This document shows, one piece after another, positions 1 to 64,000 of a stretch of DNA of 64,000 bases; within the stretch, counting starts at the first letter, position 1, and every line of letters starts with the position of its first letter. Made by a program: the position numbers and the translations under genes. The DNA lies in the NCBI GenBank assembly GCA_000004985.1, contig GG738885.1; one strand, 5' to 3'. Source of the DNA: Naegleria gruberi. Its lineage: Eukaryota. Below the pieces are notes generated by a model. The model had not been told where the DNA came from. It made no database searches and worked only from the letters and a program-made list of their open reading frames with translations.

Positions 1-1271
1 TTATCAAACAATTCATTCGATTATTGTAAATAACAACAGAAATATCCTATACTTACGGAACTGACACATAATTATTGACAGGTGCCAAATCAGATCCCTT
101 CTCGTGACGTTCAGGAATAAATTCACTACCTCTAGGAATAAACTCATCTTTCAATGTTCCCCATCTTTGCATGGCAATCACAATCGTGTCCTTTGGCACA
201 TTAAATCCTCCAATTTCAGTATCCTTACTCAATTGTCTTCCCATTGTAAGATAGGAAAATGAATTTAATCTCAAAACTTCTTCAATGAAATTCTTTGTAT
301 GTTTCAATTTTTTGAATTGTTCCATTGTAATTTCAAGTCCATTTTCTAAAGTTAATTCATCAATTGTTGGTTGACCAAAAACTTCAACTGATTCCTGGAA
401 AAGTTTTTCTTGATATTCTGAATGTTGAGCTAATCTGTATAAACTATTGTTGACCATTCTGACGGTAATGTCTGTACCGGCTTGTAAGAAGGTGATCATG
501 ACATTTTCAACTCTTTCTTCTGGATATTCTTGATCTTTGGCTCTTTCTTCTAAAATTTCTAATAATCTTGGCTTTTCGGTTGGATTAGTTTTGAATCTCT
601 TGATGCAATATCTGCCGTATTCCAATGATTTATCCCAGACATGTTCGAAATGTTTGTATTCTTGAGTTTTGAAATACTTGTAGAGAGGTGGTTTGTTATC
701 TGAATAATTATTAGAATCGAATAGAACTTCAGAATGAAATCTTACCTAACAAAATGGCCAAATCAAGTCCAACAATTGAATATTTTACAAAATCACGAAG
801 ATCGAATGGGAATGATTGAACTGTTTCATCAGTCAACTTGACTCCCTATTAATTTTCACCAAAATTCACACTTTCGAATAATACAACAAACAACAACTTA
901 CAAGGAAAACCTTCAAAACAGCATCAAAGGCATATCTCGAAGTGGCTTCAAAGTTTTTGGCAAATTTGTACTTTTCACTTCCTTCCACTGGTTGCAAATG
1001 TTTAACTAATCTTCTCAACAATTCGCCATTCAATTCCATTATTACTATTATAATTATTACTTTGATGATATGGACATGATGTAAGAATTTCCTTAGATGC
1101 TTTGTTATTTTGCTCGGAAGATGTTTGGAAATATCTCATGTTAACATGAGCTTGCTTATTCATCACCTGTTTGCTCCCGATCATTGAGGATGATAAATTA
1201 GAGAGTAAACATGATGATGAGTGTTTCATCAAGACGACAGCAGCCAACTTGTTATTCTTCTTTAATAGCAT
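1..1271 (-). CDS. Cytochrome P450 (partial; the 3' heme-binding exon lies beyond the window start); multi-exon with about 50-nt introns
   Basis: Minus-strand ORF 53..625 carries an I-helix-like FLQAGTDIT, the K-helix ExxR motif (EEVLRL) and a PERF-like FIPERH. A GTAAGT donor at plus 51..56 sits immediately after ...NYVSVP, so the Cys-heme loop exon is off-window. The frame continues upstream through short GTAAG...AG introns (about 713..766 and 846..898), giving ...VKHLQPVEGSEKYKFAKNFEATSRYAFDAVLKVF / GVKLTDETVQSFPFDLRDFVKYSIVGLDLAILL / DNKPPLYKYFKTQEYKHFEHVWDKSLEYGRY.... A candidate ATG is at 1269..1271. Exon boundaries are approximate. Confidence 0.6.
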
Positions 1272-1590
1272 GGTTGGGCTTTCACTTGTTTTTTTGGAGA
1301 ATATTTTGCCGCATCTCTTTTTGGTTGCACTATAGACTTGAAGAAGAGGAATGCGCTCTTAGTGCGCTTGGAGAATGAGGATTTGCGATTGTTTTCAAGT
1401 AAGGAGGATTTGCGATTCGGGGAGGACACTATATTTAAATGAATTGCATAATGTGTATTGAACTAGTTTTACAAAAATTTTTGGAAGTGTACTTTATTAA
1501 TGGTCAGCTTGTTCGCCTGGTTTTTGTGAATCCTCAAACAAAAAGTAACCAACTAGCATATTGAAAATAAATTGTGTGAATATTTTAAAG

Positions 1591-4500
1591 TTAAATGTAA
1601 TACTTACTGGCAAAAACTGGAATGTATGAAAATTTTCCACCAACAATACACAAATATAATTCTGCTGGAATCATACCACCTCCTCTTCTTCTACAATTAA
1701 CTTTACATTTAAAGCTCTTTCTAGGTGCTGGTGGTGTTTTCAAAACTCGACTCACATGAGCAACGATTTGAGGATAGGACTCTGGATGAACAACATCTTC
1801 CCACCTCTCCAAGTTATCGTACAAATCACTTGGATCGTAATTCAATTTGGTTAGGAGTGTTTTGTTCAAACTGATAATTCTTCCACCAGGGAACATGAGA
1901 ATAATACCAAAATCTGATGAATCCATTTCTTGCTTATTTTCCATGAGCATGACCAATTCTTGATATGAATCTTGAATAGCTGTTGGTTTGTTATTCTCTC
2001 CATAGGTTGGTGGTTCATCGTATTGCATTTTAATTATACCCTTAGATGCCAATTCAGAGAAACGATTTCTCAAATTTTCATTGATAGCTGAGAGCATGGC
2101 TGATTCATTGGCCTTTCTCAAATTTTCCTCTTTCAGTCTCTTATTTTCCTCTCTCAAGATTTCAATTTCCTTTTGAGCATCAGTTCCTGGCTCAGTTTCG
2201 TTAGAGGTGGAGAGTCTTTTAGCAGAGTCGTTCAATTTATGTTTCAATAAGACTGTAAAAAATTAATAAGAACAAAACTGGAAGAAATTAAACTTACGTG
2301 AAATTGGGAAATTTTGAGTTAAATACTCAATGTAGGTCATGTTAGCAGTTTCTGGATTCGAATCAAATTGTTTCAAATGACCAATAGATTCTTCAATCAT
2401 TTGTTTAGTGTCATCTCCAATCTGGAGTGATTTAATCATTTCCTCGTTACTCATCTTTATCAATTTTTCGAAAATTTCCTCATCTTGTTTTGAAGAACTA
2501 GCTGGTTTTTGATTGGTATCTTCACAATCTTCTATTTGTACATCGTCATTGTTATTTACATTGCTATTATTTTGAGATCTCATCTTGTCGGCTTGTTGCT
2601 CTTCAGTAGCGTTAGAATGAGAAATTGGCATCATGTGACCCACTTCATTATGAATTTCATTTTCATCCATTTCAACAATTGATGCAAACAGTGGACTTTG
2701 AGGTGAGAATCTCAAAAATTCATCATTGGTAAAATCAATCAGAGGTGAAGCTGCTCCTCCAGGTGAAATTAATTGCTGTTGATGGAGTTGTTGTTGATGT
2801 TGTTGATTTTGAATTTTCAAGTTATTTAGTGCATTCATATGTTGTTGATGTTGATGCAAGAGAGCTTCATCAACATGCAACGAATAGGGTGTTCCAAAAA
2901 GACTCTGATTATTTTGATAATCGTAGGCAGAATTCAAATTATTGCAATGAAGGTAGAATGTATCAACTGGCGTCCTCATTAAAATTTGTGTCAATTGTTG
3001 AATTTCAGGAGGTTGATTGAGAAGGAATGGAAGTGACAATGGATGATTATCTCTGTTAGGGAAAATTACGTTACCTGCAGTGAGCATGGCTCCAGGAGTT
3101 TTTAATTCTGATTCTGTCAATTGAAGAGGTAAATTATTTACAAGATTAGGATTAATCATTTGTTGTTGAGTAGGAGGAATTCTTTGATTGGCTTGACCTT
3201 GAGTAGCTTGTTCTGGTTCAGTTTTTGGTTGAGTTGTTGTTGAAGATGAAGCAGTAGCTGTTGGTTTTTCCTTCTTCTTTTTAGGTGAAGATGCCTTCTT
3301 CTTCTTTTTCTTTTTTTCATTCTTCTCAGTAGTTGCTGTTGCTGTAGAAGATGAAGCAGCATTAATAGTGGTAGCTGTATTATTATTAGTTGATGATGAT
3401 GGTTCAACTGCATTTGATGATGTTTGTGATGATTGTGGTTTTTCAGTAGGAACATCATCCAAATCTTCATCATTATCATCTTCTCCAGATTTCTTTTTTC
3501 TTCCTCTCTTCTTTCCGACTTGATCTTGACATTCCAATCCGTGAGCTAAGCATCTAGAACAAGGTCTCTTGTCTTCACAACAAGCATGTCTAATTTTGGT
3601 GATTGTGAAATTATAATTTTTGATGAAATAATATATGATTATTATAACAAACATTGGATAAACGGTTAAATGGATAAGATGCACAATAAGAAGTGAAACT
3701 TACGCCTTTCTGCAGCTTACACAAGCCAATTTAGCAACTCTTCTAGGTCTCTTCATCATGTTGGACATTTCCTTCTGCATGTTGGCCATATTACTGTTTG
3801 ATGCTTCTTTAGTCTTATCAGAATTATTGGAAGAAGAACCATTTGAATCTGTCTTGCCAGTTATTGTTGAATTATTATTATTTGATGGTGGTACAGGAGG
3901 TGCATCTTGGTCATTCAATGATGAAGAATTAAATTCATTAATTGGCAATTCGTGATGACTAATATTCTTCAATGTATTCAATTTAGATAAATTGTTTAAA
4001 CTTGATGAGGATGGAATTGTTCCACCACTAGCCATTAAACCACCACCAGTAGCTAGTTCCACGAACATGATTAAACGACAATTGTTGATCCATTAAACCA
4101 CCAGAATTAGCAATATTTGTGCTTGCCTGAAGGTGATGTAAATTACTCAATGATGGATGAGAAAGGAGAGAATTGGTATGACTCGTCTGTTGAGAGATAT
4201 TGGATGATGATAAATTATTATTTTGACTTAGATTTGGATAGGATGATGCAGCAGCAGACATTAAGTGATGAAGTTGTTGTTGTTGATTTTGCTGATGAGA
4301 GGATAATAAATTATTAGTTGTTATTGTTGCTCCTCCAGCATTCGTTTGGGATGGTTGCGTTGGCAAATGATTGCCATAGTGATGCTGCTGCTGATGATGT
4401 TGATGTTGTCCTAGTCCGTAATAACCTGCTGTGCCATTCAACAAGGGATGTTGATGATTAGTCAGTAAATTCCCAGAAGAATTGATCAAATGCAAATTAT

Positions 4501-4654
4501 TATAAGATTCCAATCGAGGAGGAAGTACACCTCCACCACTGCTACTACCATTACCACTCAATGGTTGTCCAATAACTCCCACCGATGATGAAGCACTAAA
4601 ATCATTGCCAGGTATCGCTGATGATGAATTATTCATATTGTTGGGATTGTTCAT
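1591..4654 (-). CDS. Zn(II)2Cys6 zinc-cluster transcription factor with long poly-Q/N/S tracts and a C-terminal coiled-coil + PAS-like domain; spliced
   Basis: ATG at 4652..4654 (MNNPNNMNN..., poly-Q/H region). Joining the ORFs across a GTAAGT...AG intron (about 3590..3703) gives ACVSCRKAHACCEDKRPCSRCLAHGLEC, which is exactly C-x2-C-x6-C-x5-C-x2-C-x6-C. This is followed by a basic stretch KKRGRKKK. A second intron (about 2250..2294, GTAAGT...TTACAG) joins to exon 1591..2247, which encodes a leucine-zipper-like coiled coil (EIEILREENKRLKEENLRK) and a PAS-like fold (DFGIILMFPGGRIISLNK...FKCKVNCRRRGGGMIPAELYLCIV). The 4028/4068 ORF junction (frame change) is unresolved. Confidence 0.6.
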
Positions 4655-5024
4655 TTTATTTTGCTGTATCGAGATTTTGATGAGGAAAGAAATAATAGAT
4701 CATGCCAAAGAGTGTGCTAGATTGGAAAATCTCTCTGTGATCAAGACAGAGGGATGGTGGTTGATGAAGAAGAGGTTGTTGTTGTTATCGTTGTTGATTG
4801 TATTCCTTGAGATCAAAGGATTTTTTGGGCGTGAATATTTTTTTTCCTGAGCCGGAAAATTATCTTCATGTTCAAAGTCTAGATTCAAAACCCATTAAAA
4901 TTATTGAGCAGTCATAATAATTAAATATAATATTTAATAGTATTAATCAAATTACTTTTCAAAGTTGTTGAATGAATTAAATATAATAAAAATATCTTTT
5001 TAAAAATAAATAAATTTAAAAAAA

Positions 5025-5915
5025 ATGAGTCAAGATCGTTTCAAAGGGATTGGTAGTAATAGTAGCAATAATTTAACTGGAAATACACCAACCAAGTCTG
5101 ATAGTAGTACTCTGTATATTCCTCCACATTTGAGAAGTAATTCTACAGATTATGATGATCACTCCGATAGAATTCCTTCAGTTTCATCGGATATGGATGA
5201 GGATCAACAACAACAATATTATTATTATCATCGTAGATCATCGATGGATCAAGCTGGCGGAGCTCATCCAAATGTTCATTCTCAACCTCCAATTATTAAA
5301 TCAAAACAACAAATTATTGACTATATGAATCAACATAAAATTGCTTCAATTTTAAAAACCAAGTTGAATGAAGCTTTCCAACAACAAAGTCTAGATCCAA
5401 TTGAATATATTTTCCGTACCAAGAGAGTGGTACAACATGAAATTTTAATTCAACAAAGACAATCACAAATGAAGGAAATGGATATTAAACATGATGAAGT
5501 TTTAAGCTCAATACAACAAAGTAAGGAATCAATGAAGCAAGAATATGAAAAATTGGAAAAGGATCACTTGCAAGAAATTTCCACATTAAAAGCAGAAATT
5601 GAACAATTGAAAATTCAAGCTGCTCAAGTTGAAAATCAACCTGAAAGTCAAGAAAGTTTGTTGTTAGAAAAGACTTTGGAACAATTAAAGACAGAAAATG
5701 AGGAATTGGAAAAGGAAAATCAATCTTTATTGAAACGTATCAAGGAATCATCAAATAATACTACCACTACTACTGTACATCAACATTCACATGAACAAGT
5801 TACATCAAATACCATACCAGAAGAAACTCAAGAAGAACCTGTAGATATACCTTCAACAACAACAACAGAAAATGCTGTGGAAGATGATTCAGCTGATCCT
5901 TTTGCCACTGAATAA
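5025..5915 (+). CDS. Coiled-coil protein, function unknown
   Basis: ATG at 5025 in a Kozak-like AAAAATG context. Low-complexity S/N N-terminus. Heptad-rich segment EISTLKAEIEQLKIQAAQVENQ...LEQLKTENEELEKENQSLLKRIKE. Acidic C-terminus. Confidence 0.4.
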   Translation: MSQDRFKGIGSNSSNNLTGNTPTKSDSSTLYIPPHLRSNSTDYDDHSDRIPSVSSDMDEDQQQQYYYYHRRSSMDQAGGAHPNVHSQPPIIKSKQQIIDYMNQHKIASILKTKLNEAFQQQSLDPIEYIFRTKRVVQHEILIQQRQSQMKEMDIKHDEVLSSIQQSKESMKQEYEKLEKDHLQEISTLKAEIEQLKIQAAQVENQPESQESLLLEKTLEQLKTENEELEKENQSLLKRIKESSNNTTTTTVHQHSHEQVTSNTIPEETQEEPVDIPSTTTTENAVEDDSADPFATE

Positions 5916-6008
5916 AAATAGAGAGAAATTAATTTATTTTAAAGTCAGTCATTCACATTGATAATATTAAAAATTTTGATTTTAATTTACTAAATTGAAT
6001 ATATACAT

Positions 6009-7469
6009 TTATGGTTGTTGAGTAGTTTTCACAGATTGTACATTTGCAAGCATTTCCTTACAGAGCTCAGAGCTTTCGAATTGTAAATAGAGAGGAAACA
6101 CCATTGTACTAATCACATCCTTCTCCAAAGAATCGAACAAATCTTCCACATATCCTTCTTCCTCTATTCTCTTCTTTGCTGCATTAATTAGCTTTTTACT
6201 GGTATTCACCTCAAACACAGCATTATCCTCTAAAAAGGTATCGAAAATATACGAGGCCTTGACATGATGTTCTGGAATGATAATTTCTGAAGGCGGAATG
6301 AAGATGGTAATATCGCACGATTCATCCACAGCAAGATTTGATCCTGATTTCTTAATCAGATCGGAATTGTAGGTGAATTTCTTACAGGCCTTACATAAAA
6401 TCTTGTACTGAGCTATTTCTTCAATAAATATTGCCAATTCCAAACTGAAAATATTAGAGAGATAGGCTTTAAAGTATCTTCTCATTGTAGAATTTTCCAA
6501 AACTTCCTGTACAGTCAACTTATCTGATCCAACAGAGGCAATACTCACTCTTCCCTCCTCCACTTCTTCCTGCTGGAGAGTTTGTTCGATATTGAGAATG
6601 GATCTGGTTTTTCTAGCAGTTTGGAAAATGAAAAACATGTCAGGGAATAATTTCTTCAAATCATTCAAATATTGATCTGGTGATTGTTCTACTTCTGAAA
6701 CCAAATTGCTCGTCTCTGAACTGGCCTTTCCCAAATTGAAAATAAATTTACCATAATCAGGTCTTTCAGATAAATCCTTATAGAAATAACTAGTTTCGAA
6801 TGAACCATGACTAATAATATGCATTGTAAACAATGAAAACATATCCATATGTCTAATATCTTTCAATGAAGGTAATCTCAATTTCTTATCTTCCTTAAAC
6901 ATGAATTTCAGAATGGTTGGAAGTGCCAATGCATGTCTCACTAAACTTGCCTTTGGAACCATTAATAAACCATGTTTGATAGAGTTTGAGATTTTACAAT
7001 GCAAGAGATTGGTTCCTTTCATTGATTTTACGCACTTTTCATTGTTTTCTTGATGGCAAATCACTGGAACAACGTTCATCATTAAGAAACTGCTCAAATA
7101 ATTACTAATTGATGTGATGACATGTTGACACATGGGACAGCCGAACCATTTAATGACAATGAGGAGTACTCTGTGTTTTTCACTCAATCTGAGAACAGAA
7201 TGTCCACTTGGATGGACAATCATCTCTTCCAAAACATTCAAAATGTCAAAAGTTGCTGAGGCGTTTGACATGACCGTGTCAGCACTCTTGGAAATATCGG
7301 ATGAAGCATCTATTGTATTTCTTCTATTACATGTTTGTTCTCCAGCTAAATCTTGAGACAGGGAAACTTCGTCCTTGCTATGTCTTTTTAAATTTGATTG
7401 GGTGCCAACTGTCAAAAATCTAACGCTATTTGTTTTCTTTGAAGATGAAGCGGAGTTGGTATCACTCAT
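6009..7469 (-). CDS. RGS-domain protein with N-terminal thioredoxin-fold (AhpC/TSA_2-like) CxxC region
   Basis: The C-terminal half has RGS hallmarks (MRRYFKAYLSNIFSLELAIFIEEIAQYK ... ASYIFDTFLEDNAVFEVN). The N-terminal half has WFGCPMCQH, a CxxC motif of the AhpC/TSA_2 / PRXL2 type. Single long ORF. ATG at 7467..7469 (MSDTNSASSSKK). Confidence 0.65.
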   Translation of the reverse strand: MSDTNSASSSKKTNSVRFLTVGTQSNLKRHSKDEVSLSQDLAGEQTCNRRNTIDASSDISKSADTVMSNASATFDILNVLEEMIVHPSGHSVLRLSEKHRVLLIVIKWFGCPMCQHVITSISNYLSSFLMMNVVPVICHQENNEKCVKSMKGTNLLHCKISNSIKHGLLMVPKASLVRHALALPTILKFMFKEDKKLRLPSLKDIRHMDMFSLFTMHIISHGSFETSYFYKDLSERPDYGKFIFNLGKASSETSNLVSEVEQSPDQYLNDLKKLFPDMFFIFQTARKTRSILNIEQTLQQEEVEEGRVSIASVGSDKLTVQEVLENSTMRRYFKAYLSNIFSLELAIFIEEIAQYKILCKACKKFTYNSDLIKKSGSNLAVDESCDITIFIPPSEIIIPEHHVKASYIFDTFLEDNAVFEVNTSKKLINAAKKRIEEEGYVEDLFDSLEKDVISTMVFPLYLQFESSELCKEMLANVQSVKTTQQP

Positions 7470-7959
7470 TGTTTTTTTATTGAAGCAAAATGAAAAGTCA
7501 GAAACTATACTTGACAGATGAACTCGAAATATTGACCTTGCGATTGCTGACAGAAGGGGAAAAATGTGGTAAGTAGAATTGAAAGCTGGACAAATTGGAG
7601 CGAAAAAAGAAATATTTGCAGTTTTAAATGAAATGTAGTCAGTGAATATTCCATGAGGTGGTGAAATAGCTGTTATTGACCCTCCTGCCAGGCAATAAGA
7701 GGAAGATTGTGATGTTAGGAATTACATGTCTCTAATAAACATTGGTTCAATGCCAGATCGTGAGATGAAAATTTTAAGGATTTGGCAATTATTGAATAAA
7801 GACTGATGTTATTTGAAAAGTTGTTTTGCCAAATTGCTTAAAATCATGTGCGAAGCCAATCTCCAGACGTGGCATCTTGTTGAATTGTCAAATACCAAGA
7901 CAAGGGAAAAACAAGTACTGATTTTTCAAACGCTATTTATTTTAAAAGTTTATGTGAAA

Positions 7960-8030
7960 TCGGGTGTGGTATAGTGGTAGCATTCCAGACTGTCACTCTG
8001 GCGACCCGGGTTCAATTCCCGGCACTCGAG
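7960..8030 (+). tRNA. tRNA-Asp (anticodon GTC)
   Basis: TCGGGTG acceptor 5' arm pairs with CACTCGA (one G·T wobble), discriminator G. Anticodon stem CCAGA/TCTGG with loop CTGTCAC. T-arm CCCGG-GTTCAATT-CCGGG variant. A T5 run follows immediately (attaattttt). Confidence 0.85.
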
Positions 8031-8231
8031 ATTAATTTTTGATGACATATCCAAATATTTTAATTTTGTTTTTTAAACATATGAGGAATGATACGTAATC
8101 TACCTAACCATCAATTTTTAAAGTTTCATCTCTTAAAACCACCGAGAAAATAATCAAAGATTCCAACTCTCATTTTCCTCTAACACTATTCAACATGTGG
8201 GTTGGTTTTTAAAAATAGGAAATTAAAAAAA

Positions 8232-10104
8232 ATGAAAAGAAGTAATCAAACGATTGACTCAGTTGACAATGCCGATCATCACAAAAAGATTAAATTATCA
8301 ACATCCGATCAAGTAAATACATATTCCTTGTCTGATTTGACTCGGGATGAATGGACTGTGATTATTCAATATTTACCCACCGGAGGAGTGTTAATGTTGG
8401 CCATGACTTGCAAAGATAATTATGAATGGACAATGGAATATATTAAAAACGTTATTTGCAAGTATTATGTGAAAGAACATCCTAAAAAGTATTCCAGAAA
8501 CGTAACAATCAAAGAATGGTCAATAGTGAATGCATTGAGGTTTGTTTTCATTTTGGAAAATTAAATAATTGTTGGAAAGACAAATGGAAAGGCTTTGGGT
8601 GGGAAATTTGAATTTGGATCCAATTACAGAGATTCTAAAAGAAATAGCAAAAAGAAATGGATCAATTAAAGAGTTGTCAAGCTTTCTCAAATTAGATTAT
8701 GATTATGAATCTGTATTTGAATTATTGAATATAAGAAAAGAAAGCCCAACTCCAGTTCAAGTCGAAACTCTTAGTGTCAAACTACCAGATACAAATATAG
8801 GAAGACATATTTATGAGGCATTGGAGAGTCAAAAATTTATCAACACTATTGAATCAGAACTAATTGGTTATGGATTGAAGGCTGCAGAAATTGAAATGAC
8901 ATTAACCAGATCTAAATTTTTCAAAATTCTAACAAAATTGAAAGATATAGAGATTTTGCACCTCAACATTGATCAGGAATACGAATACACAATGGGTGGT
9001 ATGGGTGGAAGGGGAAAAGGAGGAATTCGTAGGCCTATTATTGATAAAATTAATGATGATGGAAAGGAAGCATTTGACGAAACTTTTGCCTACATACCTA
9101 TATTTTACAATCTAAAGACATTAAGAATAGACAAGTACTTTGATGAAAATACTGACTATATTTTTGAGATACTTGGATTGTTTCCTAACCTGGAACATTT
9201 CCATTTGATTACTTCTACAGCTATTGACGATGATCACTTAGAATTAATTTGCAAATTCTGTCCAAAATTGAAAACTCTTGATATTGCTGACGATAATGAG
9301 GCATTAAGCATCACAGATGAAGGTCTGTTAAAATTCTTAGAAAAACAAACAAGCATTGAAATAATAGATTTAGAACCTATGCCATATATTACTGGTGCTG
9401 TATTGAAAAAACTTGGAGACTTCCCAACATTGAAAAAGTTTGCAGTACAACGAACTGTTTGGTGTGAGGGTGGATACGAAGTGCAAGACAACGATGTCTA
9501 TTTTGGAGGAAATCCAAATCCAAAATTGGAATATATAGATATTGGTTCTGGGTATACTTTTAATGAGGAACAATACGAAAAATTATTTACCTCTTTGAAA
9601 ACTGTTGCACCAAATTTAAAAAGCTTTGGACAATTTGGAGAATTAGAATCCAAAAAGATTGTAGAATTATATATCAACACTTTGGAAGAATTGGAAATCA
9701 ATTTAGGCACATTCGATTTAATTCAATCATGTACCAATTTGAAAAAAGTAATATTGGATAGTGTATTGGATAAACAAGACAAGATTGTATGTAACTTGAA
9801 TGTAACTGAACTGGTTGATTATTGTTACAGTCATGAAATGTATCCAATTCTCACAGAATCATTTCCCAACTTGAAAGTTATTGAAGGCGCTCATTTCGGT
9901 CTCTTCAATTTTTTACTAGAAAACATTAATTGCTGGCCACAACTTGAATTTCTAAATGTACAAACTGAGCCTAAATTCGAACTATTAGAAACTCTAATGT
10001 CTCAAAGGCCAAAGCTTGCTATTGTAATAGAGGAAGATATGCCATTGTCACCACAAGCATTCTACTATCAATGGTTGGTCAGGGATTGTCTAAAAAAGAG
10101 ATAG
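8232..10104 (+). CDS. F-box / leucine-rich-repeat (AMN1/FBXL-type) protein; one short intron
   Basis: Exon 1 (ATG 8232) has an F-box-like segment LSDLTRDEWTVIIQYLPTGGVLMLAMTCKDNYEW. A short GT...AG intron lies around 8540..8580. Exon 2 carries Cys-containing LRRs (LGLFPNLEHFHLITSTAIDDDHLELICKFCPKLKTLDIADDNEALSITDEGLLKFLEKQTSIEIIDL). Confidence 0.55.
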
Positions 10105-10140
10105 TTTATTAAGGCAATCATCATTAACAAAGAATAAAAA

Positions 10141-10258
10141 GACTACAGCACCACAGGTTCCCAAGTTGTCTCCAACCTCAGTACTGATGTGGCTCGACGA
10201 TGCTTAACTTCTCAAATCGGACGGGATGAGGTGCATTCATCGTGGTATGGCCGTAGCC
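10141..10258 (-). rRNA. 5S ribosomal RNA gene (dispersed copy)
   Basis: The reverse complement reads GGCTACGGCCATACCACGATGAATGCACCTCATCCCGTCCGATTTGAGAAGTTAAGCATCGTCGAGCCACATCAGTACTGAGGTTGGAGACAACTTGGGAACCTGTGGTGCTGTAGTC. This matches the universal eukaryotic 5S blocks (GCCTACGGCCATACC, CATCCCGTCCGATC, GAAGTTAAGC, TTAGTACT, GGGTGCTGTAG). It is followed on the minus strand by TTTTTATT, a pol III terminator (plus 10133..10140). Confidence 0.9.
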
Positions 10259-10406
10259 ATTCATAATCATAATACAATGATAATAAGGAATATTAAAAAT
10301 AGCCATGCAATACCTTAAATTGCGAAATATTAACTTCATGCTGTTTTGAAATTGTCTCTTACCTATTATTGAAAAACATGATTGCTGAATCGTACATGAA
10401 TAACAT

Positions 10407-13400
10407 TTATTCTTTCAGTTTCAAAGTAGAGCCAAGATTTTCTTTCAATTCAATTTTTTTGTTCATACTTTCATAACTGTCAGATAGGACAAAACGTGAG
10501 AAGGTATCGTCAATATTCATAATTATGGCACAATACAAATCTGAGAGAACTTCCTTAATTTCCTTATCGTTTTGTTGATTGTTTCTTACAGATTCGAATA
10601 TTTTATGGAAGGATTTCTTGGTATTGTGTGAAATGTTAAGTTCCATTGGAGAATTATTTTCAATAAATGTAGCTTTCCACTCTTCAAAATGTTTACACAA
10701 TTCTGTGGTTGCAGGTGTGTTGCCATTATTGATAGATTCGAATACTGGTGCAAGTTTAGTCCAGAATATTACATTTTCCAACGAATGCTCAGTTTTGGCA
10801 AATTGTTTGAAAATTTCACATAATGTTGGATTTTTAAGAATTTCATTCAGTTGATTATCTTCCTCAAGTATAGACTCCTCTTTCATTTTAGTATGCTTTC
10901 CACTAATTTTAGATTTAACTAATTCATAAATTGAGACTAGAGAAACTAATCCACCAAAACTCATAATTAACATGATATTATACAATAATTCGAAAGCAAT
11001 TTGAGCAGCAGATAAGCCCTGGTTTGAAGCTACAAGAAGTGAAAATCCAAGCCCATAAGTAATAATAAAGAATATAATGCTCGTAAAGAAGAAAATAAAT
11101 TCTTTTCTGAAAGCAAGATTGTCATTCACTATCAAGTAATTTTTGATTGGATTAATCACTAATTTCTTATCTTTTAAGGTCAGTTTGGTACTCAATTGAA
11201 CATATCTTAATTCCATATAAATATCAAAAAAGTGAATTACACAAACTAATAAAGACATGACCAAAACAAATGAAAATAATGAACCAGCCATGATTGATGC
11301 ATATTGACTTGAAGAGATTACTGCTGTTTGTTGTAAGGAAATGAAAATTACATAAAAAGCAATAAAAACACATGCAACAATCAAGTTAGCAATAATGGAG
11401 AAGGTTTTGCTTGAAAATAAAAGCTTAATCCACTTGAATTTCTTCTCATTGAGCACGTCAACTTCCTTCTCATCGAAAATAGCCATAATTTCATATAGAT
11501 ATCTAAATACAATGTATCGTGAGCTTAATATCAAATAGTTTAGAATAGATAAACAATAGAAAGTGGAAGCAATCATTGTAGAAACTTGTCTCACAATCAT
11601 TGAGTTTGGATTTTTTGCTAAACTTAGAGAATTTGCAATAATGTAAGTGAAAACAAGTTCAATTAATAGTGAAATTAACGCAAAGTATGGAATTATTCCT
11701 CTACTCTTGGTTGGTGTTTTCTTACATGTGACAATAACACCCACCAATGCAATTAATGTTAAAAATATTAGGAAACAACCAATAACAATGGATGCAATAA
11801 CACCACCTTCATTAGCTAATGTCACTTTGACGTCAATAAATGATGAAAATGAAGTTGTGTGATTACAATAGCAATTGACAACACTACTATTTTTAGAAAT
11901 TTCAGAAATGCATCCATCGGTAAGCCATTTCTTACTAGTTTCATCAAAAAACTTGCAAGAGACAACAAGTGAGGAATTATTTTGTACGCTTGACAAAATT
12001 TTAGAATCCACATTCAAGGAAAGTATAATAGGATTTGCCAAATTTGAAACTTGTAAGAATTGGCCATTTAAAATATATTTCAATTCAACAACTTTTGCAA
12101 TATTAACTGAAGAACCTTTGGAAACTTTGGAAATAATACTAGCATCAGTCAAATTACTTGTTAGTTCAGTAGCATTCGAATAGAGAGAAGCCAACTTTTC
12201 CATATTGAAATAAGTAATTGAACCAACTGAAACTCCTTCTCTTACCAGATCTGAAGGTGTAGAAATGGTTGTATTTCCGTCATTGAGATATGATGAAGAA
12301 TTGAGGTTTCTAACAACTGAAACAATAAATGAAGGTGTTTCAGTTTTAAAAATACTATCTTTCTCATCACTGGATTTGGAAGAAACGAGAATCAAGGTTT
12401 CAATTACAGAACTTGAAGAGTAATTTGAAGATACAATGACATTGGAATAGGCATTCAAAACTTGACTAATGGTTGTGTCTATAGCATTAGATGATTTCAA
12501 AGTAGATACTTCTAACTGGTTCAATTCAGATGAAATTGTCGAAATCAAATTCGAAACAGTGGAAACAATAGAAGTTGTAACTGATGATTGAGATGAAATG
12601 ACATTCAAAGCAGTAGAAACCTTCAATGTCTGATCAAGATCAGAGGTATTTCTCTGAACTGTTGACAATGCTTGTGTAACCATAGTCAAAACTGAAACAG
12701 CACTAGATGCTTTCGAATAAGTATCAGAATTTGAAGCAATACTAGCAATATCCTTTGTAGAAATCGAACCTAAGAATGACTCTGTCACTACATTTTCGTA
12801 TTTCATCACTTGAATTGTTTCAGCAGTTTTAAATGAATAAGAAATTCCTCCAAATGAAATTCTTAGTACTGCAGTAAAGTTTCCTTCAGAATTCAATGAA
12901 TATGAAACAATCATTGGATTGGCAGTCGATACAATAGTAGGGTTACCAATATTGGTATAAACACCATTGTTCGAAAACAGAACAGTATAAGTTGCACTTG
13001 TCAAATATGATTTGAGATTTGAATGATACTTGACTGCAATTAGCACAGTGGAATCAACAAAAGTGATAGTATTATCAAATTTGATTGAAATATCTGGTGA
13101 GCAATCAGTAGAATTACCAGAAAGTATCCATCCATCATCACAATAAGGAGTTAGTTTTCGAATAGCTAAATTGCCGTTGTCTGAAATATATATTGAGTTA
13201 TCATTTCTATCAACTGCTAGTGAATTAAGTCGGAACGAAAACAATGATGTCTTTCCATCTTTGTATCCTGATACACCAAACGTTCCTGCAATATTTGTTA
13301 TGAAACCAGATGATTTCTTTAACATTCGAATAGAACTTCTTGAATGTGATAAAATCAAATCACCATTTGATAAATAGAAAAAATCAGCAAGAGAAGTCAA

Positions 13401-15125
13401 TGGAGACTGAATAGCAATAACACTATTAGAAGAAGTATCCCAAATAGCACATGTTCCATTACCAACCAAAGTTATCAAGGTTCCATCATTTAAAATCTTA
13501 TTAATGGTACAATTAGAAGGAAAGTAAAATACAATACATCCATCGGTAGGATCAACTGCCAATCTTTCTGCCTTAAATGTTGTAGAATTGAAATACATGG
13601 AAATTGTTTGTGAACTAAGGTCAACCAATCTAATAGTTCCCAAATCAGCAACGTAAATCTTATTTTCATAAATGGCAATATCAGCAATGCTTCCAAATCC
13701 AGCATTGGAAAGAGGACCACCATCTCCATACCCTGAAGCACTGGTTGAGGTTGTTCCTACAACCACCACATAATTTCCAGTTATTTTGTCAATTTTCATA
13801 ATTAAACTTGGAACTGCATAATAAACTTCTCCATTCCATTCATCTATTGCACCAAATAGAACACCCAATGAAGAATTAGCAGCTGGTAAACCAATTGACA
13901 AGGCTGCAAAATCATCACTTCTTCCATCTCCTCCAATAATTGAAGAGTAACCACTTTCAAATTTGTGTAGGAAATATCTCTCAAAATCCAATCCATATAA
14001 TACTCCTGGTTTGGTTCTACTAGCAGCTATCAATGAAGTACCAACATACATAGTTGTAGATTTGACACTTGTTTGATTGTCACTTGAATATCCAATAAAT
14101 ATTTTGGATTTGCAATTACCTGCGATAGTTGTTTTGGTACCGTTAGTCAAATCAAACTTGTATATGTACTTTTGTTCTTCAGCAACTATTAATTTTCCAT
14201 TCAAATCAAAAAATGCAGAACTAGCTTTGATGACTGGAAGTAGAGTTTGGCTTGTGGAACCACCAGATAAATCATATTTGAAGATACTAGTCAATGCATT
14301 CACATATAGATTATTGTCTTGTTTGAACATTTTGTCAAAGAAAAATGGTGATGAGATGATTGGAGATAGAATAGTTCTGTTTCTCCAATTCATTAAACTG
14401 ACCTTTCCATTTTGTCCTTCAGAAATATAGAGTAAATCACCATTAACAAGCACATCTTGAGCTTGATATCCACTTCCTCCGTAAATAGTTTCAATGAATC
14501 CACTTGATATGTTAAATTGTCTTACACGGTTATTACCATAATCAGCAATGAATAGAATAGTTTCGTCTGGAGAAAGTTCCACTCCTAAAGGATTGTTTAA
14601 TCTAATGCTGTTCAAATCAGATGTACCATCACCAGAAAAATTTGCTGTTCCACATACTCCCACAAGTGTTGAAATGTTTCCATTCTTGATATCCAACTTT
14701 CGAATACATCCATTACCTTGTGCTATATACATGATTGTTTCGTCTTGTGTGAGCACCATCGAGAATGGAGATATTACACTGACAGAAAGTGCAGAACCGT
14801 CCCCAGGGATAGTTTTTCTATAATTACCAGCTACAAGACTAATAATTCCGTTGTTATCTATCTTTCTAATAGCAGCCATGGATGCATCAGCAATATACAT
14901 GGATCCATCTTTTGTTGGTATGATATCCTTGATGTAACTTAGGCATGACATGCTACTCTCGAATCCATCTCCAAATCTCTGTTGAAAAAGTTGTGAGTTT
15001 CCTCCTGCGAAAGTCGAAACTGAATACTTGACGTTCGGTGGTGTTTGTGTGTGAACGGTGGTCACCAACATACAAAGACATGCCAATAATAGAAGGATAT
15101 GACACGCCACTTGAAACACTTTCAT
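10407..15125 (-). CDS. Adhesion-GPCR-like receptor: signal peptide – NHL-repeat beta-propeller – Ser/Thr-rich stalk – GAIN/GPS motif – 7TM – C-terminal RGS domain
   Basis: ATG at 15123..15125 with a signal peptide MKVFQVACHILLLLACLCMLVTTVHTQ. NHL-type repeats (FSGDGTSDLNSIRLNNPLGVELSPDETILFIADYGNNRVRQF). GPS motif CKFFDETSKKWLTDGC-x12-CYCNHTTSFSSF (C..W..GC..CxCxH-T-T-F). Seven hydrophobic segments follow. C-terminal RGS signatures (FKQFAKTEHSLENVIFWTKLAPVFES...IIMNIDDTFSRFVLSDSYE). One uninterrupted 1572-codon ORF. Confidence 0.75.
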   Translation of the reverse strand: MKVFQVACHILLLLACLCMLVTTVHTQTPPNVKYSVSTFAGGNSQLFQQRFGDGFESSMSCLSYIKDIIPTKDGSMYIADASMAAIRKIDNNGIISLVAGNYRKTIPGDGSALSVSVISPFSMVLTQDETIMYIAQGNGCIRKLDIKNGNISTLVGVCGTANFSGDGTSDLNSIRLNNPLGVELSPDETILFIADYGNNRVRQFNISSGFIETIYGGSGYQAQDVLVNGDLLYISEGQNGKVSLMNWRNRTILSPIISSPFFFDKMFKQDNNLYVNALTSIFKYDLSGGSTSQTLLPVIKASSAFFDLNGKLIVAEEQKYIYKFDLTNGTKTTIAGNCKSKIFIGYSSDNQTSVKSTTMYVGTSLIAASRTKPGVLYGLDFERYFLHKFESGYSSIIGGDGRSDDFAALSIGLPAANSSLGVLFGAIDEWNGEVYYAVPSLIMKIDKITGNYVVVVGTTSTSASGYGDGGPLSNAGFGSIADIAIYENKIYVADLGTIRLVDLSSQTISMYFNSTTFKAERLAVDPTDGCIVFYFPSNCTINKILNDGTLITLVGNGTCAIWDTSSNSVIAIQSPLTSLADFFYLSNGDLILSHSRSSIRMLKKSSGFITNIAGTFGVSGYKDGKTSLFSFRLNSLAVDRNDNSIYISDNGNLAIRKLTPYCDDGWILSGNSTDCSPDISIKFDNTITFVDSTVLIAVKYHSNLKSYLTSATYTVLFSNNGVYTNIGNPTIVSTANPMIVSYSLNSEGNFTAVLRISFGGISYSFKTAETIQVMKYENVVTESFLGSISTKDIASIASNSDTYSKASSAVSVLTMVTQALSTVQRNTSDLDQTLKVSTALNVISSQSSVTTSIVSTVSNLISTISSELNQLEVSTLKSSNAIDTTISQVLNAYSNVIVSSNYSSSSVIETLILVSSKSSDEKDSIFKTETPSFIVSVVRNLNSSSYLNDGNTTISTPSDLVREGVSVGSITYFNMEKLASLYSNATELTSNLTDASIISKVSKGSSVNIAKVVELKYILNGQFLQVSNLANPIILSLNVDSKILSSVQNNSSLVVSCKFFDETSKKWLTDGCISEISKNSSVVNCYCNHTTSFSSFIDVKVTLANEGGVIASIVIGCFLIFLTLIALVGVIVTCKKTPTKSRGIIPYFALISLLIELVFTYIIANSLSLAKNPNSMIVRQVSTMIASTFYCLSILNYLILSSRYIVFRYLYEIMAIFDEKEVDVLNEKKFKWIKLLFSSKTFSIIANLIVACVFIAFYVIFISLQQTAVISSSQYASIMAGSLFSFVLVMSLLVCVIHFFDIYMELRYVQLSTKLTLKDKKLVINPIKNYLIVNDNLAFRKEFIFFFTSIIFFIITYGLGFSLLVASNQGLSAAQIAFELLYNIMLIMSFGGLVSLVSIYELVKSKISGKHTKMKEESILEEDNQLNEILKNPTLCEIFKQFAKTEHSLENVIFWTKLAPVFESINNGNTPATTELCKHFEEWKATFIENNSPMELNISHNTKKSFHKIFESVRNNQQNDKEIKEVLSDLYCAIIMNIDDTFSRFVLSDSYESMNKKIELKENLGSTLKLKE

Positions 15126-15366
15126 TTTTTTCGTGAATCATGTTGTGTGTGGCGAAATCCTCGCGCAAACTTGTTTAGTGATTTGCAACCACCAATTGCA
15201 TTGACACAAATCCACTCACAACTGGTGGTTGTAAAGAGTAATCAAATCATTGCAGAGTTCAGCAGAGTTCAAAGACTTGATAAGTAAATCCAAATCAAAA
15301 TTGCAGGAAAATTATAATTAATTATTAATAAAACGCTGTGGTTCAATCAATTTAGTTTCTTTTAGG

Positions 15367-16866
15367 TTAAAGCAATGAACAATTTGATTTTTGTGGGTTG
15401 GCTGGTTGATTTGGTTGAACTGGCTGTGTTGGTTGACCATTGTTGGTGGTGGCAGAGGAAAGATTTTTGGTTGATATTTTAATACTTCCCACAGTATTTC
15501 CATTGAATAGGTTTGGCAATTGAAGGGTGTATTCCATGAGTTTGATTGTCACTATTTTCACTCTCTTATCACTGATATCATTCAGTGTGATCGATTGTTC
15601 CTTTTTCTCTTGAATTGTTGTAACAGTTTCCAAACAAACAACTGTAAATTTCAGACTCTCCTTTTCAATACTGACTGATGTGTATTTGTTTGCTTTCAAA
15701 TCTTTTCGTTCGAGAGAGGAAAGGGAATGAATGGTTTCTACATGTTCTGGAGTGAAGTCTTGATTGAGATAGGTGGCTATCAGTTTCTCAACAAGACCAA
15801 TCTTTTTATGTGTGGATAGTTGATTATAGAGAATGTCAAAACTCATTTCTAAACCATACTTTAACAATTCAAATGGAGTATTGAGATAATTCTGGGTGAC
15901 GAATACAGGAATTACACTCAACCTAGTTTCAGAGCTTAACATTTCATAGTAAAATACATCAACCAGAGCAAGATATTGTGCCTGATCTAAATCTTCAGGA
16001 ACTCTATAATTTTCAAAATAATATTTTGGCATTCTGTGTTGTAAAATTGTGCAAAGCATTAAATCACAAACTGTTGATGTGAGTCCAAAATGTGTAATCA
16101 TAGGTTCTATACCAAATACTTGATCTGACACATCACTTGATGATCTGCAGTCCAATCCAGGATAGTGAGATACACAGCCATTATACAAATAAAACGTTTG
16201 TCCACTTGCCAATATGAAATTATTAGGTATAGAAGGTTTTCTTTTAAAAACAATTCTCAATGTAAATCTTTCATAGAAATTGATAAGACATTGCTTATTC
16301 TTACTCGAATAGGGTTTAAATTCAGTATCAATAATTTTGTTAATGCCATTATTCACCGATTTTCCACAATCCTCCATCGCTTTCACACGTCCTCTAAGTT
16401 TTCCTCTCAAACTCTTTACAAAACTCGATTTGAAAATCTCCCTCTCCACAATCAATGTATTTCCATCATCCAGAATCAATTTGAAATGCAAATCATCGAC
16501 CAAATATTGTCCCCACTCACACACATTATCTTTCAGTGAATTTGAAAAATTATTCATAACATAGGTCGTATAGGAGGGATGAAAAATCTGTAGCCTATAC
16601 TTGGTCTCCTCACATTCTCTCTGTGAGGAAGGCTTTAAAAAGGGTGAAAGTTTTGTAACCTCGTTGTTTTTTGTTGTGCCTTCTTCCTCTTGCAAAATCT
16701 TTTCATCACCATCATGATGAATAATATTATTATTATCGATATTATTAATTAAATTATTATTGGAGTTCGGATCATGTTGATTATTGTTTAAATGTTGCAT
16801 GTGAATGGTTTCTAACTTTTCAATGACTTTTAATAATTTGGGATGAACACAATAGAGAGAAAGCAA
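15367..16866 (-). CDS. Hypothetical protein (N/Q-rich N-terminus); true start uncertain
   Basis: Long minus-strand ORF. The listed start is TTG. The first in-frame ATG is internal (near ...ETIHMQHL). No recognisable domain. Confidence 0.3.
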   Translation of the reverse strand: MLSLYCVHPKLLKVIEKLETIHMQHLNNNQHDPNSNNNLINNIDNNNIIHHDGDEKILQEEEGTTKNNEVTKLSPFLKPSSQRECEETKYRLQIFHPSYTTYVMNNFSNSLKDNVCEWGQYLVDDLHFKLILDDGNTLIVEREIFKSSFVKSLRGKLRGRVKAMEDCGKSVNNGINKIIDTEFKPYSSKNKQCLINFYERFTLRIVFKRKPSIPNNFILASGQTFYLYNGCVSHYPGLDCRSSSDVSDQVFGIEPMITHFGLTSTVCDLMLCTILQHRMPKYYFENYRVPEDLDQAQYLALVDVFYYEMLSSETRLSVIPVFVTQNYLNTPFELLKYGLEMSFDILYNQLSTHKKIGLVEKLIATYLNQDFTPEHVETIHSLSSLERKDLKANKYTSVSIEKESLKFTVVCLETVTTIQEKKEQSITLNDISDKRVKIVTIKLMEYTLQLPNLFNGNTVGSIKISTKNLSSATTNNGQPTQPVQPNQPANPQKSNCSLL

Positions 16867-16894
16867 TTCGTCCGATAAGCAGAAACGAAAAATC

Positions 16895-16990
16895 GTTGCT
16901 AGTGAATCTTGATCTCTCTGTTAGATCAAGATTCACTAGATTGCTTGATCTAACAGAGAGACTAGCAATCTAGTGAATCTTGATCTAACA
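16895..16990. repeat. Composite interlocked palindrome: 17-bp unit ctagtgaatcttgatct in direct-inverted-direct arrangement plus nested 10- and 15-bp inverted repeats
   Basis: A1 at 16899..16915 and its perfect reverse complement at 16923..16939 (7-nt spacer). A third direct copy at 16970..16986. The spacer contains ctagattgct...agcaatctag (10-bp inverted repeat) and tgatctaacagagag, which is the reverse complement of ctctctgttagatca in the first hairpin. Confidence 0.7.
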
Positions 16991-17034
16991 ACTCGAGCAT
17001 TTTTATTGTAATTGTAAATTGTTGGATTTCATGC

Positions 17035-18847
17035 TCAATCAATTATTCCTAAAAGTCTCTTTGAAACATATTGTAGCATTTCCTTATCTTTTTGCATTTG
17101 AATTGAAGCATGTGGGAAGGCATGAATATTCTGTTTGATTGCATGCCACACTAGTTCTCTATCTGATTTGTATTGTTGCTCCATAAATTCCAAACACAGT
17201 CCATTAATATTCAATATTTGAATCAGAAATTCTCTACTAAAATTCACAGAAGCACAAGGTCTGAAGAATGTATAGTCATGTGAAACAGCTTCTAGCACCA
17301 ACTCAACATGTTGAACAAAGAAGGGAAAGCAATCAAGTTGGACGAATATTTGAGGATTCTTCTTGAGTGCCTTCATTAGGAAATCTCTGTCTGAGAGAAG
17401 ATTTCTGTGAATAAAGAAAAACTTGTCGTGTGAATTGATTGCTTCGAGTCCAATCTCTGGATCTTTTTGTAGTGGCTCCTCTGCAAATCCTAGTGTTGTG
17501 CTTTGATTTCTGATGGCTGCTAGGACTATTTCTCGATCTTGTCTCTGAGATTTTGGAGCATATTTGAGTGATTCTCCAAGAGTATTCACAGCTCGTAGAG
17601 TGAAATTTCTATCCGAATCCATATGTTTCCTCAATTGAATGCAAAATGTTGGATAAATTCCAATAGGTGCCTCTGAAAGTTTGATTCTCTGTAAAATGTC
17701 ACACACTGTTTCCTTATCAAAATGACAATCACAAAAGGTAAGAGCTGATAGATTATTTTTCACAGCTTTCAAGATAATCTCCCTATTGGTTCTTAGAGAT
17801 TGGCTCACATATTGAATAGATTGCCCATAGTGTGAAACTGCTGCCAAGGCCACATCCTTATCTGCTTTCATCGAAAAGTGCAGATACGACAGAGCCAGAG
17901 GACTTGTCTTGACAGCTATTAAAGCCATTTCCTTATCAGCTTGAAATTGTGGAGCAAATTGTATTGCTGCACCATCGTCAATAACAGCAGTCATTACAAC
18001 TAGCCTGTCGTTCCTCAAATCCTCACTAGCATACCTCAAATCCATTCCATTCTTCCTCACTGCATCTAATACAATTTGTTTATCATCCACAAAAAACAAT
18101 GCCTTTTTCCAAATAATATTATTCCAATAAAGTATTACATTCAATTTAATAATCAAAAAATTAAATCAAAATTCGTTACATTATTAATTTCAAAACAGAA
18201 CTCACCTTTTTCAAAACTCGTGCCTTATATTTAACAGCATATTCTACAAATTCTCTATCATTAAACCATACATTATTGAAAAAGTCAATAGTGACCAAAT
18301 ATTTCGATTTCAAGGCAGTAAACACAATCTCTCTATCCAATCCAAAACAATGATCCAAAAAGATTGCATTTCCATCACTCTTCACAGCTTCCAATACTAA
18401 TTCTCTATCCTTCTTCAATGTATCACTTGCAAAACTCAAGTGATGTCCACTCATCTTTACAGCTTGCATCATAAAATCCCTATCCGAGCAATAAAAAGGA
18501 ATAATTCCCTTCTTTTCATAATATTCATCCAATTCATTCAATCCCAATCTATTCTTCAATGCAATCAGCAACAAATCCCTCCTATTGTATATATATTTAA
18601 TCAGTGGCCTAAAAGCAACATCTCCCTTCGTTTCCTCCACAATTCTCTGAATAACATTCACATCCCTCAACAACATGTATCGATCATCACCACCACCTGT
18701 TACACCTTCATCATTATCATTATCACCATCATCATTATCATCAATAAATTGCAAAGCCTTTGTATTCACTCGACATGCATGCACAATCGCTTCCCGATCA
18801 TTGGCGAATAACAAGACGAGAGAAGGGAACTCATCAATGTGCGCCAA
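17035..18847 (-). CDS. DUF4116-repeat protein; two ORFs joined by a short intron
   Basis: Repeats of about 40 aa of the type IVLDAVRKNGMDLRYASEDLRNDRLVVMTAV / EMALIAVKTSPLALSYLHFSMKADKDVALAAVSHYG occur in both ORFs. A GTGAGT donor sits after ...EYAVKYKARVLKK and an AG acceptor before ALFFVDDKQIVLDAV (intron about 18129..18200). The N-terminus may extend upstream, possibly with an exon near 19078. Confidence 0.5.
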
Positions 18848-20487
18848 AAGTTTGCGTTGTGTGGTGAGTTGACGGTAGAGAAGAGTTAGAGTTTCGGAAT
18901 GGAAATTAATATCGAGATGAACATGTACATGTGTGATGATGAGGAAGGTGATGAGAAGTTGAAGAATTATTATTCAAATTATTTATAAAGTTAAAATTGT
19001 TGGTTAAATCATCCATGGATAGATCAAAGTCATCATTATCACTGTTGACTTGTAGGAACGTTTCTGCATTATGCATTTTTTTTAAATATTGAATGTTTAA
19101 TATTATTAATCTTTACAAAAAAAGATACAAGTACAGTAATTGATACTAATAACATAATATGCATTGTATAAAACCAATTAGGCAAGTGAAAATATAAAAG
19201 GATCTAATTGTGCAGAATATTTTCCCAACTTGAAATTCAGCTCGAATTCACCAGATCCAGAAAATATATACAATGGAGAATGTAAACATATTGTTGTTAT
19301 AGAAAGACTTGTCTGAATGTCAGTAATCAACTCTACACTAAATATTGTACAGTTTAGTGATCATAATTAAAGTAAACAAAATGTCTATAATTGAGCTTAA
19401 TTACAATGATCTTTTTCTAAATTCTAAGGCGTTGCTAACTATGAAATTCATTTTACTTGAACACTGACATGTCTATTTGAAGGATAAACTTATTGGGATA
19501 AGTAAACCAAGTGAAACATGAGAGTTGTTCATTTGGAAAAGTTTGCAGTTAACGAAAACCTTTCAACAAGACTAACAGCACGTTACAAGTTTATTCAACT
19601 TTCGAATAGTTCTTCATCAACACATTTTTACTGTTGTACACCATATTGTTAATTGAATCTAAATTGCTATTGAACAGTCTACCTCAAACATCTGAATCTC
19701 ACTCATTTTCATTCGAATCGCAACTAATGGAAACTTAAAGCACAACCAAACTCAATTTACCAGAAACTTCATCCCAACAATTTCAGCTCTTTGCGTACAA
19801 CACTAAAAAGAGTTTTCTCGCCAAATCTGGACTGACTACACTAAAACGAACAGATTCCTCTTAATTTGTATTTTAATTTTCCAGATGCGAACAACAATAG
19901 CGCTGTTAAGAATTTTCTTTTGAAGAAATTCTTCTTGCTTTACTCAGAATATTAGAGTTGTTTATGTGTACATTCTTGCAGTTGCGATGTAGTGTTCCCT
20001 TTAAAATCATTCATTTAAAAAAACACACAATTGATTTTTTGACTTTCGTTTAGTTTCGTCATCTTTGTAATACAATTTTTCATCGGGAAGAAAGTTGTTC
20101 TATTAAAATATCACACAACAGTAGGTGATCAATTCGATTCAATAGTAACGTACTTTGAAATTCAATATCTCTCTTTCACAATATAGAAATTAGTGTCACA
20201 GCTTTCGAATAGATTGGAAGAAACCCCTAGAGAGAACTAGCCTTTATTGATGAATCTCTAATCATCATCATTTCTAACACACTAACGACTTGCCCAATTA
20301 ATAGAATTCATTTAATCGTTAAATAGTTTACACTCTCTTTATTCGAAACGATAATAATTAAAAAGAAATACTGAATTTCTCTTTACATAACAACATTAAT
20401 TGAAAATAACAACAACAGTAACAGCAGTATTTCTGTAAGTAATTTTGCATGCCAAGTTTCCAATAATCTTTCGAATAGAATTTTACA

Positions 20488-21990
20488 ATGTTTCCATCCT
20501 CGTCCAATAATCAACAACAACAACAAACATTCCAAGATTTATTCATCAAATCCATTAACCAAACTCAAATTAATGGATCAACAAACAACGACATGTTTCA
20601 ATCAACCTATATAACAATTCCCAATGTTTCGAATAGTGGAAGCAGTAACAGTACTTCAACTTCTGCCACCATTCAAATCCCATCAAATACTACATGGAAT
20701 TTTGGAGCCACTGATCCACAACAACAATTGACTTTGAATGAAAGTAACGGTTTACATGCACTTTCGAATACAACAAATACCAATTTAGGTAACGCCTTAA
20801 GTAACTTTAATAACGATAAAGTTTTAGAACAAGCGCTCATCATGATGGTGAACGGCGCAAACAATAGAAACAGATCTCAAAGTGCTGGCTCGATTCCAAC
20901 ATCCAATTCATTAGGTGTCTCCCCAACACTTTCGAATAACAGCCCACAAACATTTGGCGGTTCAGCTCAAGGAAATAGTTTAGTGCAGATGAGCTCGTCC
21001 TTACCGAATTCAACGTGTGCACCTTCTTTCGTCCAAGGAAAGAGTTTCAATCCAGGTCAACTAGGTTTTACTCAACCGTTTACTGTACGATCAGATTATA
21101 AGGTTTCAACAACTGAAAATCAAGATTCCACTAATGCTCCTACTAATATCAATGGTTTACAGCTTATTTTCTCAGAATTATTGACCAATCCACAACATCA
21201 AACCAATTCCATGTTCAATCTTGGTCAATTAGGACAACAGCAGAATAATTTCAATTCTGCTAATCAACAAAATCAGTTTATTCTCCATTCCCAAGCTCCA
21301 ACCTCGCAACAACAAGTTAATAACAATCAATTCAGTCCAATTTTGAGTAGTTTGATGATTAGTCAACCATCAAGTCCAATTCAAGTCACCAATCAAATCG
21401 TTATCAATTCCAATCCAATGCCAAGTGTTTCTCCAACTAGTACAAGTCCTCCAACTCAACCGTTAACTACTATGAATATCAATCCAAGTTCCATTACCAC
21501 TCATGTATCGCCAACTTGTTCTCCCACCTCAACACCTAGCAGCTCACTAACCAAGTCAACCAATGGTGGAAAGCAAAGAAGACAAAGATCTGTCTCATGC
21601 ACAAGTCAGAGCTCACCTTATCCTCCAACCACCCAACAACAATTTACTTTCCATTCACCAAACGAAACCCAAGACAGTCCAAAGAAAGGCACCAGACGAT
21701 CTGGCATTAAATTTGCAATTGACTTTATGGACAATGCACAACAATTTGACATTAAGCACACAAGTCTCACTCCATCCACAATGAAACAACACATTGCTGA
21801 GAGAGATGAGAGAGAAAGGGCAGGTGTGAAAAAAAGAGGAAGACCAAAAGGAAGTGGTATAAAACAGCAAGTGAAGAGGGGAGATTTGTTGTTCTATCAA
21901 AATTGTTACAATTCAGTTGAGGGTTTGTATAAGGGAAGAGCAGATCCTGGAAGAGATGATGACGATGATGAAGGAGGATTTACAGTGTAA
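20488..21990 (+). CDS. Q/N/S/T-rich low-complexity nuclear protein with C-terminal AT-hook (KKRGRPKGS)
   Basis: ATG at 20488. Mostly low-complexity with poly-Q. The C-terminal basic cluster contains an RGRP AT-hook core. Acidic tail DDDDDEGG. Confidence 0.5.
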   Translation: MFPSSSNNQQQQQTFQDLFIKSINQTQINGSTNNDMFQSTYITIPNVSNSGSSNSTSTSATIQIPSNTTWNFGATDPQQQLTLNESNGLHALSNTTNTNLGNALSNFNNDKVLEQALIMMVNGANNRNRSQSAGSIPTSNSLGVSPTLSNNSPQTFGGSAQGNSLVQMSSSLPNSTCAPSFVQGKSFNPGQLGFTQPFTVRSDYKVSTTENQDSTNAPTNINGLQLIFSELLTNPQHQTNSMFNLGQLGQQQNNFNSANQQNQFILHSQAPTSQQQVNNNQFSPILSSLMISQPSSPIQVTNQIVINSNPMPSVSPTSTSPPTQPLTTMNINPSSITTHVSPTCSPTSTPSSSLTKSTNGGKQRRQRSVSCTSQSSPYPPTTQQQFTFHSPNETQDSPKKGTRRSGIKFAIDFMDNAQQFDIKHTSLTPSTMKQHIAERDERERAGVKKRGRPKGSGIKQQVKRGDLLFYQNCYNSVEGLYKGRADPGRDDDDDEGGFTV

Positions 21991-22110
21991 CGCCGTTTAA
22001 ATAATAAAGAGGTTATACCACCTTTTGAACAAATATCACTTTTCTCGCTTTTATTGGAAGGTTTTTAGTCTTAATAATTTTTTATTGAGGTTTTTGGGTA
22101 ATGATACGTA

Positions 22111-22183
22111 GCCCGTCTAGCTCAGTCGGTAGAGCGCAAGGCTCTTAACCTTGTGGTCGTGGGTTCGACCCCCACGGTGGGCG
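22111..22183 (+). tRNA. tRNA-Lys (anticodon CTT)
   Basis: GCCCGTCTAGCTCAGTCGGTAGAGCGCAAGGCTCTTAACCTTGTGGTCGTGGGTTCGACCCCCACGGTGGGCG is near-identical in architecture to canonical eukaryotic tRNA-Lys-CUU. Anticodon loop CTCTTAA. Acceptor arms pair 7/7 with two wobbles. A T-rich terminator follows. Confidence 0.9.
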
Positions 22184-22802
22184 ATTCGTATTTTAATATT
22201 TTCCCTATTTTCGTTTGTATATATCTCAGGTCTTTGCGATTCTCTCCTTTCTTTTTACATTTCTAACCAAATCCATTTTAAATATAATCCTAAATATAAT
22301 CTTCTAATTATTCACTTTAGGATATCTTCTTTCTGTTCCTAATTATTGATCATAATTGTTTGGTAAGAATGATGGCAACGATTTCCTTCTACTGATCATG
22401 ACATTTTTTTTAATATTAAAAATTGTAATCTTTCCTCCTTTCCTCATCGTCATCATTGCCCAGAAAGCTTCAATAAAAATTCTTTGAACTGTCTTTTAAT
22501 TCACACAAGAATAATCCCTTTCCAATTTTATCAAAACAATAACTTGGTATTGTGGTTTTCGAGAATCTGAGGAAGTGGAGTATTTAGGAATAGGGCACAA
22601 AGCACTACCAGGTAAGCTATTAAAAACTAGTGTAGCGATTCTTGCTTATTGCCTATGGCGGACTGATGTGGGGATGTATCCGAAGTAAGTGGCGGAAAAG
22701 TTAACACAAGTCTGAAACCAGTGGAACCACTTCCAATCGATCTTTTCCTCGCGCCAAATTCTTTTTCAAAAATTTAAATTCAAAAAAAGGAACAACACTT
22801 TT

Positions 22803-24191
22803 ATGCCTCCACGTGGAACCACAAGTAAATTCTTTCAAAAGAAGCAACAACGAGACAGTAGTAGTGAAGAAGAATCATCTGAAGCTTCGGAAGAGGAGGA
22901 AATCAAGACAAGAGTAACCAGAAGTAAAACAAAACCTTCTACATCAAAGAAGGCTTCTTCATCGACCAGTAATAAGAAGAAAAAACCAATAGACGAGGAC
23001 GACGAAGATTTTGAAGTGCTCTCTTTCTCAGAGGAAGATACTAGTAGTGAGGAGGAATATAAAGTAGCAAAAAAGAAGAATACCAAAGCAAAAGCAACAA
23101 CAAAAACAAAAGGTTCCCAATCAAAATCAACAAGAACAACAAAACGAAAAAAGAAGGAAGAATCAGACTCATCAGAAGGAGAAGAGGAAGAAGAACAGCA
23201 AAAAAAGAAGAAGAAAAAGACAACAAAAAGCAATCCAAACGGACCAAAGTTAACAGAAAAGCAAAGAGAGGAAATGAACCAGATCATAAAAAAGATCGGA
23301 GAAAGTAAGAAGTTGTTCATAGGATGTCATGTATCTTATGGATCTAAAGGTGTGGAGACTGCACCTATTGCTGCCTATGAAACAGGTTGTTATGGTGGAT
23401 TTGCATTCTTCTTGGGAAATCAGAAAACTTATAGTCAGAAGGAATATACAGACAAGATGGTGAGCACATTTATCGAGAATTGTAAAAAGTATAATTATGA
23501 TCCAAAGAATTTACTGCCACATGCCAGTTATTTGATTAATTTAGCCAATCCTGACCAAACTAAATTGGAAAAGTCAAAGACATTATTCTTAAGTGAGTAT
23601 CAAAAATGTGAAAGATTGGGAGCTGTTAGATATAATTTCCATCCTGGCTCAACTGTGGGTGCTACAACACTGGAAGCAGGTTGTAAACAAATTGCAGAAT
23701 GTATCAATTGGGCCAATGAACAAACTGTTGGTGTATGTTCAGTTTTGGAGTGCACTGCTGGTGGAGGCCATTCAATTGGTCACAAGTTTGAACACCTTAA
23801 AATGATTATCGATCATGTTGAGGATAAGAATAGAGTTGGAGTTTGTCTCGATACTTGCCACATGTTTGCAGCTGGCTATGATTTGAGAACACAGGAAGGT
23901 TGTGAAAAAGTTTTCAATGAATTTGATGAAATTGTTGGATTCAAATATTTGAAAGGAATGCACTTGAATGATAGCAAAGTAAAATTAGGTACCAAGAAGG
24001 ATCGTCACGAGAATTTAGGAAAAGGTCATTTAGGAATCGAAGTATTCAAATATATTGTAAATAATGAAAACTTTAGAAATATTCCAATGGTTTTAGAAAC
24101 ACCTGAAGGATTATATGCTGATGAAATACAGGAATTGTATAGTTATTATAATGAAAAGGAAGTTAAACCTGAATCAACTATTGATGAATAA
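22803..24191 (+). CDS. APN1: AP endonuclease, endonuclease IV / Apn1 family, with Lys/Ser/Glu-rich N-terminal extension
   Basis: Conserved Nfo/Apn1 blocks HASYLINLANPDQ, NFHPGS, LECTAGGG, VCLDTCHMFAAGYDL and MHLNDSK. The N-terminal 150 aa are a K/E/S low-complexity region, likely NLS-bearing. Confidence 0.85.
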   Translation: MPPRGTTSKFFQKKQQRDSSSEEESSEASEEEEIKTRVTRSKTKPSTSKKASSSTSNKKKKPIDEDDEDFEVLSFSEEDTSSEEEYKVAKKKNTKAKATTKTKGSQSKSTRTTKRKKKEESDSSEGEEEEEQQKKKKKKTTKSNPNGPKLTEKQREEMNQIIKKIGESKKLFIGCHVSYGSKGVETAPIAAYETGCYGGFAFFLGNQKTYSQKEYTDKMVSTFIENCKKYNYDPKNLLPHASYLINLANPDQTKLEKSKTLFLSEYQKCERLGAVRYNFHPGSTVGATTLEAGCKQIAECINWANEQTVGVCSVLECTAGGGHSIGHKFEHLKMIIDHVEDKNRVGVCLDTCHMFAAGYDLRTQEGCEKVFNEFDEIVGFKYLKGMHLNDSKVKLGTKKDRHENLGKGHLGIEVFKYIVNNENFRNIPMVLETPEGLYADEIQELYSYYNEKEVKPESTIDE

Positions 24192-24287
24192 TTGATAGTA
24201 TTTGAATGTAAATATTGATTGGATCTAATTTGATTATTAAATAATTTTAAATTATTATTTAATTCAAAAAAGATATTTTACAAAAAA

Positions 24288-25080
24288 ATGGCTCAATTTC
24301 CACAATCCATCACACTGGAAGGCAAGTATATCACTCTCAAACCATGCTCTCCCGACGAAGATGCAGAAGAATTATTCAATACTAGTCACGGAACAGAACA
24401 CAAACTTTCAATTTGGCAACTTTTACCAATAGGTGAGGATGTTATTCAATTATTATTAATATTAAATAATATAAATATTAAATGATTTAATTGATTGAAT
24501 AATAACAGGACCATATGCTGATGTGGAAACATTTAGAAAATTCCTCACCACTTGGTGCACTGCAACAGATAACAAGAATAGACCAGAACATGTAACCTTC
24601 ACTGTTGTGGATAACAAGAGTAAGGCCAAGATTGGTGGGCTCACCTTTATGGCCATCGTACCAGAGCATGCAAGATTGGAAATTGGATTTGTTTGGTACG
24701 GAAAGGATTATCAAAATACATTTGTCAATAGTGAATGTAACTTTTTGTTAATGAGCTATGCCTTTGAAGTGTTAGGATATCAAAGAGTGGAATGGAAATG
24801 TGACAGTAGAAATGGAAGATCGAAAGGTGCTGCTTTGAAATTGGGTTTTACCTATGAAGGTACTTTTAGAAAACACATGATTGTCAAGAATAATTATAAC
24901 AGGGATTCTGATTATCTTAGTATGACAGATACTGATTGGAGTACTAAGAAACAAGCATTACAACAGAAATTATCCTACACTGACCAAGACATTCAACAAC
25001 ACAACCAATTCTTTACTCACATTAAGAAACAAGTTAATTCCTCCTCTCAATCCAAAAATGCTCGATTGAGTAAACTCTGA
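24288..25080 (+). CDS. GNAT-family N-acetyltransferase (RimJ/RimL-like); one intron
   Basis: Exon 1 is 24288..24432 (...IWQLLPIG). A GTGAGG...AACAG intron spans 24433..24508. Exon 2 begins 24509 (PYADVETFRKFL...) and has the GNAT core QRVEWKCDSRNGRSKGAALKLGFTYEGTFRKHMI. Confidence 0.65.
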
Positions 25081-25112
25081 TCGGTGAATATTTGACTATT
25101 ATAGAGCTGGAT

Positions 25113-25721
25113 ATGCCACTAATATATCCAAGAGATGATTTTATTTTGGGCATCAAGACTAGTTACCGAGTTTTCAACAAACATCATTTCCAACAAGTAA
25201 AAAAACACTCAACATCTGATATTCCTGCCACTAGTCAACCAATATTTAAATATTCAATCATGCCGATACATTCTATGGAAAATCGTCTCGAAGAGATGGA
25301 CGAACTCAGAGTTAAAAAACGGAAATCAGTTAAGGAACTTTCCATTCAAATGGACCTGGTCAAAAGTGTGGTCAACTATAAGGATAGACCCGATAAGAGA
25401 CAACAAGCAGCTCCTCAACTCTACGACAAGAAACAAAACATGGTAAAGAATGAAGTATCCTCGCCCAACACTAGCTCAATTACTTCTCCCAAAAATAGAC
25501 GAGCAAGTGTTGGATTCTTTCTGCCCTCACAACGTCAAACTGCCATGATAGATTCAGATTCAGATTCGGATGACGATGTGATTAATATTAAGACTCCACA
25601 AAGTGCTAGAAGTAATACAAGTAGTTCACAATCTAGGTATCCAGTGACAGTGCCCTTGTATGAAAGAAGAATACATTCGGCTAGGTCAAGTAGAGTGAGG
25701 AAGTTTGCTAATTTTTGTTGA
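25113..25721 (+). CDS. Hypothetical Ser-rich protein
   Basis: The first ATG is at 25113 (the listed ORF start is TTG). No recognisable domain. There is an SDSDSDDD acidic patch. Confidence 0.3.
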   Translation: MPLIYPRDDFILGIKTSYRVFNKHHFQQVKKHSTSDIPATSQPIFKYSIMPIHSMENRLEEMDELRVKKRKSVKELSIQMDLVKSVVNYKDRPDKRQQAAPQLYDKKQNMVKNEVSSPNTSSITSPKNRRASVGFFLPSQRQTAMIDSDSDSDDDVINIKTPQSARSNTSSSQSRYPVTVPLYERRIHSARSSRVRKFANFC

Positions 25722-25834
25722 ATTCATTCACTTGCTAATTGTAAATTTGAAACCATAAACTAAGTTTGATGATCTTTAGTTTTTATTACATCAAATAAAT
25801 TTTAAAACCTAATTGTTTTGAATAATTAGAAGTT

Positions 25835-27487
25835 TTAGGCAGATAGTGAACATTGAAGTAAATTATGTAATCTTGCATAACTAGCTTCATAATCATCGGT
25901 CATGATTGCAATTTTCGAATTGTCAAATGAGAATGTTAATTGCATTACAAATTGGAGAGAAATCAAATTGTTGGACGAAAGGGCAAACGAGAATGGGATG
26001 CCTACCGATTGCATCCAGTGAGCATTCTTTGAAATTAGTCCAAGATAATGATCTCTGTTTTTGAATTCGATTTCATCAAAGTAGTAAATTACATGATCAT
26101 AGGATTTGAGTTGATTTGATAAAATTCTCTTTGAATCTTTTGAGCGAATGAGCCTTCTTGGTATTTTCATCAGTTCTATATCAATACTTGGATATTTGGA
26201 AGTAAAATCTATCATATAATCTCTAGAATAAAGTTCTGAATATGAATTGTGGAATAGTATGAGGAATTTACGACCATAAAATTCATTCTCCATTTCTTTA
26301 CATCTAATGTCAAAGGGACAAATAATATCTGGAAATGAAATCTTAAACTCGTCAATTTTTTCAAAATAAGGCTCTCCTGTTTCTGTATTCAAAACAAAAA
26401 AGAGATACTTGTTGGAAATGAGCCCTCTCTCAATTAGAAACATTAGAATTTCCCATCCTGATCTGATTAATTTCCTTAAATTCCTTTCAATTAATGGTTT
26501 ATACTCCAATCCAAATCGTTCAGAATATTCCAGTAAAAACTCCAAATGACCCTTCTTCAGAAATGTAGGCACAACAATACAGCACTCTTCCAATTCCTCA
26601 ATACTCTTCAATGTATAGCCCATATCCAATAACTTGTACGATAGAGAACTATTATTTGATTTCACTGCCTTCACCAAGAGAATATTCCTTTCAGCAACAG
26701 ATTGAATGGCTCTATCAACTTTCTGAATAAATGGATCAAAGAATGCAGTTCCAAAAAACGAAGCAAATGCCTTTGATTTCAATCTCAAATCTCTCTTATT
26801 ACATGGTACATTGAGAATGGCTCTTGTAAATCCCTCAAACATATTCAACATCACCCTCTCAGAGAACACTTGCACATAATTCCTCAATGATTTTCCAAAC
26901 CAAGGTACGTTTAACATTAATTTTCCATCAAGATACTTCTCATCAACTCTACACATATCATGAACAAGATGATCTGCCATAATTTCATTCTTTTCTTCAT
27001 TCAAACAAACTCTCATTCTAATATACGAAGAATAATCATCCAGCAGTTCACTAATAAACAATGAAACTCGATCTCCCTTATAATCAATCAATGAAAATCT
27101 AATATCACTCATCAAAGAGGATGGAAATTTAAATTCCTTCAATCTGTTTGTCTGTTTGTTTATTTCCTCCTCTTCCTCTTCCTCTTCGGCTTCATCTTTC
27201 CCATCATTAAATTCATATATCAAACTCCTCTTCAATAACATTCCCATCTCATATTCAGCAGGATGAGAGTGAGAAATAAATTCCAACCAACACGAAAACA
27301 TCCGATCTTCAATCTGTTTCGGATTCAATAATTCATTAATTCCCTTGCTTACTTGTTGATGATAATTTTGGAGGAATTTCTTGTGCTTGATGAGAAAATT
27401 CCATTCCTTGCAAACGAGGGAATAAACTAGAAAGACAGCGTTTGGCATTCCGAAAGTAAAGATTTCAAAGAGTGCATCTTGATACAT
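25835..27487 (-). CDS. F-box-like domain protein, function unknown
   Basis: ATG at 27485..27487 gives MYQDALFEIFTFGMPNAVFLVYSLVCKEWNFLIKHKKF, which is F-box-like. The remainder has no recognised domain. There is an acidic EEEEEEE stretch. Confidence 0.45.
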   Translation of the reverse strand: MYQDALFEIFTFGMPNAVFLVYSLVCKEWNFLIKHKKFLQNYHQQVSKGINELLNPKQIEDRMFSCWLEFISHSHPAEYEMGMLLKRSLIYEFNDGKDEAEEEEEEEEINKQTNRLKEFKFPSSLMSDIRFSLIDYKGDRVSLFISELLDDYSSYIRMRVCLNEEKNEIMADHLVHDMCRVDEKYLDGKLMLNVPWFGKSLRNYVQVFSERVMLNMFEGFTRAILNVPCNKRDLRLKSKAFASFFGTAFFDPFIQKVDRAIQSVAERNILLVKAVKSNNSSLSYKLLDMGYTLKSIEELEECCIVVPTFLKKGHLEFLLEYSERFGLEYKPLIERNLRKLIRSGWEILMFLIERGLISNKYLFFVLNTETGEPYFEKIDEFKISFPDIICPFDIRCKEMENEFYGRKFLILFHNSYSELYSRDYMIDFTSKYPSIDIELMKIPRRLIRSKDSKRILSNQLKSYDHVIYYFDEIEFKNRDHYLGLISKNAHWMQSVGIPFSFALSSNNLISLQFVMQLTFSFDNSKIAIMTDDYEASYARLHNLLQCSLSA

Positions 27488-27603
27488 TTTTTTCAATTTT
27501 GAAAAGTAAATATTCTAAAAATAATAAATAATATTTTTAAATACTGATTACAAAAAATTATTATTTTACATTTTTCCTAATATATTAATTACACTTAGTT
27601 ATT

Positions 27604-30469
27604 TTACAATTGATAAGGTAACCAAATTCTGTCTGGAATTGGTGGTTCATGATCTGCCAAGAAGGCAGTTGAGGAAGTTGGATTTAACATCATGAGTTGC
27701 ATGTCAAATTCATTAATTCCAACACCACTCATATTGAATGGACAAAGACAAGGTCCAAATGATCCAGTATTCGAAATATTCATGCTACTTTCAGGTAAAT
27801 TAGAAAGTGGAGCATCTTTAGAGCTGAGAATTCTCTTTCCATCTTTTAGAATTCCCAATCGAATCCAGAAACATCTGTCATATAATTTCAAAAGCCACAA
27901 GTCCCATTTTCCATCATTAGTTGTTTTGAAATAGTCCTTTCCTTCACTTGCTGATCCAATTTTAGAATCCAAATCAAAGTAGACCTTATCGAGCTCTGCA
28001 TGACTCGAAAAGACAATGAAATTCTTATCTTCAGGTACTTCATCCGAATTGGATGTCTTTTGTTGTAAATTCTTGTAAGTGTACTTGTTTCTGATACTTT
28101 CTGGAGCATATTCAATGTTACCAACGAGAGTTTTCTCATCTTCACCCAATCTGGAGTAGGCCTCTCCTGAAACAATATTTTCGACACCTTGTTGTTGAAG
28201 CTCCATGGCCATCTTCTTTCCAAATAGAGCTTCCTTAACAGGTTGATTCAAATAAAAGGCCATATCTGAAAAACCATACTTTTCAATTCTGTCCAACAAT
28301 TTCTGAACTCCCATGCCAAATGGATATTGTAAAACGTGATGAGCTGGAATGCCCTTCTTCTTGTCCTCAACTTTCGTCAATGGAACAAGTTCGAGTGCCT
28401 TGATAACATCCTGAACAAAGTGTTGATGATTGCAAGTTTTCAAATTGTACACATTGGTACCATTCCACAAACTACAAACTTCTGAGAGTTTGGATAAGAG
28501 TGCAGTAATATTCTTCTCTCCTTCCACTTTCTTAAGTGTAATGTAGTGGAAATGAGGATTGAAACGAAGCAGACCTTGAGGAGGTTTTCTAGATGGAATA
28601 ACGAGTGAATTCTCCTTCCATTCTAAAAACCAATTTCCAATCATGATACCAGTTCTCAATAATTTGTACCTATTCGTGTCTTTCATTTCAATCATGAATG
28701 ATTCGCTAAATTCAAAAACTACCAATTGACATTGTAAATAAGCTTCTTCCTTCTTTGAAGATCTACCAAACAATTTTGCCAAATTTGATTTCTTCTCTGG
28801 TTCGCACTCTTCACCATCATTGAGAGCAATGGTTCCAGACTTCTCACCAGTTGGATTATCAAAGAAGAGATAATTGTAACAATCAGGAAGTGCCAAATTC
28901 TCTGACATGAAAATCTTTTCCCTGTGTGAAAAAATTCTTCTATCAATCGGAGCAAGTTTCTTGAAAACATTCGAAACCAAAACTCTTTCCAACTCGCTCA
29001 GCTGCTTAAAATCAATCAAGAGAGGTAAACGTTCTGACAATTGAACACTCACAAAATCAATAGTAATATTTGATGTAGTGGCATGTGTCTGCTCAGAATC
29101 TGGAAACATCTTTTCAATATTATTTGTTTGTTGTGAAGCTGCCTCTGAACTAGAAGTTGCATCAAATTTCACATCAAATAATTTCTTCTTCTTTCCACTA
29201 CTATTCATCTTCTTTTGAATAATTGTATCAAAAGATGAAGGATCTGTCAATAACAAGTAAATATTCTTATATCTTGACTTGTACTTTCCCAATTGTTCAA
29301 TTAATATCAAATCATTATTCAAAATTTGTGGGAAAACTGTTTGTCTAAGTGATTTCTCATCAATTGGTCGAACACAATTATCAAGATCACTATTAACCAG
29401 ACAGGAAACTAGACGATCACGACTCTTCTTTTTTTCTTTACCATTTGATGAAGAGGAGGTGGAAGAGGATGAATTATTCATCATTATATTTTCCATCATG
29501 CTATTACTTCCAATGGAATCGAGTGATGGACGAATCATACTATTCGAATCTGATGATGAAGATGAATTAAGATCTGCTTCCTCTGTTGAATTATTGATCA
29601 TGGGAATGATGCTTCCATTTAGTGCCATTGATTTTCTTGTTGTATATCCAACAGGTTTTGGTGGTCGATAATTGACAGGTGAAACATCACTTGGTGTTGT
29701 GGGCGTAGTTGAATTTGAAGAGAATGGGGATTGATTTCCAAAGGATGTTTGTGGACTGTTGGGTGAATGTCCTTCACTAGCAGAATTTGAATGTTCAACT
29801 GCACTAATAGGATTATTCGAATTTGGACGAATCATTGATGAATCTCTTCTAGTGACTACAATACCAGTTCGATTACCGAATCTACTTGTTTTTTCCAAAT
29901 TTTCTGATGAAGCAGATTTCCTTGTTATTGCTACTGAATCCTTTCTTTGATTACTTGGAGAAATACTTGGAGAAGAAACATTATTCGAAACTGTTGTTCT
30001 CGTTGTTAAAACTCCTCCCATTTCTACATTTTCCAACTTGTCTTGAATTTCCATTAGATTCTTCTGATGAGAAATATGTTTTTGAATTGATGAATAGATT
30101 AGTTCGGCTTCGTCTTGGGAAATAATATTCTCCAAATCTGAAACTTCGAATTGGACAAGAGCAGAGCCATCCCACGATTCTTGTTTTAGAGTTGTTAATG
30201 TTGATTGTGAAAATCTGTAATTTAAAGTTCTTTCCAAGTGTCGAAGAAAGGAAAGAAAATCACCAGTTGACCAACGAGAAATTGGTTTAGATTCATCAAA
30301 TGGAAGATCTTCCGATAATGTATCTTTTGTAAATAATAAGTGTTTGTGCAATGGGTGAAGTGAGGATGACAAATTTTAATGTATAACACACAATTAGTTT
30401 CGAATAGAGATCAATATAAAGTTATTCGAAACTAGAATACAAACCTTCTGAAGAAGCAGAAATAAACAT
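27604..30469 (-). CDS. SAM-domain-containing protein (about 930 aa), function unknown; 5' exon + intron
   Basis: Putative first exon ATG at 30467..30469 (MFISASSE). A GTTTGT...AAAAG intron (about 30335..30444) joins in frame to DTLSEDLPFDESKPISRWSTGDFLSFLRHLERTLNYRF...ALVQFEVSDLENI (SAM-like). There is a long Ser-rich linker. The C-terminal roughly 400 aa is globular with no assignment. Confidence 0.45.
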
Positions 30470-30788
30470 TTTGCAAATTGATTACCTCTGAGTTACACAC
30501 AAAACACAAAAACCTCGATTTTTTTTTAATTCTTCTTCTGTGATGCAACTACATACTCGATTGACACCTGACAGTGAAATTTGAAAATAGGAATCATTTG
30601 CTCAGTCTATCTGACACGCTACAATTAAAAATCCTCTACGCAAAACTCTTCTCCTTCCTTATCAAAGCACCGAAGATGAAATTGGTAGCAAACGAAAGAG
30701 CATTTCTTCTTGACTTGGTTGACTCGACAATTCAGTACAATGTTCGATATTTTCAAATGAAAATGATAACGAACTGGAAAGAATAATT

Positions 30789-31279
30789 GATTAGAATCAG
30801 GGTTCTGCACATGAATATTGAATTTGGAAATAAACCAATATATTATTTGTTTTTGTTTTCAGTCATATACATATCAATTTTCAACTATTAATATAGAACC
30901 CATACTTTTATTTTTGAAAAGTTTTACTTTGCACGCCTCAGCACATTGTGCTAAGGTGATTAGAACCAAGCTAGAACCTGAGGCATTCTATTCAACCAGT
31001 GGTCAGTGTTCTTTTTGTTTAATTAATATTCAATAATCAATATTATTGCTATTACTCTTGTTTGTAGAACGGTATGTTTTTGATTTACATCATAACTTGC
31101 AATTAAACATCCCGGCACGATTCATTCACAAAACATCATCAGGATGTTTTTTTTTCATCAAATTTTTTAAATTTTATTAGTAACGGTAGTTTTGTGTGAT
31201 TCATGGCTCATCAAGTGTCTTTTTCTTATTTCATCGTAACCTCACAATGTGAGGTTTTGTGCAGAACCCTGATTAGAAT
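30789..31279. mobile_element. hAT-like MITE: 475-bp non-autonomous element with 14-bp terminal inverted repeats and 8-bp target-site duplication
   Basis: TSD ATTAGAAT at 30789..30796 and 31272..31279. TIRs cagggttctgcaca (30797..30810) and tgtgcagaaccctg (31258..31271) are perfect reverse complements. The TIRs begin CAGGG, matching the hAT YARNG rule. An 8-bp TSD is typical of hAT. The interior is AT-rich and non-coding, with a subterminal hairpin aacctcacaatgtgaggtt. Confidence 0.65.
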
Positions 31280-31673
31280 GGATCTCGCTTTGGTGTTTGA
31301 TTGGATATTATGATAATCATCACTATTGATTACAAAGAATAGTATAGTTTAGGATAAATATTGTTGAGCGAAAAGAATGAGAAAGATCTCTCTTGGACGT
31401 TTCGTGTAAAATGACTTCGACTAGTATTTATGCATGTTGTGTTGACTATTGTTGAAAGGTTGTATCGCTGGTACAGAGTTTCGAATAAGTGTTTGGAGAA
31501 ATAGGCTAAAATACCGACCCTTCAACTCGTGTCGACACATCTCAAAAAGAATCACTACCATTTACATTATTTAATATCCAATTTGTCAGACCTACAATTT
31601 TGTAAATTATAAAAATGCAGTGTAAAAAAATATTTAAAAATTATTACAAATTTCAATAAAAATTATTTATAAA

Positions 31674-32181
31674 TTAAACAAATGAATTTCGATGATCTTG
31701 ATTCACTTGTTTGTAAGGTTGTTCAGCATCTCTTTTCGGTTCATCCCACATAAATACTAATTTGGAACATTCATTACTTCCAAATTTGGCACCATCTCTA
31801 ATTGCTGCTTCGAATGGATGACTCGTTTGCACCCCAACTTGTTCATTCTTTTCCTGTTCTCTTCGAACTGAGAATTCGAGTGAGTTTTTTTCAGCAAGTT
31901 CGAGGATTCGTTTACATTCGCCTGAACCTTTCTCACCTCCTTCTTGAATTGCTTTGAAATCTTTATAAAATCAAAGATTGGAAAGTGAGAATAATATTTC
32001 AAAAGGAGGAGAACTTACAAGGATGTGAAAAGAAGGCTGAGGAATCGTTTACTTTCGGATTGGTGGGAATGTCATGACGAGGATCGTAATTGGAGCTTGA
32101 TTTGACTGCATAACATCTTCTACTGCTGTAGAGGAAACTATCTTTGAATAATCTACTCAAAAAATTAGAGTTTTTAAGCAT
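31674..32181 (-). CDS. Small two-exon gene encoding a basic N-terminal (presequence-like) protein of about 150 aa, function unknown
   Basis: Exon 1 (ATG at 32179..32181) MLKNSNFLSRLFKDSFLYSSRRCYAVKSSS...FFSHP. A GTAAGT donor and AAAG acceptor (intron about 31943..32015) join in frame to YFKAIQEGGEKGSGECKRILELAEKNSLEFSVRREQEKNEQ...NSFV, ending at 31674. The second exon is absent from the ORF track because it lacks a start codon. Confidence 0.35.
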
Positions 32182-32349
32182 TTCTTTTTTGAATATTTTA
32201 CAAAATAATTTCGTCCAGTTTCTTTTAAAGAAATTTTACAAATTAGGATTGTACATCATCATTTGGGCAATCCATTTATACTATTACATTGAGGTCAATT
32301 GAGATATCTCTTAAGGATTGATCCCATTAATTTTACAGAGATAACAAAA

Positions 32350-33885
32350 ATGATTCAAAAAAAAATGTCACTTCTCAACACATCTCAGTTGAACATTACT
32401 TCACCATGTCATCCTCTATTATTTCAATTAGGAGCCCTTAATTACGAGCCAACCATCACCCCAAACACAACCATCTGTCCCGATTCAATATTTACTCCAA
32501 TCATTTCATCAATTTCGACATTTCTCTGTCTTGTCATGATTTTTTTTAGTATTCCAATGATAATTATCAAAAGAAAGAGTGGACATATTGTGAACCGAAA
32601 TATAATATTAATAGTAGTTGATTTGATATTTAATTCGTATTTTGTTTTGAATACTGGAGTGAGGTATATTGTGGGAAGGAGGAATTTTGGTTGTTTGATT
32701 TATTCGATAACGTTTTTTGTGATTCCTCCTTCGATATTTATGCCAAATATATTGAAATGTTGGAGATTGTTTTGTTTGGATAAGATTAATTCGATGATTT
32801 CGAATACTTTAAACGAAAGTTTGGATCATCAGCTCAATAATAATCAATTGACCAATTCTATAACAAGACAACACACAACAGATCAAATAGCAATCGAAAA
32901 GGCATCCATTCCAACCGAAAGTACAAAACAATTATCACCCAAACAGAAACGATTCATTTCCCTTCTCAGATTTACAACCAGTAATTCCTTCTCAACTGTT
33001 TTTTACATTATCATTATACTATTCCACTTGGTGTTGTGGCTTATTTGTGGAGGAATTGATTTGGCAACACCAGGAAGGAAACTCTTCCTCGCCGATGGAA
33101 AATTATTGGATCCTCAATTTGGTTGCATTTTAGGATTGGGATCAATTGTTGTGGTTGCTGGTCAGTGTGTGGTTTACTTGGTTATTGAGCTGATTGTGTT
33201 GGGGTTGTGCTTTTATTCTGATAGAGATACTTGGAAAATTAAGAAGGAAACTATTATATGTGCTATATTTCAATTGATTAGTTGTGTATTGTTTGCTGTT
33301 TTAGGTAATATTGATATTGTAAAGTATTTAGTGGATAATTTGGTGCCGTATGGAAATGTTTTGGTGGCATATTCATTATTTGCAATATTTGTGTCGGTGG
33401 TTCTTCCAATTTTCTATTCCATTCGAGAAGATCGAAAGAAAATACTCGATTTGGAAAGTAATGTTGCTGGAGATGTTGAACAATTTTTGAAAAATAAGGA
33501 AAATTATGAGAAAATTTTGGATTTTGCAAGGAGAAGTTACTGTCCAGAGAATTTATTATGTTGGAGGGATATTCAGAGGTTTAAGAATTCGTTTCATATG
33601 AATGGGAAAGTGGAAGAAAGTGCAAGAATGGGAATTAACATTGTGGAGAGTTATTTGAAATCATGCTCATTGGCTCAGATTAATTTACCCTCCGATCTGG
33701 CCTTGAAAGTTGGAGAAATTGAAACATTGCTATCGAATTCACCTAATTTAATTAATCAAAATCTGTTCGATTCAATTCAAAGCCATTGCTTGGTAGATAT
33801 TCAATGTGATGTCTATATTCGATTCACAGTTCAATCAAAAGGAACCAAAAAAAATCAAAAAGAAGAAACATCAACCCAAATTTAG
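32350..33885 (+). CDS. 7TM receptor with C-terminal RGS domain (GprK/AtRGS1-type architecture)
   Basis: ATG at 32350 (the track start is TTG). Several hydrophobic helices run through about residue 380. RGS signatures are EKILDFARRSYCPENLLCWRDIQRFK, NIVESYLKSCSLAQINL and DIQCDVYIRFTVQS. Confidence 0.7.
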   Translation: MIQKKMSLLNTSQLNITSPCHPLLFQLGALNYEPTITPNTTICPDSIFTPIISSISTFLCLVMIFFSIPMIIIKRKSGHIVNRNIILIVVDLIFNSYFVLNTGVRYIVGRRNFGCLIYSITFFVIPPSIFMPNILKCWRLFCLDKINSMISNTLNESLDHQLNNNQLTNSITRQHTTDQIAIEKASIPTESTKQLSPKQKRFISLLRFTTSNSFSTVFYIIIILFHLVLWLICGGIDLATPGRKLFLADGKLLDPQFGCILGLGSIVVVAGQCVVYLVIELIVLGLCFYSDRDTWKIKKETIICAIFQLISCVLFAVLGNIDIVKYLVDNLVPYGNVLVAYSLFAIFVSVVLPIFYSIREDRKKILDLESNVAGDVEQFLKNKENYEKILDFARRSYCPENLLCWRDIQRFKNSFHMNGKVEESARMGINIVESYLKSCSLAQINLPSDLALKVGEIETLLSNSPNLINQNLFDSIQSHCLVDIQCDVYIRFTVQSKGTKKNQKEETSTQI

Positions 33886-34344
33886 AAAGTTAATAAATAA
33901 AATAAAAAAAATATTAAATAAATTTAAAATAAAAATCAAAAGAGTAGTTGCATTTCACAACTTACTTTGATTTTTATACAATTCATCATCAGACATTAAT
34001 TCGCATAATAATCCATCTCTCTTTCCCGTTCAACACCTTCTCTGGAACTTCTTCCCATTCTTTCCACCAACAACCCAAATAGTCCCACAGATAATAGATC
34101 AATTTTGAATACAATTCTTTCGATTGCACAATAAACACATTATCTACTTTCCCTTATCTCCTCTCTCGAGACACTATCCTCACGATCCAACAAGCAAACT
34201 TCTCCTATTAACACACAAAACCTATCATCACCCATCGAAACAATTCTCGCTCAAACACAAAATTCATTTTCTTTTTTAAAAAAATACAACGACACGAATA
34301 AATCTAGAGGGAACTCGTTCGTCAATTTTGCAAGATCATCACGT

Positions 34345-35805
34345 TTGTTTTGTGATTCTTCATCATTGTCATTTTGTAAATCTAGAGTTAGGAGGAGGAG
34401 AATTTTAATATTCATATATTACATGATGAGAAGATTATTGGCTAGACTTTCAATGAGAGGAGCTGGAGCTGGAGGGAATGGAGAGGGTAGTGAGGGAAGT
34501 TCATCAGATGAAGAAACCGGTTCCATTCTTGCTGAAATGAATTATTCGGAGACTATCAAACCAATGGCGATTGCTACAAATATGCAATTACCAGTTTATA
34601 ATAATGATTATTTGAAATCTGATTCAACGACCAGATATTATTGTGCCAATTCAATGCAGTATACTGAGAATTCTCACATGTATGCAGCATTGGTTGGTAA
34701 TGAAATCTTTTACTTTCCATCTGATTATATGGGAGTTAGTCATAGGAAACAAATCCTTTGTTGTAAATTGTCGAGTAGTTTGAAGGATAAGGCTGCTGAC
34801 ACAAACATGATTGAAAAACATCGAGATTTTCGTGTCACAACTGAGATATTTAATACTACTTATACTTGTAAAGATAATGTAAAGCAAGAGAATAATGTAT
34901 TGTTCCGAGCATTGTGTACAGATGAAGAAAAACACCTTGTCTATAGCTATGGTGGAAGTATTTTCACTTTTGAGCGAAGTCCAACTAATAATTTTCACAT
35001 TTTCAATGCCAAAAACAAAGAGTATAGCCTAATAGAGTTGAAGGATTCTGAAAACTTACCCAAATTAGAGGGTCACACATTAATAAGAAGAGATGCTAAC
35101 ACATTCTACACATTTGGAGGTTTACTAGAAAAGGCATTTTGTAACAAAATTTTTGAATTCAATATCAAAACTGGTGAGTGGCGAGAGGTTATTGCTACAA
35201 ATCATGATCAAGTCAAACCAAGATCCTATCATGTTGGGCAGTACGTGAAAAAGCATGACGTTATGGTCATTGTTTCTGGTAAACTCAAAGTTGGTCAATA
35301 TGCTCCAATGACCGATGAAATTTTGATCTATCACTTTAAGGAAAATAGATTCCAAATCATTACAAACTCGCCAACCCCATTCCACAAAATACCAGCATGC
35401 CATGTTATTCATTCATGTAATTTGACTGATAATCAGTTTGCATTTTATGGTGGATGTAAAACAACTGACTATAACGTGGATGAAGATTATGATCCTCATC
35501 TATTTGTATTCACTTTTAACAATAGAACTGATAAGAAATCAACGGATTTGACTCCTGTCGTTAGTATGTTCAATTTGCAGGAAAGAATTCCTTCATGTTA
35601 CACCACCATAGTATATCACAGGAAATTCAAATGTTTTGTTTTACTTGGTGCCAATGCAGGTCAAAGAAAGGATAGACTCAGTTTCTTTTATCTAGATCCA
35701 ATCTCTTACAATAATCCAATCGAAGCCTTTGTAAATATGAAATCAGTTATGGATTTTGAAGATCATTCCAGATTGCAAGATGTTACCCTTCATTGTACTC
35801 ATTAA
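34345..35805 (+). CDS. Kelch-type beta-propeller protein, paralog A (start probably ATG 34424)
   Basis: Kelch-like repeats (HLVYSYGGSIF, HTLIRRDANTFYTFGG). Shares blocks with 54924..56621: SYH..Y...D.MV.V.GK...G..APM..EILIYHF..N.FQ.I and YGGC.TTDY..D..YDPHL. The track start is TTG. Confidence 0.5.
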   Translation: MFCDSSSLSFCKSRVRRRRILIFIYYMMRRLLARLSMRGAGAGGNGEGSEGSSSDEETGSILAEMNYSETIKPMAIATNMQLPVYNNDYLKSDSTTRYYCANSMQYTENSHMYAALVGNEIFYFPSDYMGVSHRKQILCCKLSSSLKDKAADTNMIEKHRDFRVTTEIFNTTYTCKDNVKQENNVLFRALCTDEEKHLVYSYGGSIFTFERSPTNNFHIFNAKNKEYSLIELKDSENLPKLEGHTLIRRDANTFYTFGGLLEKAFCNKIFEFNIKTGEWREVIATNHDQVKPRSYHVGQYVKKHDVMVIVSGKLKVGQYAPMTDEILIYHFKENRFQIITNSPTPFHKIPACHVIHSCNLTDNQFAFYGGCKTTDYNVDEDYDPHLFVFTFNNRTDKKSTDLTPVVSMFNLQERIPSCYTTIVYHRKFKCFVLLGANAGQRKDRLSFFYLDPISYNNPIEAFVNMKSVMDFEDHSRLQDVTLHCTH

Positions 35806-35926
35806 AACAAAAAACTCTCATTTATTTACATTACATTTTCTATCTTATTGTTCAATTCACTGATGAATCATCTAAATTAAATTCAATCAATTTAAAAAGA
35901 GAATACGAATAAAATTCAAACAAAAA

Positions 35927-37217
35927 ATGTACAGAAACTCAACTCTCAAGCAACTAGTCCGTTCCGTAGCTAATAAATCCACTTCCGTAAGAAGACTCGG
36001 AAAGAACACCAATACCTTGTTCGGATCTTTAAGAGTGGCTTGCACTCATTCCATGACACCATCAGCAGTATCATCATCATCATGTTTTAAAACCTTCTCA
36101 ACAAGTATGCGTACTCTTGCTGATGAAACTGTTGAAGCCCAACATGTTTCTGAACGTTCCGATGTTATTATTGAAGCTGATGAAAATTTTAGAGCATTTA
36201 TTGATTCTGGAGAGCCAATTATTGTTGATTTCTATGCTGAGTATGTTTTACTATCGGAATTTGTTAATCATAATATTTATCGTTTTTAATCCTAACATTT
36301 ATGATAATAATAATATTAATAATTAATAATTGGATGATCAATTTATATTATTGGAATGAACTAGTTGGTGTGGCCCTTGTAAACAATTAGGACCTCTTTT
36401 GGAAAAGCATACATTGAAACATAATGGAGCTTTTAAATTGATTAAAGTTAATGTTGATAATCAACCACAAATTGCTGAAGCTTTCCGAGTTCAAGATATT
36501 CCACACGTATTATTTATTATGGATAAACAATTGGTTGACCAATTCAAGGGAGCCATTCCTGCAGATCATGTCGAAAAAACTTTGGAAAACTTTGCTAATG
36601 TAGCAAGAAATAGAGCCGCCAATCAAAGTGGACAATCTAATGAGGAACAACCACCACAAGTTGATGCTGATTCTCCAGAATATTTGATTTCAATTGCTGG
36701 TCAATTGATGGCTAAGGGAGAATTGGAAGAAGCATCAAAAGTATATAGTCAAGTTGTTGAAAAGGCTGTTGATAAGGAAATGCCAGACTATGCAGCAAAG
36801 GGTCTTGCAGGATTATTGACCATTTCAATTGCTCAATACAAGATGGATGCTGCCAAGTCAATTATTTCCAGATTGAACAAGGACCATGGTGAATTAATCA
36901 AGACTGATAAGGAAATTGTTGCTGCCATTTCACTTTATGAATGTTATAAGGAAGCAGGTGAACAAGTTGTTAAGGCCATTCATGAAGGAAAGACAATTAA
37001 TGAAATTCAAGGAAATAAGGAAAGAGTTCTCTACCTCTACTTGACAGGACAACAAAAGGAAGCTCTCGAAGCAGGTATTGCACTTTTAAAGAAGAGTGAC
37101 ACAAAGAATGAAGGAAGAACTGCTCTTGTTCACATTTTGAACTGTTTGGAAAATCAAGAAGCAAACAAGAAACTCGTCAGTGATACAAGAAAGAGAATGG
37201 CCAGCTTGTTATTCTAA
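35927..37217 (+). CDS. Thioredoxin-domain + TPR-like C-terminal domain protein (YbbN/CnoX-like), probable mitochondrial presequence; one intron
   Basis: Exon 1 (ATG at 35927) has an R/S-rich presequence then ...IIVDFYA. A GTATGT...CTAG intron spans 36241..36364. Exon 2 begins TGGTGTGGCCCTTGT, giving DWCGPCKQL (WCGPC active site), IPHVLFIMDKQLVDQFKGAIP and a helical TPR-like tail. Confidence 0.7.
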
Positions 37218-37612
37218 ATTGTCTTATTAAATTAACAATTATTGATTAAAACAGAGATAATTATTGTTTTATTGAAAGTGCTTGTAAAACTATTGATTTT
37301 ACACTGGAATTTGAACAGCTTAATAGTCGTTTCTTCGCACTTATGTAGTCATCACATCTGATAAAGAAACGAGTCATCACATTGTTGTGGCTATCGGAAA
37401 GTAACACAATGACCTCATCTGCCAAAGAGCAATCTTCAAACTTTCACTTCATAAACAGCACTTTGAATCACACTAATCGGTCAAACGTCAATCTTTCAAA
37501 CTCCAACAATTCAAAAAAATTCAATCATACCCATCTCTATTCATCATCCACTACCAACACACTTCAGTGAAAACAAATCCACCACCAAAACAACCATAAA
37601 CACACTATCAAA

Positions 37613-40600
37613 ATGATCGTTACATTTGCCTCCAATGTAGAGACTCACTATATGGGCTATATTGTGGTATGTCCTGCAGGAGAGAAGGCCATTCTCGATA
37701 AGAAGAGAGGTGGTTGGTGTTATATTCACTGCAAATTGAAAACTCCTTCCAATAATAATAATACTGAAAATTCATCATCATCCTCATCTCAAGGTACCTC
37801 AACAACAACATCATTCACTTGGGGAACACTTAGAGTACCAGCCATTTACCTCAATATTGATGATAACTTTTCCTCTTCGACTTCTTCCGATCATCATGAT
37901 AATTCTGATAACAATAACAAATTAAAAACACCTGGAAGTGCCTCTGAGGAAGATGCTCTCAATCCGTTGGAATGTGTCGAATATAAACAACCAGGCAGTA
38001 ACAACTCAACAACAGGCGCATCAACAACATCGCCATCAACAGCAACGAATAATACCAATTTGGTGAATGGCGCCAAATTTTCTCCTCATCAAAAAGTATC
38101 ATCATCACCTCAAGGTAAAACAACGACGGAACAACAACATGATACTGATCAAAAGAAGAGACCAGGTAGAACGTGGAGTGAAATTAATCAGGAATTTTTG
38201 GATGTTGTTCTTGATGAGAATATGGATGAAGGAGGAGGAGAGGCATCGAAACGATCTTCCACCTCATCAATTGGTTTAATTCAAAATATAAAGCCTACAA
38301 AGGATACGAGTAATGCTCTGATATTGGCATCTTATAGATCTTCAATGGATTCAGCAGCTATTTTTGATCAATTGGTGTATCATAACAATACGAATATTTC
38401 ATCATTGATAGGTGGTGGTGGTGCCAGCAGCAGTTCGAATAATACACCAACAACACCTGGAGGTAGCAATAAGAAGGCTGTGAAAAAAGTGGTCAAGAAG
38501 GTTGTACCAACAGTCGAACAAACAATACCAATTATTGAAGAGAATGCTAAATCAACTCCAGATGGTTCTGTTGAACAACAACCAATCATACCCGATAATA
38601 CTGTTCAACAAATGGAAGTTAAGGAGCCAACAGAGGCAGTAACAGAAAAACCAGTAGAAGAACCTAAAATTGATGCTCAATTGGATACTGTTCATTTAAA
38701 TGATGATGTGACAAGTACACGTAAAACCATTTCAATTGATTCTAGAGTGAGAGTAGCTCCAGAAGATCCTTGGGCAGGAGATGAAGAAGAAGATTTGGAA
38801 ACATTTGACACTGAGACAGATGGAGATTTTGTTTTAGAACATTCGACACGTGAAACATTTGACAATTCAGAGTTTGATTTGGAAGAATTGCTTGCTATGG
38901 CCGATATGGAAGAAATGGCAAGTTATGAACCTAATGTTGATAGTCAACAAATTGAAATTTACAAGACCAAATTACCTCACTTCTTTCACTTTGATGCAGC
39001 AAGTGATGATAGAAAGAACAAGTTACTGCATCACATTGCACTCCAACATGCGGCAAGAAAATTGGTCAATGTGGGTGCTGATTATGATTTGAAATTGGCC
39101 ATTCAACAAGGATTGGATAAAACCAGAGGAAAAGTTGTCAATAGAAAGGCAACCATTTTCTCTGGAGTTTCACCATTACAATATCAAGATTTTAAAAAGT
39201 TTTCAGTGGAAGAAGCTGGAAAACTGGTATCAAGAGCATTTGCTGATTGGTGGAAATTAAAGAAATTTGTAAATTACATGAAGACAGCTCCAGAATTCAA
39301 ACAACAGAGATTGAGACAAAACTGTCTGAAAGAAATCCTCTCCACAGAGAGAAGCTATGTCAATCAATTGGAAACATTGTACTATGACTTTTTCTTACCA
39401 ATGAAAAAGAATAACTTTGCCATTTTCAATCACTACAATCCTGCTCCAAATATTACTGCTTCCAATGTTGTTTCTCGTGATGGTCTCACTCCTGAGGAAC
39501 AATATAACATCATCTTTAGTAATATTGAGCAAATTTTAAAGACCAATACTGCCCTCTTACACGACTTGGAAATGGATTACAAGATGCACTACCCTAAAAA
39601 TCACTTCCCTTCAATCTTCAAGAAAATTCTCCCATTCTTGAAAGTGTACACTGTATATGTAAATAATTATGATAAGGCTAACGAACTTGTAGAAGAACTC
39701 TCTTTGAGAAATCCAAAGTTTAATGAGCTTTTGGAAAGCGTTTACAATAAGAAGAGTGTCACTCTTCAAAGTTTGTTAATTACTCCAATTCAAAGAATTC
39801 CTAGACTCAAAATGCTATTCCAAGATCTATTCAGGAGAACTATTCCAACCCATGTTGAATATAGTGTAATTGAAGAAACCTTGGCCATCCTTAATGAGCT
39901 TGCCCTCTTTGTCAATGAAAAGAAGAGACACGATGAAAATAATATCATCTTCCTTCGTCTCCAACAAATTTTAAGCAAGAGATATGGCAACTTGGTAACT
40001 CCTCACAGAAGATTTTTAAAGCGTGATGATTTTAGAGTTGTTTGCTCTAGAAAATTCCTCAATTCAGATTGCGAAGTTTATCTATGTAATGATATAATGA
40101 TTATTCTGCCAATGACACCAGAAAGAGGTCTCAGAATAGATTACAGTCATTTGATATTCTTTGCCTTTTCAGAAATGGACATAATCTCTGACGAAGATTT
40201 GAATGATGAAGAGAAGAAGGACTTTACCATTCGTGCATTTTTACGTAGTTCAGTTTTTACCTTCAAATTTGAAGCTATCAACGGTACAGAGAGAATCAAA
40301 TGGGAAAAGGACATTAGAGAATTAATTGATATGGAAAAATCAAGATGTAAAAAGTATGGAGTCAATCCAAGTTTAAAGCAAGATGATAAGAAACCACACG
40401 AAGAAAAGAATACTTCTACCTCTTCCGATAAGAAATCTTCGGAGGAAACTAGTCCAAGATCTAACGATTCTTCCTCTACTACCTCCACCTCTTCCTCGTC
40501 TGTTCACGTAGCACACAGTTCCCACCATTACACCCAAAGCTTGAGTGGATTGTTAAATACAAGTGGAAACAATGGTTCAGCAAGTCCTTCCCTTTTGGGT

Positions 40601-42277
40601 AATAATGGCAATGAGTTGTTCATTCAAGAGAAACGTATGAGATTATTCAACAGGTCTAAAATTAACAATTCTAAACTCAGTTCTTCTCAATTACAACACA
40701 AAAACTTGAAGCAAGATATGTACTCTTTGAGCAAAGTTGTAAGAGAACAAAAGAACCAAATTGCAGAATTGGAAAAACTCTTAAAAGCCAATGAGGAACA
40801 GTATAAGAAATTTGAGCTTGATTATGCTGATGTCGAAAAGAAATTATCACAAAATGAAGAAGAAAAGAAGGTAACTGACACTGAGCTGTTAGATGTCGAT
40901 TCCAAGATTATGGCAGCTTTGGGTAATGATGCAGACAGTTTTATGGAAATATTTGGTTCTGAGCCAGTTTGCACTTCAACAAAGGAAAAATACCAAAAGC
41001 CATTAGAAAGAACGGCAAGCAGCTTTATTATCAACAAATCCGTGAAGGTGGAAGGCAAGAATGAATCCAAAAATGAAGATCTTGAACAAGCTCGTAAGAA
41101 CCTTGTTGGAGGAAGTGGTGGTATTGATGAGTTGAAAGCTTTTGATAAGGAATTAATCATTCCTTACTTGGCACTGGATGCTAGAAGAACTTCTGATGCT
41201 GATTTCCAAATTAGTCATGAAGAACACATGTTGGAGAGTAATAGAGGCTCAAAGACTGCTAGAGGTAGCAACAGCAATAGAAAGACAGTCTTTTCAATGT
41301 CTTTTGGTACATCAGGAGATTCCAAATCAGAGAAGAGAAAAACTCTCTTACAAAAAGCCAAAGGAATGTTTGTTGGAAGAAACTCTGACTCTGATCAAGA
41401 TGCCAAGACTGTTCTAAAAAAGTCTTCCTCCACCGAAAATATCATCACCAATAAGCAAATTCTTCACATTAGACCAAGTGGAACCCAATCACCAGTTGCT
41501 GATGCACCACGTTATGGGTTGCCAACACTTCCTGGCAGTACCAACACAATGCCTGCTTTACCTACCTTCCTTTCCAAAACTTCAGCAACAGGTACTTCCA
41601 CTCCTTCATCCTCTTCTACAACAAATAATGATTCATTAGAATCTCCAGTTACAGAGTATAATCCATCATCATCTCTTTTACGATTCAATAGTAGTGGCAA
41701 TATGAAATCCCCTCGTAGGAAAGAGGATGTTATTCTCAAATCCAATTTTGATGACAAGAGGCCATTCCACTATAATAAGGAAACAATGGATTCATTCATA
41801 GATATTGATGCCAGAGATACCAGACACCAACAAAGAAGAGTTCCAATCAATGCCAGTTTATCTGCCTATGAGGAGCTCGATTTGGACAAGTTAAAACCTC
41901 GATCCAATATGGAAAGATTTATGGAAGAAAATGAGGAAATTGAATTTAATAATCCATTATTCAAACTTCGACCTCTTCCTTCTTGGAACACAATAGAGCA
42001 AGAAGAATTGAACTTTAAATACAAGGCAGATAGAGTCGTACACGGAGAGGATGTTTACTTTAGAACCTATCCTCTTCCAGTTGTTATTGGAAGAGAACGT
42101 GACAAGTATGCATGTCTCTACTTGGAAGATGCTAAGGATTTATTGGATATTGACAAATTACCAGACTCTGTGGACACCCTCAAGATTATGCTAGTTCAAA
42201 TGCAGAGAGATTTAACTCTTCTCAAAGAACAGATATTCTTTGGAGATGCTCATAAAGTTCCTCAAGGAGTCAACTAA
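37613..42277 (+). CDS. Dbl-homology (DH) RhoGEF with PH-like region and long low-complexity flanks
   Basis: ATG at 37613. DH domain LRQNCLKEILSTERSYVNQLETLYYDFFLP...LQSLLITPIQRIPRLKMLFQDLFRRT...ETLAILNELALFVNE. A coiled coil lies downstream. S/T/N-rich termini. Confidence 0.75.
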   Translation: MIVTFASNVETHYMGYIVVCPAGEKAILDKKRGGWCYIHCKLKTPSNNNNTENSSSSSSQGTSTTTSFTWGTLRVPAIYLNIDDNFSSSTSSDHHDNSDNNNKLKTPGSASEEDALNPLECVEYKQPGSNNSTTGASTTSPSTATNNTNLVNGAKFSPHQKVSSSPQGKTTTEQQHDTDQKKRPGRTWSEINQEFLDVVLDENMDEGGGEASKRSSTSSIGLIQNIKPTKDTSNALILASYRSSMDSAAIFDQLVYHNNTNISSLIGGGGASSSSNNTPTTPGGSNKKAVKKVVKKVVPTVEQTIPIIEENAKSTPDGSVEQQPIIPDNTVQQMEVKEPTEAVTEKPVEEPKIDAQLDTVHLNDDVTSTRKTISIDSRVRVAPEDPWAGDEEEDLETFDTETDGDFVLEHSTRETFDNSEFDLEELLAMADMEEMASYEPNVDSQQIEIYKTKLPHFFHFDAASDDRKNKLLHHIALQHAARKLVNVGADYDLKLAIQQGLDKTRGKVVNRKATIFSGVSPLQYQDFKKFSVEEAGKLVSRAFADWWKLKKFVNYMKTAPEFKQQRLRQNCLKEILSTERSYVNQLETLYYDFFLPMKKNNFAIFNHYNPAPNITASNVVSRDGLTPEEQYNIIFSNIEQILKTNTALLHDLEMDYKMHYPKNHFPSIFKKILPFLKVYTVYVNNYDKANELVEELSLRNPKFNELLESVYNKKSVTLQSLLITPIQRIPRLKMLFQDLFRRTIPTHVEYSVIEETLAILNELALFVNEKKRHDENNIIFLRLQQILSKRYGNLVTPHRRFLKRDDFRVVCSRKFLNSDCEVYLCNDIMIILPMTPERGLRIDYSHLIFFAFSEMDIISDEDLNDEEKKDFTIRAFLRSSVFTFKFEAINGTERIKWEKDIRELIDMEKSRCKKYGVNPSLKQDDKKPHEEKNTSTSSDKKSSEETSPRSNDSSSTTSTSSSSVHVAHSSHHYTQSLSGLLNTSGNNGSASPSLLGNNGNELFIQEKRMRLFNRSKINNSKLSSSQLQHKNLKQDMYSLSKVVREQKNQIAELEKLLKANEEQYKKFELDYADVEKKLSQNEEEKKVTDTELLDVDSKIMAALGNDADSFMEIFGSEPVCTSTKEKYQKPLERTASSFIINKSVKVEGKNESKNEDLEQARKNLVGGSGGIDELKAFDKELIIPYLALDARRTSDADFQISHEEHMLESNRGSKTARGSNSNRKTVFSMSFGTSGDSKSEKRKTLLQKAKGMFVGRNSDSDQDAKTVLKKSSSTENIITNKQILHIRPSGTQSPVADAPRYGLPTLPGSTNTMPALPTFLSKTSATGTSTPSSSSTTNNDSLESPVTEYNPSSSLLRFNSSGNMKSPRRKEDVILKSNFDDKRPFHYNKETMDSFIDIDARDTRHQQRRVPINASLSAYEELDLDKLKPRSNMERFMEENEEIEFNNPLFKLRPLPSWNTIEQEELNFKYKADRVVHGEDVYFRTYPLPVVIGRERDKYACLYLEDAKDLLDIDKLPDSVDTLKIMLVQMQRDLTLLKEQIFFGDAHKVPQGVN

Positions 42278-42721
42278 ACCTTAATAAAAATGATCACTCT
42301 ATCACCCACAACCTGACATTCTCAAAACCAATTTATCGTACCAAATTATACTCCAACTTCCTCTTCAAAACCAACACTCTAACTATGTTTTTATTATTTC
42401 CTTCGAATATTTGGTTTTCATCCGTTCCCATAAATGGATCGGGTTGTTATCGCTTGCGATACATCTAAAAAAATACGCGCTTATTGTCCACCTCAGAAGA
42501 CAACACATGGTGATGGACGAATGTAAAGTCGAGGTGATTTTAATGTGTACGACAAGTGGTGAAGGAGACTTTTCGACCATGATTGGATCTTACGCATCAA
42601 AGAGTTGAAATTTCCCTCATCTCTCTTGTTGCTATGATCCTCAATATAAATAGAGGGAAGAAAATCTCCATCAATACAATACAACAATAAGAAAAAAACA
42701 AAACAACACAACAACTTGATA

Positions 42722-45700
42722 ATGACTCAAGGAACATCTGATCAACAAACATGTCCAGTATCAGGCATGAGCACTCAAAATAATGAAGCTCAATGTCCAT
42801 TTGCTTCTGCTGATTCTCGTCGTAATAGTAAAGGAAGCAATGGCAGTAATCAACCATGTAAAGAAGAACCAATTCCTCAACCAGAACCACACTTTCTCGT
42901 TGGTAATATCTTTACAGTCGATAAAAAGAATCCATTTCCAAGTTTTATTGAATTGGCCAAAAAGTTCGATGGTATTTTCAAGATGAATATATTAGGTAAA
43001 CAATTAGTAGTAGTTTACAGTCAAGAATTGGTCAATGAATTATGTGATGAGAGCAGATTTGAAAAGGCACTTCCTCCAGGATTAAAACACGTTAAAGAGT
43101 TTGGTGGGGATGGTTTATTCACTGCAGAGAATAATGAACCAAATTGGGCTATTGCTCACAGAATTTTAATGCCAGCCTTTGGTCCAAAATCAATTCAGGA
43201 TATGTATCCTCAAATGTATGATATTGCAGAACAATTGTGTACCAAATGGGAAAGATTGGGAGAGCACTCAGTTATTGACATTGTTGATAACATGACCAGA
43301 TTGACCTTAGATACAATTGCCTTGTGTGCATTCAACTATAGATTTAACAGTTTCTATCATAATGAAATGCATCCATTCGTACAGTCCATGTTCGAGGCAT
43401 TGCAAGAAGCCAGCTCTAGAACTAAGAGACCTTCCATTTTGAACAATGTCTTGGTCAAGACAAAGAAAAAGCATCAAAGAAATATTGAATATATGCATGC
43501 AGTTGCAGACGAGATTGTAAAGGACAGAAAGAAGAATCCAAGTGATGTTAACGATTTGCTTAATAGAATGTTACTTGGAAAGGATCCAGTCACCAATCAA
43601 GGATTAAGTGATGAAAATATTAGATATCAAATGGTCACGTTTTTGATAGCCGGGCACGAGACGACTAGTGGTCTTTTGAGTTTCACGCTTTATGAACTTC
43701 TCAAACATCCAGAAGTTTTAAAGAAAGCTCAAAAAGAAGTTGACACTGTGATTGGAAATGAAAATATTCAAATCAAACATATTCCACAACTTGTCTATTT
43801 GGATCAAATCCTCAAAGAAACTCTTCGTCTGTGGCCAACTGCTCCTGGATTTGGTCTTGGTTGTAAAACTGATCAAGTCATTGGTGGAAAGTATAGAATT
43901 CACCCTTCAGATTTTATTATTGTGAGTAATTCCAATTTGCACAGAGATAAGAAAGTTTGGGGTGAAGATTGTGAACAATTCAATCCTGATAGAATGAGCC
44001 CAGAAAACTTTTCCTCACTTCCAAGTAACAGTTGGAAACCTTTTGGTAATGGATCGAGAGGTTGCATTGGCCGTCCATTTGCTTGGCAAGAAGCAATTTT
44101 GGTATTGGCTATGGTTCTTCAAAGATTTGAACTGATTGAGAATGATCCAAATTATCACTTGTCCATTACCCAAGCTTTGACCATCAAGCCAAATGGATTA
44201 TTCCTCAAAGTTAAGCCAAGATCTAATTGGAAAGGATCTCAATTGGTGAGAACTAATGCTTCTAATACTAGTTCTGAAAATTCTCATACTGATGATCAAA
44301 ATTCCACATCTACCGAATCAAAGGGTCCACTTTTGGTCTTGTACGGTTCTAACAGTGGTACATGTGAAAGCTTTGCCTCAATGTTGCACCAAGATGCTAA
44401 ATCCAAAGGATTTGATTGTAAAGTTGGTAGATTGAACACATTTACTGGTAACATTCCATTGGATACTCCAATTCTCATTGTAACAGCTTCATATGAAGGT
44501 CAACCAACTGAAGATGCCAAACAATTCGTTGGATGGCTCGAACATGTTCCAGAAAATACTCTCAAAGGACTCAAATATGCAGTTTTCGGATGTGGACACA
44601 GTGATTGGGTTGACACCTATCAAAGAATTCCAACATTCATTGACAACAAATTGAGTGAAGCTGGTGGTGAGAGAATTGCCCAGAGAGGAATTGGTAATGC
44701 TGCCAAAGACTTATTCTGTGAATTTGATCAGTGGAGAAAGACATTGTGGAGTTCTTTCGATCCTCATACCTCTCACGAACTTCCTCCAGTTGAAACAACC
44801 ATCATTAAGGGACATAGAGAAACAATTCTCCATTTCCAAAGTTTGGAACCTGGAAAGGTAATTGAAAATTATGATTTGGTTCCTGAGGACTATTGTGATG
44901 ATCATGGAACTTGTAGATCCAAGAGACATATTGAAATTCAATTGCCAGCTGGAGCTCATTATGAATCAGGTGATTATTTATCAGTATTACCTGTCAACTC
45001 TATGAAAGTTGTTAATAAGGCACTTTCTCATTTCAAATTAACTCACGATGATCAAATTGTCTTGAAGAGAAGTGAAACAATTTCATCTTCATCCTATCCT
45101 GTCAATGAGCCAATCTCTGCAGTCAACTTGTTCATGAATTATTTCGAATTGAGTCAACCAGCAACCAAGAGACAATTAGAAATTCTCCTCGAACACACAA
45201 AGGAAGCATCCGATAAGCAAGTACTCCAACAATTAATAGAAAAGGACTCTAACATTCCTCCAATTCTTGATATCGTTCATGATTTGAAATCTTGTACAAT
45301 TCCACTCGGAAATTTCTTGGATATTTCAATTCCTATGCGTACAAGACAATACTCAATCTCATCCTCTCCATTGTGGAATAAGGACAAGTGTACCATTACT
45401 GTTGGTGTATTGAGAGCTCCAGCAACCCATGGAAAAGGATTCCACGAAGGGGTTGCCTCCAATTTCTTGGCAAGTTGTCTTCCAGATATGCAAGTTTCGG
45501 TTCAAATTAGAAACTCTTCCTTCAAATTACCTAATGACCCATCTGTTCCAATTATCATGATTGGAGCTGGTACTGGTATTGCTCCATTCAGAGGTTTCGT
45601 TCAGGAAAGAGCTTGTCTCATTAAGGAAGGTAAGACTCTTGGTAAGGCTCTCTTGTTCCAAGGATGCAGAAATCCAGAACAAGATTACTTGTACAAGAAG

Positions 45701-45994
45701 GAACTCGAAGAATGGAGTCAATTGGGAGCTGTTGAATTGAGACCAGTTTTCTCAAGAATGGGAAGTAACGTAAAATATGTTCAAGATAAGATTATGGAAT
45801 GCAAGGAAGAAGTTGCTAAACTCTTACTGGAAGAAGCTCAAATCTACATTTGTGGTGAAGGAAATCATATGGCACCTGCTGTTAAGAAAGTCTTGATGGA
45901 AATTTATCAACAAGTTACCAATTGTACAAAGGAAGAAGCTGAAAAGAGAATGAGCTCGATGGATAAGCGTTTTGCTGTTGATGTTTTTGCATAA
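42722..45994 (+). CDS. Self-sufficient cytochrome P450–NADPH-P450 reductase fusion (CYP102/CYP505 'BM3/P450foxy' type)
   Basis: P450 half has FLIAGHETTSGLLSF (I-helix), ETLRLWPTAP (ExxR) and FGNGSRGCIGRPFA (Cys-heme loop). Reductase half has the flavodoxin LLVLYGSNSGTCESFA, FAD RQYSISSSP, and the NADPH MIGAGTGIAPFRGF and CGEGNHM blocks. Single 1091-codon ORF. Confidence 0.95.
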   Translation: MTQGTSDQQTCPVSGMSTQNNEAQCPFASADSRRNSKGSNGSNQPCKEEPIPQPEPHFLVGNIFTVDKKNPFPSFIELAKKFDGIFKMNILGKQLVVVYSQELVNELCDESRFEKALPPGLKHVKEFGGDGLFTAENNEPNWAIAHRILMPAFGPKSIQDMYPQMYDIAEQLCTKWERLGEHSVIDIVDNMTRLTLDTIALCAFNYRFNSFYHNEMHPFVQSMFEALQEASSRTKRPSILNNVLVKTKKKHQRNIEYMHAVADEIVKDRKKNPSDVNDLLNRMLLGKDPVTNQGLSDENIRYQMVTFLIAGHETTSGLLSFTLYELLKHPEVLKKAQKEVDTVIGNENIQIKHIPQLVYLDQILKETLRLWPTAPGFGLGCKTDQVIGGKYRIHPSDFIIVSNSNLHRDKKVWGEDCEQFNPDRMSPENFSSLPSNSWKPFGNGSRGCIGRPFAWQEAILVLAMVLQRFELIENDPNYHLSITQALTIKPNGLFLKVKPRSNWKGSQLVRTNASNTSSENSHTDDQNSTSTESKGPLLVLYGSNSGTCESFASMLHQDAKSKGFDCKVGRLNTFTGNIPLDTPILIVTASYEGQPTEDAKQFVGWLEHVPENTLKGLKYAVFGCGHSDWVDTYQRIPTFIDNKLSEAGGERIAQRGIGNAAKDLFCEFDQWRKTLWSSFDPHTSHELPPVETTIIKGHRETILHFQSLEPGKVIENYDLVPEDYCDDHGTCRSKRHIEIQLPAGAHYESGDYLSVLPVNSMKVVNKALSHFKLTHDDQIVLKRSETISSSSYPVNEPISAVNLFMNYFELSQPATKRQLEILLEHTKEASDKQVLQQLIEKDSNIPPILDIVHDLKSCTIPLGNFLDISIPMRTRQYSISSSPLWNKDKCTITVGVLRAPATHGKGFHEGVASNFLASCLPDMQVSVQIRNSSFKLPNDPSVPIIMIGAGTGIAPFRGFVQERACLIKEGKTLGKALLFQGCRNPEQDYLYKKELEEWSQLGAVELRPVFSRMGSNVKYVQDKIMECKEEVAKLLLEEAQIYICGEGNHMAPAVKKVLMEIYQQVTNCTKEEAEKRMSSMDKRFAVDVFA

Positions 45995-46183
45995 TAAATT
46001 TGTAATTTAATATTTAATTTCTCAATCCTATTGTGCAATTTTACCTATTGCAGCTGTCCTCAATTCCAGAGAAAGGAAGATGGCGAATATGATTTTTTTT
46101 CAGTTGGAATATTGAGAGTCAATTTGTAATTTATTTTGTTGTTTACAAGAATATTAACCCTATTGGAAATCTCGATCATTAAT

Positions 46184-47143
46184 TTACAAGGATGGCTTTT
46201 CTGACTTTTTGCATGTCTTTCTCTTGATACAAATCTTCTTCTTGATTGACTTGCAACACTTCTTCTTTCCACCAACCAATTTGAATTTCTTACAAATCTT
46301 CTTTCCCTTAGAACGTTTCAAACACTTCTTATAATACTTCTTCTTGAGACATCTTGGTGGAATGACAATTGATTTGGCACAATATTTCTTCTTTTGATAT
46401 TTGACACATTTAGAAAGAGTCTTCTTGTGCTTACAGAACTTGATAGTCTTATGCTTGGCACAGAAGAATTTCTTCTTAATGAGACAACATTTCTTGATGG
46501 ATTTTCTCTCCTTACAGTATTTAACCTTCTTATACTTGGCACATTTCTTTGCCCATGCAACAATCTTGCACTTTTTAACATATCTACATTTGGCAACCTT
46601 CTTCTTATAGGAATCAACAGTGTACTTATCGCAAATCTTCTTCTTTTCACACTTCTTGATTGGAACCTTCTTGAATTTCTTACAGACCTTCTTATATCCC
46701 TTCTTGACGCACTTGTTGACAATCTTGTGTTTGGCACAGAATTTCTTGTAACCCTTCTTCACACAAATCTTCTTAGTTCCATAAGAATCACAAACTTTCC
46801 AGTGCTTCTTCTTGGCACAACCAACAATCTTGTACGCATGCAAGACACATTTCTTTGTTGGCTTGCTATACTTGTCACATTTGGAATATTTCTTATGTTT
46901 GAGACATTTACCAGCACCGACAATGGCATATTGATCACAGACCTTCTTTTGACCAACGAGTTTGTGTTTCAAACACTTCTTAATCCACTTGTGCTTTAAA
47001 CATTTTCTCTTACTAATCTTTGGCTTGTGATACTTGTCAACTACGACTGGTCCAGGTTTGGTTTGATAGCTGTCAGTTGCTTGAACTGAAAGAATGGCAA
47101 GCAGGAGAAGAATTGCAATTGAAACAATTAGATTTGCTTTCAT
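46184..47143 (-). CDS. Secreted, extremely Lys/Cys-rich repetitive protein (319 aa)
   Basis: ATG at 47141..47143. Signal peptide MKANLIVSIAILLLLAILSVQA. The mature part is roughly one third Lys with Cys spaced about every 8–12 residues, in degenerate repeats CLKHK.., KKCVKKGYKK(F/V)C, KKCAKYKKVKYC. The underlying DNA repeats generate long shadow ORFs in other frames. Confidence 0.6.
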   Translation of the reverse strand: MKANLIVSIAILLLLAILSVQATDSYQTKPGPVVVDKYHKPKISKRKCLKHKWIKKCLKHKLVGQKKVCDQYAIVGAGKCLKHKKYSKCDKYSKPTKKCVLHAYKIVGCAKKKHWKVCDSYGTKKICVKKGYKKFCAKHKIVNKCVKKGYKKVCKKFKKVPIKKCEKKKICDKYTVDSYKKKVAKCRYVKKCKIVAWAKKCAKYKKVKYCKERKSIKKCCLIKKKFFCAKHKTIKFCKHKKTLSKCVKYQKKKYCAKSIVIPPRCLKKKYYKKCLKRSKGKKICKKFKLVGGKKKCCKSIKKKICIKRKTCKKSEKPSL

Positions 47144-47416
47144 TTTTTTGTTTGTTGATATTCTGGTCTATGAGTTTGTGCTCATTAAATACTTTTTTGA
47201 ACAATGATGGAAACTCAAAACGAAACATGTAAGGTTACAAATTTAGATAGAAAACTGATTCAACACCATGCATCAAAATCTTTATAAATGCTAATCGTAG
47301 ATAATTCTTCACATTTCAATATTGGTTAATTGGAAGAATATTTACAATGTGTTATCACATATTGGAGCTTAAAATGATACTTTACTTTTGTTTCGAATAC
47401 CAAATTGGTAAAACTA

Positions 47417-48805
47417 CTATTGGAGATTACATTTTTGCTTTGTTCGTACTTTGGGTGATCCTATTGCCTTTTTACAATAAAAGTTTTGAACTAATTCCCT
47501 AACTTTTTGTTTAAGATTCGAATCGAAATCTGGTGCATCACTAATTACTAGTTCAGAAATACTTCCATACTGCTGAACATAATCTATGAATGCATGTAAT
47601 TGCTGCATTACTGAACCTATTATTATGAATGATTAGAGATTGAAGTAATTTTGGTTTGGATTTCAGATACTTAATTATTCCTGAATCAGTATTACCACAA
47701 TTAATAACTGTTAATCTAGTAATGGATCATTCCGTATTCCCAAATAACTCAAATCCATCATCTCCAATGTTTTGGTTTGAAGAAATAACCAATTCTCTCA
47801 AATGTTTCATATTTGCAATGATTTTACATGATTTAAACGAAATGGCATTGTTGCTCAAATTTAGATAATGCATTTTCTTAAATTCATTCCTACTCAAAAA
47901 TTCCATAACTGTGCTATCCTCAATATTATTGAATCCAACATGTAAATATTCCAAACTATAACAATGACACAACTAGGTCAACCCATTTCCAATTTTGTTA
48001 TCATGTAAATTGAAATGTTTCAATAATTTCAAATTTCCAAAATTTTTCAAACCTTCGCTACCTATCATATTCATTTCCAAATGTAATTCTTCCAGTTTAA
48101 CATTTTCTGATAAATAATTGGCTCCAACATCTCCTATTTGATTTTTTCTCACATCCAATTGTTTGAGTTGAATAGTTTAGTTCAGTGTGATTCCAATTTA
48201 TAAAGATGTTCCAATGCTGATTTTTTCAAATCAATCAAATAAATACACTTTCAACTTTTTAGCAAATTTGCTTTCGAATATTGAAATTAATGATTTTGAA
48301 TGCAAGTGACCGAATAATATTAATTTCTCCAATGGCCAATCCAATTTATCAAAAAGTAAATTTTCATCTCCCGAATTTGTCATTATTTTCATGGAGAGTG
48401 ATTTAATTTTTGACTTGCTTTCGAATAGTAAATTAATACTTTTAATACTCAATCCAGGTAATTCCATTTCTTGTAATGTTTTCAATTTTTCAATTTCAAT
48501 AATTAAATCATCACTACAGCTACTTTTCAATTTCAATACTTTCAAATTGGTTAACATGGAAATAAACGAATCTAAACTTATTCTCGTTTTGAAATTTAAA
48601 TGTGTTACCTTGCTCAATTTATCAGAATATTCAATTCGTGGGAATTTCTTGGCAGCAGCGGAAAGTAAAAAGTTTTTATGGATTTGTAATTTTCATTCCA
48701 ATATTTACAAACTAATCTGACATTGTTTAAAATCCATCGATATTCGAAATAGATGAAAATTTGATCAAAAATTATTTCGTGCGAAAGCAGAGAATGTACT
48801 TGCAT
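47417..48805 (-). pseudogene. F-box + RNI-type LRR gene, fragmented (in-frame TAG, frameshift): probable pseudogene
   Basis: Five collinear minus ORFs encode an F-box (LSHEIIFDQIFIYFEYRWILNNVRLVCKYW) then RNI-like LRRs (NQIGDVGANYLSENVKLEELHLEMNMIGSEGLK...). An in-frame TAG at plus 47973..47975 (CTA) sits between ...KIGNGLT and CHCYSLEYL.... The 48614/48617 junction overlaps out of frame. Confidence 0.45.
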
Positions 48806-49145
48806 TCAATTTTCAATTTTTTTGTAAAATGTTTTTTCAATATTTCAGAGCCAATGGCTGTAATTCACATCTATTCCCATTTTCTTTATTCAATGTTTCT
48901 TGTAATGTTTATTAATCAAGTCAAAGTCAGACGAATGATATGATGGCATTATAATCCATTGATTGATCGTAGTCCACACTCTAATATCACCACACAATAA
49001 CAAATAGCAACGTATAATATCTGATACTTCAATAATAATGATAATTTGTCGAATTTGCCATATTTACTAGCATCAGCAAAAGTACCTTTTTTTCACACAA
49101 CACAAAAAATCTGCCTCACCACCCTCTCTTCACAATCATCATCAA

Positions 49146-50054
49146 ATGGCCACATCATCTTTATCTTCCTCACCATCATTATCAACATCCTCATCTTCAG
49201 TAGCAACACTAACACGCCAACAGCAATTGGTTCAACTCGAATTTAATCATGAGGGAAAATTTGCACTCATGACCCTCAACAACAAACCAGTAAATTCCTT
49301 AACACTCTCAATGATGAATTGCATCATTTCAAGTATTGAACAAGTGGAACAATATTCGCAAGCTCCAATGAATGCCTTGGTGATTACTTCAGCATGCCGA
49401 GGAGTTTTCTCAGCTGGATTGGATTTGAAATCGTTGTGTACTAGTTCGTTGGAATATTTGACTGAATTTTGGAATGTGCTGCAGAGAATGTTTATGAAAC
49501 TCTATTCGTGTCCATTGTTTACTGTTGCAATGATTAATGGACAATGTTTTGCAGGTGGATGTGTCTTGAGTTTGGCTTGTGATTATAGAATTATTCATGA
49601 ACAGTGTTCTATTGGGCTGAACGAAACTCAATTTGGATTAGTTCCTCCATGGTTCTTTATTGCTGCCTATGAGAATGTTATTGGAAAGAGATTGTGTGAA
49701 ATGCATGTTCAATTGGGAAGTTTATTACCAGCCAATGAAGCTTTGAAAATTTCACTTGTTGATGAAGTTCACTCCAATCCAAACTCAATGAAAGAATCAG
49801 CTCTGAAACAAGTAATGAAATGGAATAAGGTCAACCAATTTGCCAAGAGAGAATCCAAGCTTTTATTAAGAAAACCACTCATTGATCAGCTCACTGGATG
49901 TTGTAAGGAAAGAACTGAACAAGCTGTGAAGGTGATTGCTTCAGATAAGGCACAACAAATGATTCGTGGCCATCTCGAAAGTTTACACAAAAAGCAACAA
50001 GCAGCTGCCAATCAAAAGAAGGACGAAACTGCATCACGACCTTCAAAGTTATAA
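49146..50054 (+). CDS. ECI1: Δ3,Δ2-enoyl-CoA isomerase (crotonase superfamily, ECI1/DCI-like), probable mitochondrial
   Basis: Near-collinear with animal ECI1: VITSACRGVFSAGLDLKSL, INGQCFAGGCVLSLACDYRI, CSIGLNETQFGLVPPWFF, LQLGSLLPANEALKISLVDEV. Ser-rich N-terminus, presequence-like. Confidence 0.85.
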   Translation: MATSSLSSSPSLSTSSSSVATLTRQQQLVQLEFNHEGKFALMTLNNKPVNSLTLSMMNCIISSIEQVEQYSQAPMNALVITSACRGVFSAGLDLKSLCTSSLEYLTEFWNVLQRMFMKLYSCPLFTVAMINGQCFAGGCVLSLACDYRIIHEQCSIGLNETQFGLVPPWFFIAAYENVIGKRLCEMHVQLGSLLPANEALKISLVDEVHSNPNSMKESALKQVMKWNKVNQFAKRESKLLLRKPLIDQLTGCCKERTEQAVKVIASDKAQQMIRGHLESLHKKQQAAANQKKDETASRPSKL

Positions 50055-50121
50055 ACCTTCACTGTTTATTGGATTGTGAACATTTTCATTGTAAACGAAA
50101 CTCATTTCCGATCCATTCCGA

Positions 50122-52257
50122 ATGAACATAAAGTGCAAAGTTGGAGATGAAGAACAAGGAAAAAAAATGCTCAACAATCAGCAGGATCATGCCGATGAAG
50201 ATGAGAATTTCAAATCATCATCGTCATCGTCATTATCATCATCTGGAATAAATATGATGGATGATTCTTTGGATAACGAAAATGAAAATAATAATCAACA
50301 ACAACATGATGGAAAGCGTGAGAAAAAGCATCCGATCAATTTTGAATATCAGGCTCATGTCATGATGAAGAATTCTAGAGTGGGACATCCTTATGATTTG
50401 GTTAGTAAGGAACAATTGGAGAATTGTTTGGAGACGATGAAGAAATTACATAAACATCGATACTTGTTGAAGAGTCCCGAGTTGAAGGATTTGTTTGAGG
50501 CTGGCTCAGCCTTGTTTAATCCATTGACGGAAGAGGAAAAGATAGAAAGAAGGAGACAGAGAAGAAAACAAGCAAAGGAAGGTAGAAAGAGTCATGATGA
50601 GACAATTTTAAATAATACAGAAATGAAAAAGAGAAAAATTAATGAAATTTCCATTATTAAAGAACAGTTGGAGGAAAGGAAAGCTTTGGAATGTTCGAAT
50701 TTGGATCAAGCAGAAACATCACTTGTGAAAATGGGTATTGAAACGGATGAAATGAAGAAAAAGAAGAGAAAACACATGATGCCTGATATTGGATTAAAAA
50801 GGATTAAAAAGCAAGATGTACTCAAATTGTCCAATTCTGTGGATGAGGATGATGAGGATGTGACTATTGAATCAATTACTGATGATTCCAACCAGACTGC
50901 ATCCAGCAGTAGTGCTTCTTCATCTCATGTCGACAGCAACTCAATGCAAGATGAAGAAAACAAGGCAACAACGGTTCCAACAATTCTCTTTTCACAAAGA
51001 CAATGCTATATGTGCAAACAAATGTTTGATAAGGTTCATTTCTTTTATCACAAAATGTGTACTCAGTGTGGAGAGTTCAACTATGAAAAGAGAAATGCAA
51101 CTTGTGACTTGTCAGGTCGTGTTGCTCTTGTGACTGGTGGCAGAGTTAAAATTGGTTATGAAAGTAGTTTGAAACTTCTCAGAAATAACATTTCTATGGT
51201 CATTGTAACAACTCGTTTCCCAAAGGATGCTGCTAAAAGATATACAGCTGAACCAGATTTTGATCAATGGAAAGATAAGCTTCAAATTTATGGATTGGAC
51301 ATGAAACACATTCCAAGTGTTTATGCATTTTGTGATTTTTTGAAACAAAAGCTTGATAGATTGGACATTATTATTAACAATGCCTGTCAAACCATTAGAA
51401 GGCCATGTGCATACTATAGACATGTCTGCCTCGATGAAATGACAGTCAGTTTGGAGGATTTGAGCGAGAATGTAAAGAAAATACTACCAACAGACTTTTT
51501 CATGAAACCAGAAATGATAGAACATACAGATTCAGGTATCAAGACTCTCATTTCTCCAACAAGTGATGAACTTATCGAGCATGCATCCAATAATCCAACA
51601 AGTAATCAAATTGTACCATACAGTGTAGATTCTTTGAGGGCTCTCACTGATTCCTGTAATGTTAGTACAAGTGCACTCATTTCTCAAATTCCAATCTTGA
51701 AAGAGGATCAGCTTTATGACAGTAATTTATTCCCACATAAGGTTCTCGATGTAAATAAGAGTCAAGTAGATTTGAGACAAAAGAATTCATGGGTTCAAAA
51801 ATTGGATCAGGTTCCAATTTTCGAATTTTTAGAAGTGCAAACCATCAATGTGACTGCGCCATTCATTATCAACTCTCGTTTGAAACCACTGATGGCCAAA
51901 ATGGTCGATCAAGACAAGTTTATCATTAATGTTAGCAGTATGGAAGGTCAGTTTTATAGAAAAACGAAAAAAACAACCCATCCACACTTGAATATGGCAA
52001 AGAGTTCTTTAAATATGATGACAAGAACAAGTGCCGCCGACTATGCCAAGAGCAGAATCTACATGGTCTCAGTCGACACTGGATGGAACAATGATGAAAA
52101 TCCATTGAATATCAACAATGTTAAGGAGACTTACTTTTGTCCACTGGACGAAATTGATGGCGCTGCAAGAATCATGCATCCAATTTTTACATGCATTAAG
52201 GAGGGAAAGAAAATATTTGGAGTTTTCATGAAGAATTATGATTCATACTATTGGTAA
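50122..52257 (+). CDS. Rossmann-fold SDR-superfamily oxidoreductase with long N-terminal extension containing a CxxC...CxxC zinc-ribbon-like motif
   Basis: Nucleotide-binding LSGRVALVTGGRVKIGYESSLKLL and NNACQ blocks. C-terminal HLNMAKSSLNMMTRTSAADYAKSRIYMVSVDTGW. No canonical YxxxK spacing is evident, so it may be an atypical SDR. N-terminal CYMCKQMFDKVHFFYHKMCTQCGEF. Confidence 0.55.
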   Translation: MNIKCKVGDEEQGKKMLNNQQDHADEDENFKSSSSSSLSSSGINMMDDSLDNENENNNQQQHDGKREKKHPINFEYQAHVMMKNSRVGHPYDLVSKEQLENCLETMKKLHKHRYLLKSPELKDLFEAGSALFNPLTEEEKIERRRQRRKQAKEGRKSHDETILNNTEMKKRKINEISIIKEQLEERKALECSNLDQAETSLVKMGIETDEMKKKKRKHMMPDIGLKRIKKQDVLKLSNSVDEDDEDVTIESITDDSNQTASSSSASSSHVDSNSMQDEENKATTVPTILFSQRQCYMCKQMFDKVHFFYHKMCTQCGEFNYEKRNATCDLSGRVALVTGGRVKIGYESSLKLLRNNISMVIVTTRFPKDAAKRYTAEPDFDQWKDKLQIYGLDMKHIPSVYAFCDFLKQKLDRLDIIINNACQTIRRPCAYYRHVCLDEMTVSLEDLSENVKKILPTDFFMKPEMIEHTDSGIKTLISPTSDELIEHASNNPTSNQIVPYSVDSLRALTDSCNVSTSALISQIPILKEDQLYDSNLFPHKVLDVNKSQVDLRQKNSWVQKLDQVPIFEFLEVQTINVTAPFIINSRLKPLMAKMVDQDKFIINVSSMEGQFYRKTKKTTHPHLNMAKSSLNMMTRTSAADYAKSRIYMVSVDTGWNNDENPLNINNVKETYFCPLDEIDGAARIMHPIFTCIKEGKKIFGVFMKNYDSYYW

Positions 52258-52414
52258 TTTTACAAACAGTCAACAGTAAACAAATTCATTTAATGAAGTT
52301 GGTGAAGTTCGAGTAATTATTGGAACTGCAAATATCACCAAATTAAAATCAAATTAGAAAAAAAAAGCCACAACTCCTGTTAATCACCACCTGTAATCCT
52401 CATCCACCATCATC

Positions 52415-53194
52415 ATGAAGCGAACACTAAATGATTTCTTACAAACCTCAGATAAAAAGAAACAATCAACTCTCAAGAAGATAAAAAGTAATTCCGAAGT
52501 TTCTGGTGCGCCAGTAAAACAAATTTCTTCTTATAAAACGGATTCGGAAATTGGTGGTTTATATATTATTGAGAATATTATTGATGTGGCAGAAGAACGA
52601 AAATTAGTAAAATTCATTGATTCTCAAAAGTGGAACGATGAAATATCGAGAAGGACTCAACATTATGGAGTTTCTTATAATTATGGCGCAAGAGGTGTTA
52701 AGGAAGCTCTGAAAGTGCCACCAGTTCCATCAGAATTTTCAGATTTACTGGAAGAAATTAAGAATAAGGAAGGATTGGATTCTATTCGAAATTTGATGGA
52801 AGGAATTGATTTTAAACAAGTCATAATCAATGAATACAAGGGAGCCAAGCAAGGCATCTCAAAACATGTTGATCATTGTCAAGATTTTGGTCCTCTAATA
52901 TTAATTCTCAGTTTGGGTGATGAATGCGTAATGAAATTCCACAAATTAGAACAAGTGAAAGAAGAAGATTTGAAAAAGAAAAAAGTGAAACGAACAGAAG
53001 TATCACCATCAGAATGTTACGATAGAAGAATGCCCAGAAGATCACTCATTATTCTCTCAGGAGATGCCAGATATCAATATCAACATGAAATTCCCAAAAC
53101 AATGGTCTTTAAAATTGATGGTAAACAATTCTTGAAAAGAAGTGAAAGTTACCGAAGAGTTTCCATCACTTATAGATCCCTAACAACAGATTGA
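52415..53194 (+). CDS. AlkB-family Fe(II)/2-oxoglutarate dioxygenase
   Basis: HVDHCQD (HxD iron ligands), a distal His in QYQHEIP, and the C-terminal RRVSITYRSL (the R-x-S-x-T-x-R 2OG-binding signature of AlkB homologues). Confidence 0.7.
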   Translation: MKRTLNDFLQTSDKKKQSTLKKIKSNSEVSGAPVKQISSYKTDSEIGGLYIIENIIDVAEERKLVKFIDSQKWNDEISRRTQHYGVSYNYGARGVKEALKVPPVPSEFSDLLEEIKNKEGLDSIRNLMEGIDFKQVIINEYKGAKQGISKHVDHCQDFGPLILILSLGDECVMKFHKLEQVKEEDLKKKKVKRTEVSPSECYDRRMPRRSLIILSGDARYQYQHEIPKTMVFKIDGKQFLKRSESYRRVSITYRSLTTD

Positions 53195-53760
53195 AACTAA
53201 TTACAATAGTGCAAATATGATTTTTCACACTGTATACCACAGAGATAATCCAAACTTGTAAAATTGTTCAAATTTCCAAGGAGATTAATAAACAGTAACA
53301 CTATTCAACGATTACCAATAATTCGAGCAGTAATTGGCCCAAACTCCTTATCCCCCGACCAGTACTTTACATACAAGCAGTTGAAGGAGTAACTTCTGAA
53401 CAAATTAAGGCACTTCTAGGAAATGCATCTGGCTCAGCATCTGACAGTTAGTTAATTACCTGTCAATAATTTAATGTTTTGACAGGAGAACAACTTGCCA
53501 TTTTGCAAGCTTACAAAGTCTACAATTTATTGAAGAAAGAATGGTATTTTTTTTTAATTTATTTAATTTTAACATTTTTAATAGTAAACATTAATTTTTA
53601 ATTAAAATTTTCACAAAATAAATAAAATTGACATTTCCAACCCATTAACATTCAATCTTTGCTTAATGCCTCACTGAAACCTGTCCAAAAGAGATAAAAA
53701 ATACTTGACACTTGACAAGTCCAAACATTTTGCCAAGCTACACACATTAAAAAAATACAA

Positions 53761-54716
53761 GATGGTCGTCACTGTATTTCGTCCAATGGAAAAGAAATAT
53801 GCCACAAATGGTTGGCGTGTTCGTCTCATGCTCGAAGAAAAGGGAGTAAAATACGAAACTCGTCTCGTGATTTTAGAACATCGAGAACATTTGAACGAGG
53901 AAATTAGAAAATTAAGTTATAGAGGTTAGTTTAGTTGCTGATGATTTGTTTTTTTTAATATAGTTATGATCTTTGTGTTTCGTTTATTGTTGAATGGATG
54001 AAAATATATTCGAAACTTTGATCGGATAATGTTGGAAATTTTTTTGATCACATGATGATAATGTTCAATCTTGAAAAACAATTTTCTCTCGTGGATGGAT
54101 TGATTGTTGGATTTTCTTCTTCTTCTTTTAAAAAACAATTCTAATAATTTTATTCTAAACTACAACAATAGGCGAATTACCACTCTTTGAAGATTTTGCA
54201 GGAAGTTTAAGAGAAGAAACAGCCATGTTAAATTACATTGAAAAGAACTATCCAGAACCTCAATTAATTCCACCATCCGATGATCGTGCAAATTTTGGAC
54301 GAATCATTTCTCAATTCCATGAAGCCAATGGTCAATTCGCCCAAGTTTGCAAAGATATGATCAATACATTCATTGAATTGGAAGAAAAGAATATCACCTC
54401 TCACAAAAAACTACCAAAAGACATGAAAGATTACAAAACTCTTGTTTCTTATTGGAAACAAAAATTGGAAAGTGAAATGATCATTTGGGAAAATCGTTTA
54501 ACAAATGATTCTCTCTTTTTCAGTGGCACTGATCGTCCTTGCATTGTGGATGTTTCACTTTTCCCTTATTATTATCAAATTGTGAGATATGGATTGAGTG
54601 AATCATCTCTTCCAAAACTTAAAAAGTGGAGAGAGCGCATGGAAGATAGAGATAGTGTTAAGAGAACTAGTCCAGGAACAAGTTGGGTTGTACATCCATT
54701 CCTATTGAAATTTTAA
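53761..54716 (+). CDS. Glutathione S-transferase-like protein; one 247-nt intron
   Basis: Exon 1 ATG at 53761 (MVVTVFRP...GVKYETRLVILEHREHLNEEIRKLSYR). GTTAGT donor at 53925 and AATAG acceptor ending 54171. Exon 2 GELPLFEDFAGSLREETAMLNYIEKNYPEP... has GST N-terminal G-site-like features (PLxED...ES.AIL.Y) followed by a helical C-domain. Confidence 0.6.
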
Positions 54717-54923
54717 ACTGTCTAGCTCAGGAAATGCGAATAAAATAGTAGAATTTTGATAGAATATATGCAAAAGAAATTGAATATTCATGTAGTACCA
54801 CTTGACTTATTGCTCTCCATTGATTAGTTTTCTTTACTAATCCATCAAATTGAAACATCAATATCAAATTTAAACTAGATAGACATTATGTAGAATTTTC
54901 AAAAACTTAAAAAAACAAAAAAA

Positions 54924-56621
54924 ATGGAAAATCAAAAAGTAGCACGTGGAAATTTGCTTGCGAAAATAGCACGTGAACAATGTAGAACCATCTACTTGGA
55001 TTTTAGTATTAATACATTGGAGAATGAAGTTGATCAGCGAGCATTACCTGATGATGATCTAATTGGTGATGAAGATGATGGATTTGTTACAGTTAGTGAT
55101 GAAGAAGAGGATATTCAACACCAACACCAACAACAAACTTCGGAAGCACCAATAGTAATGACATCCCTCATCAATGATGATGTAGCACAGAGAATTGTAA
55201 CGATTAGTACGAGTAGTACTGCCTCTCCTAATCATGTCTATCATTATGAGTATGGCATTCTAGGTGAAGACTCACATACTCAATCTGTCTTGTATAAGAA
55301 TCGATTGTATTGTATTAATATCAAGTATGAATATATTGGTGTTCATTCATTGTTGGATCCAGTGATGGAACAGCCAATGATTTCAATGCCAACTCTTTAT
55401 CAATCCACTGAGGGATTGATTGTTCCTGATGAAGTGAATTTGATTCCTAAACTTTCTCATTTGCAATCAAGAATGGGAGAAACTGATTTTGCATTGTCTG
55501 ATGGTAATACTATGAGTAATCACGTCATGTCTACCTATATTAAAACTGGCTTATTTAGTGGCCAGAATCCTCCATTGGATTTTAAAAGAGTTCATGCATT
55601 GTTTAAGGCAGTTTGCATGGATGAAAAATTGGGATTTGTCTATACATATGGTGGTGCTGATTTTAATGTGGTTCCACGTCAAGTTTCAAGGAATTTCCTT
55701 ATTTTGGATTTGGAAAGATTGGCCTATGTTCAATTACCAATTCCTGTCAATGTGGATAATGAAAGTGAACAATTAGTACCAATGGAAGGTCATACCATGA
55801 TAAAAAGACATGACAAGATTTACATTTTAGGAGGTAACACAAATGGATCTGAATTTATGAAGAGCTTGTATGAAATTGATGTTAGTGAGGTGGATAAATT
55901 TTGCCTAGATTTGAGAAGACGTGATTTTGGAACTGAACCTATGAGTGATATGATCATACCAGTTCCAAAGTTTAGAAAAATCATTGCCAAGAATCATGAT
56001 ATAATCTCCACAAGATCCTATCATACATGTGAATACATTCCAAAGTATGATATTATGGTTTCAGTGGCTGGTAAGGTCAGAAAAGGTATAGATGCTCCAA
56101 TGCTTAACGAAATTTTGATTTATCACTTTAATAGAAATGAATTCCAAGTCATTGGTGATCACAACATTCTCAATCCATGGTTGAAAGTTAAAGACCTGCC
56201 ATATGCTCACGTTCTCGGATCGACACGTATTTATGGCTATGATTCATTCTCAACATTTGACAATTGTTATCAAATGGCATACTATGGCGGCTGTTCCACA
56301 ACTGATTACGATTCAGACCAATCCTATGATCCTCACTTGTACATTTTATCATTCAAACCAAGCAAACGAGAAGTTTCCAATGTAGATGTCTTGGTAACCA
56401 AAGTCAATCTCAAAGAGAGAGCCAGTTCCGGCTATACAGCCATTAACTATCATCCAGAAACTTCAAGTTTTTACTTGTTTGGATCTTTCCAAGCTCAATC
56501 AAGAGATGAATTGAGTATTTTCACAATGAAATTTGCAAGCACCATTCCAGTTCTCAAACAATTTCCAAAACTTTCTCTTCAATCATCCTACAGTGACATT
56601 TCCTTTACAACTTTAGAGTAA
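54924..56621 (+). CDS. Kelch-type beta-propeller protein, paralog B
   Basis: ATG at 54924. KLGFVYTYGGADF and HTMIKRHDKIYILGG kelch-like motifs. Shares conserved blocks with 34345..35805 (ISTRSYHTCEYIPKYDIMVSVAGKVRKGIDAPMLNEILIYHFNRNEFQVI; YYGGCSTTDYDSDQSYDPHLYI). Confidence 0.5.
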   Translation: MENQKVARGNLLAKIAREQCRTIYLDFSINTLENEVDQRALPDDDLIGDEDDGFVTVSDEEEDIQHQHQQQTSEAPIVMTSLINDDVAQRIVTISTSSTASPNHVYHYEYGILGEDSHTQSVLYKNRLYCINIKYEYIGVHSLLDPVMEQPMISMPTLYQSTEGLIVPDEVNLIPKLSHLQSRMGETDFALSDGNTMSNHVMSTYIKTGLFSGQNPPLDFKRVHALFKAVCMDEKLGFVYTYGGADFNVVPRQVSRNFLILDLERLAYVQLPIPVNVDNESEQLVPMEGHTMIKRHDKIYILGGNTNGSEFMKSLYEIDVSEVDKFCLDLRRRDFGTEPMSDMIIPVPKFRKIIAKNHDIISTRSYHTCEYIPKYDIMVSVAGKVRKGIDAPMLNEILIYHFNRNEFQVIGDHNILNPWLKVKDLPYAHVLGSTRIYGYDSFSTFDNCYQMAYYGGCSTTDYDSDQSYDPHLYILSFKPSKREVSNVDVLVTKVNLKERASSGYTAINYHPETSSFYLFGSFQAQSRDELSIFTMKFASTIPVLKQFPKLSLQSSYSDISFTTLE

Positions 56622-56883
56622 ATTATTATATATAATATGAAATTTAAATTGATTCCTCTATAAAGTGAATTAGTTTTCTGCAATGTGTCTATTTGTCTAT
56701 CTCAATAGTTTCCAAACTGGGCGAAACACATTTTAGAATGTATTGAGGGCCATTTATGGTAATTATTCAACATTGCTTTGAAAAAGAATCAAAAAAAAAG
56801 AAACAACAATTATCCTTCTTGCCTCTCAATGATTTGAGATTTTTGCCATTCAAGAAGCTATCATCAGAAATTTTCATCGTGCC

Positions 56884-59800
56884 ATGGCATCAAATTCTTC
56901 ATTGAAAATTGAAGAATTTTCATCATCCGAAAATAATAATAGTTCAACTTCATCATGTGGAGTTACTACTACAACTAGTGCTGCTTTTAATGATTTACCC
57001 GATAGTGTATTGGGTAATATAATGTCTTTTGTATTTTCATCATTTAAATATCAATTAAACAAGCCTTTGATATCTTCATCATTCCATAGAACAAGTAATA
57101 ATAATTCGGAAGAACAAAATCATCATCATCATAATGGAGAAGTAAATGATTCATCATTATCTTCATCTATAGAACAAGATTGTTCTCCAGAGGAATTATA
57201 TCATCGATCTATTTATGAATTGGAAACTCTGCCCTCTGTTTCTCAATCTCCACTTCATAAGTATTTGCACAAGAATGTAAAGTTTCATCGTTCTAATAAT
57301 GGAGCAAATAGAGAATTTGATGAAGCAGATGATGAAGATTTTGATGAGGATACAAATTTTGGATTGATAGGAAGTGGAGATATAAATTACGAACAAAAGA
57401 TGATTGGTAACTTTTGTGAGTTTTTGCAGAATTGGATAAGTTTTGCATCTGTAAATAGCAAATTGAGAAAGTTTATGAAGAGAAGCAAATCTGTAGGAGA
57501 TTTGATTGAATTTGATTTGATTAATTTTGCTTATTTCTACATGTTTAATAATGAAAAGTTGGTCTCTCCCACCTATTCATGTGTTGTGGAAGGACAAGAC
57601 GTTTTCGTAAGGAATGAGTATAGAACTGTTGTTCATCAATTATTTATGGATTTTATCAGAGTATTTGTTGATAGAGAGTTTGTTAAGAGAATTTGTTTGG
57701 ATTGTTCCTATTTGTTTGATTGGGTTCCTATTAATGGGGATTCTCTTATTGATGATGGTGATTGCAAGACGTTCACTATCGACCCAAGCCCATCAACAAC
57801 TCCAAATTATTTGGAAGATTATAACAAGATGTTTCCCAATGTAAATGTCCTTACTATTAATTTTACCTACAGAGGAAAAACAGAGGGTTATGAGGAGAAT
57901 GAGCTGAGCCTTGATGATTTGCAATCGCACTTGCTAACACTCGATACTAGCAATTTCCAAACTCTCTCACATTGGAAGCACTTGAATGAATTAAGATTGT
58001 GTTGGCATGTCGATGTGGATGAGGATACTCAAGTATTGGACCTTGTTTTAGGATCTCATCTGATGCAAGAGTTTTTGAATATTGTCTCTGAGGCCAAGAA
58101 AATTAATCACTTATTGTATATATCAGTGTATATTAATGGATCTGCATTCCATGTAACAAGGACTGAATCTGGTCAAATTATTTGCAATGATTCCTATCCT
58201 ACTAGGGTTATGGAAGAATTGAGCAATGTTGTCGACGAAAACTCAATGCTCAAATTACTCTATATTTGTATTGATCATTATGGCTATGCACACTATAAGA
58301 AACAACCATTGCAACTTTCTCTTATGGAAAATATTCTTCACATTGAAATTAATGACATTACTTGCCCAACTATTAACCAATTATTTAATTTATCATATCC
58401 TAAATTGTTGACATTAATATTGACCGACATTTGTGCTCCATCAAAGGAGGAGAGAGATGTTGCCATTACATCAAAGTTTCCAAAACTCGAGGAGCTACTC
58501 ATCAAATCCAAATTGAATTCCACTAGTAGATACACTAAATTCAATTTGGATTTGAGCCATATGAAAGCAGAAAAGATTAAGAAAGTTTGTTTGTATGGTG
58601 TAAATGATTTCCTCATTTCTAAGAATTCATTTGGAAACGTCATTGAAACTCTTGAAATACTAGTGCTGAAGGACAATACCTTTAATTATTCTCACTGGTT
58701 TACAAGCTTATCCTCTCTGAAGAATCTTCGCTTCAAAGTGGAACCAACAAAAAAGAGAGTGGATGAAACAGACTACGATGACGAGTCTGTAATGCTCTGC
58801 ACTACACGTATGAAATCTTGTACCACAATTGTTCACGATAAGCTCACCAATTTGCATATCAAAGATAGGAATACAAAGGGAATTTCTGTAATATGCCCTC
58901 GTCTCAAGGAGCTCGTAGTGAAGGCACCCAACATTGAAAGTTGTGAAATTTTGTGCCCAACCGTAAAAACTATTGATTTGAATGATATTTTAATGGGATT
59001 CGAACAACCACACAATCACTCTGGAAACTTTATGAAATTTATCAAGTATTCCTCACATCAATGGAAGTGGCACACTCCACTGTTGAATCAATTGAATTTA
59101 ATGCACTCCCTGAGACCAAATTATACCACCAATGATAATGGAGGAACTAATGCCCTCATTCTGCCAAATGCTCTCATTTCTCATGTTAAGGAGTTACAAG
59201 TTAAATTATCGGTGACTACCTTTGATAATGAAAAGGAATTATTCCCACCCTTGTTTGCCAGAATTGATAATCTATGTGGACACAAGAACCTACACGGAAC
59301 TTTGGAGAAGGTTAAAATCAAATTGGATATTGCAACATACTACCTCTCAGAACCAATGCTCAAACATTTCAGAGCAGTTTTGGAATGGAATGGAAATGGA
59401 AATAATGCCTATGACAGTGATTCAATGAAGCTCACAATACAACAAATTATCCAAGTTGCTAAATGTGTAGACCACTTTACAGATCATACCATGATTTTGG
59501 ATTCTCCATACTTGGCTTCTTTGGATGTTCATTTGGATGAAAAGGTTGAAAGAACCAAGATATCATGTCCGAACTTGAAGAGATTTGAACTTATTGATTG
59601 TAATTTACCTGGTCGTGTCAAATTCAGTGATGAGACTGCCTCATCCCTTGAACACATCTGCTTAGTTGGCATTTGTTCACCATTCAATCCACCTCCACAC
59701 TCATTCTTTCAAGAATCTGAAAATCTTAGAGTTGGTCGATCCACTCCAAAGATTTTCTGTTCAATTAGAGCAATTGCCAGCATTGGAAGTTTTGGATATC

Positions 59801-60076
59801 AGAAGAGAATACGGCCAAACTCCACATGAGAGATCCTATGTACAACTTGAAAATTACACCCACACCAACATCAGAATGATAAGAATCAATAATATCCGTA
59901 ATGTTAGCATTTCTTTGAAATTGGATACACCTAAATTAAGAATTGTTCAAGTTTCATCAGTGACTTGCAAGAATTGTGATATTGAGTTTGTAAATTGTCC
60001 AAGATTACTCAAAAAAGAAATTCAATTCACCATCTTACAGCCATCACCCAGACTTGCTCCTAAGGAATTTATATAA
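56884..60076 (+). CDS. Large F-box-like/LRR-like protein; C-terminal part continues in a different frame (frameshift or tiny intron near 59700)
   Basis: ATG at 56884. DLPDSVLGNIMSFVF is F-box-like. The body is degenerate LRR-like. ORF 59666..60076 overlaps the end of the main ORF and continues LRR-like text (LKILELVDPLQRFSVQLEQLPALEVLDI), implying a +1/−1 shift between about 59690 and 59720. Confidence 0.45.
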
Positions 60077-60092
60077 ATTATTTTGTGATTAA

Positions 60093-61884
60093 TTATTTGT
60101 CCTCTTGATTTTCCTTATCGGCAGGCGACAGTTCAATACTATTAACATCCTCCAGTTCAGTACTCGTGGTGGTTTCATTCTTATCAATAGTTGCTGCTAG
60201 TTCTTTTGCAGCTGCCTTACCTTCTCTCCACTTGGCCAGAATTACCATTATGACACCTAGGAATATTCCCAAAGCACCTGGTATGATCCACAATGAAACC
60301 TCCTCTCCAGAAATCAATACAGTCATTGCTGTTGTAACTGTTGGAGAAATGGTTGAATAAATTCCAATCACAGTTGGGCTTGTTAAACTTGATGCTTTTG
60401 AACTCAATATAAAGCTAAAAGTTCCATGAATAAGAACAGCATAGGCCATTCCAATATATGACATATCATCCAATCTCCTAATTTCAAAATCTCTTATATT
60501 ATAGAGTGCAGCTAAAAATGGAATAAACAATCCTCCCAAAAAAGTCCAAAAATTCAAAGTAATTCCAGGAATTTTCTTATTCAACAATTTCTTCAATAAA
60601 ATCAAATAGAAAGCATAGGCCACAGTATTGAGAATAAGGATTATCATACCAATGGTAAAAGAAAATGCTTCCAATGCCGATGATTCTGATGCTTGGGTTT
60701 CCTCAGTTATAGCCGCCTTCTCCTTCGTAAGTGAAGGAATAATCAGCATGGCCATAGCTCCCATAGCAGAAATAACAACTCCCAAAATTTTAACAATTGA
60801 ACTAGCTTCCCTTCCCAAAAATATTGAAATAAGGCAAACCTCTAAATTCATTGAGAAATAGTTAAAATTCAATATATAAATATATTTTAGTTTCATAACT
60901 ATTATTGAAAACTTACCAACAGCAACTATTATTTTCATTATATTGATGAATAAAATTGTAATAAATCAACAACTTACCCAATGGTTGAACAATAGCAGCA
61001 ATGGTTGCATTAATCATTTTCATACCAATCACAAAAAGTACCATATTCAACATGTACATGGATCCACACACTACCATTCTCTTAAAATCCTTAAAACTTG
61101 GTGTCTTTTTGTAAAGGTATCTCAGTATTGGATTTTTAATTCTCGATAAGAATCTCTCTGATCTAAATGAATAATTTCGATCTACAATTAATGACAAGAC
61201 AAAATAACAAATAACCATCAAAAAACTTCTAACAAATGCAAAAATTGTTGGTCTCATGGTTCTGATTGGATTTGGTGCCAACACACAAAATCCTTGAAAT
61301 TTCCATTAAATTTCCAAATATATCAATTTAAAATTAAATTTCCAAATTAATTCGTACTTCCAAAACCTACCTCCAAAAGTCAATAAAGTCGAAAACATTA
61401 ACATGTGTACATAAAACTGTGACTGAGTAAATGAATCCCAATATTTCATCACTACATTCTTTTTCAATTCCTCTCCTTTTTCCTCATCCTCTTCATGATG
61501 TATTATATCAGTTATAGTTGGCAAATGTTCTCCTCCTTCCTTCTCATCATGATCCACCAGATCTTTCCCATTAACAATACCTGCTTCCTCTTCTTCATAA
61601 TATTCAGCAGCTCTGCCTTCATCTTCCTCTTCATCCTTCAATAAATAATTTAATGATGATGAGAATAACATATTCGTCGATGATGATGAAGATGATATTG
61701 TATTTATCATGATTGGTGCATTCAATTCATCATCATGATCCTCTTCATAGTGTCCCAACTCTCCTTCATTATCCACCATCATCCTTGTCGTTTTTTCTTT
61801 ACTCGGAGTGGTGCTGAATTTATTATTACTGTTTTTCATACTAGTTATTGTTGAGAATTTAGTGTTGGATGCCATTATCAATGT
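60093..61884 (-). CDS. EamA/DMT-superfamily membrane transporter, multi-exon with hydrophilic acidic N-terminal region
   Basis: Three collinear minus ORFs. Two EamA-like halves of about 5 TM each (…GMKMINATIAAIVQPLGKLL… and …FLGGLFIPFLAALYN…IHGTFSFILSSKASSLTSPTVIGIYSTISP…). GTAAGT...AG introns at about 60845..60905 and 60920..60975, and one near 61285..61380. ATG near 61882..61884 (MASNTKFS). Confidence 0.55.
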
Positions 61885-62184
61885 TGGCACTTTTTTTGGT
61901 AGGGGGTATTTTTGAATATTGAGGATTCTCCACATTTTAAAAAAGATCAAATGTTTGGTGCGAGGTGGATCTTGAAGATGCATGAAAGAAATTGCGGGTG
62001 GTCAATTAAGATATTTTTGATTGAAAATGAGGATTATTTGGAGTTTCAATCATTTTTGTAAGCTTTGCAGCTCAATTATTCCTCTCAATCAACAAAATAA
62101 ATTATCCAATTGAAAGTTCTCAATGGGCTAATAGTCGATACTATTGTTATAAATAATGTTGAATGAGTTTATTTTGTAGGCATG

Positions 62185-63795
62185 TTAATTTCTGAAAATA
62201 TACTTGAATTGAGTACTTTGGAAACCATTGAATTGTGAGCTAGAGGCAGTAGTGTAAGCTCCAAAATTGGTAAAGTACAAGAAATCACCTTCATTAAGCT
62301 CTGGCAATAAATAACCCTTACAGGTGATATCGATACTGTCACAAGTTGGTCCAAAACAAGTAGATTTGTACTTGGCTCCCTTCTCTTCAGCAGTTTTGAT
62401 TGTCTTGAATGTTGGTTCAGCATGATCGAAATAGATATTGTTGAAAGAACCATAGATACCATCATTGAGATAATAGATGAAATCATCCCTATCGTGAACA
62501 ATATCGCTAGCACCAGACTCTTCAAGTTGCTTATAGTAAAGCTTATTCTCTTCACGCAAGTCCTTCTTGGAGAAAATGTTAACAACCAAAACAGACACAG
62601 CTTGGGCAATAAAACGACCTGGTTCTGAAATGACCTTAACATGAGATGGGAACAAGTCATCGATCAAATCTCTAACATTAGAAGCAACATCTTCAACAGT
62701 TGGTGTCTCCTTGATATTACCCAAGAAACCACCACCAATATCTAACAAGTTGAATGAGTAACCATATTCTTCAGCCATGTCAAAGATAATTCTGGCATCC
62801 TTGACTGCTTTAACATAGGCATTAACATCTTGGCAACCAGAACCAACGTGGAAGCTAACACCACACAATTCAACATTGTTATCTTTGGCAGATTGGAAGA
62901 TTCCTCTTGCATTCTCGATTGATACACCAAATTTGGAAGAGAAGGCACAAGCAGAGTTGCTATCATCAGTTTTGATTCTAATGACACCCTTAACATCCTT
63001 CCATTGTCTTGCCAACTTTTCAACTTCTTGTGGAGAGTCAATTGTTGTCCATTGTAAACCATTGTCTCTGGCATATCTAACGTGAGACAATTGCTTACAT
63101 GGATTGGCAAAGATAATGTCAGTAGTGGTACAGAACTTCTTGCTCATTACTTGTTCAACAGTGACATTATTTACAAAAGCCAAAACCTCATAGAAATGAG
63201 GATGTTTGGCAAACCATTCATCAACTTCATTGCAGAGTTGAGTTACCAATTTGATTTCATTCAAAGAGGCACAATCAAATCCACAACCCATCATGTACAT
63301 AACCTTGATAATGCTTTCATTTGGATTACATTTGACAGCATAGTATGGGTTAATACGTGGGAAACATAGTCTCCATCTTTCAACTTGTCTAATAACATGA
63401 GACAAGTCAACAATATGGAAATTGTCTTCTTCGACATCCTTACAAATGTTTCTAACAATTTGTTTGGTTGTCATCTTCTTGGCATCACTTTCAATTGGGT
63501 AAAATTCAGCTTCAAAATATACCCTCAAGATTGTTTGCATGGCAGCTACTTTATCACAGTTGTAGTTGTGATGGAAAGTTTTCTTTTCATTTCTGATAGC
63601 ATTATTAATGGTATTTTGAATTAATGCAGCATGATCTTTCTTTGAGAAAGAATTGAGTAAGTTTTCTTCAATAGAAGTAGGTTGTCCATATAGTTCTAAT
63701 AAGAACTTATTAGCTTGATTGAAATCAAGACTTGATTGGTTGTTAACAGTGACAGTGGATGAAAATTCAGTATTTGCAAGGACAACACTACTCAT
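62185..63795 (-). CDS. ODC1: Ornithine decarboxylase (PLP-dependent Orn/DAP/Arg decarboxylase family 2) with roughly 130-aa N-terminal extension
   Basis: PYYAVKCNPN (PLP-Lys), DIGGGFLG, SEPGRFIAQA and FGPTCDSIDI (substrate Cys) blocks. ATG at 63793..63795 (MSSVVLANTEF). The track start at 63966 is TTG. Confidence 0.9.
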   Translation of the reverse strand: MSSVVLANTEFSSTVTVNNQSSLDFNQANKFLLELYGQPTSIEENLLNSFSKKDHAALIQNTINNAIRNEKKTFHHNYNCDKVAAMQTILRVYFEAEFYPIESDAKKMTTKQIVRNICKDVEEDNFHIVDLSHVIRQVERWRLCFPRINPYYAVKCNPNESIIKVMYMMGCGFDCASLNEIKLVTQLCNEVDEWFAKHPHFYEVLAFVNNVTVEQVMSKKFCTTTDIIFANPCKQLSHVRYARDNGLQWTTIDSPQEVEKLARQWKDVKGVIRIKTDDSNSACAFSSKFGVSIENARGIFQSAKDNNVELCGVSFHVGSGCQDVNAYVKAVKDARIIFDMAEEYGYSFNLLDIGGGFLGNIKETPTVEDVASNVRDLIDDLFPSHVKVISEPGRFIAQAVSVLVVNIFSKKDLREENKLYYKQLEESGASDIVHDRDDFIYYLNDGIYGSFNNIYFDHAEPTFKTIKTAEEKGAKYKSTCFGPTCDSIDITCKGYLLPELNEGDFLYFTNFGAYTTASSSQFNGFQSTQFKYIFRN

Positions 63796-64000
63796 TGAGT
63801 GTACTGGATTTCTTATTATTGTTGTGTTTTGATCCAAAAGGGAGGATTCCAATGTATTGCTATGGTTCAAGCTTGTTGAGGAAACGCGCTGAGGAGTGGA
63901 TGAAAAAAACTCAAAGGCTTTCAAGGTTGGATAAGTATTGAGAGAATAAAAAAGCTGTAGCAACAAGAGGTGGATACCAAAAACGCTTTGCTTTGTTTTT

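What the first reader, a model, noticed from the sequence alone, without database searches (positions are those of the whole stretch)
6009..33885. Three RGS-domain genes within 28 kb, two of them 7TM–RGS fusions
RGS signatures occur in three genes: 6009..7469 (thioredoxin-fold CxxC + RGS), 10407..15125 (aGPCR-like + RGS) and 32350..33885 (7TM + RGS). This local density of G-protein-deactivating modules, each fused to a different sensor-like N-terminal module (redox fold, adhesion ectodomain, plain 7TM), suggests lineage-specific expansion of receptor-GAP chimeras. The WFGCPMC + RGS combination is itself unusual. It is a candidate redox-regulated GAP.
Basis: partly seen in the sequence, partly recalled or inferred. 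Interest (0 to 1): 0.55.

Follow-up and report, generated by a model that had tools for sequence, protein, structure and literature searches.

The report
Three unrelated RGS genes in Naegleria
Three real but only distantly related G-protein "off-switch" (RGS) genes lie within 28 kb of the Naegleria gruberi genome; two belong to receptor-like types already described in Naegleria, and the third joins a peroxiredoxin-like CxxC redox domain to RGS, a combination conserved across heterolobosean amoebae that I found no paper describing.

Summary
The window is Naegleria gruberi DNA. All three ORFs pass Pfam's RGS threshold, and no other RGS domain is in the 64 kb. Gene 2 is signal peptide, NHL ectodomain, GPS, 7TM and RGS. 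Gene 3 is 7TM plus RGS.

The local-expansion reading does not hold. The three RGS domains share only 12-20% identity, and each is closest to paralogs on other contigs. With about 108 RGS genes per Naegleria genome (count published for N. fowleri), one such triplet somewhere in the genome is near chance expectation. 7TM-RGS and GPS-7TM-RGS proteins with proven GAP activity are already published for N. fowleri (Bosch et al. 2022).

The new part is gene 1:
- Its N-terminal domain is a PRXL2/AhpC-TSA_2-type thioredoxin fold (AF2 pLDDT 92.9).
- The best PDB match by both profile and fold is human prostamide/PGF synthase.
- The CxxC is invariant in a 38-sequence alignment.
- The domain-plus-RGS architecture occurs in 67 of 133 clusters checked. 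Every named member is heterolobosean (Naegleria, Willaertia, Acrasis).

A redox-coupled GAP is plausible but untested. Gene 1's RGS has lost three of five Gα-contact residues.

The parts
6009..7469 (-). Gene 1: soluble PRXL2-like(CxxC)-RGS protein, 486 aa, no TM segments
   Evidence: 100% identical to an NCBI N. gruberi predicted protein. No hydrophobic TM segment. Family alignment.
6723..7250 (-). Gene 1 N-terminal thioredoxin-fold domain of the PRXL2 / AhpC-TSA_2 / SelL-like type (aa 74-249)
   Evidence: AF2 with a 38-sequence alignment: pLDDT 92.9, pTM 0.88. Foldseek top hit is human prostamide/PGF synthase 9usa, E 1.5e-7, followed by PrxQ/Prx6. Profile against PDB: 9us9_A, E 4.4e-6, full length. 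Among profile homologs, 30/57 match AhpC-TSA and 11/57 match AhpC-TSA_2.
7128..7139 (-). CxxC motif (C111-P-M-C114) at the beta1/alpha1 junction
   Evidence: Both Cys are invariant in 38 aligned domains, including standalone bacterial-type relatives; H139 is conserved in at least 90%. In the model the strand is 27-32 and the helix starts at 39, with the Cys at domain positions 38 and 41.
6060..6512 (-). Gene 1 RGS domain (aa 320-470), with an insert and divergent G-alpha contact residues
   Evidence: Pfam 30.1 bits. Equivalents of RGS4 E87 and N128 are kept; N88 is L, D163 is P and R167 is Q.
10407..15125 (-). Gene 2: signal peptide - NHL ectodomain - Ser/Thr-rich stalk - GPS - 7TM - RGS, 1572 aa
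   Evidence: 100% identical to an N. gruberi predicted protein (P0025).
13146..15038 (-). Gene 2 extracellular NHL / Teneurin-NHL beta-propeller region (aa ~30-660)
   Evidence: TEN_NHL PF25021 at 50 bits and NHL at 30.6 bits. Hundreds of bacterial NHL-repeat homologs.
11844..11960 (-). Gene 2 GPS motif (aa 1056-1094), ...CYCNHTTSFSSF...
   Evidence: PF01825 at 29.5/32.7 bits. NHTTSF is conserved in P0026.
10914..11822 (-). Gene 2 seven hydrophobic segments (aa 1102-1404)
   Evidence: Hydropathy of g2 alone and averaged with P0026. No Pfam GPCR family is matched.
10467..10850 (-). Gene 2 RGS domain (aa 1426-1553)
   Evidence: Pfam 39.5 bits. Aligns to RGS5/RGS1 structures. Equivalents of S85, E87, N88, N128, D163 and R167 are all kept.
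32350..33885 (+). Gene 3: 7TM-RGS protein, 511 aa; the public gene model (363 aa) lacks TM1-3
   Evidence: Paralog P0010 aligns over 98% of the 511-aa ORF, whereas the annotated P0007 covers 71%.
32470..33435 (+). Gene 3 seven hydrophobic segments (aa 41-362) with a long loop between TM3 and TM4
   Evidence: Family-averaged hydropathy and single-sequence scan.
33478..33828 (+). Gene 3 RGS domain (aa 377-493)
   Evidence: Pfam 32.5 bits. Aligns to RGS10 structures. Equivalents of E87, N88, N128, D163 and R167 are kept.

Best explanation
The region holds three independent members of Naegleria's very large RGS repertoire. They sit near each other without being local duplicates. Genes 2 and 3 are receptor-like GAPs: a 7TM core with a cytoplasmic C-terminal RGS domain. 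By analogy with Arabidopsis AtRGS1 and the tested N. fowleri 7TM-RGS proteins, they would keep self-activating G-alpha subunits off until the 7TM or ectodomain is engaged (inferred). In gene 2 the ectodomain is NHL propellers plus a GPS-containing stalk. Gene 1 is a soluble two-domain protein: a PRXL2/AhpC-TSA_2-type thioredoxin fold with an invariant CxxC, followed by an RGS domain. It belongs to a family whose named members are all Heterolobosea. The most likely working model (inferred) is that the dithiol/disulfide state of the CxxC domain, or a thiol-dependent reductase activity of that domain, is coupled to binding or GTPase acceleration of a G-alpha subunit by the RGS domain. That would link oxidant or thiol status to heterotrimeric G-protein signalling.
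For: Organism and gene identity: (100% matches to N. gruberi proteins on a 362,555-bp contig). RGS domains; only three in the window. Not local duplicates: pairwise RGS identity is 12.5-20%, the domains form three separate clades, and the nearest relatives (34-47%) are on other contigs; the 7TM cores are unrelated. No conserved synteny seen: the N. fowleri locus L001 has two PRXL2-RGS paralogs head to head but no annotated 7TM-RGS within 10 kb. Chance level. Published background: N. fowleri has 28 7TM-RGS (some with GPS, EGF or lectin ectodomains) plus 79 other RGS proteins, and GAP activity of 7TM-RGS domains on Nf G-alpha was shown in vitro (PMC9283941). G-alpha contact residues are intact in genes 2 and 3. 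Gene 1 N-domain: a profile search over 1.84e9 representatives gave 134 hits. Of 57 scanned, 37 have RGS, 30 AhpC-TSA, 11 AhpC-TSA_2 and 10 Redoxin. 67 of 133 clusters checked carry both domains. The CxxC is invariant. The best PDB profile hit is PRXL2B, E 4.4e-6. AF2 pLDDT is 92.9, and the Foldseek top hit is PRXL2B, E 1.5e-7. The CxxC of PRXL2B is redox-active and catalytic (PMC12938796). Named taxa are Naegleria x3, Willaertia magna and Acrasis kona.
Against: No function was tested here. Gene 1's own N-domain does not reach any Pfam threshold, so its assignment rests on profile, transitive and structural evidence. Gene 1's RGS domain has lost three of five canonical G-alpha contact residues (N88L, D163P, R167Q), so it may be a weak GAP, a GAP with unusual specificity, or only a G-alpha-binding or scaffold module. 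The 7TM cores match no known GPCR family, and TM number rests on hydropathy alone. The number of RGS genes in N. gruberi itself was not obtained, so the chance estimate uses the N. fowleri count. The synteny check covered a single locus within +-10 kb and relied on Pfam labels of the called genes.
Confidence: 0.72

Rival explanations
1. The three genes form a functional signalling island: co-regulated or co-inherited RGS genes that act on the same G-alpha pathway and are kept together by selection.
For: Three RGS genes in 28 kb is rare for one random 64-kb window (P about 3e-4 to 1.5e-3). A large RhoGEF gene lies 3.7 kb downstream of gene 3, and RhoGEFs are G-alpha effectors in N. fowleri when fused to RGS.
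Against: Genome-wide, 0.27-1.7 such triplets are expected by chance. The genes lie on both strands and are separated by unrelated genes: tRNAs, DUF4116 proteins, an AP endonuclease-type TIM barrel and a GNAT. The N. fowleri locus around a gene-1 homolog has no annotated 7TM-RGS within 10 kb. The RhoGEF has no RGS domain.
Confidence: 0.1
2. This is a recent local duplication followed by domain shuffling, which is the first reader's 'lineage-specific expansion of receptor-GAP chimeras' at this locus.
For: 7TM-RGS paralogs do occur next to or near each other elsewhere. N. lovaniensis C9374_011232 and 011233 have consecutive locus tags, and pairs of N. gruberi paralogs are reported with the same longest-contig length. 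Two PRXL2-RGS genes are adjacent in N. fowleri.
Against: In this window the RGS domains are 12.5-20% identical and sit in three separate clades, each with closer relatives elsewhere. No similarity is detectable outside the RGS domain.
Confidence: 0.03
3. Gene 1 is primarily an enzyme: a thiol-dependent reductase of peroxides or endoperoxides, like PRXL2B/PGF synthase or a PrxQ-like peroxidase. Its divergent RGS domain would only dock it to a G-alpha subunit or to membranes, or would have lost G-protein function altogether.
For: The closest solved structure is the enzyme PRXL2B. The CxxC is invariant across fused and standalone relatives. Gene 1's subfamily lacks the N88, D163 and R167 equivalents.
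Against: Across the 67 fused proteins, E87 (66/67), N128 (61/67) and R167 (49/67) are conserved, which indicates selection on the G-alpha-binding face. The PGFS residue Arg41, proposed to guide the PGH2 peroxide, is W in gene 1 and H in most relatives. The canonical peroxiredoxin PxxxTxxC motif is absent, as read directly from the sequence.
Confidence: 0.2

Closest known systems
Naegleria fowleri 7TM-RGS family (Bosch, Jeck & Siderovski 2022, PMC9283941) and Arabidopsis AtRGS1
   Same: They share the 7TM core followed by a C-terminal RGS domain. Gene 3 is homologous over its length to N. lovaniensis, N. fowleri and N. gruberi family members. Some N. fowleri members also carry GPS motifs and complex ectodomains, like gene 2. 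The RGS contact residues are intact.
   Different: Gene 2's ectodomain is NHL/Teneurin-NHL propellers rather than the EGF or lectin modules mentioned for N. fowleri. Only one other protein with the same architecture was found (P0026). No sequence similarity to the AtRGS1 7TM region was tested or seen, and GAP activity of these two proteins is untested.
Metazoan adhesion GPCRs (GAIN/GPS + 7tm_2)
   Same: Gene 2 has a large adhesion-type ectodomain and a GPS motif immediately before TM1. The His(-2) and Thr(+1) of the cleavage site are present (CNH-T|T-SF).
   Different: There is no match to 7tm_2 or to a GAIN domain model. Position -1 is Thr rather than Leu. The C-terminus carries an RGS (a GAP) instead of coupling as a GEF.
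PRXL2 family / AhpC-TSA_2 (human PRXL2B prostamide/PGF synthase, PDB 9us9/9usa) and bacterial SelL-related redox proteins
   Same: The gene 1 N-domain has the same fold and the same CxxC position. It aligns over the full length of PRXL2B. Standalone relatives are annotated as SelL-related redox protein or redoxin.
   Different: The domain is fused to an RGS domain. PGFS Arg41 is not conserved (W108). The gene-1 sequence itself is below Pfam thresholds. Additional conserved motifs are present (CHQE, RPDY).
Multidomain RGS proteins (RGS-RhoGEF, GRKs, RGS12/14, sorting nexins with RGS)
   Same: They follow the same design principle: an RGS box combined with an accessory domain that supplies regulation or an effector function.
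   Different: No thioredoxin-fold or peroxiredoxin-like partner domain is mentioned in any paper of the searchable library. Anantharaman et al. 2011, the most complete survey of RGS architectures, could not be read.

Membership tests
RGS domain (Pfam PF00615) | Sequence matches the RGS HMM above the curated gathering score (23.9 bits) | tested here: met
   30.1, 39.5 and 32.5 bits for genes 1, 2 and 3.
RGS domain (GAP-competent R4-like) | G-alpha switch-contact residues equivalent to RGS4 E87, N88, N128, D163 and R167 | tested here: inconclusive
   Genes 2 and 3 keep all five.
RGS domain | Acceleration of G-alpha GTP hydrolysis | not testable with these tools
   Shown only for other N. fowleri 7TM-RGS proteins (PMC9283941).
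7TM-RGS receptor-GAPs (AtRGS1 / Nf 7TM-RGS type) | Seven transmembrane helices N-terminal to a cytoplasmic C-terminal RGS domain | tested here: met
   Seven hydrophobic segments in gene 3 (aa 41-362) and gene 2 (aa 1102-1404), each directly followed by RGS. This rests on hydropathy only; no dedicated topology predictor was used.
Naegleria 7TM-RGS family | Full-length homology to annotated Naegleria 7TM-RGS proteins | tested here: met
   Gene 3: 18 homologs, E 1e-39 to 1e-86, with coverage up to 98%. Gene 2: only the RGS domain is weakly similar to gene 3, so gene 2 is not a member of this particular family.
Adhesion GPCR | GPS motif immediately N-terminal to TM1 | tested here: met
   PF01825 at 29.5/32.7 bits, aa 1056-1094; TM1 starts at about 1102.
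Adhesion GPCR | Secretin/adhesion-type 7TM core (7tm_2) and GAIN domain | tested here: not met
   No 7tm_2 or GAIN hit even at E <= 1 on isolated segments.
Thioredoxin-fold, PRXL2 / AhpC-TSA_2 type | Thioredoxin fold with CxxC at the N-terminus of helix alpha1 | tested here: met
   AF2 pLDDT 92.9. Foldseek top hit is PRXL2B, E 1.5e-7, TM 0.63/0.69, followed by peroxiredoxins. Both Cys are invariant.
Thioredoxin-fold, PRXL2 / AhpC-TSA_2 type | Sequence-profile match to the family | tested here: met
   The family profile hits PRXL2B (9us9_A) at E 4.4e-6 over the full length. Homologs hit AhpC-TSA (best 7.6e-10) and AhpC-TSA_2 (4.5e-9). Gene 1 alone is sub-threshold.
Canonical peroxiredoxin | PxxxTxxC peroxidatic-cysteine motif | tested here: not met
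   The sequence reads LIVIKWFGCPMC: no Pro or Thr at the motif positions (read directly).
Prostamide/PGF synthase (PRXL2B) | Arg40-Arg41 preceding the CxxC (RRFGCxxC) | tested here: not met
   Gene 1 has K107-W108, and most relatives have R-H. The roles of these residues are taken from PMC12938796.

The most novel reading that the evidence does not exclude
The PRXL2-like(CxxC)-RGS proteins are redox-gated regulators of heterotrimeric G proteins. Oxidation or reduction of the invariant CxxC, or its use as a peroxide or endoperoxide reductase, would switch RGS engagement of a G-alpha subunit. That would give heterolobosean amoebae a direct, receptor-independent route from oxidant or thiol status to G-protein signalling. 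I found no description of this architecture and mechanism in the searchable literature.
Probability: 0.3. Interest if true: 0.65.

Novelty: new variant of a known kind. Interest (0 to 1): 0.38.

Why it matters
The clustering and the two 7TM-RGS genes add little. Naegleria's large RGS and 7TM-RGS repertoire, including GPS-bearing members with proven GAP activity, is already published. What is worth keeping is the recognition that some of the roughly 80 'other RGS proteins' of Naegleria carry a previously unrecognised PRXL2-type CxxC domain. This architecture is conserved in Naegleria, Willaertia and Acrasis and is represented by dozens of sequence clusters. If the CxxC controls the RGS domain, it would be a compact example of redox input into G-protein signalling. 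It would also be testable, because recombinant Naegleria G-alpha and RGS assays already exist, in a group that includes the brain-eating pathogen N. fowleri.

Tried and rejected
1. AF2 of full-length gene 1 with only six Naegleria sequences gave pLDDT 41.6 and was not used for fold search. It was replaced by the domain model built on a 38-sequence alignment.
2. A PDB profile search with the shallow 5-sequence N-domain alignment found nothing meaningful. Pfam on those five sequences gave only sub-threshold thioredoxin-clan hints.
3. The homolog search with full-length gene 2 was swamped by bacterial NHL-repeat proteins. It revealed only one protein with the same architecture, P0026.
4. A single-sequence PDB search with gene 1's RGS domain gave spurious LIMP-2 hits and only a weak EhRGS-RhoGEF hit.
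5. The afdb50 fold library was unavailable, so the taxonomic spread of structural neighbours could not be read from AFDB.
6. Anantharaman et al. 2011 (PMC3396428) is not held, and the de Mendoza 2014 supplements are not held. An RGS count for N. gruberi itself and any earlier mention of this architecture could therefore not be checked.
7. I considered that the RhoGEF at 37613-42277 might be the Naegleria RGS-RhoGEF. This was rejected because it has no RGS signal.
8. I considered gene 1 as a canonical peroxiredoxin or a PGF synthase. Both were rejected on motif grounds (no PxxxTxxC; Arg41 not conserved).

Full report
**Origin and gene content**

The window is Naegleria gruberi nuclear DNA. The product of 6009..7469(-) is 100% identical to an NCBI 'predicted protein [Naegleria gruberi]' on a 362,555-bp contig. 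The products of 10407..15125(-) and of part of 32350..33885(+) are identical to N. gruberi proteins with the same longest-contig length. GC is about 33% and long intron-poor ORFs fill the window.

**Check of the observation**

- Pfam RGS (PF00615, gathering score 23.9 bits) is exceeded by all three ORFs: 30.1 bits (gene 1, aa 320-470), 39.5 bits (gene 2, aa 1426-1553) and 32.5 bits (gene 3, aa 377-493).
- An HMM built from 24 RGS domains collected here, run with all filters off on the six-frame translation of the window, hits only these three ORFs (E 1e-30 to 1e-38). The next best hit has E = 0.4.
- Pfam scans of the other 29 ORFs of at least 150 aa show no further RGS domain. They show P450s, DUF4116 proteins, a RhoGEF, kelch proteins, a thioredoxin-TPR protein, ornithine decarboxylase and others.

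**Anatomy of genes 2 and 3**

Gene 2 (1572 aa) has the following parts:
- a signal peptide;
- an ectodomain with a Teneurin-type NHL domain (50 bits) and NHL repeats;
- a Ser/Thr-rich region;
- a GPS motif (29.5-32.7 bits, aa 1056-1094, ...CYCNHTTSFSSF...);
- seven hydrophobic segments (aa 1102-1404);
- the RGS domain.

Gene 3 (511 aa) has seven family-conserved hydrophobic segments (aa 41-362) with a long TM3-TM4 loop, followed by RGS. The public model for gene 3 (P0007, 363 aa) starts inside the ORF and lacks TM1-3.

Neither 7TM core matches any Pfam GPCR family, and no GAIN model is matched. Gene 2 is therefore 'adhesion-GPCR-like' only in its ectodomain plus GPS plus 7TM layout. Both RGS domains align to mammalian R4/RZ/R12 RGS structures and keep the equivalents of RGS4 E87, N88, N128, D163 and R167.

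**Are the three RGS domains a local expansion?**

No.
- Pairwise identity of the RGS domains is 20% (g1-g2), 12.5% (g1-g3) and 15.7% (g2-g3).
- Each is much closer to proteins encoded elsewhere. Gene 1 is 44-47% identical to P0002 and P0005. Gene 3 is 34-38% identical to members of the Naegleria 7TM-RGS family on other contigs. Gene 2 is 29% identical to P0026.
- A neighbour-joining tree puts them in three separate clades.
- Outside the RGS domain, genes 2 and 3 show no similarity.
- In N. fowleri, the locus of a gene-1 homolog holds a second PRXL2-RGS paralog head to head about 1.3 kb away. No annotated 7TM-RGS gene lies within 10 kb; three neighbouring genes there carry no Pfam annotation, and this was the only locus checked.

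**Is the density beyond chance?**

Bosch, Jeck and Siderovski (2022, PMC9283941) report for N. fowleri 28 7TM-RGS proteins, 79 further RGS-domain proteins and one RGS-RhoGEF. I placed 108-200 genes at random on 29.6-41 Mb. The simulation gives 0.27-1.7 triplets within 27.9 kb per genome, with P(at least one) = 0.23-0.79. For one random 64-kb window, P is 3e-4 to 1.5e-3. For a scan that reads the whole genome, the triplet is about what chance provides. I could not obtain the RGS count for N. gruberi itself.

**What is already known**

The same paper describes the large Naegleria 7TM-RGS family. It states that several members have GPS motifs and complex ectodomains (EGF, lectin). It shows in vitro that isolated RGS domains of Nf 7TM-RGS2-4 accelerate GTP hydrolysis on particular, partly self-activating, Nf G-alpha subunits through a canonical RGS/switch-I interface. 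7TM-RGS proteins are also known from plants and many protists (PMC3971589). Genes 2 and 3 are therefore new members of a known kind. Their most likely mechanism is inferred by homology and not tested here: receptor-controlled GAP activity that holds G-alpha in the GDP state until the receptor part is engaged.

**Gene 1, the part that is new**

The six close homologs are all from Naegleria. They conserve WFGCP[MLI]CQ and VPV.CHQE; one N. fowleri model is merely truncated, and its WYGCPLCQ exon lies just upstream. On its own, the N-terminal region reaches no Pfam threshold.

A profile of the domain searched against 1.84 billion representative proteins found 134 proteins with E <= 1e-3.
- Of 57 scanned with Pfam, 37 contain RGS, 30 match AhpC-TSA (best 7.6e-10), 11 match AhpC-TSA_2 (4.5e-9) and 10 match Redoxin.
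- Of the 133 clusters checked with local HMMs, 67 have both the N-domain and an RGS domain, with a [WHFY][FL]GCxxC[QKR] motif.
- In a 38-sequence alignment that includes standalone proteins of about 175 aa, both cysteines are invariant and one His is at least 90% conserved.

That alignment's profile hits human prostamide/prostaglandin F synthase (PRXL2B, 9us9_A) at E 4.4e-6 over the full length, with the CxxC aligned. With the same alignment, AlphaFold2 gives pLDDT 92.9 and pTM 0.88. Foldseek against the PDB returns PRXL2B first (E 1.5e-7, TM 0.63/0.69), followed by PrxQ/BCP, Prx6 and SCO1. Standalone relatives are annotated 'SelL-related redox protein' or 'redoxin' in Bacteroidota.

More precisely, it is a PRXL2/AhpC-TSA_2-type domain. 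It is not a canonical peroxiredoxin, because it has no PxxxTxxC motif. It is not obviously a PGF synthase either, because PGFS Arg41 is W108 here (for the PGFS residues).

**Distribution**

Every named carrier of the fused architecture is a heterolobosean: N. gruberi, N. fowleri, N. lovaniensis, Willaertia magna and Acrasis kona. Some members add ankyrin repeats or long N-terminal extensions. The remaining members come from metagenomes, Logan assemblies or EukProt and carry no organism names.

**Mechanism for gene 1 (inferred)**

In PRXL2B the CxxC cycles between dithiol and disulfide and is the catalytic centre (PMC12938796). An invariant CxxC joined to an RGS domain suggests one of two things. 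Either redox state gates G-alpha engagement, or a thiol-dependent reductase is delivered to G-alpha.

Across the fused family, the RGS face is under constraint: E87 in 66/67, N128 in 61/67 and R167 in 49/67. The Naegleria gene-1 subfamily, however, has lost the N88, D163 and R167 equivalents. Gene 1 itself may therefore be a weak or atypical GAP. I give about 0.3 to a true redox-gated GAP.

**Literature**

No paper in the searchable library combines 'RGS domain' with thioredoxin and Naegleria, or with 'peroxiredoxin-like'. The two papers that hold both 'RGS domain' and 'AhpC' are on unrelated subjects. The main survey of RGS architectures (Anantharaman et al. 2011) could not be read, so prior mention cannot be excluded.

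**Verdict**

- The local-expansion interpretation is not supported, and the clustering is near chance for a genome-wide scan.
- Two of the three genes are new members of a published family.
- The third reveals a conserved PRXL2-like(CxxC)-RGS architecture, apparently specific to Heterolobosea. It is a modestly novel and experimentally tractable lead.

Noticed in passing
window 32350-33885 (+) versus public model P0007: The public N. gruberi gene model for gene 3 is 363 aa and starts at MISNTLNESL. It omits an in-frame upstream part that encodes TM1-3 and is homologous to the N-termini of paralogs. The annotated protein therefore does not look like a 7TM protein.
   Followed up: yes
L001 7124-8647 (-) and 9904-11308 (+) (N. 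fowleri VFQX01000066.1): Two PRXL2-RGS paralogs (P0004 and P0005) lie head to head about 1.3 kb apart. The P0005 model is N-terminally truncated: its WYGCPLCQ segment is encoded at 9904-10068 in another frame, which suggests a short intron or a frameshift.
   Followed up: yes
window 42716-45994 (+): A single 1092-aa ORF fuses cytochrome P450, flavodoxin, FAD-binding and NAD-binding domains. This is a self-sufficient P450-reductase fusion of the CYP102/BM3 or CYP505 type. A P450 fragment also runs off the window at 53-625 (-).
   Followed up: no
window 37613-42277 (+): A 1554-aa RhoGEF (DH domain at aa 571-768) lies 3.7 kb downstream of the 7TM-RGS gene. It has no RGS domain, so it is not the RGS-RhoGEF effector described in N. 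fowleri.
   Followed up: partly
window 36399-37217 (+): This ORF has a thioredoxin domain followed by TPR repeats. It is a second thioredoxin-fold gene in the window and is unrelated in sequence to the gene 1 domain.
   Followed up: no
window 17035-18156 (-) and 18176-18847 (-): Two adjacent same-strand ORFs are full of DUF4116 repeats (231.9 and 91.6 bits). They are probably one gene split by a short intron or a frameshift.
   Followed up: no
window 7960-8030 (+) and 22111-22183 (+): tRNA-Asp(GTC) and tRNA-Lys(CTT) genes lie between the RGS genes. tRNA-Asp sits in the 3-kb gap between genes 1 and 2.
   Followed up: no
window 1591-2247 (-) and 2263-3684 (-): A PAS-domain ORF lies directly downstream of a 473-aa ORF with no Pfam match on the same strand. 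They may be one signalling gene split by an intron.
   Followed up: no
window 8569-10104, 15367-16866, 20488-21990, 25835-27496, 27604-30372, 56884-59829: Six long ORFs (499-981 aa) have no Pfam match at E <= 0.01. Four of them lie between the RGS genes.
   Followed up: no
proteins P0164 (1007 aa) and P0159 (1205 aa), metagenomic: Some members of the PRXL2-RGS family carry long N-terminal extensions; Pfam found ankyrin repeats in two of the 57 scanned proteins, and a source names P0164 'ankyrin repeat protein'. The two-domain unit is therefore reused as a cassette.
   Followed up: partly

Follow-up and report, generated by a model that had tools for sequence, protein, structure and literature searches.

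Does a short word built on the palindrome TTCGAA, found in spacers, an intron and coding sequence of one stretch of Naegleria gruberi DNA, mark a site that is read on the DNA itself? To our knowledge, almost nothing is known of cis-regulatory DNA in Naegleria or in the Heterolobosea generally. A literature search found no prior description of the TTTCGAATA motif and, for the genus Naegleria, no described promoter motif, chromatin-accessibility map or nucleosome map. ChIP-seq data for H3K4me3 and H3K27ac, nanopore calls of 6mA and 5mC and a re-assembly exist for N. gruberi (PMC12695648); a link of the motif to the 644 6mA-marked genes was considered and set aside, as the paper reports no motif. 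All motif statistics given here derive from one 64 kb stretch of N. gruberi DNA, the window.

Over-representation and consensus of the motif

An earlier note had claimed that the 9-mer TTCGAATAG is over-represented against fewer than one expected copy, with about ten copies on the plus strand and two to three on the minus strand. Exact search returned 11 matches, nine on the plus and two on the minus strand; three of the coordinates given earlier were off by one base and the rest were exact. The excess is confirmed within the 64 kb window against both shuffled and Markov backgrounds: 0.39-0.90 copies are expected under models of order 1-3, and 0.45 in 100 dinucleotide-preserving shuffles, with a maximum of 3.

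TTCGAATAG is a subset of a stronger and broader motif, the true core of which is TTTCGAATA with the consensus (C/G)TTTCGAATA(G/A/C). In the 64 kb window TTTCGAATA/TATTCGAAA occurs 23 times (0.9-2.0 expected) and is the commonest 9-mer, tied with a CAA triplet repeat. The 8-mer with the highest enrichment, TATTCGAA (31 vs 5.6, z=10.3), is contained within it. Motif positions 2-8 are near-invariant, and the one-mismatch neighbours of TTTCGAATA total 50 against ~44 expected. TTTCGAATA is a sharp word and the strongest sequence signal in the 64 kb window. The motif contains a CpG, the observed/expected ratio of which is 0.46 in the host DNA; an order-3 Markov model already covers the TCG/CGA/TCGA context and leaves a 6- to 12-fold motif excess. 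The earlier note mentioned neither this broader core nor three features described below: that the sites cluster, that they are phased at ~150 bp and that the word is species-specific.

Further than +/-2 nt from the motif, the flanks have an information content of about 0. From the palindrome a dimeric factor had been proposed. The core TTCGAA is indeed palindromic; the selected flanks, however, differ from each other, with a T 5' of the core and TA 3' of it, and the full palindrome TATTCGAATA is present at 0 of 51 TTCGAA sites. A monomer, heterodimer or multi-domain reader would therefore fit no worse than a symmetric homodimer. The sites are listed in Table 1.

Table 1 Motif sites and loci in the 64 kb window
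Feature	Position	Strand	Remarks
TTCGAATAG, exact search	12175, 13157, 13325, 19601, 20204, 20470, 20628, 30399, 48420	+	
TTCGAATAG, exact search	29540-29548, 52782-52790	-	
Isolated intergenic copy CTTTCGAATAAT	873..880	+	~370 bp upstream of - strand ORF, first ATG 499
Seven antisense copies in 1572-aa RGS/GPS/NHL ORF 10407-15125 (- strand)	10593..14706	+	10593, 10737, 12175, 12712, 13157, 13325, 14699; all three frames
Densest array, 7 TTCGAATA sites	19601..20938	+	19601, 20204, 20342 (- strand), 20470, 20628, 20763, 20931
Cluster in/just upstream of SAM-like gene 27604-30372 (- strand)	27768..30430	-	Sense copies 27770, 29543, 29816, 29984
Weaker TTCGAAT/TTCGAAG copies, SAM-like gene cluster	28970, 30145		
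Inverted pair, putative first intron of SAM-like gene	30399(+)/30425(-)		
Copy GTTTCGAATAAG	31480..31487	+	ORF-poor region 30.4-32.3 kb
Sense coding copy (M-I-S-N-T)	32799..32806	+	RGS-domain membrane protein ORF 32299-33885, 449 bp past first ATG
Sense coding copy (S-S-S-N-N)	38434..38441	+	RhoGEF ORF 37613-42277
Intergenic copy CCTTCGAATATT	42402..42409	+	320 bp upstream of P450-reductase fusion gene, first ATG 42722
Cluster over unannotated F-box/LRR-like gene, - strand, ~47417-48805	47392..48748		47392(+), 48273(+), 48420(+), 48743(-)
Antisense coding copy (S-I-R-N-L in the gene's frame)	52783..52790	-	2OG-Fe(II) oxygenase ORF 52415-53194
Intergenic copy GTTTCGAATATA	54007..54014	-	216 bp upstream of ORF 54225-54716

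Constraint on the DNA in coding and non-coding sequence

The motif is enriched ~12-fold in coding DNA (13 vs 1.1 expected) and ~17-fold in non-coding DNA (10 vs 0.6), the most enriched compartment, where its density is 2.8-fold greater than in coding DNA. By tally, ~15 sites lie sense and ~14 antisense to transcription, so that orientation is independent of gene direction. The coding copies were compared with 1000 synonymous-codon shuffles, in which every protein and each gene's codon usage were kept. The nine sense coding copies of TTCGAATA compare with 1.46 in the shuffles and the eight antisense copies with 1.27, and none of the 1000 shuffles reached either count. Since these protein-preserving shuffles never attain the observed numbers on either strand, the constraint on the motif acts on double-stranded DNA, independent of coding frame and strand. 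This bears out the earlier proposal of a DNA-level rather than protein-level constraint, as do the antisense copies within one gene (ORF 10407-15125), which span all three reading frames, and the enrichment of non-coding DNA.

The same data weigh on a protein-level or codon-usage effect, according to which the word encodes frequent peptides (Ser-Asn, NHL 'IRK', 'FES') and the period equals a protein-repeat length. All nine sense coding copies of TTCGAATA are in one frame and read Ser-Asn-(Ser/Thr/Asn), the codon pair TCG-AAT occurs 15 times against ~6 expected, three of the seven copies in the RGS/GPS/NHL ORF lie antisense at the equivalent NHL-repeat 'I-R-K/M-L' position, encoded via the rare codon pair ATT-CGA, and the 48273/48420 pair in the F-box/LRR-like gene encodes '[LI]FESK', 49 residues apart. 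Yet 14 of these 15 codon pairs follow a T, the Arg at the NHL positions is encoded by CGA, only 9% of Arg codons, and the period persists without the repeat-domain genes. A codon-pair or dipeptide artefact is likewise out, given a TCG-AAT bias of only 2.4-fold and the outcome of the shuffles. The protein-level explanation is largely refuted, and we regard it as very improbable.

Clustering, orientation and phasing of the sites

The sites are clustered (variance/mean = 2.0 in 2 kb bins), and site-free stretches of 5-10 kb exist. A modest 5' bias is apparent: for 20 of 31 sites a start codon is no more than 500 bp away, compared with 47% for random positions, and for 6 of 31 a gene end is, compared with 43%. 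One large ORF has six to seven copies in its interior, distant from every start codon. The densest array extends over the 1.6 kb upstream of ORF 20488-21990 and its initial 450 bp, with successive spacings of 603, 138, 128, 158, 135 and 168 bp. One of its copies had been placed just upstream of the ATG at 20488 and was found 18 nt upstream. The product of this ORF is Q/N/S-rich with an AT-hook-like RGRPKG at its C-terminal, and a homologue search with it came back empty, without even a self-match. The copy at 30399, earlier assigned to the putative first intron of the SAM gene, does lie within a GT...AG intron-like segment directly 5' of the main exon, with its inverted partner at 30425. Along the window the sites form same-strand runs (P=0.011, runs test): plus from 873 to 20931, minus from 27770 to 30425, plus from 31480 to 48420 and minus from 48743 to 54009.

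Nine of the 12 gaps shorter than 400 bp lie in 128-168 bp, an excess reached in 0 of 20000 replicates of a within-cluster uniform null and having P=4e-4 under a scan-corrected jitter null; a spacing of exactly 168 bp occurs three times. The best period in the periodogram is 144-152 bp (scan-corrected P<1/3000), and among 928 control words the motif words rank 1, 3, 4, 7, 9 and 13. The phasing remains after the densest array is dropped (P=0.019) and after both repeat-domain genes are dropped (P=0.002), when the signal comes mainly from two loci. Part of the ~150 bp signal coincides with protein-repeat length, with NHL 'IRK' positions 56 residues apart and LRR-like 'FESK' positions 49 apart. The GC profile around the sites (n=31) shows no nucleosome-like oscillation; a hint that the sites share one helical face (R=0.82 at 10.5 bp, p ~0.005) is post hoc. 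Neighbouring sites are thus spaced ~146-150 bp apart and the spacing passed several controls, yet two loci carry most of the signal.

Origin of the copies

As a sharp word between unrelated flanks, the motif is neither a repeat, nor a transposon scar, nor a tRNA B-box. The earlier note had also considered remnants of a repeat, and this suggestion did not hold. Had the copies been left behind by a dispersed repeat, by a MITE or transposon, or by a ~150 bp satellite that decayed down to its core, their large number, their regular ~150 bp spacing and the threefold recurrence of 168 bp would be accounted for. Repeat finders, however, detected no repeat family at the motif sites, motif-anchored segments fail to align with each other, the three 168 bp intervals among them, and the uninformative flanks speak against a dispersed repeat, a transposon or a target-site duplication alike. 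In a metagenome scan for three phased copies, 119 of 120 matches were plain tandem repeats whose units share at least 60% identity, an unrelated phenomenon. Insertion of a 9 bp cassette was rejected as well, as the copy at 27770 arose via substitution (I-S-N-T vs V-T-H-T in the orthologues) and aligns without indel. At tool sensitivity the repeat-relic explanation is refuted, and it seems scarcely credible. Rfam places one 5S rRNA gene and two tRNAs in the window, none of them at motif sites, and non-coding RNA genes were accordingly dismissed as owners of the motif.

The orthologous locus in sister species

TTTCGAATA is absent from 45 kb of N. lovaniensis and from 24 kb of N. fowleri. In these species the orthologue of gene 27604-30372 carries copies of another word, GCCACTTGTCA, in the upstream region and the 5' exon and, in N. 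lovaniensis, additionally in intron 1. TGCCACTTGTCA is present four times in N. lovaniensis (0.007-0.013 expected) and three times in N. fowleri (0.005-0.009 expected). The N. lovaniensis/N. fowleri spacers have otherwise diverged, and the longest stretches that remain identical in them are the intergenic GCCACTTGTCA copies; the 5' coding copies are in one frame inside a Ser/Thr-rich tract. As GCCACTTGTCA is both footprinted and over-represented, sharp words of such a type are genuine cis-elements in Naegleria. No 150 bp phasing of GCCACTTGTCA was detectable in N. lovaniensis (P=0.41, few sites).

TTTCGAATA and GCCACTTGTCA are mutually exclusive between the species compared. The comparison of one locus with different motifs comprises a single orthologous locus (n=1), with a chance of cluster overlap roughly estimated at ~0.15. 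TCG is kept at two coding copies in all three species, a marginal result given baseline codon identity (p ~0.05). TCGATCGA is enriched in N. fowleri; it was not retained as an analogue, for CGA is a far commoner Arg codon in N. lovaniensis and N. fowleri and may explain part of the enrichment. A distant homologue contig, which covers the conserved 3' part of the gene only, contains neither TTTCGAATA nor GCCACTTGTCA, nor any third word in their place.

Comparison with known DNA elements

The closest resemblance by core is to the CHR (cell-cycle genes homology region), an element that late cell-cycle genes carry and that LIN54, a tesmin/CXC-domain protein of the DREAM/MuvB complex, recognises. 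LIN54 reads DNA through tandem domains rather than as a symmetric dimer, and a reader of this kind would suit asymmetric motif flanks. The CHR is a hexamer, TTYRAA, the commonest functional forms of which are TTTGAA, TTTAAA and TTCGAA, with TTTGAA predominant; its sites function in either orientation close to transcription start sites (PMC4176359). The motif core TTCGAA is thus among the three commonest functional hexamers. In contrast to the CHR, the CG is near-obligatory in the Naegleria word: in the same context, TTTCGAATA occurs 23 times against 1.7 expected, the TTTGAA variant TTTTGAATA 10 times against 4.7 and the TTCAAA variant TTTCAAATA 4 times against 4.7. With the TTTGAA form only 2-fold enriched and the inverse form not enriched, a canonical CHR was rejected. 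Moreover, the Naegleria word measures 9-11 bp, compared with 6 for the CHR, its copies are phased multi-site arrays reaching into gene bodies, and the genes near them encode RGS/GPS/NHL, LRR, RhoGEF and unknown proteins, none recognisably related to the cell cycle.

The B-box of tRNA genes and extra-TFIIIC sites (consensus GGTTCGANTCC) differ by a G before and a C after the TTCGAAT core; the corresponding words GTTCGAATA (1 vs 0.8) and TTTCGAATC (0 vs 1.6) are not enriched, and the motif word is absent from the window's own tRNA B-boxes, GGTTCAATTCC and GGTTCGACCCC. A heat-shock element was also discarded, since HSF needs TTCnnGAA/GAAnnTTC and TTC and GAA abut without a spacer in every motif copy.

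In arrangement, the Drosophila DRE/DREF and BEAF-32 sites (TATCGATA, CGATA clusters) offer a parallel: short words with a CpG central in a palindrome, clustered close to the 5' ends of genes in a compact, densely packed genome, with readers that act as promoter or insulator factors. The sequences differ, however, the reader of the Naegleria word, a BED-finger protein or another, is putative, and we know of no DRE/BEAF-32 sites inside coding sequence or phased at nucleosome length. CENP-B boxes of alpha-satellite, Plasmodium SPE2 arrays (PfSIP2) and the C. elegans pairing-centre motifs (HIM-8/ZIM) are regularly spaced arrays with one recruited protein. These words are species-specific, lie at about nucleosome-length intervals or in dense clusters and mark particular chromosomal regions. 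They are located in tandem repeats or non-coding DNA, whereas unique, largely protein-coding sequence separates the Naegleria copies. The nearest relative by locus is GCCACTTGTCA, which shares genus and orthologous locus with TTTCGAATA and is also sharp and strongly over-represented; it differs in its sequence and in its lack of detectable 150 bp phasing. Its non-coding copies are conserved between two species.

Proposed function and alternative explanations

Judging from sequence, we give about an even chance to the reading that TTTCGAATA is a double-stranded DNA recognition site of a sequence-specific protein of the N. gruberi lineage, either a transcription factor or a chromatin/architectural factor. 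A putative protein would read the TTTCGAATA site, and sites would be placed in permissive coding sequence as well because the intergenic spacers measure only 100-300 bp; there they could be accommodated by rare codons (TCG for Ser, CGA for Arg) and by tolerated Ser-Asn-Ser/Thr/Asn residues. The ~150 bp register may reflect one site per nucleosome-length unit, with the sites held in linkers for access, or with the bound factor itself phasing nucleosomes at target-gene 5' ends. An extension of this reading, that each Naegleria species has its own 'address' word (TTTCGAATA in N. gruberi, GCCACTTGTCA in N. lovaniensis and N. fowleri) across promoters, introns and coding sequence of the same loci, with co-oriented ~150 bp arrays in N. 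gruberi, we consider unlikely.

Besides the protein-level and repeat explanations discussed above, two further alternatives have to be weighed. A polar or architectural signal at the chromosome level, serving replication, recombination, cohesin/condensin loading or as a nucleosome-positioning anchor, has models in bacterial Chi, KOPS and uptake sequences, in nematode pairing-centre motifs and in CENP-B boxes. The excess in coding and non-coding DNA on both strands, the species-specific word, the long same-strand runs regardless of gene orientation, and the regular spacing with its hint of a common helical face would all agree with it. The sites are clustered rather than even, though, with long empty stretches and a preference for the 5' parts of genes, and no eukaryotic counterpart of RecBCD or FtsK is known to us; we consider such a signal rather unlikely. 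Alternatively, the motif could be a neutral by-product of mutation or repair that needs no reader, its CpG being retained or regenerated in the motif context through context-specific T:G mismatch repair, like the very-short-patch repair of bacteria, or through a context that escapes methylation. A CpG-containing motif in a CpG-poor genome would suit this idea, as would copies in weakly constrained DNA (Ser/Asn/Thr low-complexity tracts, intron, spacers), the slightly raised number of the C-to-T derivative TTTTGAATA, and the reported CpG depletion of Naegleria despite very low 5mCG (PMC12695648). Against it, the excess persists over the order-3 Markov model, one-mismatch neighbours, which conversion would deplete, are not depleted, and a context effect leaves clustering, 5' bias, co-orientation and phasing unexplained. 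We consider a neutral origin quite improbable.

Implications

As the strongest signal in the window, TTTCGAATA provides a concrete and cheaply testable entry point to cis-regulation in Naegleria, and an oligonucleotide pull-down with the site form (C/G)TTTCGAATAG could reveal the putative reader. Phasing throughout the genome, if confirmed, would make this word an unusual example of a specific motif that keeps step with nucleosome-length units over unique, largely coding sequence, and also a clear one of codon choice constrained by regulatory information. If the address-word reading is true, a DNA-binding protein and its site, co-evolving fast, would organise 5' chromatin in a deep-branching eukaryote, with a regulatory code that overlaps the genetic code via forced rare codons. 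Defined promoter elements would further aid the development of expression tools for a poorly tractable group that includes the pathogen N. fowleri.

Results

Abundance and sharpness of the motif

All motif statistics derive from a single 64 kb window. An exact search returned 11 matches to TTCGAATAG, nine on the plus and two on the minus strand, against an expectation of 0.45 (at most 3 in 100 dinucleotide-preserving shuffles) or of 0.39–0.90 under Markov models of order 1–3. The over-representation proposed in an earlier note was thus borne out, with coordinates that were exact except for three, each one base off. That 9-mer is, however, only part of the signal, as the broader core TTTCGAATA/TATTCGAAA had been missed. 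With 23 copies against 0.9–2.0 expected, this core shares first place among the 9-mers of the window with the CAA triplet repeat. The top enriched 8-mer is TATTCGAA (31 vs. 5.6 expected, z=10.3) and the top enriched 10-mer CTTTCGAATA (10 vs. 0.33 expected). Substitutions at motif positions 2–8 (TTCGAAT) are essentially not tolerated, and the 27 one-mismatch neighbours are together at expectation (50 observed, ~44 expected). In the flanks, only three positions are informative: C or G at −2, T or less commonly A at −1, and A at +1 after TTCGAAT.

Constraint at the DNA level

The motif is enriched in non-coding DNA (10 vs. 0.6 expected) as well as in coding DNA (13 vs. 1.1). All nine sense coding copies are translated as Ser-Asn-(Ser/Thr/Asn), a one-frame bias expected of any coding-constrained DNA word since frame 0 often yields a stop and frame 1 rare codons. 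In the coding sequence of the window, the TCG-AAT codon pair is over-used by 2.4-fold only. Among 1000 shuffles preserving the proteins and the per-gene codon usage, TTCGAATA averaged 1.46 sense and 1.27 antisense copies, and none attained the observed 9 or 8, respectively. Antisense copies use all three frames inside a single gene. A protein or codon effect is therefore largely refuted, and the constraint acts on DNA rather than on protein, as the earlier note had argued.

Its other suggestion, remnants of a repeat, is largely refuted as well: the 60-base flanks of the 11 TTCGAATAG copies share no relationship, repeat finders returned no family at motif sites in the window, and motif-anchored units did not align. 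These units include three intervals, each of 168 bp exactly, that might have pointed to an element with a target-site duplication; being unalignable, they speak against it. An insertion origin of copy 27770 was rejected, as I-S-N-T in N. gruberi corresponds to V-T-H-T in both sister species without an indel. An RNA signal was rejected since motif orientation is independent of transcription (~15 sense and ~14 antisense in our own tally). Within the window, Rfam identified one 5S rRNA gene and two tRNAs only, none at motif sites.

Clustering, position and orientation

Motif sites are clustered (variance/mean 2.0 in 2 kb bins), and one cluster includes the putative first intron of the SAM-like gene, where the earlier note had placed copies. 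A start codon lies within 500 bp of 20 of the 31 sites (47% of random positions), a gene end within 500 bp of only six (43% of random positions). Strand is locally correlated, the 22 plus and nine minus sites forming eight runs (P=0.011).

The Q/N/S-rich ORF and the SAM-like gene, which hold the densest sense-strand clusters, are without an N. gruberi protein-database entry and appear to be absent from public annotation. The SAM-like gene has clear orthologues in N. lovaniensis and N. fowleri but is without about 180 residues found there; no homologue was found for the C-terminal part of the Q/N/S-rich ORF.

Coordinates of motif clusters and other features in the N. gruberi window, N. lovaniensis sequence L002 and N. 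fowleri syntenic locus L125
Feature	Position	Remarks
Motif cluster	19.6-20.9 kb	7 sites; upstream region and first 450 bp of unannotated Q/N/S-rich ORF with AT-hook-like C-terminus
Motif cluster	27.7-30.4 kb	SAM-like gene and its first intron
Motif cluster	10.6-14.7 kb	antisense within 1572-residue receptor-like ORF
Motif cluster	47.4-48.7 kb	F-box/LRR-like gene
Q/N/S-rich ORF	20488-21990 (+)	
SAM-like gene	27604-30372 (-)	
P450-reductase fusion ORF	42716-45994 (+)	cytochrome P450 with flavodoxin, FAD and NAD reductase domains
5S rRNA gene	10140-10258 (-)	complete (Rfam 101.5 bits); solitary between two convergent protein genes
tRNA-Asp	7960-8030	dispersed
tRNA-Lys	22111-22183	dispersed
GGTCAACCAAY	369, 13619, 15431, 36533, 44498, 49829	6 copies
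Inverted pair	53459-53486	perfect, CCTGTCAA-(12 nt)-TTGACAGG; spacer of ORFs 52415-53194 / 54225-54716
Inverted repeat	16919-16990	perfect, 27 nt, 18-nt loop; short spacer of - strand ORFs 15367-16866 / 17035-18156
(GC)TGCCACTTGTCA	L002: 7353, 9826, 10113, 10939, 11224, 11425	N. lovaniensis
(GC)TGCCACTTGTCA	L125: 7396, 9664, 9819, 10941, 11397	N. fowleri
TCGATCGA palindrome	L125: 4730, 8528, 12112, 12551, 13344, 17038, 23385	N. fowleri

Spacing of about 150 bp

Nine of the 12 neighbour gaps below 400 bp measure 128–168 bp and only one is shorter, a pattern attained in none of 20,000 uniform re-placements of sites within clusters (P=4e-4 under a scan-corrected jitter null). With 55 weaker, PWM-level sites included, the pair-distance histogram shows troughs each 150 bp up to 1 kb. 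The periodogram peaks at 144–152 bp (scan-corrected P<1/3000), and motif-derived words hold ranks 1, 3, 4, 7, 9 and 13 for periodicity against 928 control words of like abundance. The unrelated, AT-rich ATAATTA gave the second-highest periodic signal in the control periodogram (period 160 bp, power 20.3); a general rhythm in base composition at nucleosome scale could be the cause, or, with 928 words compared, chance.

Some of these gaps track protein-repeat length, since the antisense copies 14699, 13325 and 13157 encode the equivalent NHL-repeat position I-R-K/M-L and the pair 48273/48420 encodes [LI]FESK, 49 residues apart. The three NHL positions each use ATT-CGA, though CGA makes up just 9% of Arg codons. 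Periodicity persisted without the repeat partners (P=0.001–0.002), without both repeat-domain genes (period 146, P=0.002) and without the densest array (period 152, P=0.019); after these removals it is carried mainly by two loci. A nucleosome-like oscillation was not seen in the GC profile around motif sites. In a post hoc test, same-strand gaps preferred one helical face (R=0.82 at 10.5 bp, p ~0.005).

Words of the sister species

Neither the 45 kb of N. lovaniensis nor the 24 kb of the syntenic N. fowleri locus contains TTTCGAATA, with ~1 copy expected in each. Another sharp word, TGCCACTTGTCA, occurs there four (0.007–0.013 expected) and three times (0.005–0.009 expected), respectively, and was not found in the N. 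gruberi window. Its densest cluster lies over the orthologue of the SAM-like gene, where copies are found upstream and in the 5′ part of exon 2; N. lovaniensis has intron-1 copies as well. Those in the exon share a single frame, x-T-S-G, inside a Ser/Thr-rich tract, a layout that parallels the Ser-Asn copies and the intron-1 pair of N. gruberi. In the protein alignment, one N. lovaniensis copy (S-V-T-S-G-S-N) adjoins an N. gruberi motif position (T-T-V-S-N-N). The correspondence of the clusters by locus is suggestive only (n=1, chance overlap ~0.15 by our estimate). The rare TCG codon of the N. gruberi coding copies 28970 and 29984 is kept in all three species, a marginal retention (~0.05) against a baseline codon identity of 52–54% between N. 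gruberi and the other two.

Intergenic DNA has diverged between N. lovaniensis and N. fowleri, and its longest stretches of perfect identity are TGCCACTTGTCA copies, namely GGTATTGTCACTTGTCAAAA ~180 bp upstream of the SAM-like orthologue and ACTCTTGACAAGTGGCA ~60 bp upstream of the neighbouring gene; hence sharp words of this kind behave like real promoter elements in Naegleria. (GC)TGCCACTTGTCA, hundreds-fold over expectation in both species, has the appearance of a Naegleria promoter element not described before. Four copies have a TCGA behind them at a constant distance (ACTTGTCAnnnTCGA), which suggests a composite site.

The 8-mer most enriched at the N. fowleri locus, TCGATCGA, is a palindrome with 7 sites (14 counted over both strands vs. 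1.4 expected); it is read in several frames at conserved residues (S-I-D, I-D-R, D-R-I) and was not found in the N. gruberi window. Frequent CGA Arg codons in the N. fowleri lineage may partly account for it.

Setting of the window and other words

The window has a GC content of 34% and a CpG observed/expected ratio of 0.46. Naegleria is reported to be CpG-depleted despite very low 5mCG, with transposons as the sole place of 5mC (PMC12695648). Long ORFs cover about 76–78% of the window and include RGS, GPS/NHL, RhoGEF, Kelch, DUF4116 and P450-reductase fusion genes. One ORF, for an enoyl-CoA isomerase, matches an N. gruberi protein at 100% identity and its N. lovaniensis orthologue at 53%. The P450-reductase fusion resembles bacterial P450 BM3 and fungal P450foxy. 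Copies of TTCGAATA are found at distances of 335 and 480 bp from the 5S rRNA gene.

GGTCAACCAAY is a second DNA-level word (GGTCAACCAA expectation 0.18), scattered without clustering and translated in different frames, such as G-Q-P-T in the P450 and K-V-N-Q in the isomerase gene. N. lovaniensis has few copies of it (two of GGTCAACC in 45 kb). CCTGTCAA occurs nine times in the window (1.2 expected) and has no copy in the 45 kb of N. lovaniensis. The 27-nt inverted repeat could form a strong hairpin.

Discussion

The motif is sharp and strand-symmetric, selected independently of coding, clustered with a 5′ bias, co-oriented, held in a ~150 bp register and species-specific. The best-supported reading is a double-stranded-DNA recognition site for a lineage-specific DNA-binding protein, which would read the motif; the very short spacers would have caused sites to spill over into coding sequence. 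The register would correspond to one site per nucleosome-length unit, either through linker placement for access or through active phasing. The earlier note took the palindrome to be consistent with a dimeric factor; the TTCGAA core is indeed palindromic, but with flanks this asymmetric, a reader that is monomeric or multi-domain fits better than a symmetric homodimer.

If the motif were a polar or architectural signal at the level of the chromosome, the strand runs and the regular spacing would be accounted for, but the clustering and the 5′ bias would not. An origin as a by-product of CpG mutation or repair would leave unexplained the enrichment above order-3 context, the arrangement of the sites and the undepleted one-mismatch neighbours.

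Among known elements, the CHR site bound by LIN54 comes closest in sequence, and TTCGAA is one of three common CHR forms (PMC4176359). Membership is nonetheless unsupported since in the window TTTGAA, the canonical form, shows hardly any enrichment. The motif lacks what a tRNA B-box, a heat-shock element or a canonical CHR requires. In behaviour it is similar to DRE/BEAF-32, promoter or insulator words with a CpG core from compact genomes, and to the regularly spaced recruitment motifs CENP-B box, SPE2 and nematode pairing-centre motifs. In contrast to these spaced arrays, it sits in unique, largely coding sequence. No earlier description was found in full-text literature combining Naegleria with the word, promoter, motif or chromatin. 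On the basis of this one 64 kb window, we rate the motif as a predicted cis-acting protein-recognition word of unusual layout, being coding-embedded, phased and co-oriented.

What the first reader, a model, noticed from the sequence alone, without database searches (positions are those of the whole stretch)
30789..31279. Intact hAT-type MITE with 8-bp target-site duplication
A 14-bp perfect terminal inverted repeat (cagggttctgcaca / tgtgcagaaccctg) bounds a 475-bp AT-rich non-coding body. It is flanked by a direct 8-bp duplication, ATTAGAAT. The TIRs start CAGGG, matching the hAT YARNG rule. Perfect TIRs and intact TSDs imply a recent insertion, so an active hAT transposase may exist elsewhere in this genome. 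The element sits between the 3' end of a small gene and the 5' exon of the SAM-domain gene.
Basis: seen in the sequence. Interest (0 to 1): 0.5.

Follow-up and report, generated by a model that had tools for sequence, protein, structure and literature searches.

The report
Small hAT-like transposon insertion in Naegleria
A 474-base non-coding stretch between two genes of the amoeba Naegleria gruberi has the end structure of a cut-and-paste "jumping gene" of the hAT type; this is an ordinary kind of element, though Naegleria has few transposons and no paper I could search reports this type there.

Summary
A perfect 14-bp terminal inverted repeat (CAGGGTTCTGCACA, 30798-30811, and its reverse complement, 31258-31271) bounds a 474-bp element. 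A perfect 8-bp direct repeat, ATTAGAAT (30790-97 and 31272-79), flanks it. It is the only inverted repeat plus 8-bp duplication in the 64-kb window. Markov simulations gave none in 200 runs at arm lengths of 12 or 14.

The window is Naegleria gruberi NEG-M. The element has no coding capacity, no protein homologues and no Rfam match. It lies in a 1.2-kb spacer, about 320 bp upstream of the inferred start codon of a 914-aa gene and about 395 bp downstream of a small three-exon gene.

Every testable hAT hallmark is met: the 8-bp duplication, short repeats starting CAGGG, and a target that fits nTnnnnAn. Repeated internal motifs are only suggestive.

I could not test what makes it a MITE family or recently active. 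Copy number, an autonomous hAT transposase and an empty site all need the N. gruberi genome, which no tool here exposes. Pattern scans of the metagenome, viral and prokaryotic collections found nothing.

Verdict: a real, structurally intact, hAT-like non-autonomous DNA transposon. "MITE", "recent" and "active partner" remain unproven. Interest is low to moderate.

The parts
30790..30797 (.). Left copy of the 8-bp target-site duplication, ATTAGAAT
   Evidence: (D13). It fits the hAT target pattern nTnnnnAn (T at position 2, A at position 7), the pattern described for Hermes in PMC10368747.
30798..30811 (+). Left terminal inverted repeat, CAGGGTTCTGCACA
   Evidence: exact, and one of only two matches in the window with up to 2 mismatches allowed. 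The terminus CAGGG fits the YARNG rule (own knowledge).
30812..31257 (.). 446-bp non-coding body, 29.4% GC
   Evidence: The longest ORF is 72 aa with a TTG start. There is no Pfam match, no homologue for any six-frame piece among 5.8 billion proteins and no Rfam match.
30894..30978 (+). Three internal copies of TAGAACC (30894, 30961, 30972), which repeat the AGAACC core of the TIR. They are candidate subterminal transposase-binding repeats.
   Evidence: AGAACC occurs 5 times in the element against 0.27 expected. Compared with 265 other 474-bp segments of the window, 10 (k=6) and 1 (k=7) are as extreme. This is suggestive only.
31127..31261 (.). Three copies of GTTTTGTG/CACAAAAC within 145 bp of the right end (31127 +, 31189 -, 31254 -). 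The last copy overlaps the inner edge of the right TIR.
   Evidence: these are 3 of the 6 copies in the window. Sixteen of 265 control segments are as extreme at k=8, so the evidence is weak.
31238..31256 (.). Perfect 19-nt palindrome, AACCTCACAATGTGAGGTT, ending one base before the right TIR. A related palindrome, AGCACATTGTGCT, lies at about 30939-30951.
   Evidence: CACAWTGTG occurs twice in the window, both times inside the element.
31258..31271 (-). Right terminal inverted repeat, TGTGCAGAACCCTG on the + strand
31272..31279 (.). Right copy of the 8-bp target-site duplication, ATTAGAAT
27604..30469 (-). Downstream neighbour: a roughly 914-aa gene. Inferred exon 1 is 30469-30445, the intron runs to 30324, and exon 2 is 30323-27604. 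The inferred ATG lies 321 bp from the element's left duplication.
   Evidence: The ORF is. The orthologues are N. lovaniensis P0001 and N. fowleri P0002, at 61-62% identity. The splice reconstruction is my inference; that exact model is not in the protein collection.
31674..32181 (-). Upstream neighbour: a small three-exon gene of 126 aa. Its stop codon lies 394 bp from the element's right duplication.
   Evidence: It has canonical GTAAGT and GTGAGA donors and an in-frame CDS of 381 nt. There is no Pfam family. The model is inferred and is not in the collection.

Best explanation
This is a non-autonomous class II (cut-and-paste) DNA transposon of the hAT type, inserted in an intergenic spacer of Naegleria gruberi.

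Proposed mechanism: a transposase encoded elsewhere recognised the 14-bp terminal inverted repeats, and probably short repeated motifs just inside them. It excised the element from a donor site and joined its ends to a target cut with an 8-bp stagger. Repair of the stagger duplicated ATTAGAAT on both sides. The element encodes nothing, so it can move only if such a transposase is supplied in trans.

Shown: the repeats, the duplication, the lack of coding capacity and the position between genes.

Inferred: the hAT identity of the transposase, the role of the internal motifs, and any present-day mobility.
For: - There are perfect 14-bp repeats and a perfect 8-bp duplication at the stated coordinates.
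- The structure is unique in the window and absent from 200 simulations at arm lengths 12 and 14.
- The terminus CAGGG fits the hAT rule YARNG. It shares its first five bases with the Ac repeat and 9 of 12 positions with hobo (own knowledge). The Hermes repeat CAGAGAACAACAACAAG is confirmed in PMC3030943.
- The duplicated target fits the 5'-nTnnnnAn-3' preference and the 8-bp duplication described for Hermes (PMC10368747).
- Size and layout match maize Ds1: about 400 bp, 11-bp repeats, an 8-bp duplication and only a few subterminal hexamers shared with Ac (PMC3260210).
- The TIR core AGAACC recurs three times inside as TAGAACC, and GTTTTGTG occurs three times near the right end. The two ends are asymmetric, as in Hermes.
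- No ORF, Pfam, protein or RNA-family signal offers another function.
Against: - Only one copy was seen: none elsewhere in the 64-kb window and none in four other loci totalling about 35 kb.
- There are no matches in the metagenome, viral or prokaryotic collections.
- No hAT transposase has been shown in Naegleria. None is in the window.
- The papers I could search list Kolobok and MuDRF for N. gruberi, and CMC-EnSpm and piggyBac for N. lovaniensis, but not hAT (PMC9587614, PMC3164196, PMC6125883).
- Naegleria genomes are poor in transposons: 0.28% in N. gruberi (preprint 10.64898/2026.06.24.734286).
- The internal-motif enrichment is not clearly beyond background.
- Ends and duplication length alone cannot separate hAT from the P superfamily.
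Confidence: 0.75

Rival explanations
1. It is a non-autonomous element of another cut-and-paste superfamily that also makes 8-bp duplications, such as P, an 8-bp Mutator variant, Zisupton or Novosib. A different kind of transposase would then mobilise it.
For: The 8-bp duplication and a CA-starting terminus are not unique to hAT; as I recall, P-superfamily termini are summarised as CANRG, which CAGGG also fits. MuDRF Mutator elements are documented in N. gruberi (PMC3164196). No hAT transposase could be shown in the genome.
Against: MuDRF elements make 9-bp duplications, and a 9-bp parse fails here. The target fits nTnnnnAn, and the terminus resembles Ac, hobo and Hermes (own knowledge). The short 14-bp repeat and the Ds1-like size are typical of hAT.
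Confidence: 0.12
2. It is a hAT-type insertion but a solitary, old and immobile relic. There is no multi-copy MITE family and no working transposase left in the genome.
For: There is one copy in 64 kb. Naegleria is very poor in transposons. Intact ends only bound divergence to below about 13%. hAT is not listed in the Naegleria repeat surveys I could read.
Against: Nothing direct. All 22 paired positions of the repeats and the duplication are intact, which is easier to explain if the insertion is not ancient.
Confidence: 0.35
3. It is not a mobile element. The inverted repeat and the flanking 8-mer are a coincidence, or part of a host regulatory palindrome in the promoter region of the downstream gene.
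For: ATTAGAAT is a common 8-mer: 9 copies in the window against 7.8 expected. The window holds other perfect inverted repeats without duplications, for example at 16899-16990. By my extrapolation, a genome-wide scan would meet about 0.1 chance cases.
Against: No simulation produced the combination at arm lengths 12 or 14. The combination also satisfies two independent hAT-specific constraints: the terminus rule and the target pattern. The inverted repeats sit exactly at the junction with the direct repeats.
Confidence: 0.04

Closest known systems
Maize Ds1 (non-autonomous member of the Ac/Ds family, hAT superfamily)
   Same: It is about 400-500 bp and non-coding, with short terminal inverted repeats (11 bp in Ds1, 14 bp here) that begin the same way (CAGGG; the Ac terminus is from own knowledge). 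It makes an 8-bp target-site duplication and has only a few short subterminal repeats (PMC3260210).
   Different: There is no sequence similarity beyond the first five bases. The host is a heterolobosean amoeba, not a plant. Ds1 has hundreds of copies and a known autonomous partner (Ac); here the copy number and partner are unknown.
hobo and Hermes (insect hAT elements)
   Same: They make 8-bp duplications with the target preference nTnnnnAn. Their repeats start with CAG and contain ...CTGCA (hobo CAGAGAACTGCA, own knowledge; Hermes CAGAGAACAACAACAAG, PMC3030943). They have asymmetric sets of subterminal repeats bound by the BED domain (PMC10368747).
   Different: Those are about 3-kb autonomous elements that encode the transposase; this element encodes nothing. 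The candidate subterminal motifs here (TAGAACC, GTTTTGTG) differ from the Hermes AAGT/AAGC motifs and are not statistically secure.
DNA transposons reported for Naegleria: Kolobok, MuDRF, and RepeatMasker classes CMC-EnSpm and piggyBac
   Same: They are cut-and-paste elements in the same genus (PMC9587614, PMC3164196, PMC6125883).
   Different: Kolobok and piggyBac duplicate TTAA. MuDRF makes 9-bp duplications. EnSpm has CACTA-type ends and 3-bp duplications (own knowledge). None fits an 8-bp ATTAGAAT duplication with CAGGG ends.

Membership tests
hAT superfamily (as a non-autonomous member) | 8-bp target-site duplication | tested here: met
   ATTAGAAT lies directly outside both repeats. The 9-bp and 10-bp parses give asymmetric ends.
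hAT superfamily (as a non-autonomous member) | Short terminal inverted repeats (about 10-25 bp) beginning 5'-YARNG | tested here: met
   There is a 14-bp perfect repeat starting CAGGG. The rule itself is from own knowledge. The Hermes repeat was checked in PMC3030943.
hAT superfamily (as a non-autonomous member) | Target preference 5'-nTnnnnAn-3' | tested here: met
   ATTAGAAT has T at position 2 and A at position 7 (pattern from PMC10368747). This is a single site in AT-rich DNA, so chance would give about 0.1 and the evidence is weak.
hAT superfamily (as a non-autonomous member) | Short subterminal repeats that bind the transposase | tested here: inconclusive
   TAGAACC occurs three times and GTTTTGTG three times. 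However, 1-16 of 265 control segments show equally extreme k-mer repetition.
hAT superfamily (as a non-autonomous member) | An autonomous element in the same genome with matching ends, encoding a BED / DDE / hAT-dimerisation transposase | not testable with these tools
   No N. gruberi gene positions are on record. No transposase domain is present in the window.
MITE (miniature inverted-repeat transposable element) | Small (under about 800 bp), non-coding, with terminal inverted repeats and a target-site duplication | tested here: met
   It is 474 bp. The longest ORF is 72 aa, with no homologue.
MITE (miniature inverted-repeat transposable element) | Many homogeneous copies in the genome | not testable with these tools
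   There is one copy in 64 kb. There are no matches in 4 other loci or in the metagenome, viral and prokaryotic scans, and none of those holds the N. gruberi genome.
Kolobok / piggyBac | TTAA target-site duplication | tested here: not met
   The flanks are ...GAAT and ATTA..., with no TTAA at either junction. The Kolobok feature is from PMC9587614.
Mutator (MuDRF of N. gruberi) | 9-bp target-site duplication | tested here: not met
   The 9 bases on the left (GATTAGAAT) differ from the 9 on the right (ATTAGAATG). The MuDRF feature is from PMC3164196.
P superfamily | 7-8-bp duplication, CA-starting repeats (typically longer, 31 bp in the P element), and a THAP-domain transposase | tested here: inconclusive
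   The duplication length and CA start are compatible. The repeat length and target pattern favour hAT. The transposase is not testable. The family features are from own knowledge.

The most novel reading that the evidence does not exclude
The element is the trace of a hAT transposon system that was active recently, and may still be, in Naegleria (Heterolobosea, Discoba). None of the papers I could search reports hAT elements or MITEs in this transposon-poor lineage. If an autonomous partner with the same ends exists, it would be a native cut-and-paste tool for Naegleria genetics. It would also add a data point for the antiquity of hAT across eukaryotic supergroups.
Probability: 0.25. Interest if true: 0.4.

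Novelty: new member of a known kind. Interest (0 to 1): 0.2.

Why it matters
The find is modest. It adds a hAT-type element to the short list of transposons known from Naegleria. That matters mainly for repeat annotation of these genomes and for the question of which cut-and-paste superfamilies reach back to early eukaryotes.

A working autonomous partner would be of practical use, because Naegleria lacks good genetic tools.

Locally, the insertion makes up about 40% of the 1.2-kb spacer upstream of a large conserved Naegleria gene, so it could affect that gene's promoter. Nothing here tests that.

The element may already be in Repbase, which I could not consult.

Tried and rejected
**Other copies in the window.** The TIR with up to 2 mismatches and blastn of the whole element at word size 7 found none.

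**Copies in public collections.**
- The TIR-pair pattern with a 431-461-nt gap gave 0 in metagenome, viral and prokaryotic contigs.
- Terminal 20-mers gave 0 in metagenome and viral contigs.
- None of these collections contains the N. gruberi genome, so the zeros say little.

**Copies seen through gene calls.** A query made of all six-frame ORF pieces of the element against 5.8 billion proteins found nothing.

**Access to the N. gruberi genome.** Exact look-ups of window proteins and of N. gruberi paralogues were "not on record". The N. fowleri orthologue was also not on record.

**Empty-site test.**
- The N. lovaniensis orthologous locus (L001) is too diverged (61% protein identity) and not syntenic upstream.
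- An ENA metagenome holds a close strain (L002, 99% identical).
- No contig over the insertion site could be retrieved, either by a homology search with all flanking ORFs or by exact look-ups.

**Alternative functions.** There was no Rfam family in 30400-31700 at E<=1 apart from a chance snoRNA-model hit outside the element. Pfam gave nothing for the internal ORFs. The single-strand fold (z = -4.3) is explained by the repeats and two local palindromes.

**Literature.** Nine searches found no report of hAT elements or MITEs in Naegleria. The N. gruberi genome paper is not held.

**Not run.** I did not search with a remembered hAT consensus. The word-index pre-filter would have been swamped by plant and animal hAT proteins.

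Full report
**What is in the sequence.**
- ATTAGAAT lies at 30790-30797, followed directly by CAGGGTTCTGCACA at 30798-30811.
- The exact reverse complement, TGTGCAGAACCCTG, lies at 31258-31271, followed directly by ATTAGAAT at 31272-31279.
- The element is therefore 474 bp including its repeats, with 446 bp between them.
- The direct repeat can be read as 10 nt (TGATTAGAAT, D13). That happens because the last two bases of the right repeat match the two bases left of the duplication. Only the 8-bp parse leaves symmetrical ends.
- The duplicated 8-mer starts ATT and ends AAT, so the inverted repeat appears to run on for three more bases.

**Is it more than chance?**
- I scanned the window for every perfect inverted repeat with arms 50-3000 bp apart and a perfect 8-bp direct repeat directly outside the arms. 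At arm lengths 10, 12 and 14 the window holds exactly one such structure, this one.
- Two hundred second-order Markov simulations of the window gave 0.025 per window at length 10 and none at 12 or 14.
- Combining the simulated number of 14-nt inverted repeats (4.2 per window) with the simulated chance of a flanking match (about 4e-5) gives roughly 1.6e-4 per window. That is about 0.1 chance cases in a 41-Mb genome. This is my extrapolation.
- The structure also has a hAT-type terminus and a hAT-type target, which makes coincidence unlikely even genome-wide.
- ATTAGAAT alone is unremarkable: 9 sites against 7.8 expected.

**Where the window comes from.** Nine ORF translations are identical to annotated proteins of Naegleria gruberi strain NEG-M on a 362,555-bp scaffold (EFC41442 to EFC41458, with two more). 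The window has 34% GC, is gene-dense and has few introns.

**Gene context.**
- To the left is a long minus-strand ORF (27604-30372). Its orthologues are a 1157-aa N. lovaniensis protein and a 1131-aa N. fowleri protein at 61-62% identity.
- Those orthologues align from their residue 36-37 onward, and the ORF has no ATG near its start. I infer a 25-nt first exon (30469-30445, MFISASSE), a GT...AG intron to 30324, and then the ORF.
- To the right, three minus-strand exons with GTAAGT and GTGAGA donors (32181-32019, 31960-31937, 31867-31674) give an in-frame 126-aa product.
- Neither model is in the protein collection as such, so both are inferences.
- On this reading the element sits in a 1.2-kb spacer between two genes on the same strand.
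- The "SAM domain" label is not confirmed. Pfam finds nothing, and a polyhomeotic SAM structure is matched only at E=1.2.

**What the element does not contain.**
- Its longest ORF is 72 codons from a TTG.
- Pfam finds nothing in it.
- A query built from all six-frame pieces found no protein among 5.8 billion.
- Rfam finds nothing inside it at E<=1.
- Its GC content (31.0%; body 29.4%) matches the flanking spacer (31.7%).
- The 32 ORFs scanned against Pfam (30 of 200 codons or more, plus two short ones at the element) carry no transposase domain.

**What it most likely is.** The ends and the duplication are those of a cut-and-paste transposon, and the details point to the hAT superfamily.
- hAT elements make 8-bp duplications. 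Hermes prefers targets of the form nTnnnnAn (PMC10368747), and ATTAGAAT fits.
- hAT repeats are short and start YARNG (own knowledge), and CAGGG fits. It equals the first five bases of the Ac repeat and matches hobo at 9 of 12 positions (own knowledge). The Hermes repeat was checked in PMC3030943.
- The closest analogue is maize Ds1. It is about 400 bp, with 11-bp repeats, 8-bp duplications and little else in common with Ac except a few subterminal hexamers (PMC3260210).

**Internal motifs.**
- hAT transposases also bind short subterminal repeats that are arranged asymmetrically at the two ends.
- Here the core of the repeat, AGAACC, recurs three times inside as TAGAACC, at 97-176 bp from the left end. 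GTTTTGTG or its complement occurs three times within 145 bp of the right end.
- Against 265 other 474-bp segments of the window, equally extreme k-mer repetition occurs in 10 (k=6), 1 (k=7) and 16 (k=8) segments. I count this as suggestive only.

**Other superfamilies.**
- Kolobok (TTAA duplication; reported in Naegleria, PMC9587614) and MuDRF (9-bp duplication; reported in N. gruberi, PMC3164196) do not fit.
- Neither do piggyBac or EnSpm, the classes listed for N. lovaniensis (PMC6125883).
- The P superfamily cannot be excluded from the ends alone.

**What could not be tested.**
- Whether this is one of many copies (a MITE in the strict sense), whether a matching transposase gene exists, and whether any strain lacks the insertion all need the N. 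gruberi genome or close relatives.
- No N. gruberi gene position is on record in the contig index.
- Scans of the metagenome, viral and prokaryotic collections with the paired repeats or terminal 20-mers found nothing. These collections do not hold this genome, so the zeros carry little weight.
- One useful lead emerged. The ENA metagenome assembly ERZ929261 holds a 3.35-kb contig that is 99.0% identical to window 50755-53543 and 96% identical, with indels, in the adjacent spacer. All coding differences are synonymous. A close N. gruberi-like strain therefore exists in public data.
- I could not retrieve a contig from that strain over the insertion site.
- The claim of a recent insertion rests on 22 intact paired positions. 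That excludes pair divergence above about 13% at the 5% level and nothing tighter.

**Verdict.**
- The interpretation as a hAT-type non-autonomous transposon is the best supported, at about 0.75.
- The words "MITE", "recent" and "active partner" are unproven.
- Naegleria genomes are poor in transposons: 0.28% in N. gruberi according to a 2026 preprint, and 2.2% interspersed repeats in N. lovaniensis. I found no paper reporting hAT there, so this is probably a new member of a well-known kind, unless Repbase already lists it.
- It would interest transposon annotators and people seeking genetic tools for Naegleria, and few others.

Noticed in passing
window 16899-16990: In the spacer between two minus-strand ORFs there are three interlocking perfect inverted repeats: 27-nt arms at 16919-45 and 16964-90, 18-nt arms at 16913-30 and 16944-61, and 17-nt arms at 16899-915 and 16923-39. 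There is also a perfect 17-nt direct repeat, CTAGTGAATCTTGATCT. The arrangement could form alternative hairpins. No target-site duplication was seen.
   Followed up: partly
window 30957-30968 vs 30788-30799: Inside the element, TGATTAGAACCA matches the left junction TGATTAGAATCA (flank plus the first two bases of the repeat) at 11 of 12 positions (D9). It may be chance (my rough estimate is p about 0.05-0.1), or a hint that the element favours targets resembling its own TAGAAC motif.
   Followed up: no
window 31674-32181 (minus strand): A probable small three-exon gene of 126 aa with canonical splice donors and a basic N-terminus. It has no Pfam family, and this model is not in the protein collection.
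   Followed up: partly
L002 (ENA ERZ929261, contig k127_155465) vs window 50755-54067: A metagenome contig from a close N. gruberi-like strain. It is 99.0% identical across two genes, with every coding difference synonymous, and 96% identical with several indels in the spacer. It is useful for polymorphism tests of anything in this window.
   Followed up: partly
window 7960-8030, 10140-10258, 22111-22183: Dispersed small RNA genes lie among the protein genes: tRNA-Asp (GTC), a 5S rRNA on the minus strand (101.5 bits) and tRNA-Lys (CTT).
   Followed up: no
window 6009-7469, 10407-15125, 32299-33885: Three separate genes in one 64-kb window end in an RGS domain. One also has GPS and NHL motifs, and one follows a multi-pass membrane region. 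N. gruberi paralogues at 30-37% identity lie on another scaffold. This suggests a large receptor-RGS family in Naegleria.
   Followed up: no
window 30395-30434 (intron of the downstream gene): A perfect 12-nt inverted repeat, TAGTTTCGAATA / TATTCGAAACTA, lies inside the inferred first intron. One arm recurs at 31477-31488, on the far side of the element (I22, I23, D11).
   Followed up: no

Follow-up and report, generated by a model that had tools for sequence, protein, structure and literature searches.

The minus strand at positions 46184 to 47143 of the window, a 64,000-nucleotide stretch of Naegleria gruberi contig GG738885.1, is, on comparative sequence evidence, a functional intron-less gene under purifying selection. 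The cysteine spacings of its predicted product, a secreted protein of 319 amino acid residues, are mirror-symmetric around residue ~178, the irregular ones included. From this spacing, from compensating arm lengths among paralogues and from an AlphaFold model, we infer a single long hairpin pinned by a ladder of disulfides. The features of the locus are as follows.

46184..47143, minus strand: complete single-exon CDS of a secreted Lys/Cys-rich protein, 319 codons plus stop (ORF, dN/dS against the orthologue L002, Naegleria and Willaertia homologues)
47078..47143, minus strand: signal-peptide-like N-terminus, residues 1-22 (MKANLIVSIAILLLLAILSVQA), predicted cleavage after VQA (sequence, -3/-1 rule; AlphaFold helix 3-20)
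47003..47077, minus strand: N-terminal tail, residues 23-47, with the D-x-Y motifs TDSY and VDKY, low-confidence or disordered in the model (pLDDT ~40-46)
46631..47002, minus strand: N-arm of the predicted hairpin, residues 48-171, 14 rung cysteines (mirror Cys spacing, AlphaFold strands)
46589..46630, minus strand: tip loop of the predicted hairpin, residues 172-185 (DKYTVDSYKKKVAK), two D-x-Y motifs (Cys-free gap, pLDDT dip)
46211..46588, minus strand: C-arm of the predicted hairpin, residues 186-311, 14 rung cysteines and the spare cysteines 220, 297 and 311 (mirror Cys spacing, AlphaFold strands)
46184..46210, minus strand: C-terminal tail (KKSEKPSL) and stop codon (sequence)
46394..46999, plus strand: opposite-strand 201-aa TTG-initiated ORF, an artefact and not a gene (unconserved in relatives; substitution pattern fits the minus-strand frame)

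The gene and its family

The ATG-initiated ORF of 319 residues lies exactly at 46184..47143 (-). The orthologue L002 shares 77% identity with the protein, and comparison of the two coding sequences gave a dN/dS of 0.136 at a dS of ~1.06, with 47, 36 and 113 substitutions at codon positions 1, 2 and 3 of the minus-strand frame. All cysteines but C297 are kept in L002 (30/31), 95 of the 106 aligned lysines remain K or R, and in the between-species alignment the CDS alone aligns; one in-frame stop is present in the L002 orthologue. The codon bias exceeds that of the neighbouring genes (AAG 79 vs AAA 29, TTC 6 vs TTT 0, ATA 0), which suggests high expression. Three gene-sized family contigs begin 6-16 nt 5' of the ATG and look like transcripts; the metagenome scan for the family used a 5-sequence alignment as query. 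The reference genome annotation is erroneous at this locus, NAEGRDRAFT_76199 being a chimera that includes half of the gene.

Several long ORFs overlap the gene on both strands and could be taken as a sign that 46184..47143 is a chance ORF in biased sequence, or that the opposite-strand ORF is the true product. Both readings are effectively refuted. The additional long frames arise from codon composition, since the 79 AAG and 29 AAA codons read CTT and TTT in antisense. The antisense open frame measures 99-136 aa in two relatives against 208 aa here, and the ORF at 46394..46999 lacks an ATG; purifying selection acts in the minus-strand frame, and both the signal peptide and the Cys frame are retained by homologues across N. 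gruberi, N. fowleri and Willaertia. The initial annotation had dismissed the long ORFs as artefacts, a judgement borne out for 46394..46999 by the substitution pattern, the dN/dS of 0.14 and the unconserved antisense frame. Its attribution to repetitive DNA was overstated: TRF detected a single weak array (12-bp x 2.4), and a repeat search returned only short copies (18-41 nt, 61-90% identity) with spacings that are all multiples of 3. Given such weak, short and diverged copies, recent repeat amplification at the DNA level was rejected.

A profile search returned 21 matches among 1.84 billion (1.84e9) representatives, with named members limited to N. gruberi (NAEGRDRAFT_67458, 64508, 48501, 64980, 66117 and 57793), N. 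fowleri (FDP41_004030 and 002578), N. lovaniensis (C9374_009239) and Willaertia. Judged by these matches, the family is small and confined to vahlkampfiid amoebae (Naegleria, Willaertia). The best similarity is to NAEGRDRAFT_67458 (E 6e-58, 46% identity, 89% coverage), and NAEGRDRAFT_64508 matches at E 4e-23. Free-living N. gruberi holds at least seven paralogues vs two found in N. fowleri. Common to all members, long forms included, is the C-terminal block RCxKKxxxKxCxxxSxGxKxCxKYxxxGGKKxC, here PRCLKKKYYKKCLKRSKGKKICKKFKLVGGKKKC. Distant members keep the Cys frame and not the lysine richness, being only mildly basic; the long-form paralogues contain 14% Lys, lack D-x-Y motifs and carry an extra second Cys-repeat module. 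Pfam returned no match for the 319-aa protein (even at E<=1) or for 7 paralogues, and a search of PDB sequences with the family profile and one long-form member gave nothing meaningful, in agreement with the earlier remark that no family could be named. The homologues and their restriction to vahlkampfiids, the Cys frame of the distant members and the palindromic Cys pattern had all escaped the initial annotation.

The family goes unmentioned in the literature on the locus tags of the named members, on Naegleria cyst wall, encystment, RNA-seq and proteomics, on the cyst-wall chemistry of Werth and Kahn, and in the Naegleria pangenome paper. The literature yielded neither expression nor proteome data on any family member, and no relevant accession was listed in the supplement to the N. 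fowleri transcriptome paper on cysts and trophozoites.

Cysteine pattern and predicted structure

The N-terminus (MKANLIVSIAILLLLAILSVQA, followed by TD) opens with a charged n-region, continues with a hydrophobic core of 16 residues and has V-x-A at positions -3/-1, the predicted cleavage site being placed by the -3/-1 rule. Residues 3-20 form a helix in the AlphaFold model, and a comparable signal-peptide-like N-terminus is found in every full-length paralogue. The protein would enter the secretory pathway by this signal peptide, which the initial annotation had already recognized. The C-terminal tail has neither KDEL/HDEL nor a hydrophobic GPI or transmembrane segment in its sequence. The mature chain (297 aa, 34.9 kDa, pI 10.15) contains 107 Lys (36%), 31 Cys and 6 Arg, with 113 K+R vs 10 D+E. 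Most Cys-to-Cys intervals are of 9 residues; the lag-9 autocorrelation of Cys reaches z = 8.4 against shuffles that keep the composition, harmonics appear at 18, 27 and 36, and the nonapeptides follow the consensus C-[ALV]-K-[KH]-K-x-[IYVW]-K-[K/hydrophobic]. These values match the earlier description of a chain about one third lysine with regularly spaced cysteines. Neither Lys nor the hydrophobic residues of the mature chain showed amphipathic periodicity.

From the centre outward, the Cys spacings read 6,11,9,9,9,9,9,10,10,9,11,12,9 in the N-arm and 6,9,9,9,9,9,9,9,10,9,10,12,9 in the C-arm. The protein also shows the outer Cys pattern of the family, ~10,12,10-11,9,10 on the N side vs 9,12,10,9,10 on the C side. 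Its ladder score of 10 lies above the null maximum of 9 (0/200 shuffles). Scores above all of 200-500 spacing shuffles were likewise obtained for L002, P0004, P0006, P0008, P0009, P0028, P0031, L003 and L005; the test was weaker in P0010, P0018 and P0029, where 9-17 of 200 shuffles reached the score. Changes in arm length compensate each other: 12/12 becomes 9/9 in P0003, 17 is paired with 18 in P0004/8/9, 15-17 with 21 in P0010/P0029 and 11 with 11 in P0018/P0031. Pooled N-arm and C-arm interval lengths correlate with a Spearman coefficient of 0.83, and of the 52 intervals that differ from 9, 43 agree to within 1 residue; the paralogues are mutually related, so that the ladder and arm-length tests are not independent. 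The tip varies between 2 and 41 residues among paralogues with the arms still matched.

This palindromic pattern points to a hairpin with a disulfide ladder along the whole chain and not to a string of independent small repeats. Aligned in the same orientation, the two arms also resemble each other as 9-mer repeats (hhalign probability 94%). Mirror symmetry as a by-product of tandem duplication was rejected, because similarity of the 9-mers predicts translational and not mirror spacing. An antiparallel homodimer would fit palindromic spacing likewise; it was judged less likely because the length of the central Cys-free segment varies so widely among paralogues, as expected of a loop.

The best AlphaFold model, obtained with a 13-sequence alignment, is one giant two-stranded antiparallel hairpin (pLDDT 76; 87-94 in the blocks 80-170 and 190-280) with strands mirrored at i+j ~356. 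The N-arm strands (E50-62, 67-75, 80-92, 96-171) are mirrored by those of the C-arm (E186-261, 265-277, 281-289, 294-307). The tip is the only 15-residue Cys-free gap, located between the mirrored 6-residue intervals, and pLDDT dips there. Rung cysteines are 48, 57, 69, 80, 89, 99, 109, 118, 127, 136, 145, 154, 165 and 171 in the N-arm and 186, 192, 201, 210, 219, 228, 237, 246, 255, 265, 274, 284, 296 and 305 in the C-arm. In the predicted structure, the mature chain would fold back at residues 172-185, so that residues 48-171 and 186-305 form an antiparallel ribbon of two strands, held together by ~14 nested disulfide rungs at intervals of roughly 9 residues (C171-C186 ... C48-C305). If straight, the product would be a thin rod a few tens of nm in length, for which the ladder model predicts 20-45 nm at a width of ~1-2 nm; its net charge would be ~+100. 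The Cys total is odd (31) and leaves three spare residues; a partner for C311, a Cys ~4 residues before C48, is present in P0001, L003 and P0004 and replaced by Ser in the 319-aa protein. All 7 Asp of the protein lie in D-x-Y (0/100,000 shuffles reach that), located in the N-tail, in the tip and following rung Cys, and paralogues have tandem (K/A)ID(S/T)YKP tails. The three spare cysteines and the D-x-Y tyrosines, clustered at both ends of the rod, could permit intermolecular covalent cross-linking.

The same data leave some room for a flexible and for the most part disordered polycation ('beads on a string') in which the cysteines are reduced or form mostly local disulfides, and for which spacing and AlphaFold would be misleading. 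A first AlphaFold run with a 5-sequence alignment was mostly disordered (pLDDT 44), and in the second run only one of five models was confident (mean pLDDT 76, 60, 58, 55 and 46; pTM 0.29, shallow alignment), the other four being mediocre. A content of 36% Lys favours disorder. Counting against the hairpin itself, the predicted register does not avoid cross-strand pairing of Lys with Lys (23 observed vs ~18 expected). The same-direction similarity of the arms also suits such a chain, as does the odd rung spacing, ill-suited to a regular ribbon. In a regular antiparallel ribbon, rungs at an odd period of 9 residues would fall by turns on hydrogen-bonded and non-hydrogen-bonded pair sites, the former of which seldom carry disulfides. 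The real structure would therefore have to be irregular or bulged. Local pairing does not explain, however, why irregular spacings (6, 10, 12, 17/18, 11/11) occur at mirrored and not translated positions, nor why indels are matched between the arms across paralogues, and tandem duplication would give translational symmetry. We regard the disordered chain as unlikely, and the ladder hairpin as the structure to which the spacing points.

A Foldseek search with the model gave no match above threshold among PDB folds. Its sole, non-significant neighbours were the stems of pore-forming toxins (lysenin, aerolysin, epsilon toxin, anthrax PA), which are very long two-stranded antiparallel hairpins. 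A long hairpin with ~14 rungs has no counterpart among solved structures.

Possible functions

The role we put forward, tentatively and as somewhat less than probable, is a structural one outside the cell, as a building block of the cyst wall or of the cell coat. The disulfide ladder would make the rod stiff and protease-resistant, and its lysine surface would glue it to anionic polymers. The D-x-Y motifs at the ends and the tandem tails of paralogues, which resemble the resilin repeat GGRPSDSYGAPGGGN, are consistent with a structural role, as are the odd Cys count with its spare cysteines, the second Cys-repeat module of the long forms (as in modular matrix proteins) and a sequence constraint that is strong, unlike that of arms-race effectors. 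A 'polycation glue' cannot be the function of the whole family, because extreme basicity is found in one subfamily only and the long forms have neither high Lys nor D-x-Y.

Protist cyst and oocyst wall proteins, i.e. COWP/OWP of Cryptosporidium and Toxoplasma, the CWPs of Giardia, Jacob of Entamoeba and the Luke, Leo and Jonah lectins of the Acanthamoeba cyst wall (PMC6541295), share with our protein a signal peptide, many regular cysteines, several paralogues and occurrence in cyst-forming lineages only. A disulfide-stabilised extracellular structural role is shown for them and proposed here. They differ in having local Cys-knotted or lectin domains, are not polycationic, and a whole-chain nested ladder has not been described in them; no sequence or profile similarity to them was detected in Pfam or PDB sequences. 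The likeness to resilin is limited to 4-5 residues of the D-[ST]-Y-[GAK]-[AP] motifs (VDSYKP, DSYAPK, VDTYGEH, CDSYGTK), which in paralogues are tandemly repeated at the chain ends. Resilin is Cys-free, Gly/Pro-rich and disordered. Its repeat is cross-linked via dityrosine (PMC7794388), a linkage that is at most putative here. By composition only, as Lys/Tyr/Cys-rich secreted polycations, the mussel foot proteins and sandcastle-worm cement polycations are similar, without homology and without a periodic Cys ladder. These adhesives act by electrostatic complexation and covalent curing and depend on DOPA and phosphoserine partners.

The main rival to the wall or matrix reading is an antimicrobial or prey-handling polycation, secreted or phagosomal, that would bind, agglutinate or permeabilise anionic bacterial envelopes as a giant analogue of beta-hairpin antimicrobial peptides. 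Signal peptide, net charge of ~+100 and the predicted Cys-stapled antiparallel hairpin agree with it, and tachyplesin, protegrin and theta-defensin share this cationic, stapled chemistry. Moreover, Naegleria feeds on bacteria, the codon bias of the gene is suggestive of high expression, and the family is expanded in free-living N. gruberi and smaller in N. fowleri. Like tachyplesin, protegrin, arenicin and the theta-defensins, the protein is secreted, strongly cationic and predicted to form two antiparallel strands with nested cross-strand disulfides. Those peptides, however, comprise 17-25 residues, have 1-3 disulfides spaced 2-4 residues apart and are cleaved from precursors. Here ~260 residues would be laddered, with ~14 rungs 9 residues apart, in a 35-kDa protein, far above the size of any known hairpin antimicrobial peptide; the size class (<~30 aa, 1-3 disulfides, amphipathic cationic surface) does not accommodate 297 aa and 31 Cys, there is no sequence similarity and the likeness does not come from a tool match. 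Furthermore, an amphipathic face is not evident, a dN/dS of 0.14 with near-complete conservation of Lys is atypical of immune effectors, distant members are only mildly basic, and the D-x-Y end motifs and spare cysteines have no obvious killing role. The antimicrobial or effector function raised in the initial annotation is not favoured by the strong purifying selection, and we consider it rather unlikely.

Its second suggestion, condensation of nucleic acids, conflicts with the signal peptide, which routes the protein away from the nucleus. Protamine-like packaging of nucleic acid, polyphosphate or acidic polysaccharide, in secretory vesicles or extracellularly, would fit the extreme basicity with Cys cross-links, and two-stranded beta-ribbons can fit nucleic-acid grooves, e.g. 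the arms of HU/IHF. The protein is Lys-rich and not Arg-rich (107 Lys vs 6 Arg) and, in contrast to protamines and histones, bears a secretory signal in place of nuclear targeting; the core of the family is the Cys frame and not the charge, and no nucleic-acid-binding domain was found in Pfam or PDB sequences. Such packaging appears very improbable.

The cross-linkable wall or coat component remains our preferred reading. In its full form, which we hold with more doubt than the structural role as such, the architecture would be new: a ~300-residue polypeptide forming a single hairpin with arms of ~125 residues each and 14-18 nested rungs at a 9-residue period, i.e. a polycationic nano-rod tens of nm long that may serve, via spare Cys and terminal D-x-Y tyrosines, as a cross-linkable brick of the wall or matrix of Naegleria and its relatives. 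If true, the ladder hairpin would far exceed in length any nested cystine ladder known and would reveal a simple, evolvable rule (one Cys per 9 residues, mirrored) for building stiff, protease-resistant rods, of interest for structural biology and the design of protein materials. If the protein is antibacterial instead, it would represent a new class of amoebal effector. The cyst is the resistant, transmissible stage of a genus that includes the brain-eating N. fowleri, and, to our knowledge, very little has been described of the molecules that make up the cyst walls and surface coats of Naegleria. N. fowleri has two members of the family. An abundant protein of the wall or coat that is peculiar to the lineage would be of use as a marker or target.

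The gene and its product

An ORF search returned the reading frame of the initial annotation exactly, on the minus strand and with an ATG start:

46184..47143, minus strand: CDS of the Lys/Cys-rich protein, ATG start, 319 aa

The protein begins with MKANLIVSIAILLLLAILSVQA, followed by TD. In this segment, a lysine-containing n-region precedes a hydrophobic core of 16 residues, with V-x-A at -3/-1, and residues 3-20 are helical in the AlphaFold model. The signal peptide initially assigned here is consistent with these features, and the classical -3/-1 rule predicts its cleavage. Entry into secretion is hence likely. The mature chain has a single Asn, no N-glycosylation sequon, and neither a C-terminal hydrophobic segment nor KDEL. 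It (297 residues, 34.9 kDa, pI 10.15) contains 107 Lys (36%), 6 Arg, 31 Cys and 10 acidic residues in all.

The cysteines are periodic. Most neighbouring pairs are nine residues apart, the lag-9 autocorrelation exceeds that of shuffles by 8.4 SD, harmonics appear at 18, 27 and 36, and the units have the consensus C-[ALV]-K-[KH]-K-x-[IYVW]-K-x. Thus, the description of a lysine-rich chain with regularly spaced cysteines in degenerate repeats was borne out; that of repetitive DNA was not, since tandem repetition was limited to one weak 12-bp array detected by TRF. A repeat search found short copies only (61-90% identity, offsets in multiples of 3), which are old, in-frame and degenerate repeats.

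The gene is real and constrained. An orthologue on Logan contig L002 (SRR32051688) shares 77% nucleotide identity, and the alignment is confined to the CDS, from 11 nt upstream of the ATG to just short of the stop codon. Differences at codon positions 1, 2 and 3 of the minus-strand frame number 47, 36 and 113, corresponding to a dN/dS of 0.136 (dS ~1.06); 30 of 31 cysteines are kept, and 95 of 106 aligned lysines are still K or R. The selection in this frame agrees with the earlier view that the opposite-strand ORF is artefactual. The antisense frame is not conserved: it spans 208 aa in the window, against 99-100 aa in L002 and 136 aa in a further relative, L001. It starts with TTG, which is no start codon for a eukaryote. 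It exists because the sense codons AAG and AAA read as CTT and TTT on the opposite strand. L002 has one in-frame stop after SYKIN, where the window encodes V-G (KIN*CS versus KIVGCA); the remaining frame is intact and constrained, and the stop may reflect misassembly, polymorphism or recent pseudogenisation. Compared with seven neighbouring genes, the codon usage is more biased (AAG 73% versus 48%, TTC 6/6 versus 38%, ATA 0 versus 14%, GCC 53% versus 19%), which hints at substantial expression.

The window has a GC content of ~33%, and the proteins nearest to the product are from Naegleria gruberi. Its C-terminal half (46184..46585) matches a segment of the NEG-M gene model NAEGRDRAFT_76199 (443 aa) at 95% identity; this model has a SAM/PB1 N-terminal part and lies on a short 39.8-kb contig. 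Since nothing in the window matches the SAM/PB1 part, the reference model is chimeric, probably because of faulty assembly or annotation, and the window would stem from a near relative or from a different allele or strain. The gene occurs once in the 64-kb window. Its neighbours are unrelated eukaryotic genes encoding a P450-BM3-like CYP-reductase fusion, a RhoGEF, Kelch proteins, a thioredoxin-TPR protein, an enoyl-CoA hydratase, an SDR, a 2OG oxygenase and an RGS protein. Three further features were recorded:

42716..45994, plus strand: P450-BM3-like self-sufficient fusion, intron-less ORF of 1092 aa with Pfam matches
47417..48617, minus strand: run of short ORFs with leucine-rich-repeat-like sequence, e.g. 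LHLEMNMIGSEGLKNFGNLKLLKHFNLHDNKIG
56884..59829, plus strand: ORF of an uncharacterised large protein, 981 aa, Pfam negative at E<=0.001

The fusion (P450, flavodoxin, FAD-binding and NAD-binding reductase domains; Pfam E 6e-88, 1e-25, 3e-23 and 2e-15) directly adjoins the Lys/Cys-rich gene in convergent orientation. The run of short ORFs lies directly upstream of that gene and looks like a single LRR gene broken by introns or frame changes.

Mirror symmetry of the cysteine spacing

The spacing of the cysteines is mirror-symmetric around a single long Cys-free gap at residues 172-185. Outward from this gap the intervals are 6,11,9,9,9,9,9,10,10,9,11,12,9 on the N side and 6,9,9,9,9,9,9,9,10,9,10,12,9 on the C side, so that the irregular intervals (6, 10, 12) are mirrored between the arms. 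A ladder score was calculated by dynamic programming and compared with that of 200-500 shuffled spacings. No shuffle reached the score of the window protein, the L002 orthologue, the related proteins P0004, P0006, P0008, P0009, P0028 and P0031, or those on the JGI contigs L003 and L005; 1-4 of 200 shuffles matched it for P0003 and P0017, and the score was weaker for P0010, P0018 and P0029 (equalled by 9-17 of 200). More tellingly, where an interval is altered in one arm of a paralogue, the mirrored interval is altered too: the 12/12 pair of the window protein is 9/9 in P0003, 17 pairs with 18 (P0004, P0008, P0009), 15-17 with 21 (P0010, P0029) and 11 with 11 (P0018, P0031). Among seven members, N- and C-arm interval lengths correlate (Spearman 0.83), and 43 of 52 non-9 intervals agree within 1 residue, both figures being based on optimiser-chosen pairs from related proteins. 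Tandem duplication was rejected as the source of the pattern because it predicts translational, not mirror, symmetry. The mirrored spacing and the compensating changes are most naturally explained by antiparallel pairing of the two halves, with the cysteines as nested rungs. An antiparallel dimer would also fit the palindromic spacing; against it, the length of the central segment ranges between 2 and 41 residues in the paralogues, as expected of a loop.

The intramolecular hairpin is supported independently of the cysteine spacing by an AlphaFold prediction from a 13-sequence alignment (mean pLDDT 76, blocks 80-170 and 190-280 at 87-94, pTM 0.29), in which one model of five was confident. The predicted strands (50-62, 67-75, 80-92 and 96-171; 186-261, 265-277, 281-289 and 294-307) are mirror images (i+j ~356), suggesting one giant two-stranded hairpin and a rod-shaped molecule. 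The implied rungs are C171-C186, C165-C192, C154-C201, C145-C210, C136-C219, C127-C228, C118-C237, C109-C246, C99-C255, C89-C265, C80-C274, C69-C284, C57-C296 and C48-C305. Both facing 12-residue intervals read C-x-K-[HF]-K-L-V-G-x-K-K-x-C, which indicates local two-fold symmetry. Three cysteines fall outside these rungs: C220, C297, which is Phe in L002, and C311, whose partner lies in a C-x3-C at the start of the N arm in paralogues and is Ser in the window protein. L003 has two extra cysteines without a possible partner inside the rod. Disulfides are rare at hydrogen-bonded pair sites of a regular antiparallel ribbon; as the odd rung period puts alternate rungs on such sites, the ribbon would have to be bulged or irregular. 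The predicted register shows no avoidance of Lys-Lys pairs across the strands.

A narrowly distributed family

Among the 1.84 billion representatives covered by an exhaustive profile search, only 21 proteins matched at E<=1e-3, all annotated as hypothetical or predicted. Named members are NAEGRDRAFT_67458, 64508, 48501, 64980, 66117 and 57793 (N. gruberi), FDP41_004030 and FDP41_002578 (N. fowleri), C9374_009239 (N. lovaniensis) and a Willaertia magna fragment; the remaining matches are unnamed metagenome or soil sequences. The distribution is hence narrow. In line with the initial statement that no named family matches, searches of Pfam, PDB sequences and PDB folds gave no hit, and a literature search found no mention of any member. 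Members are conserved in their cysteine frame and in a C-terminal block (…RCxKKxxxKxC…SxGxKxCxKYxxxGGKKxC…). The extreme lysine content is not family-wide (~14% in the long forms and P0018); the net charge is positive in every member compared for composition (+20 to +104). The long forms (~700-705 aa) carry an extra N-terminal module, which in P0028, P0031 and P0017 (residues ~100-375) consists of repeated 4-Cys units with spacing 18,5,5,12 or 18,5,5,8 and recurrent CP…C.G patterns. The module, which matches nothing in Pfam or the PDB, may be another Cys-repeat domain not yet described.

D-x-Y motifs and a proposed structural role

In the mature protein, each of the seven Asp has a Tyr two residues on (TDSY, VDKY, CDQY, CDKY, CDSY, CDKY, VDSY), a significant enrichment reached by 0 of 100,000 shuffles. 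The copies not linked to Cys lie in the N-terminal tail and at the hairpin tip, which would be the two ends of the rod. The motif occurs 5-12 times in short-form paralogues, in part as tandem tails such as KIDTYKPAIDSYKPTIDSYKPKIDSYKP of N. fowleri FDP41_004030. As a lead, it is similar to GGRPSDSYGAPGGGN, the repeat of resilin that is cross-linked via dityrosine (PMC7794388).

The favoured reading is a secreted, disulfide-laddered, polycationic rod with a structural role outside the cell, most plausibly in the cyst wall or cell coat. The ladder would confer stiffness and resistance, the lysine surface could bind anionic wall polymers, and spare cysteines and terminal Tyr motifs might form covalent rod-to-rod links; the wall localisation and the cross-linking chemistry are speculative. 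The main rival, an antibacterial or prey-binding protein and giant analogue of cationic beta-hairpin peptides, is less attractive in view of the strong sequence constraint and the D-x-Y end motifs. The nucleic-acid-condensing role initially considered is at odds with the signal peptide.

In its broad type, the product is a secreted, Cys-stabilised cationic repeat protein. By analogy, the proposed structural rod may work like cationic cystine-ladder hairpin peptides, Cys-periodic cyst and oocyst wall proteins and Lys/Tyr-rich cement proteins; it is a member of none of these, and defining sequence or fold features of curated families were absent from it. The gene family is not new, its members having been listed in databases as predicted proteins from 2010 on; its architecture and function are previously undescribed. 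The chance that it is a categorically new fold and material is substantial, though less than even. The ladder rod, if confirmed, would be a surprising structure. The three distinct members from a JGI metagenome sample (Ga0115593; L003-L005) lie on separate contigs of 1.08-1.23 kb with one gene each, two of which begin 6-16 nt ahead of the ATG and all of which stop 100-150 nt past the stop codon. They look like assembled transcripts, the pattern expected from a metatranscriptome; if so, the family is expressed in nature.
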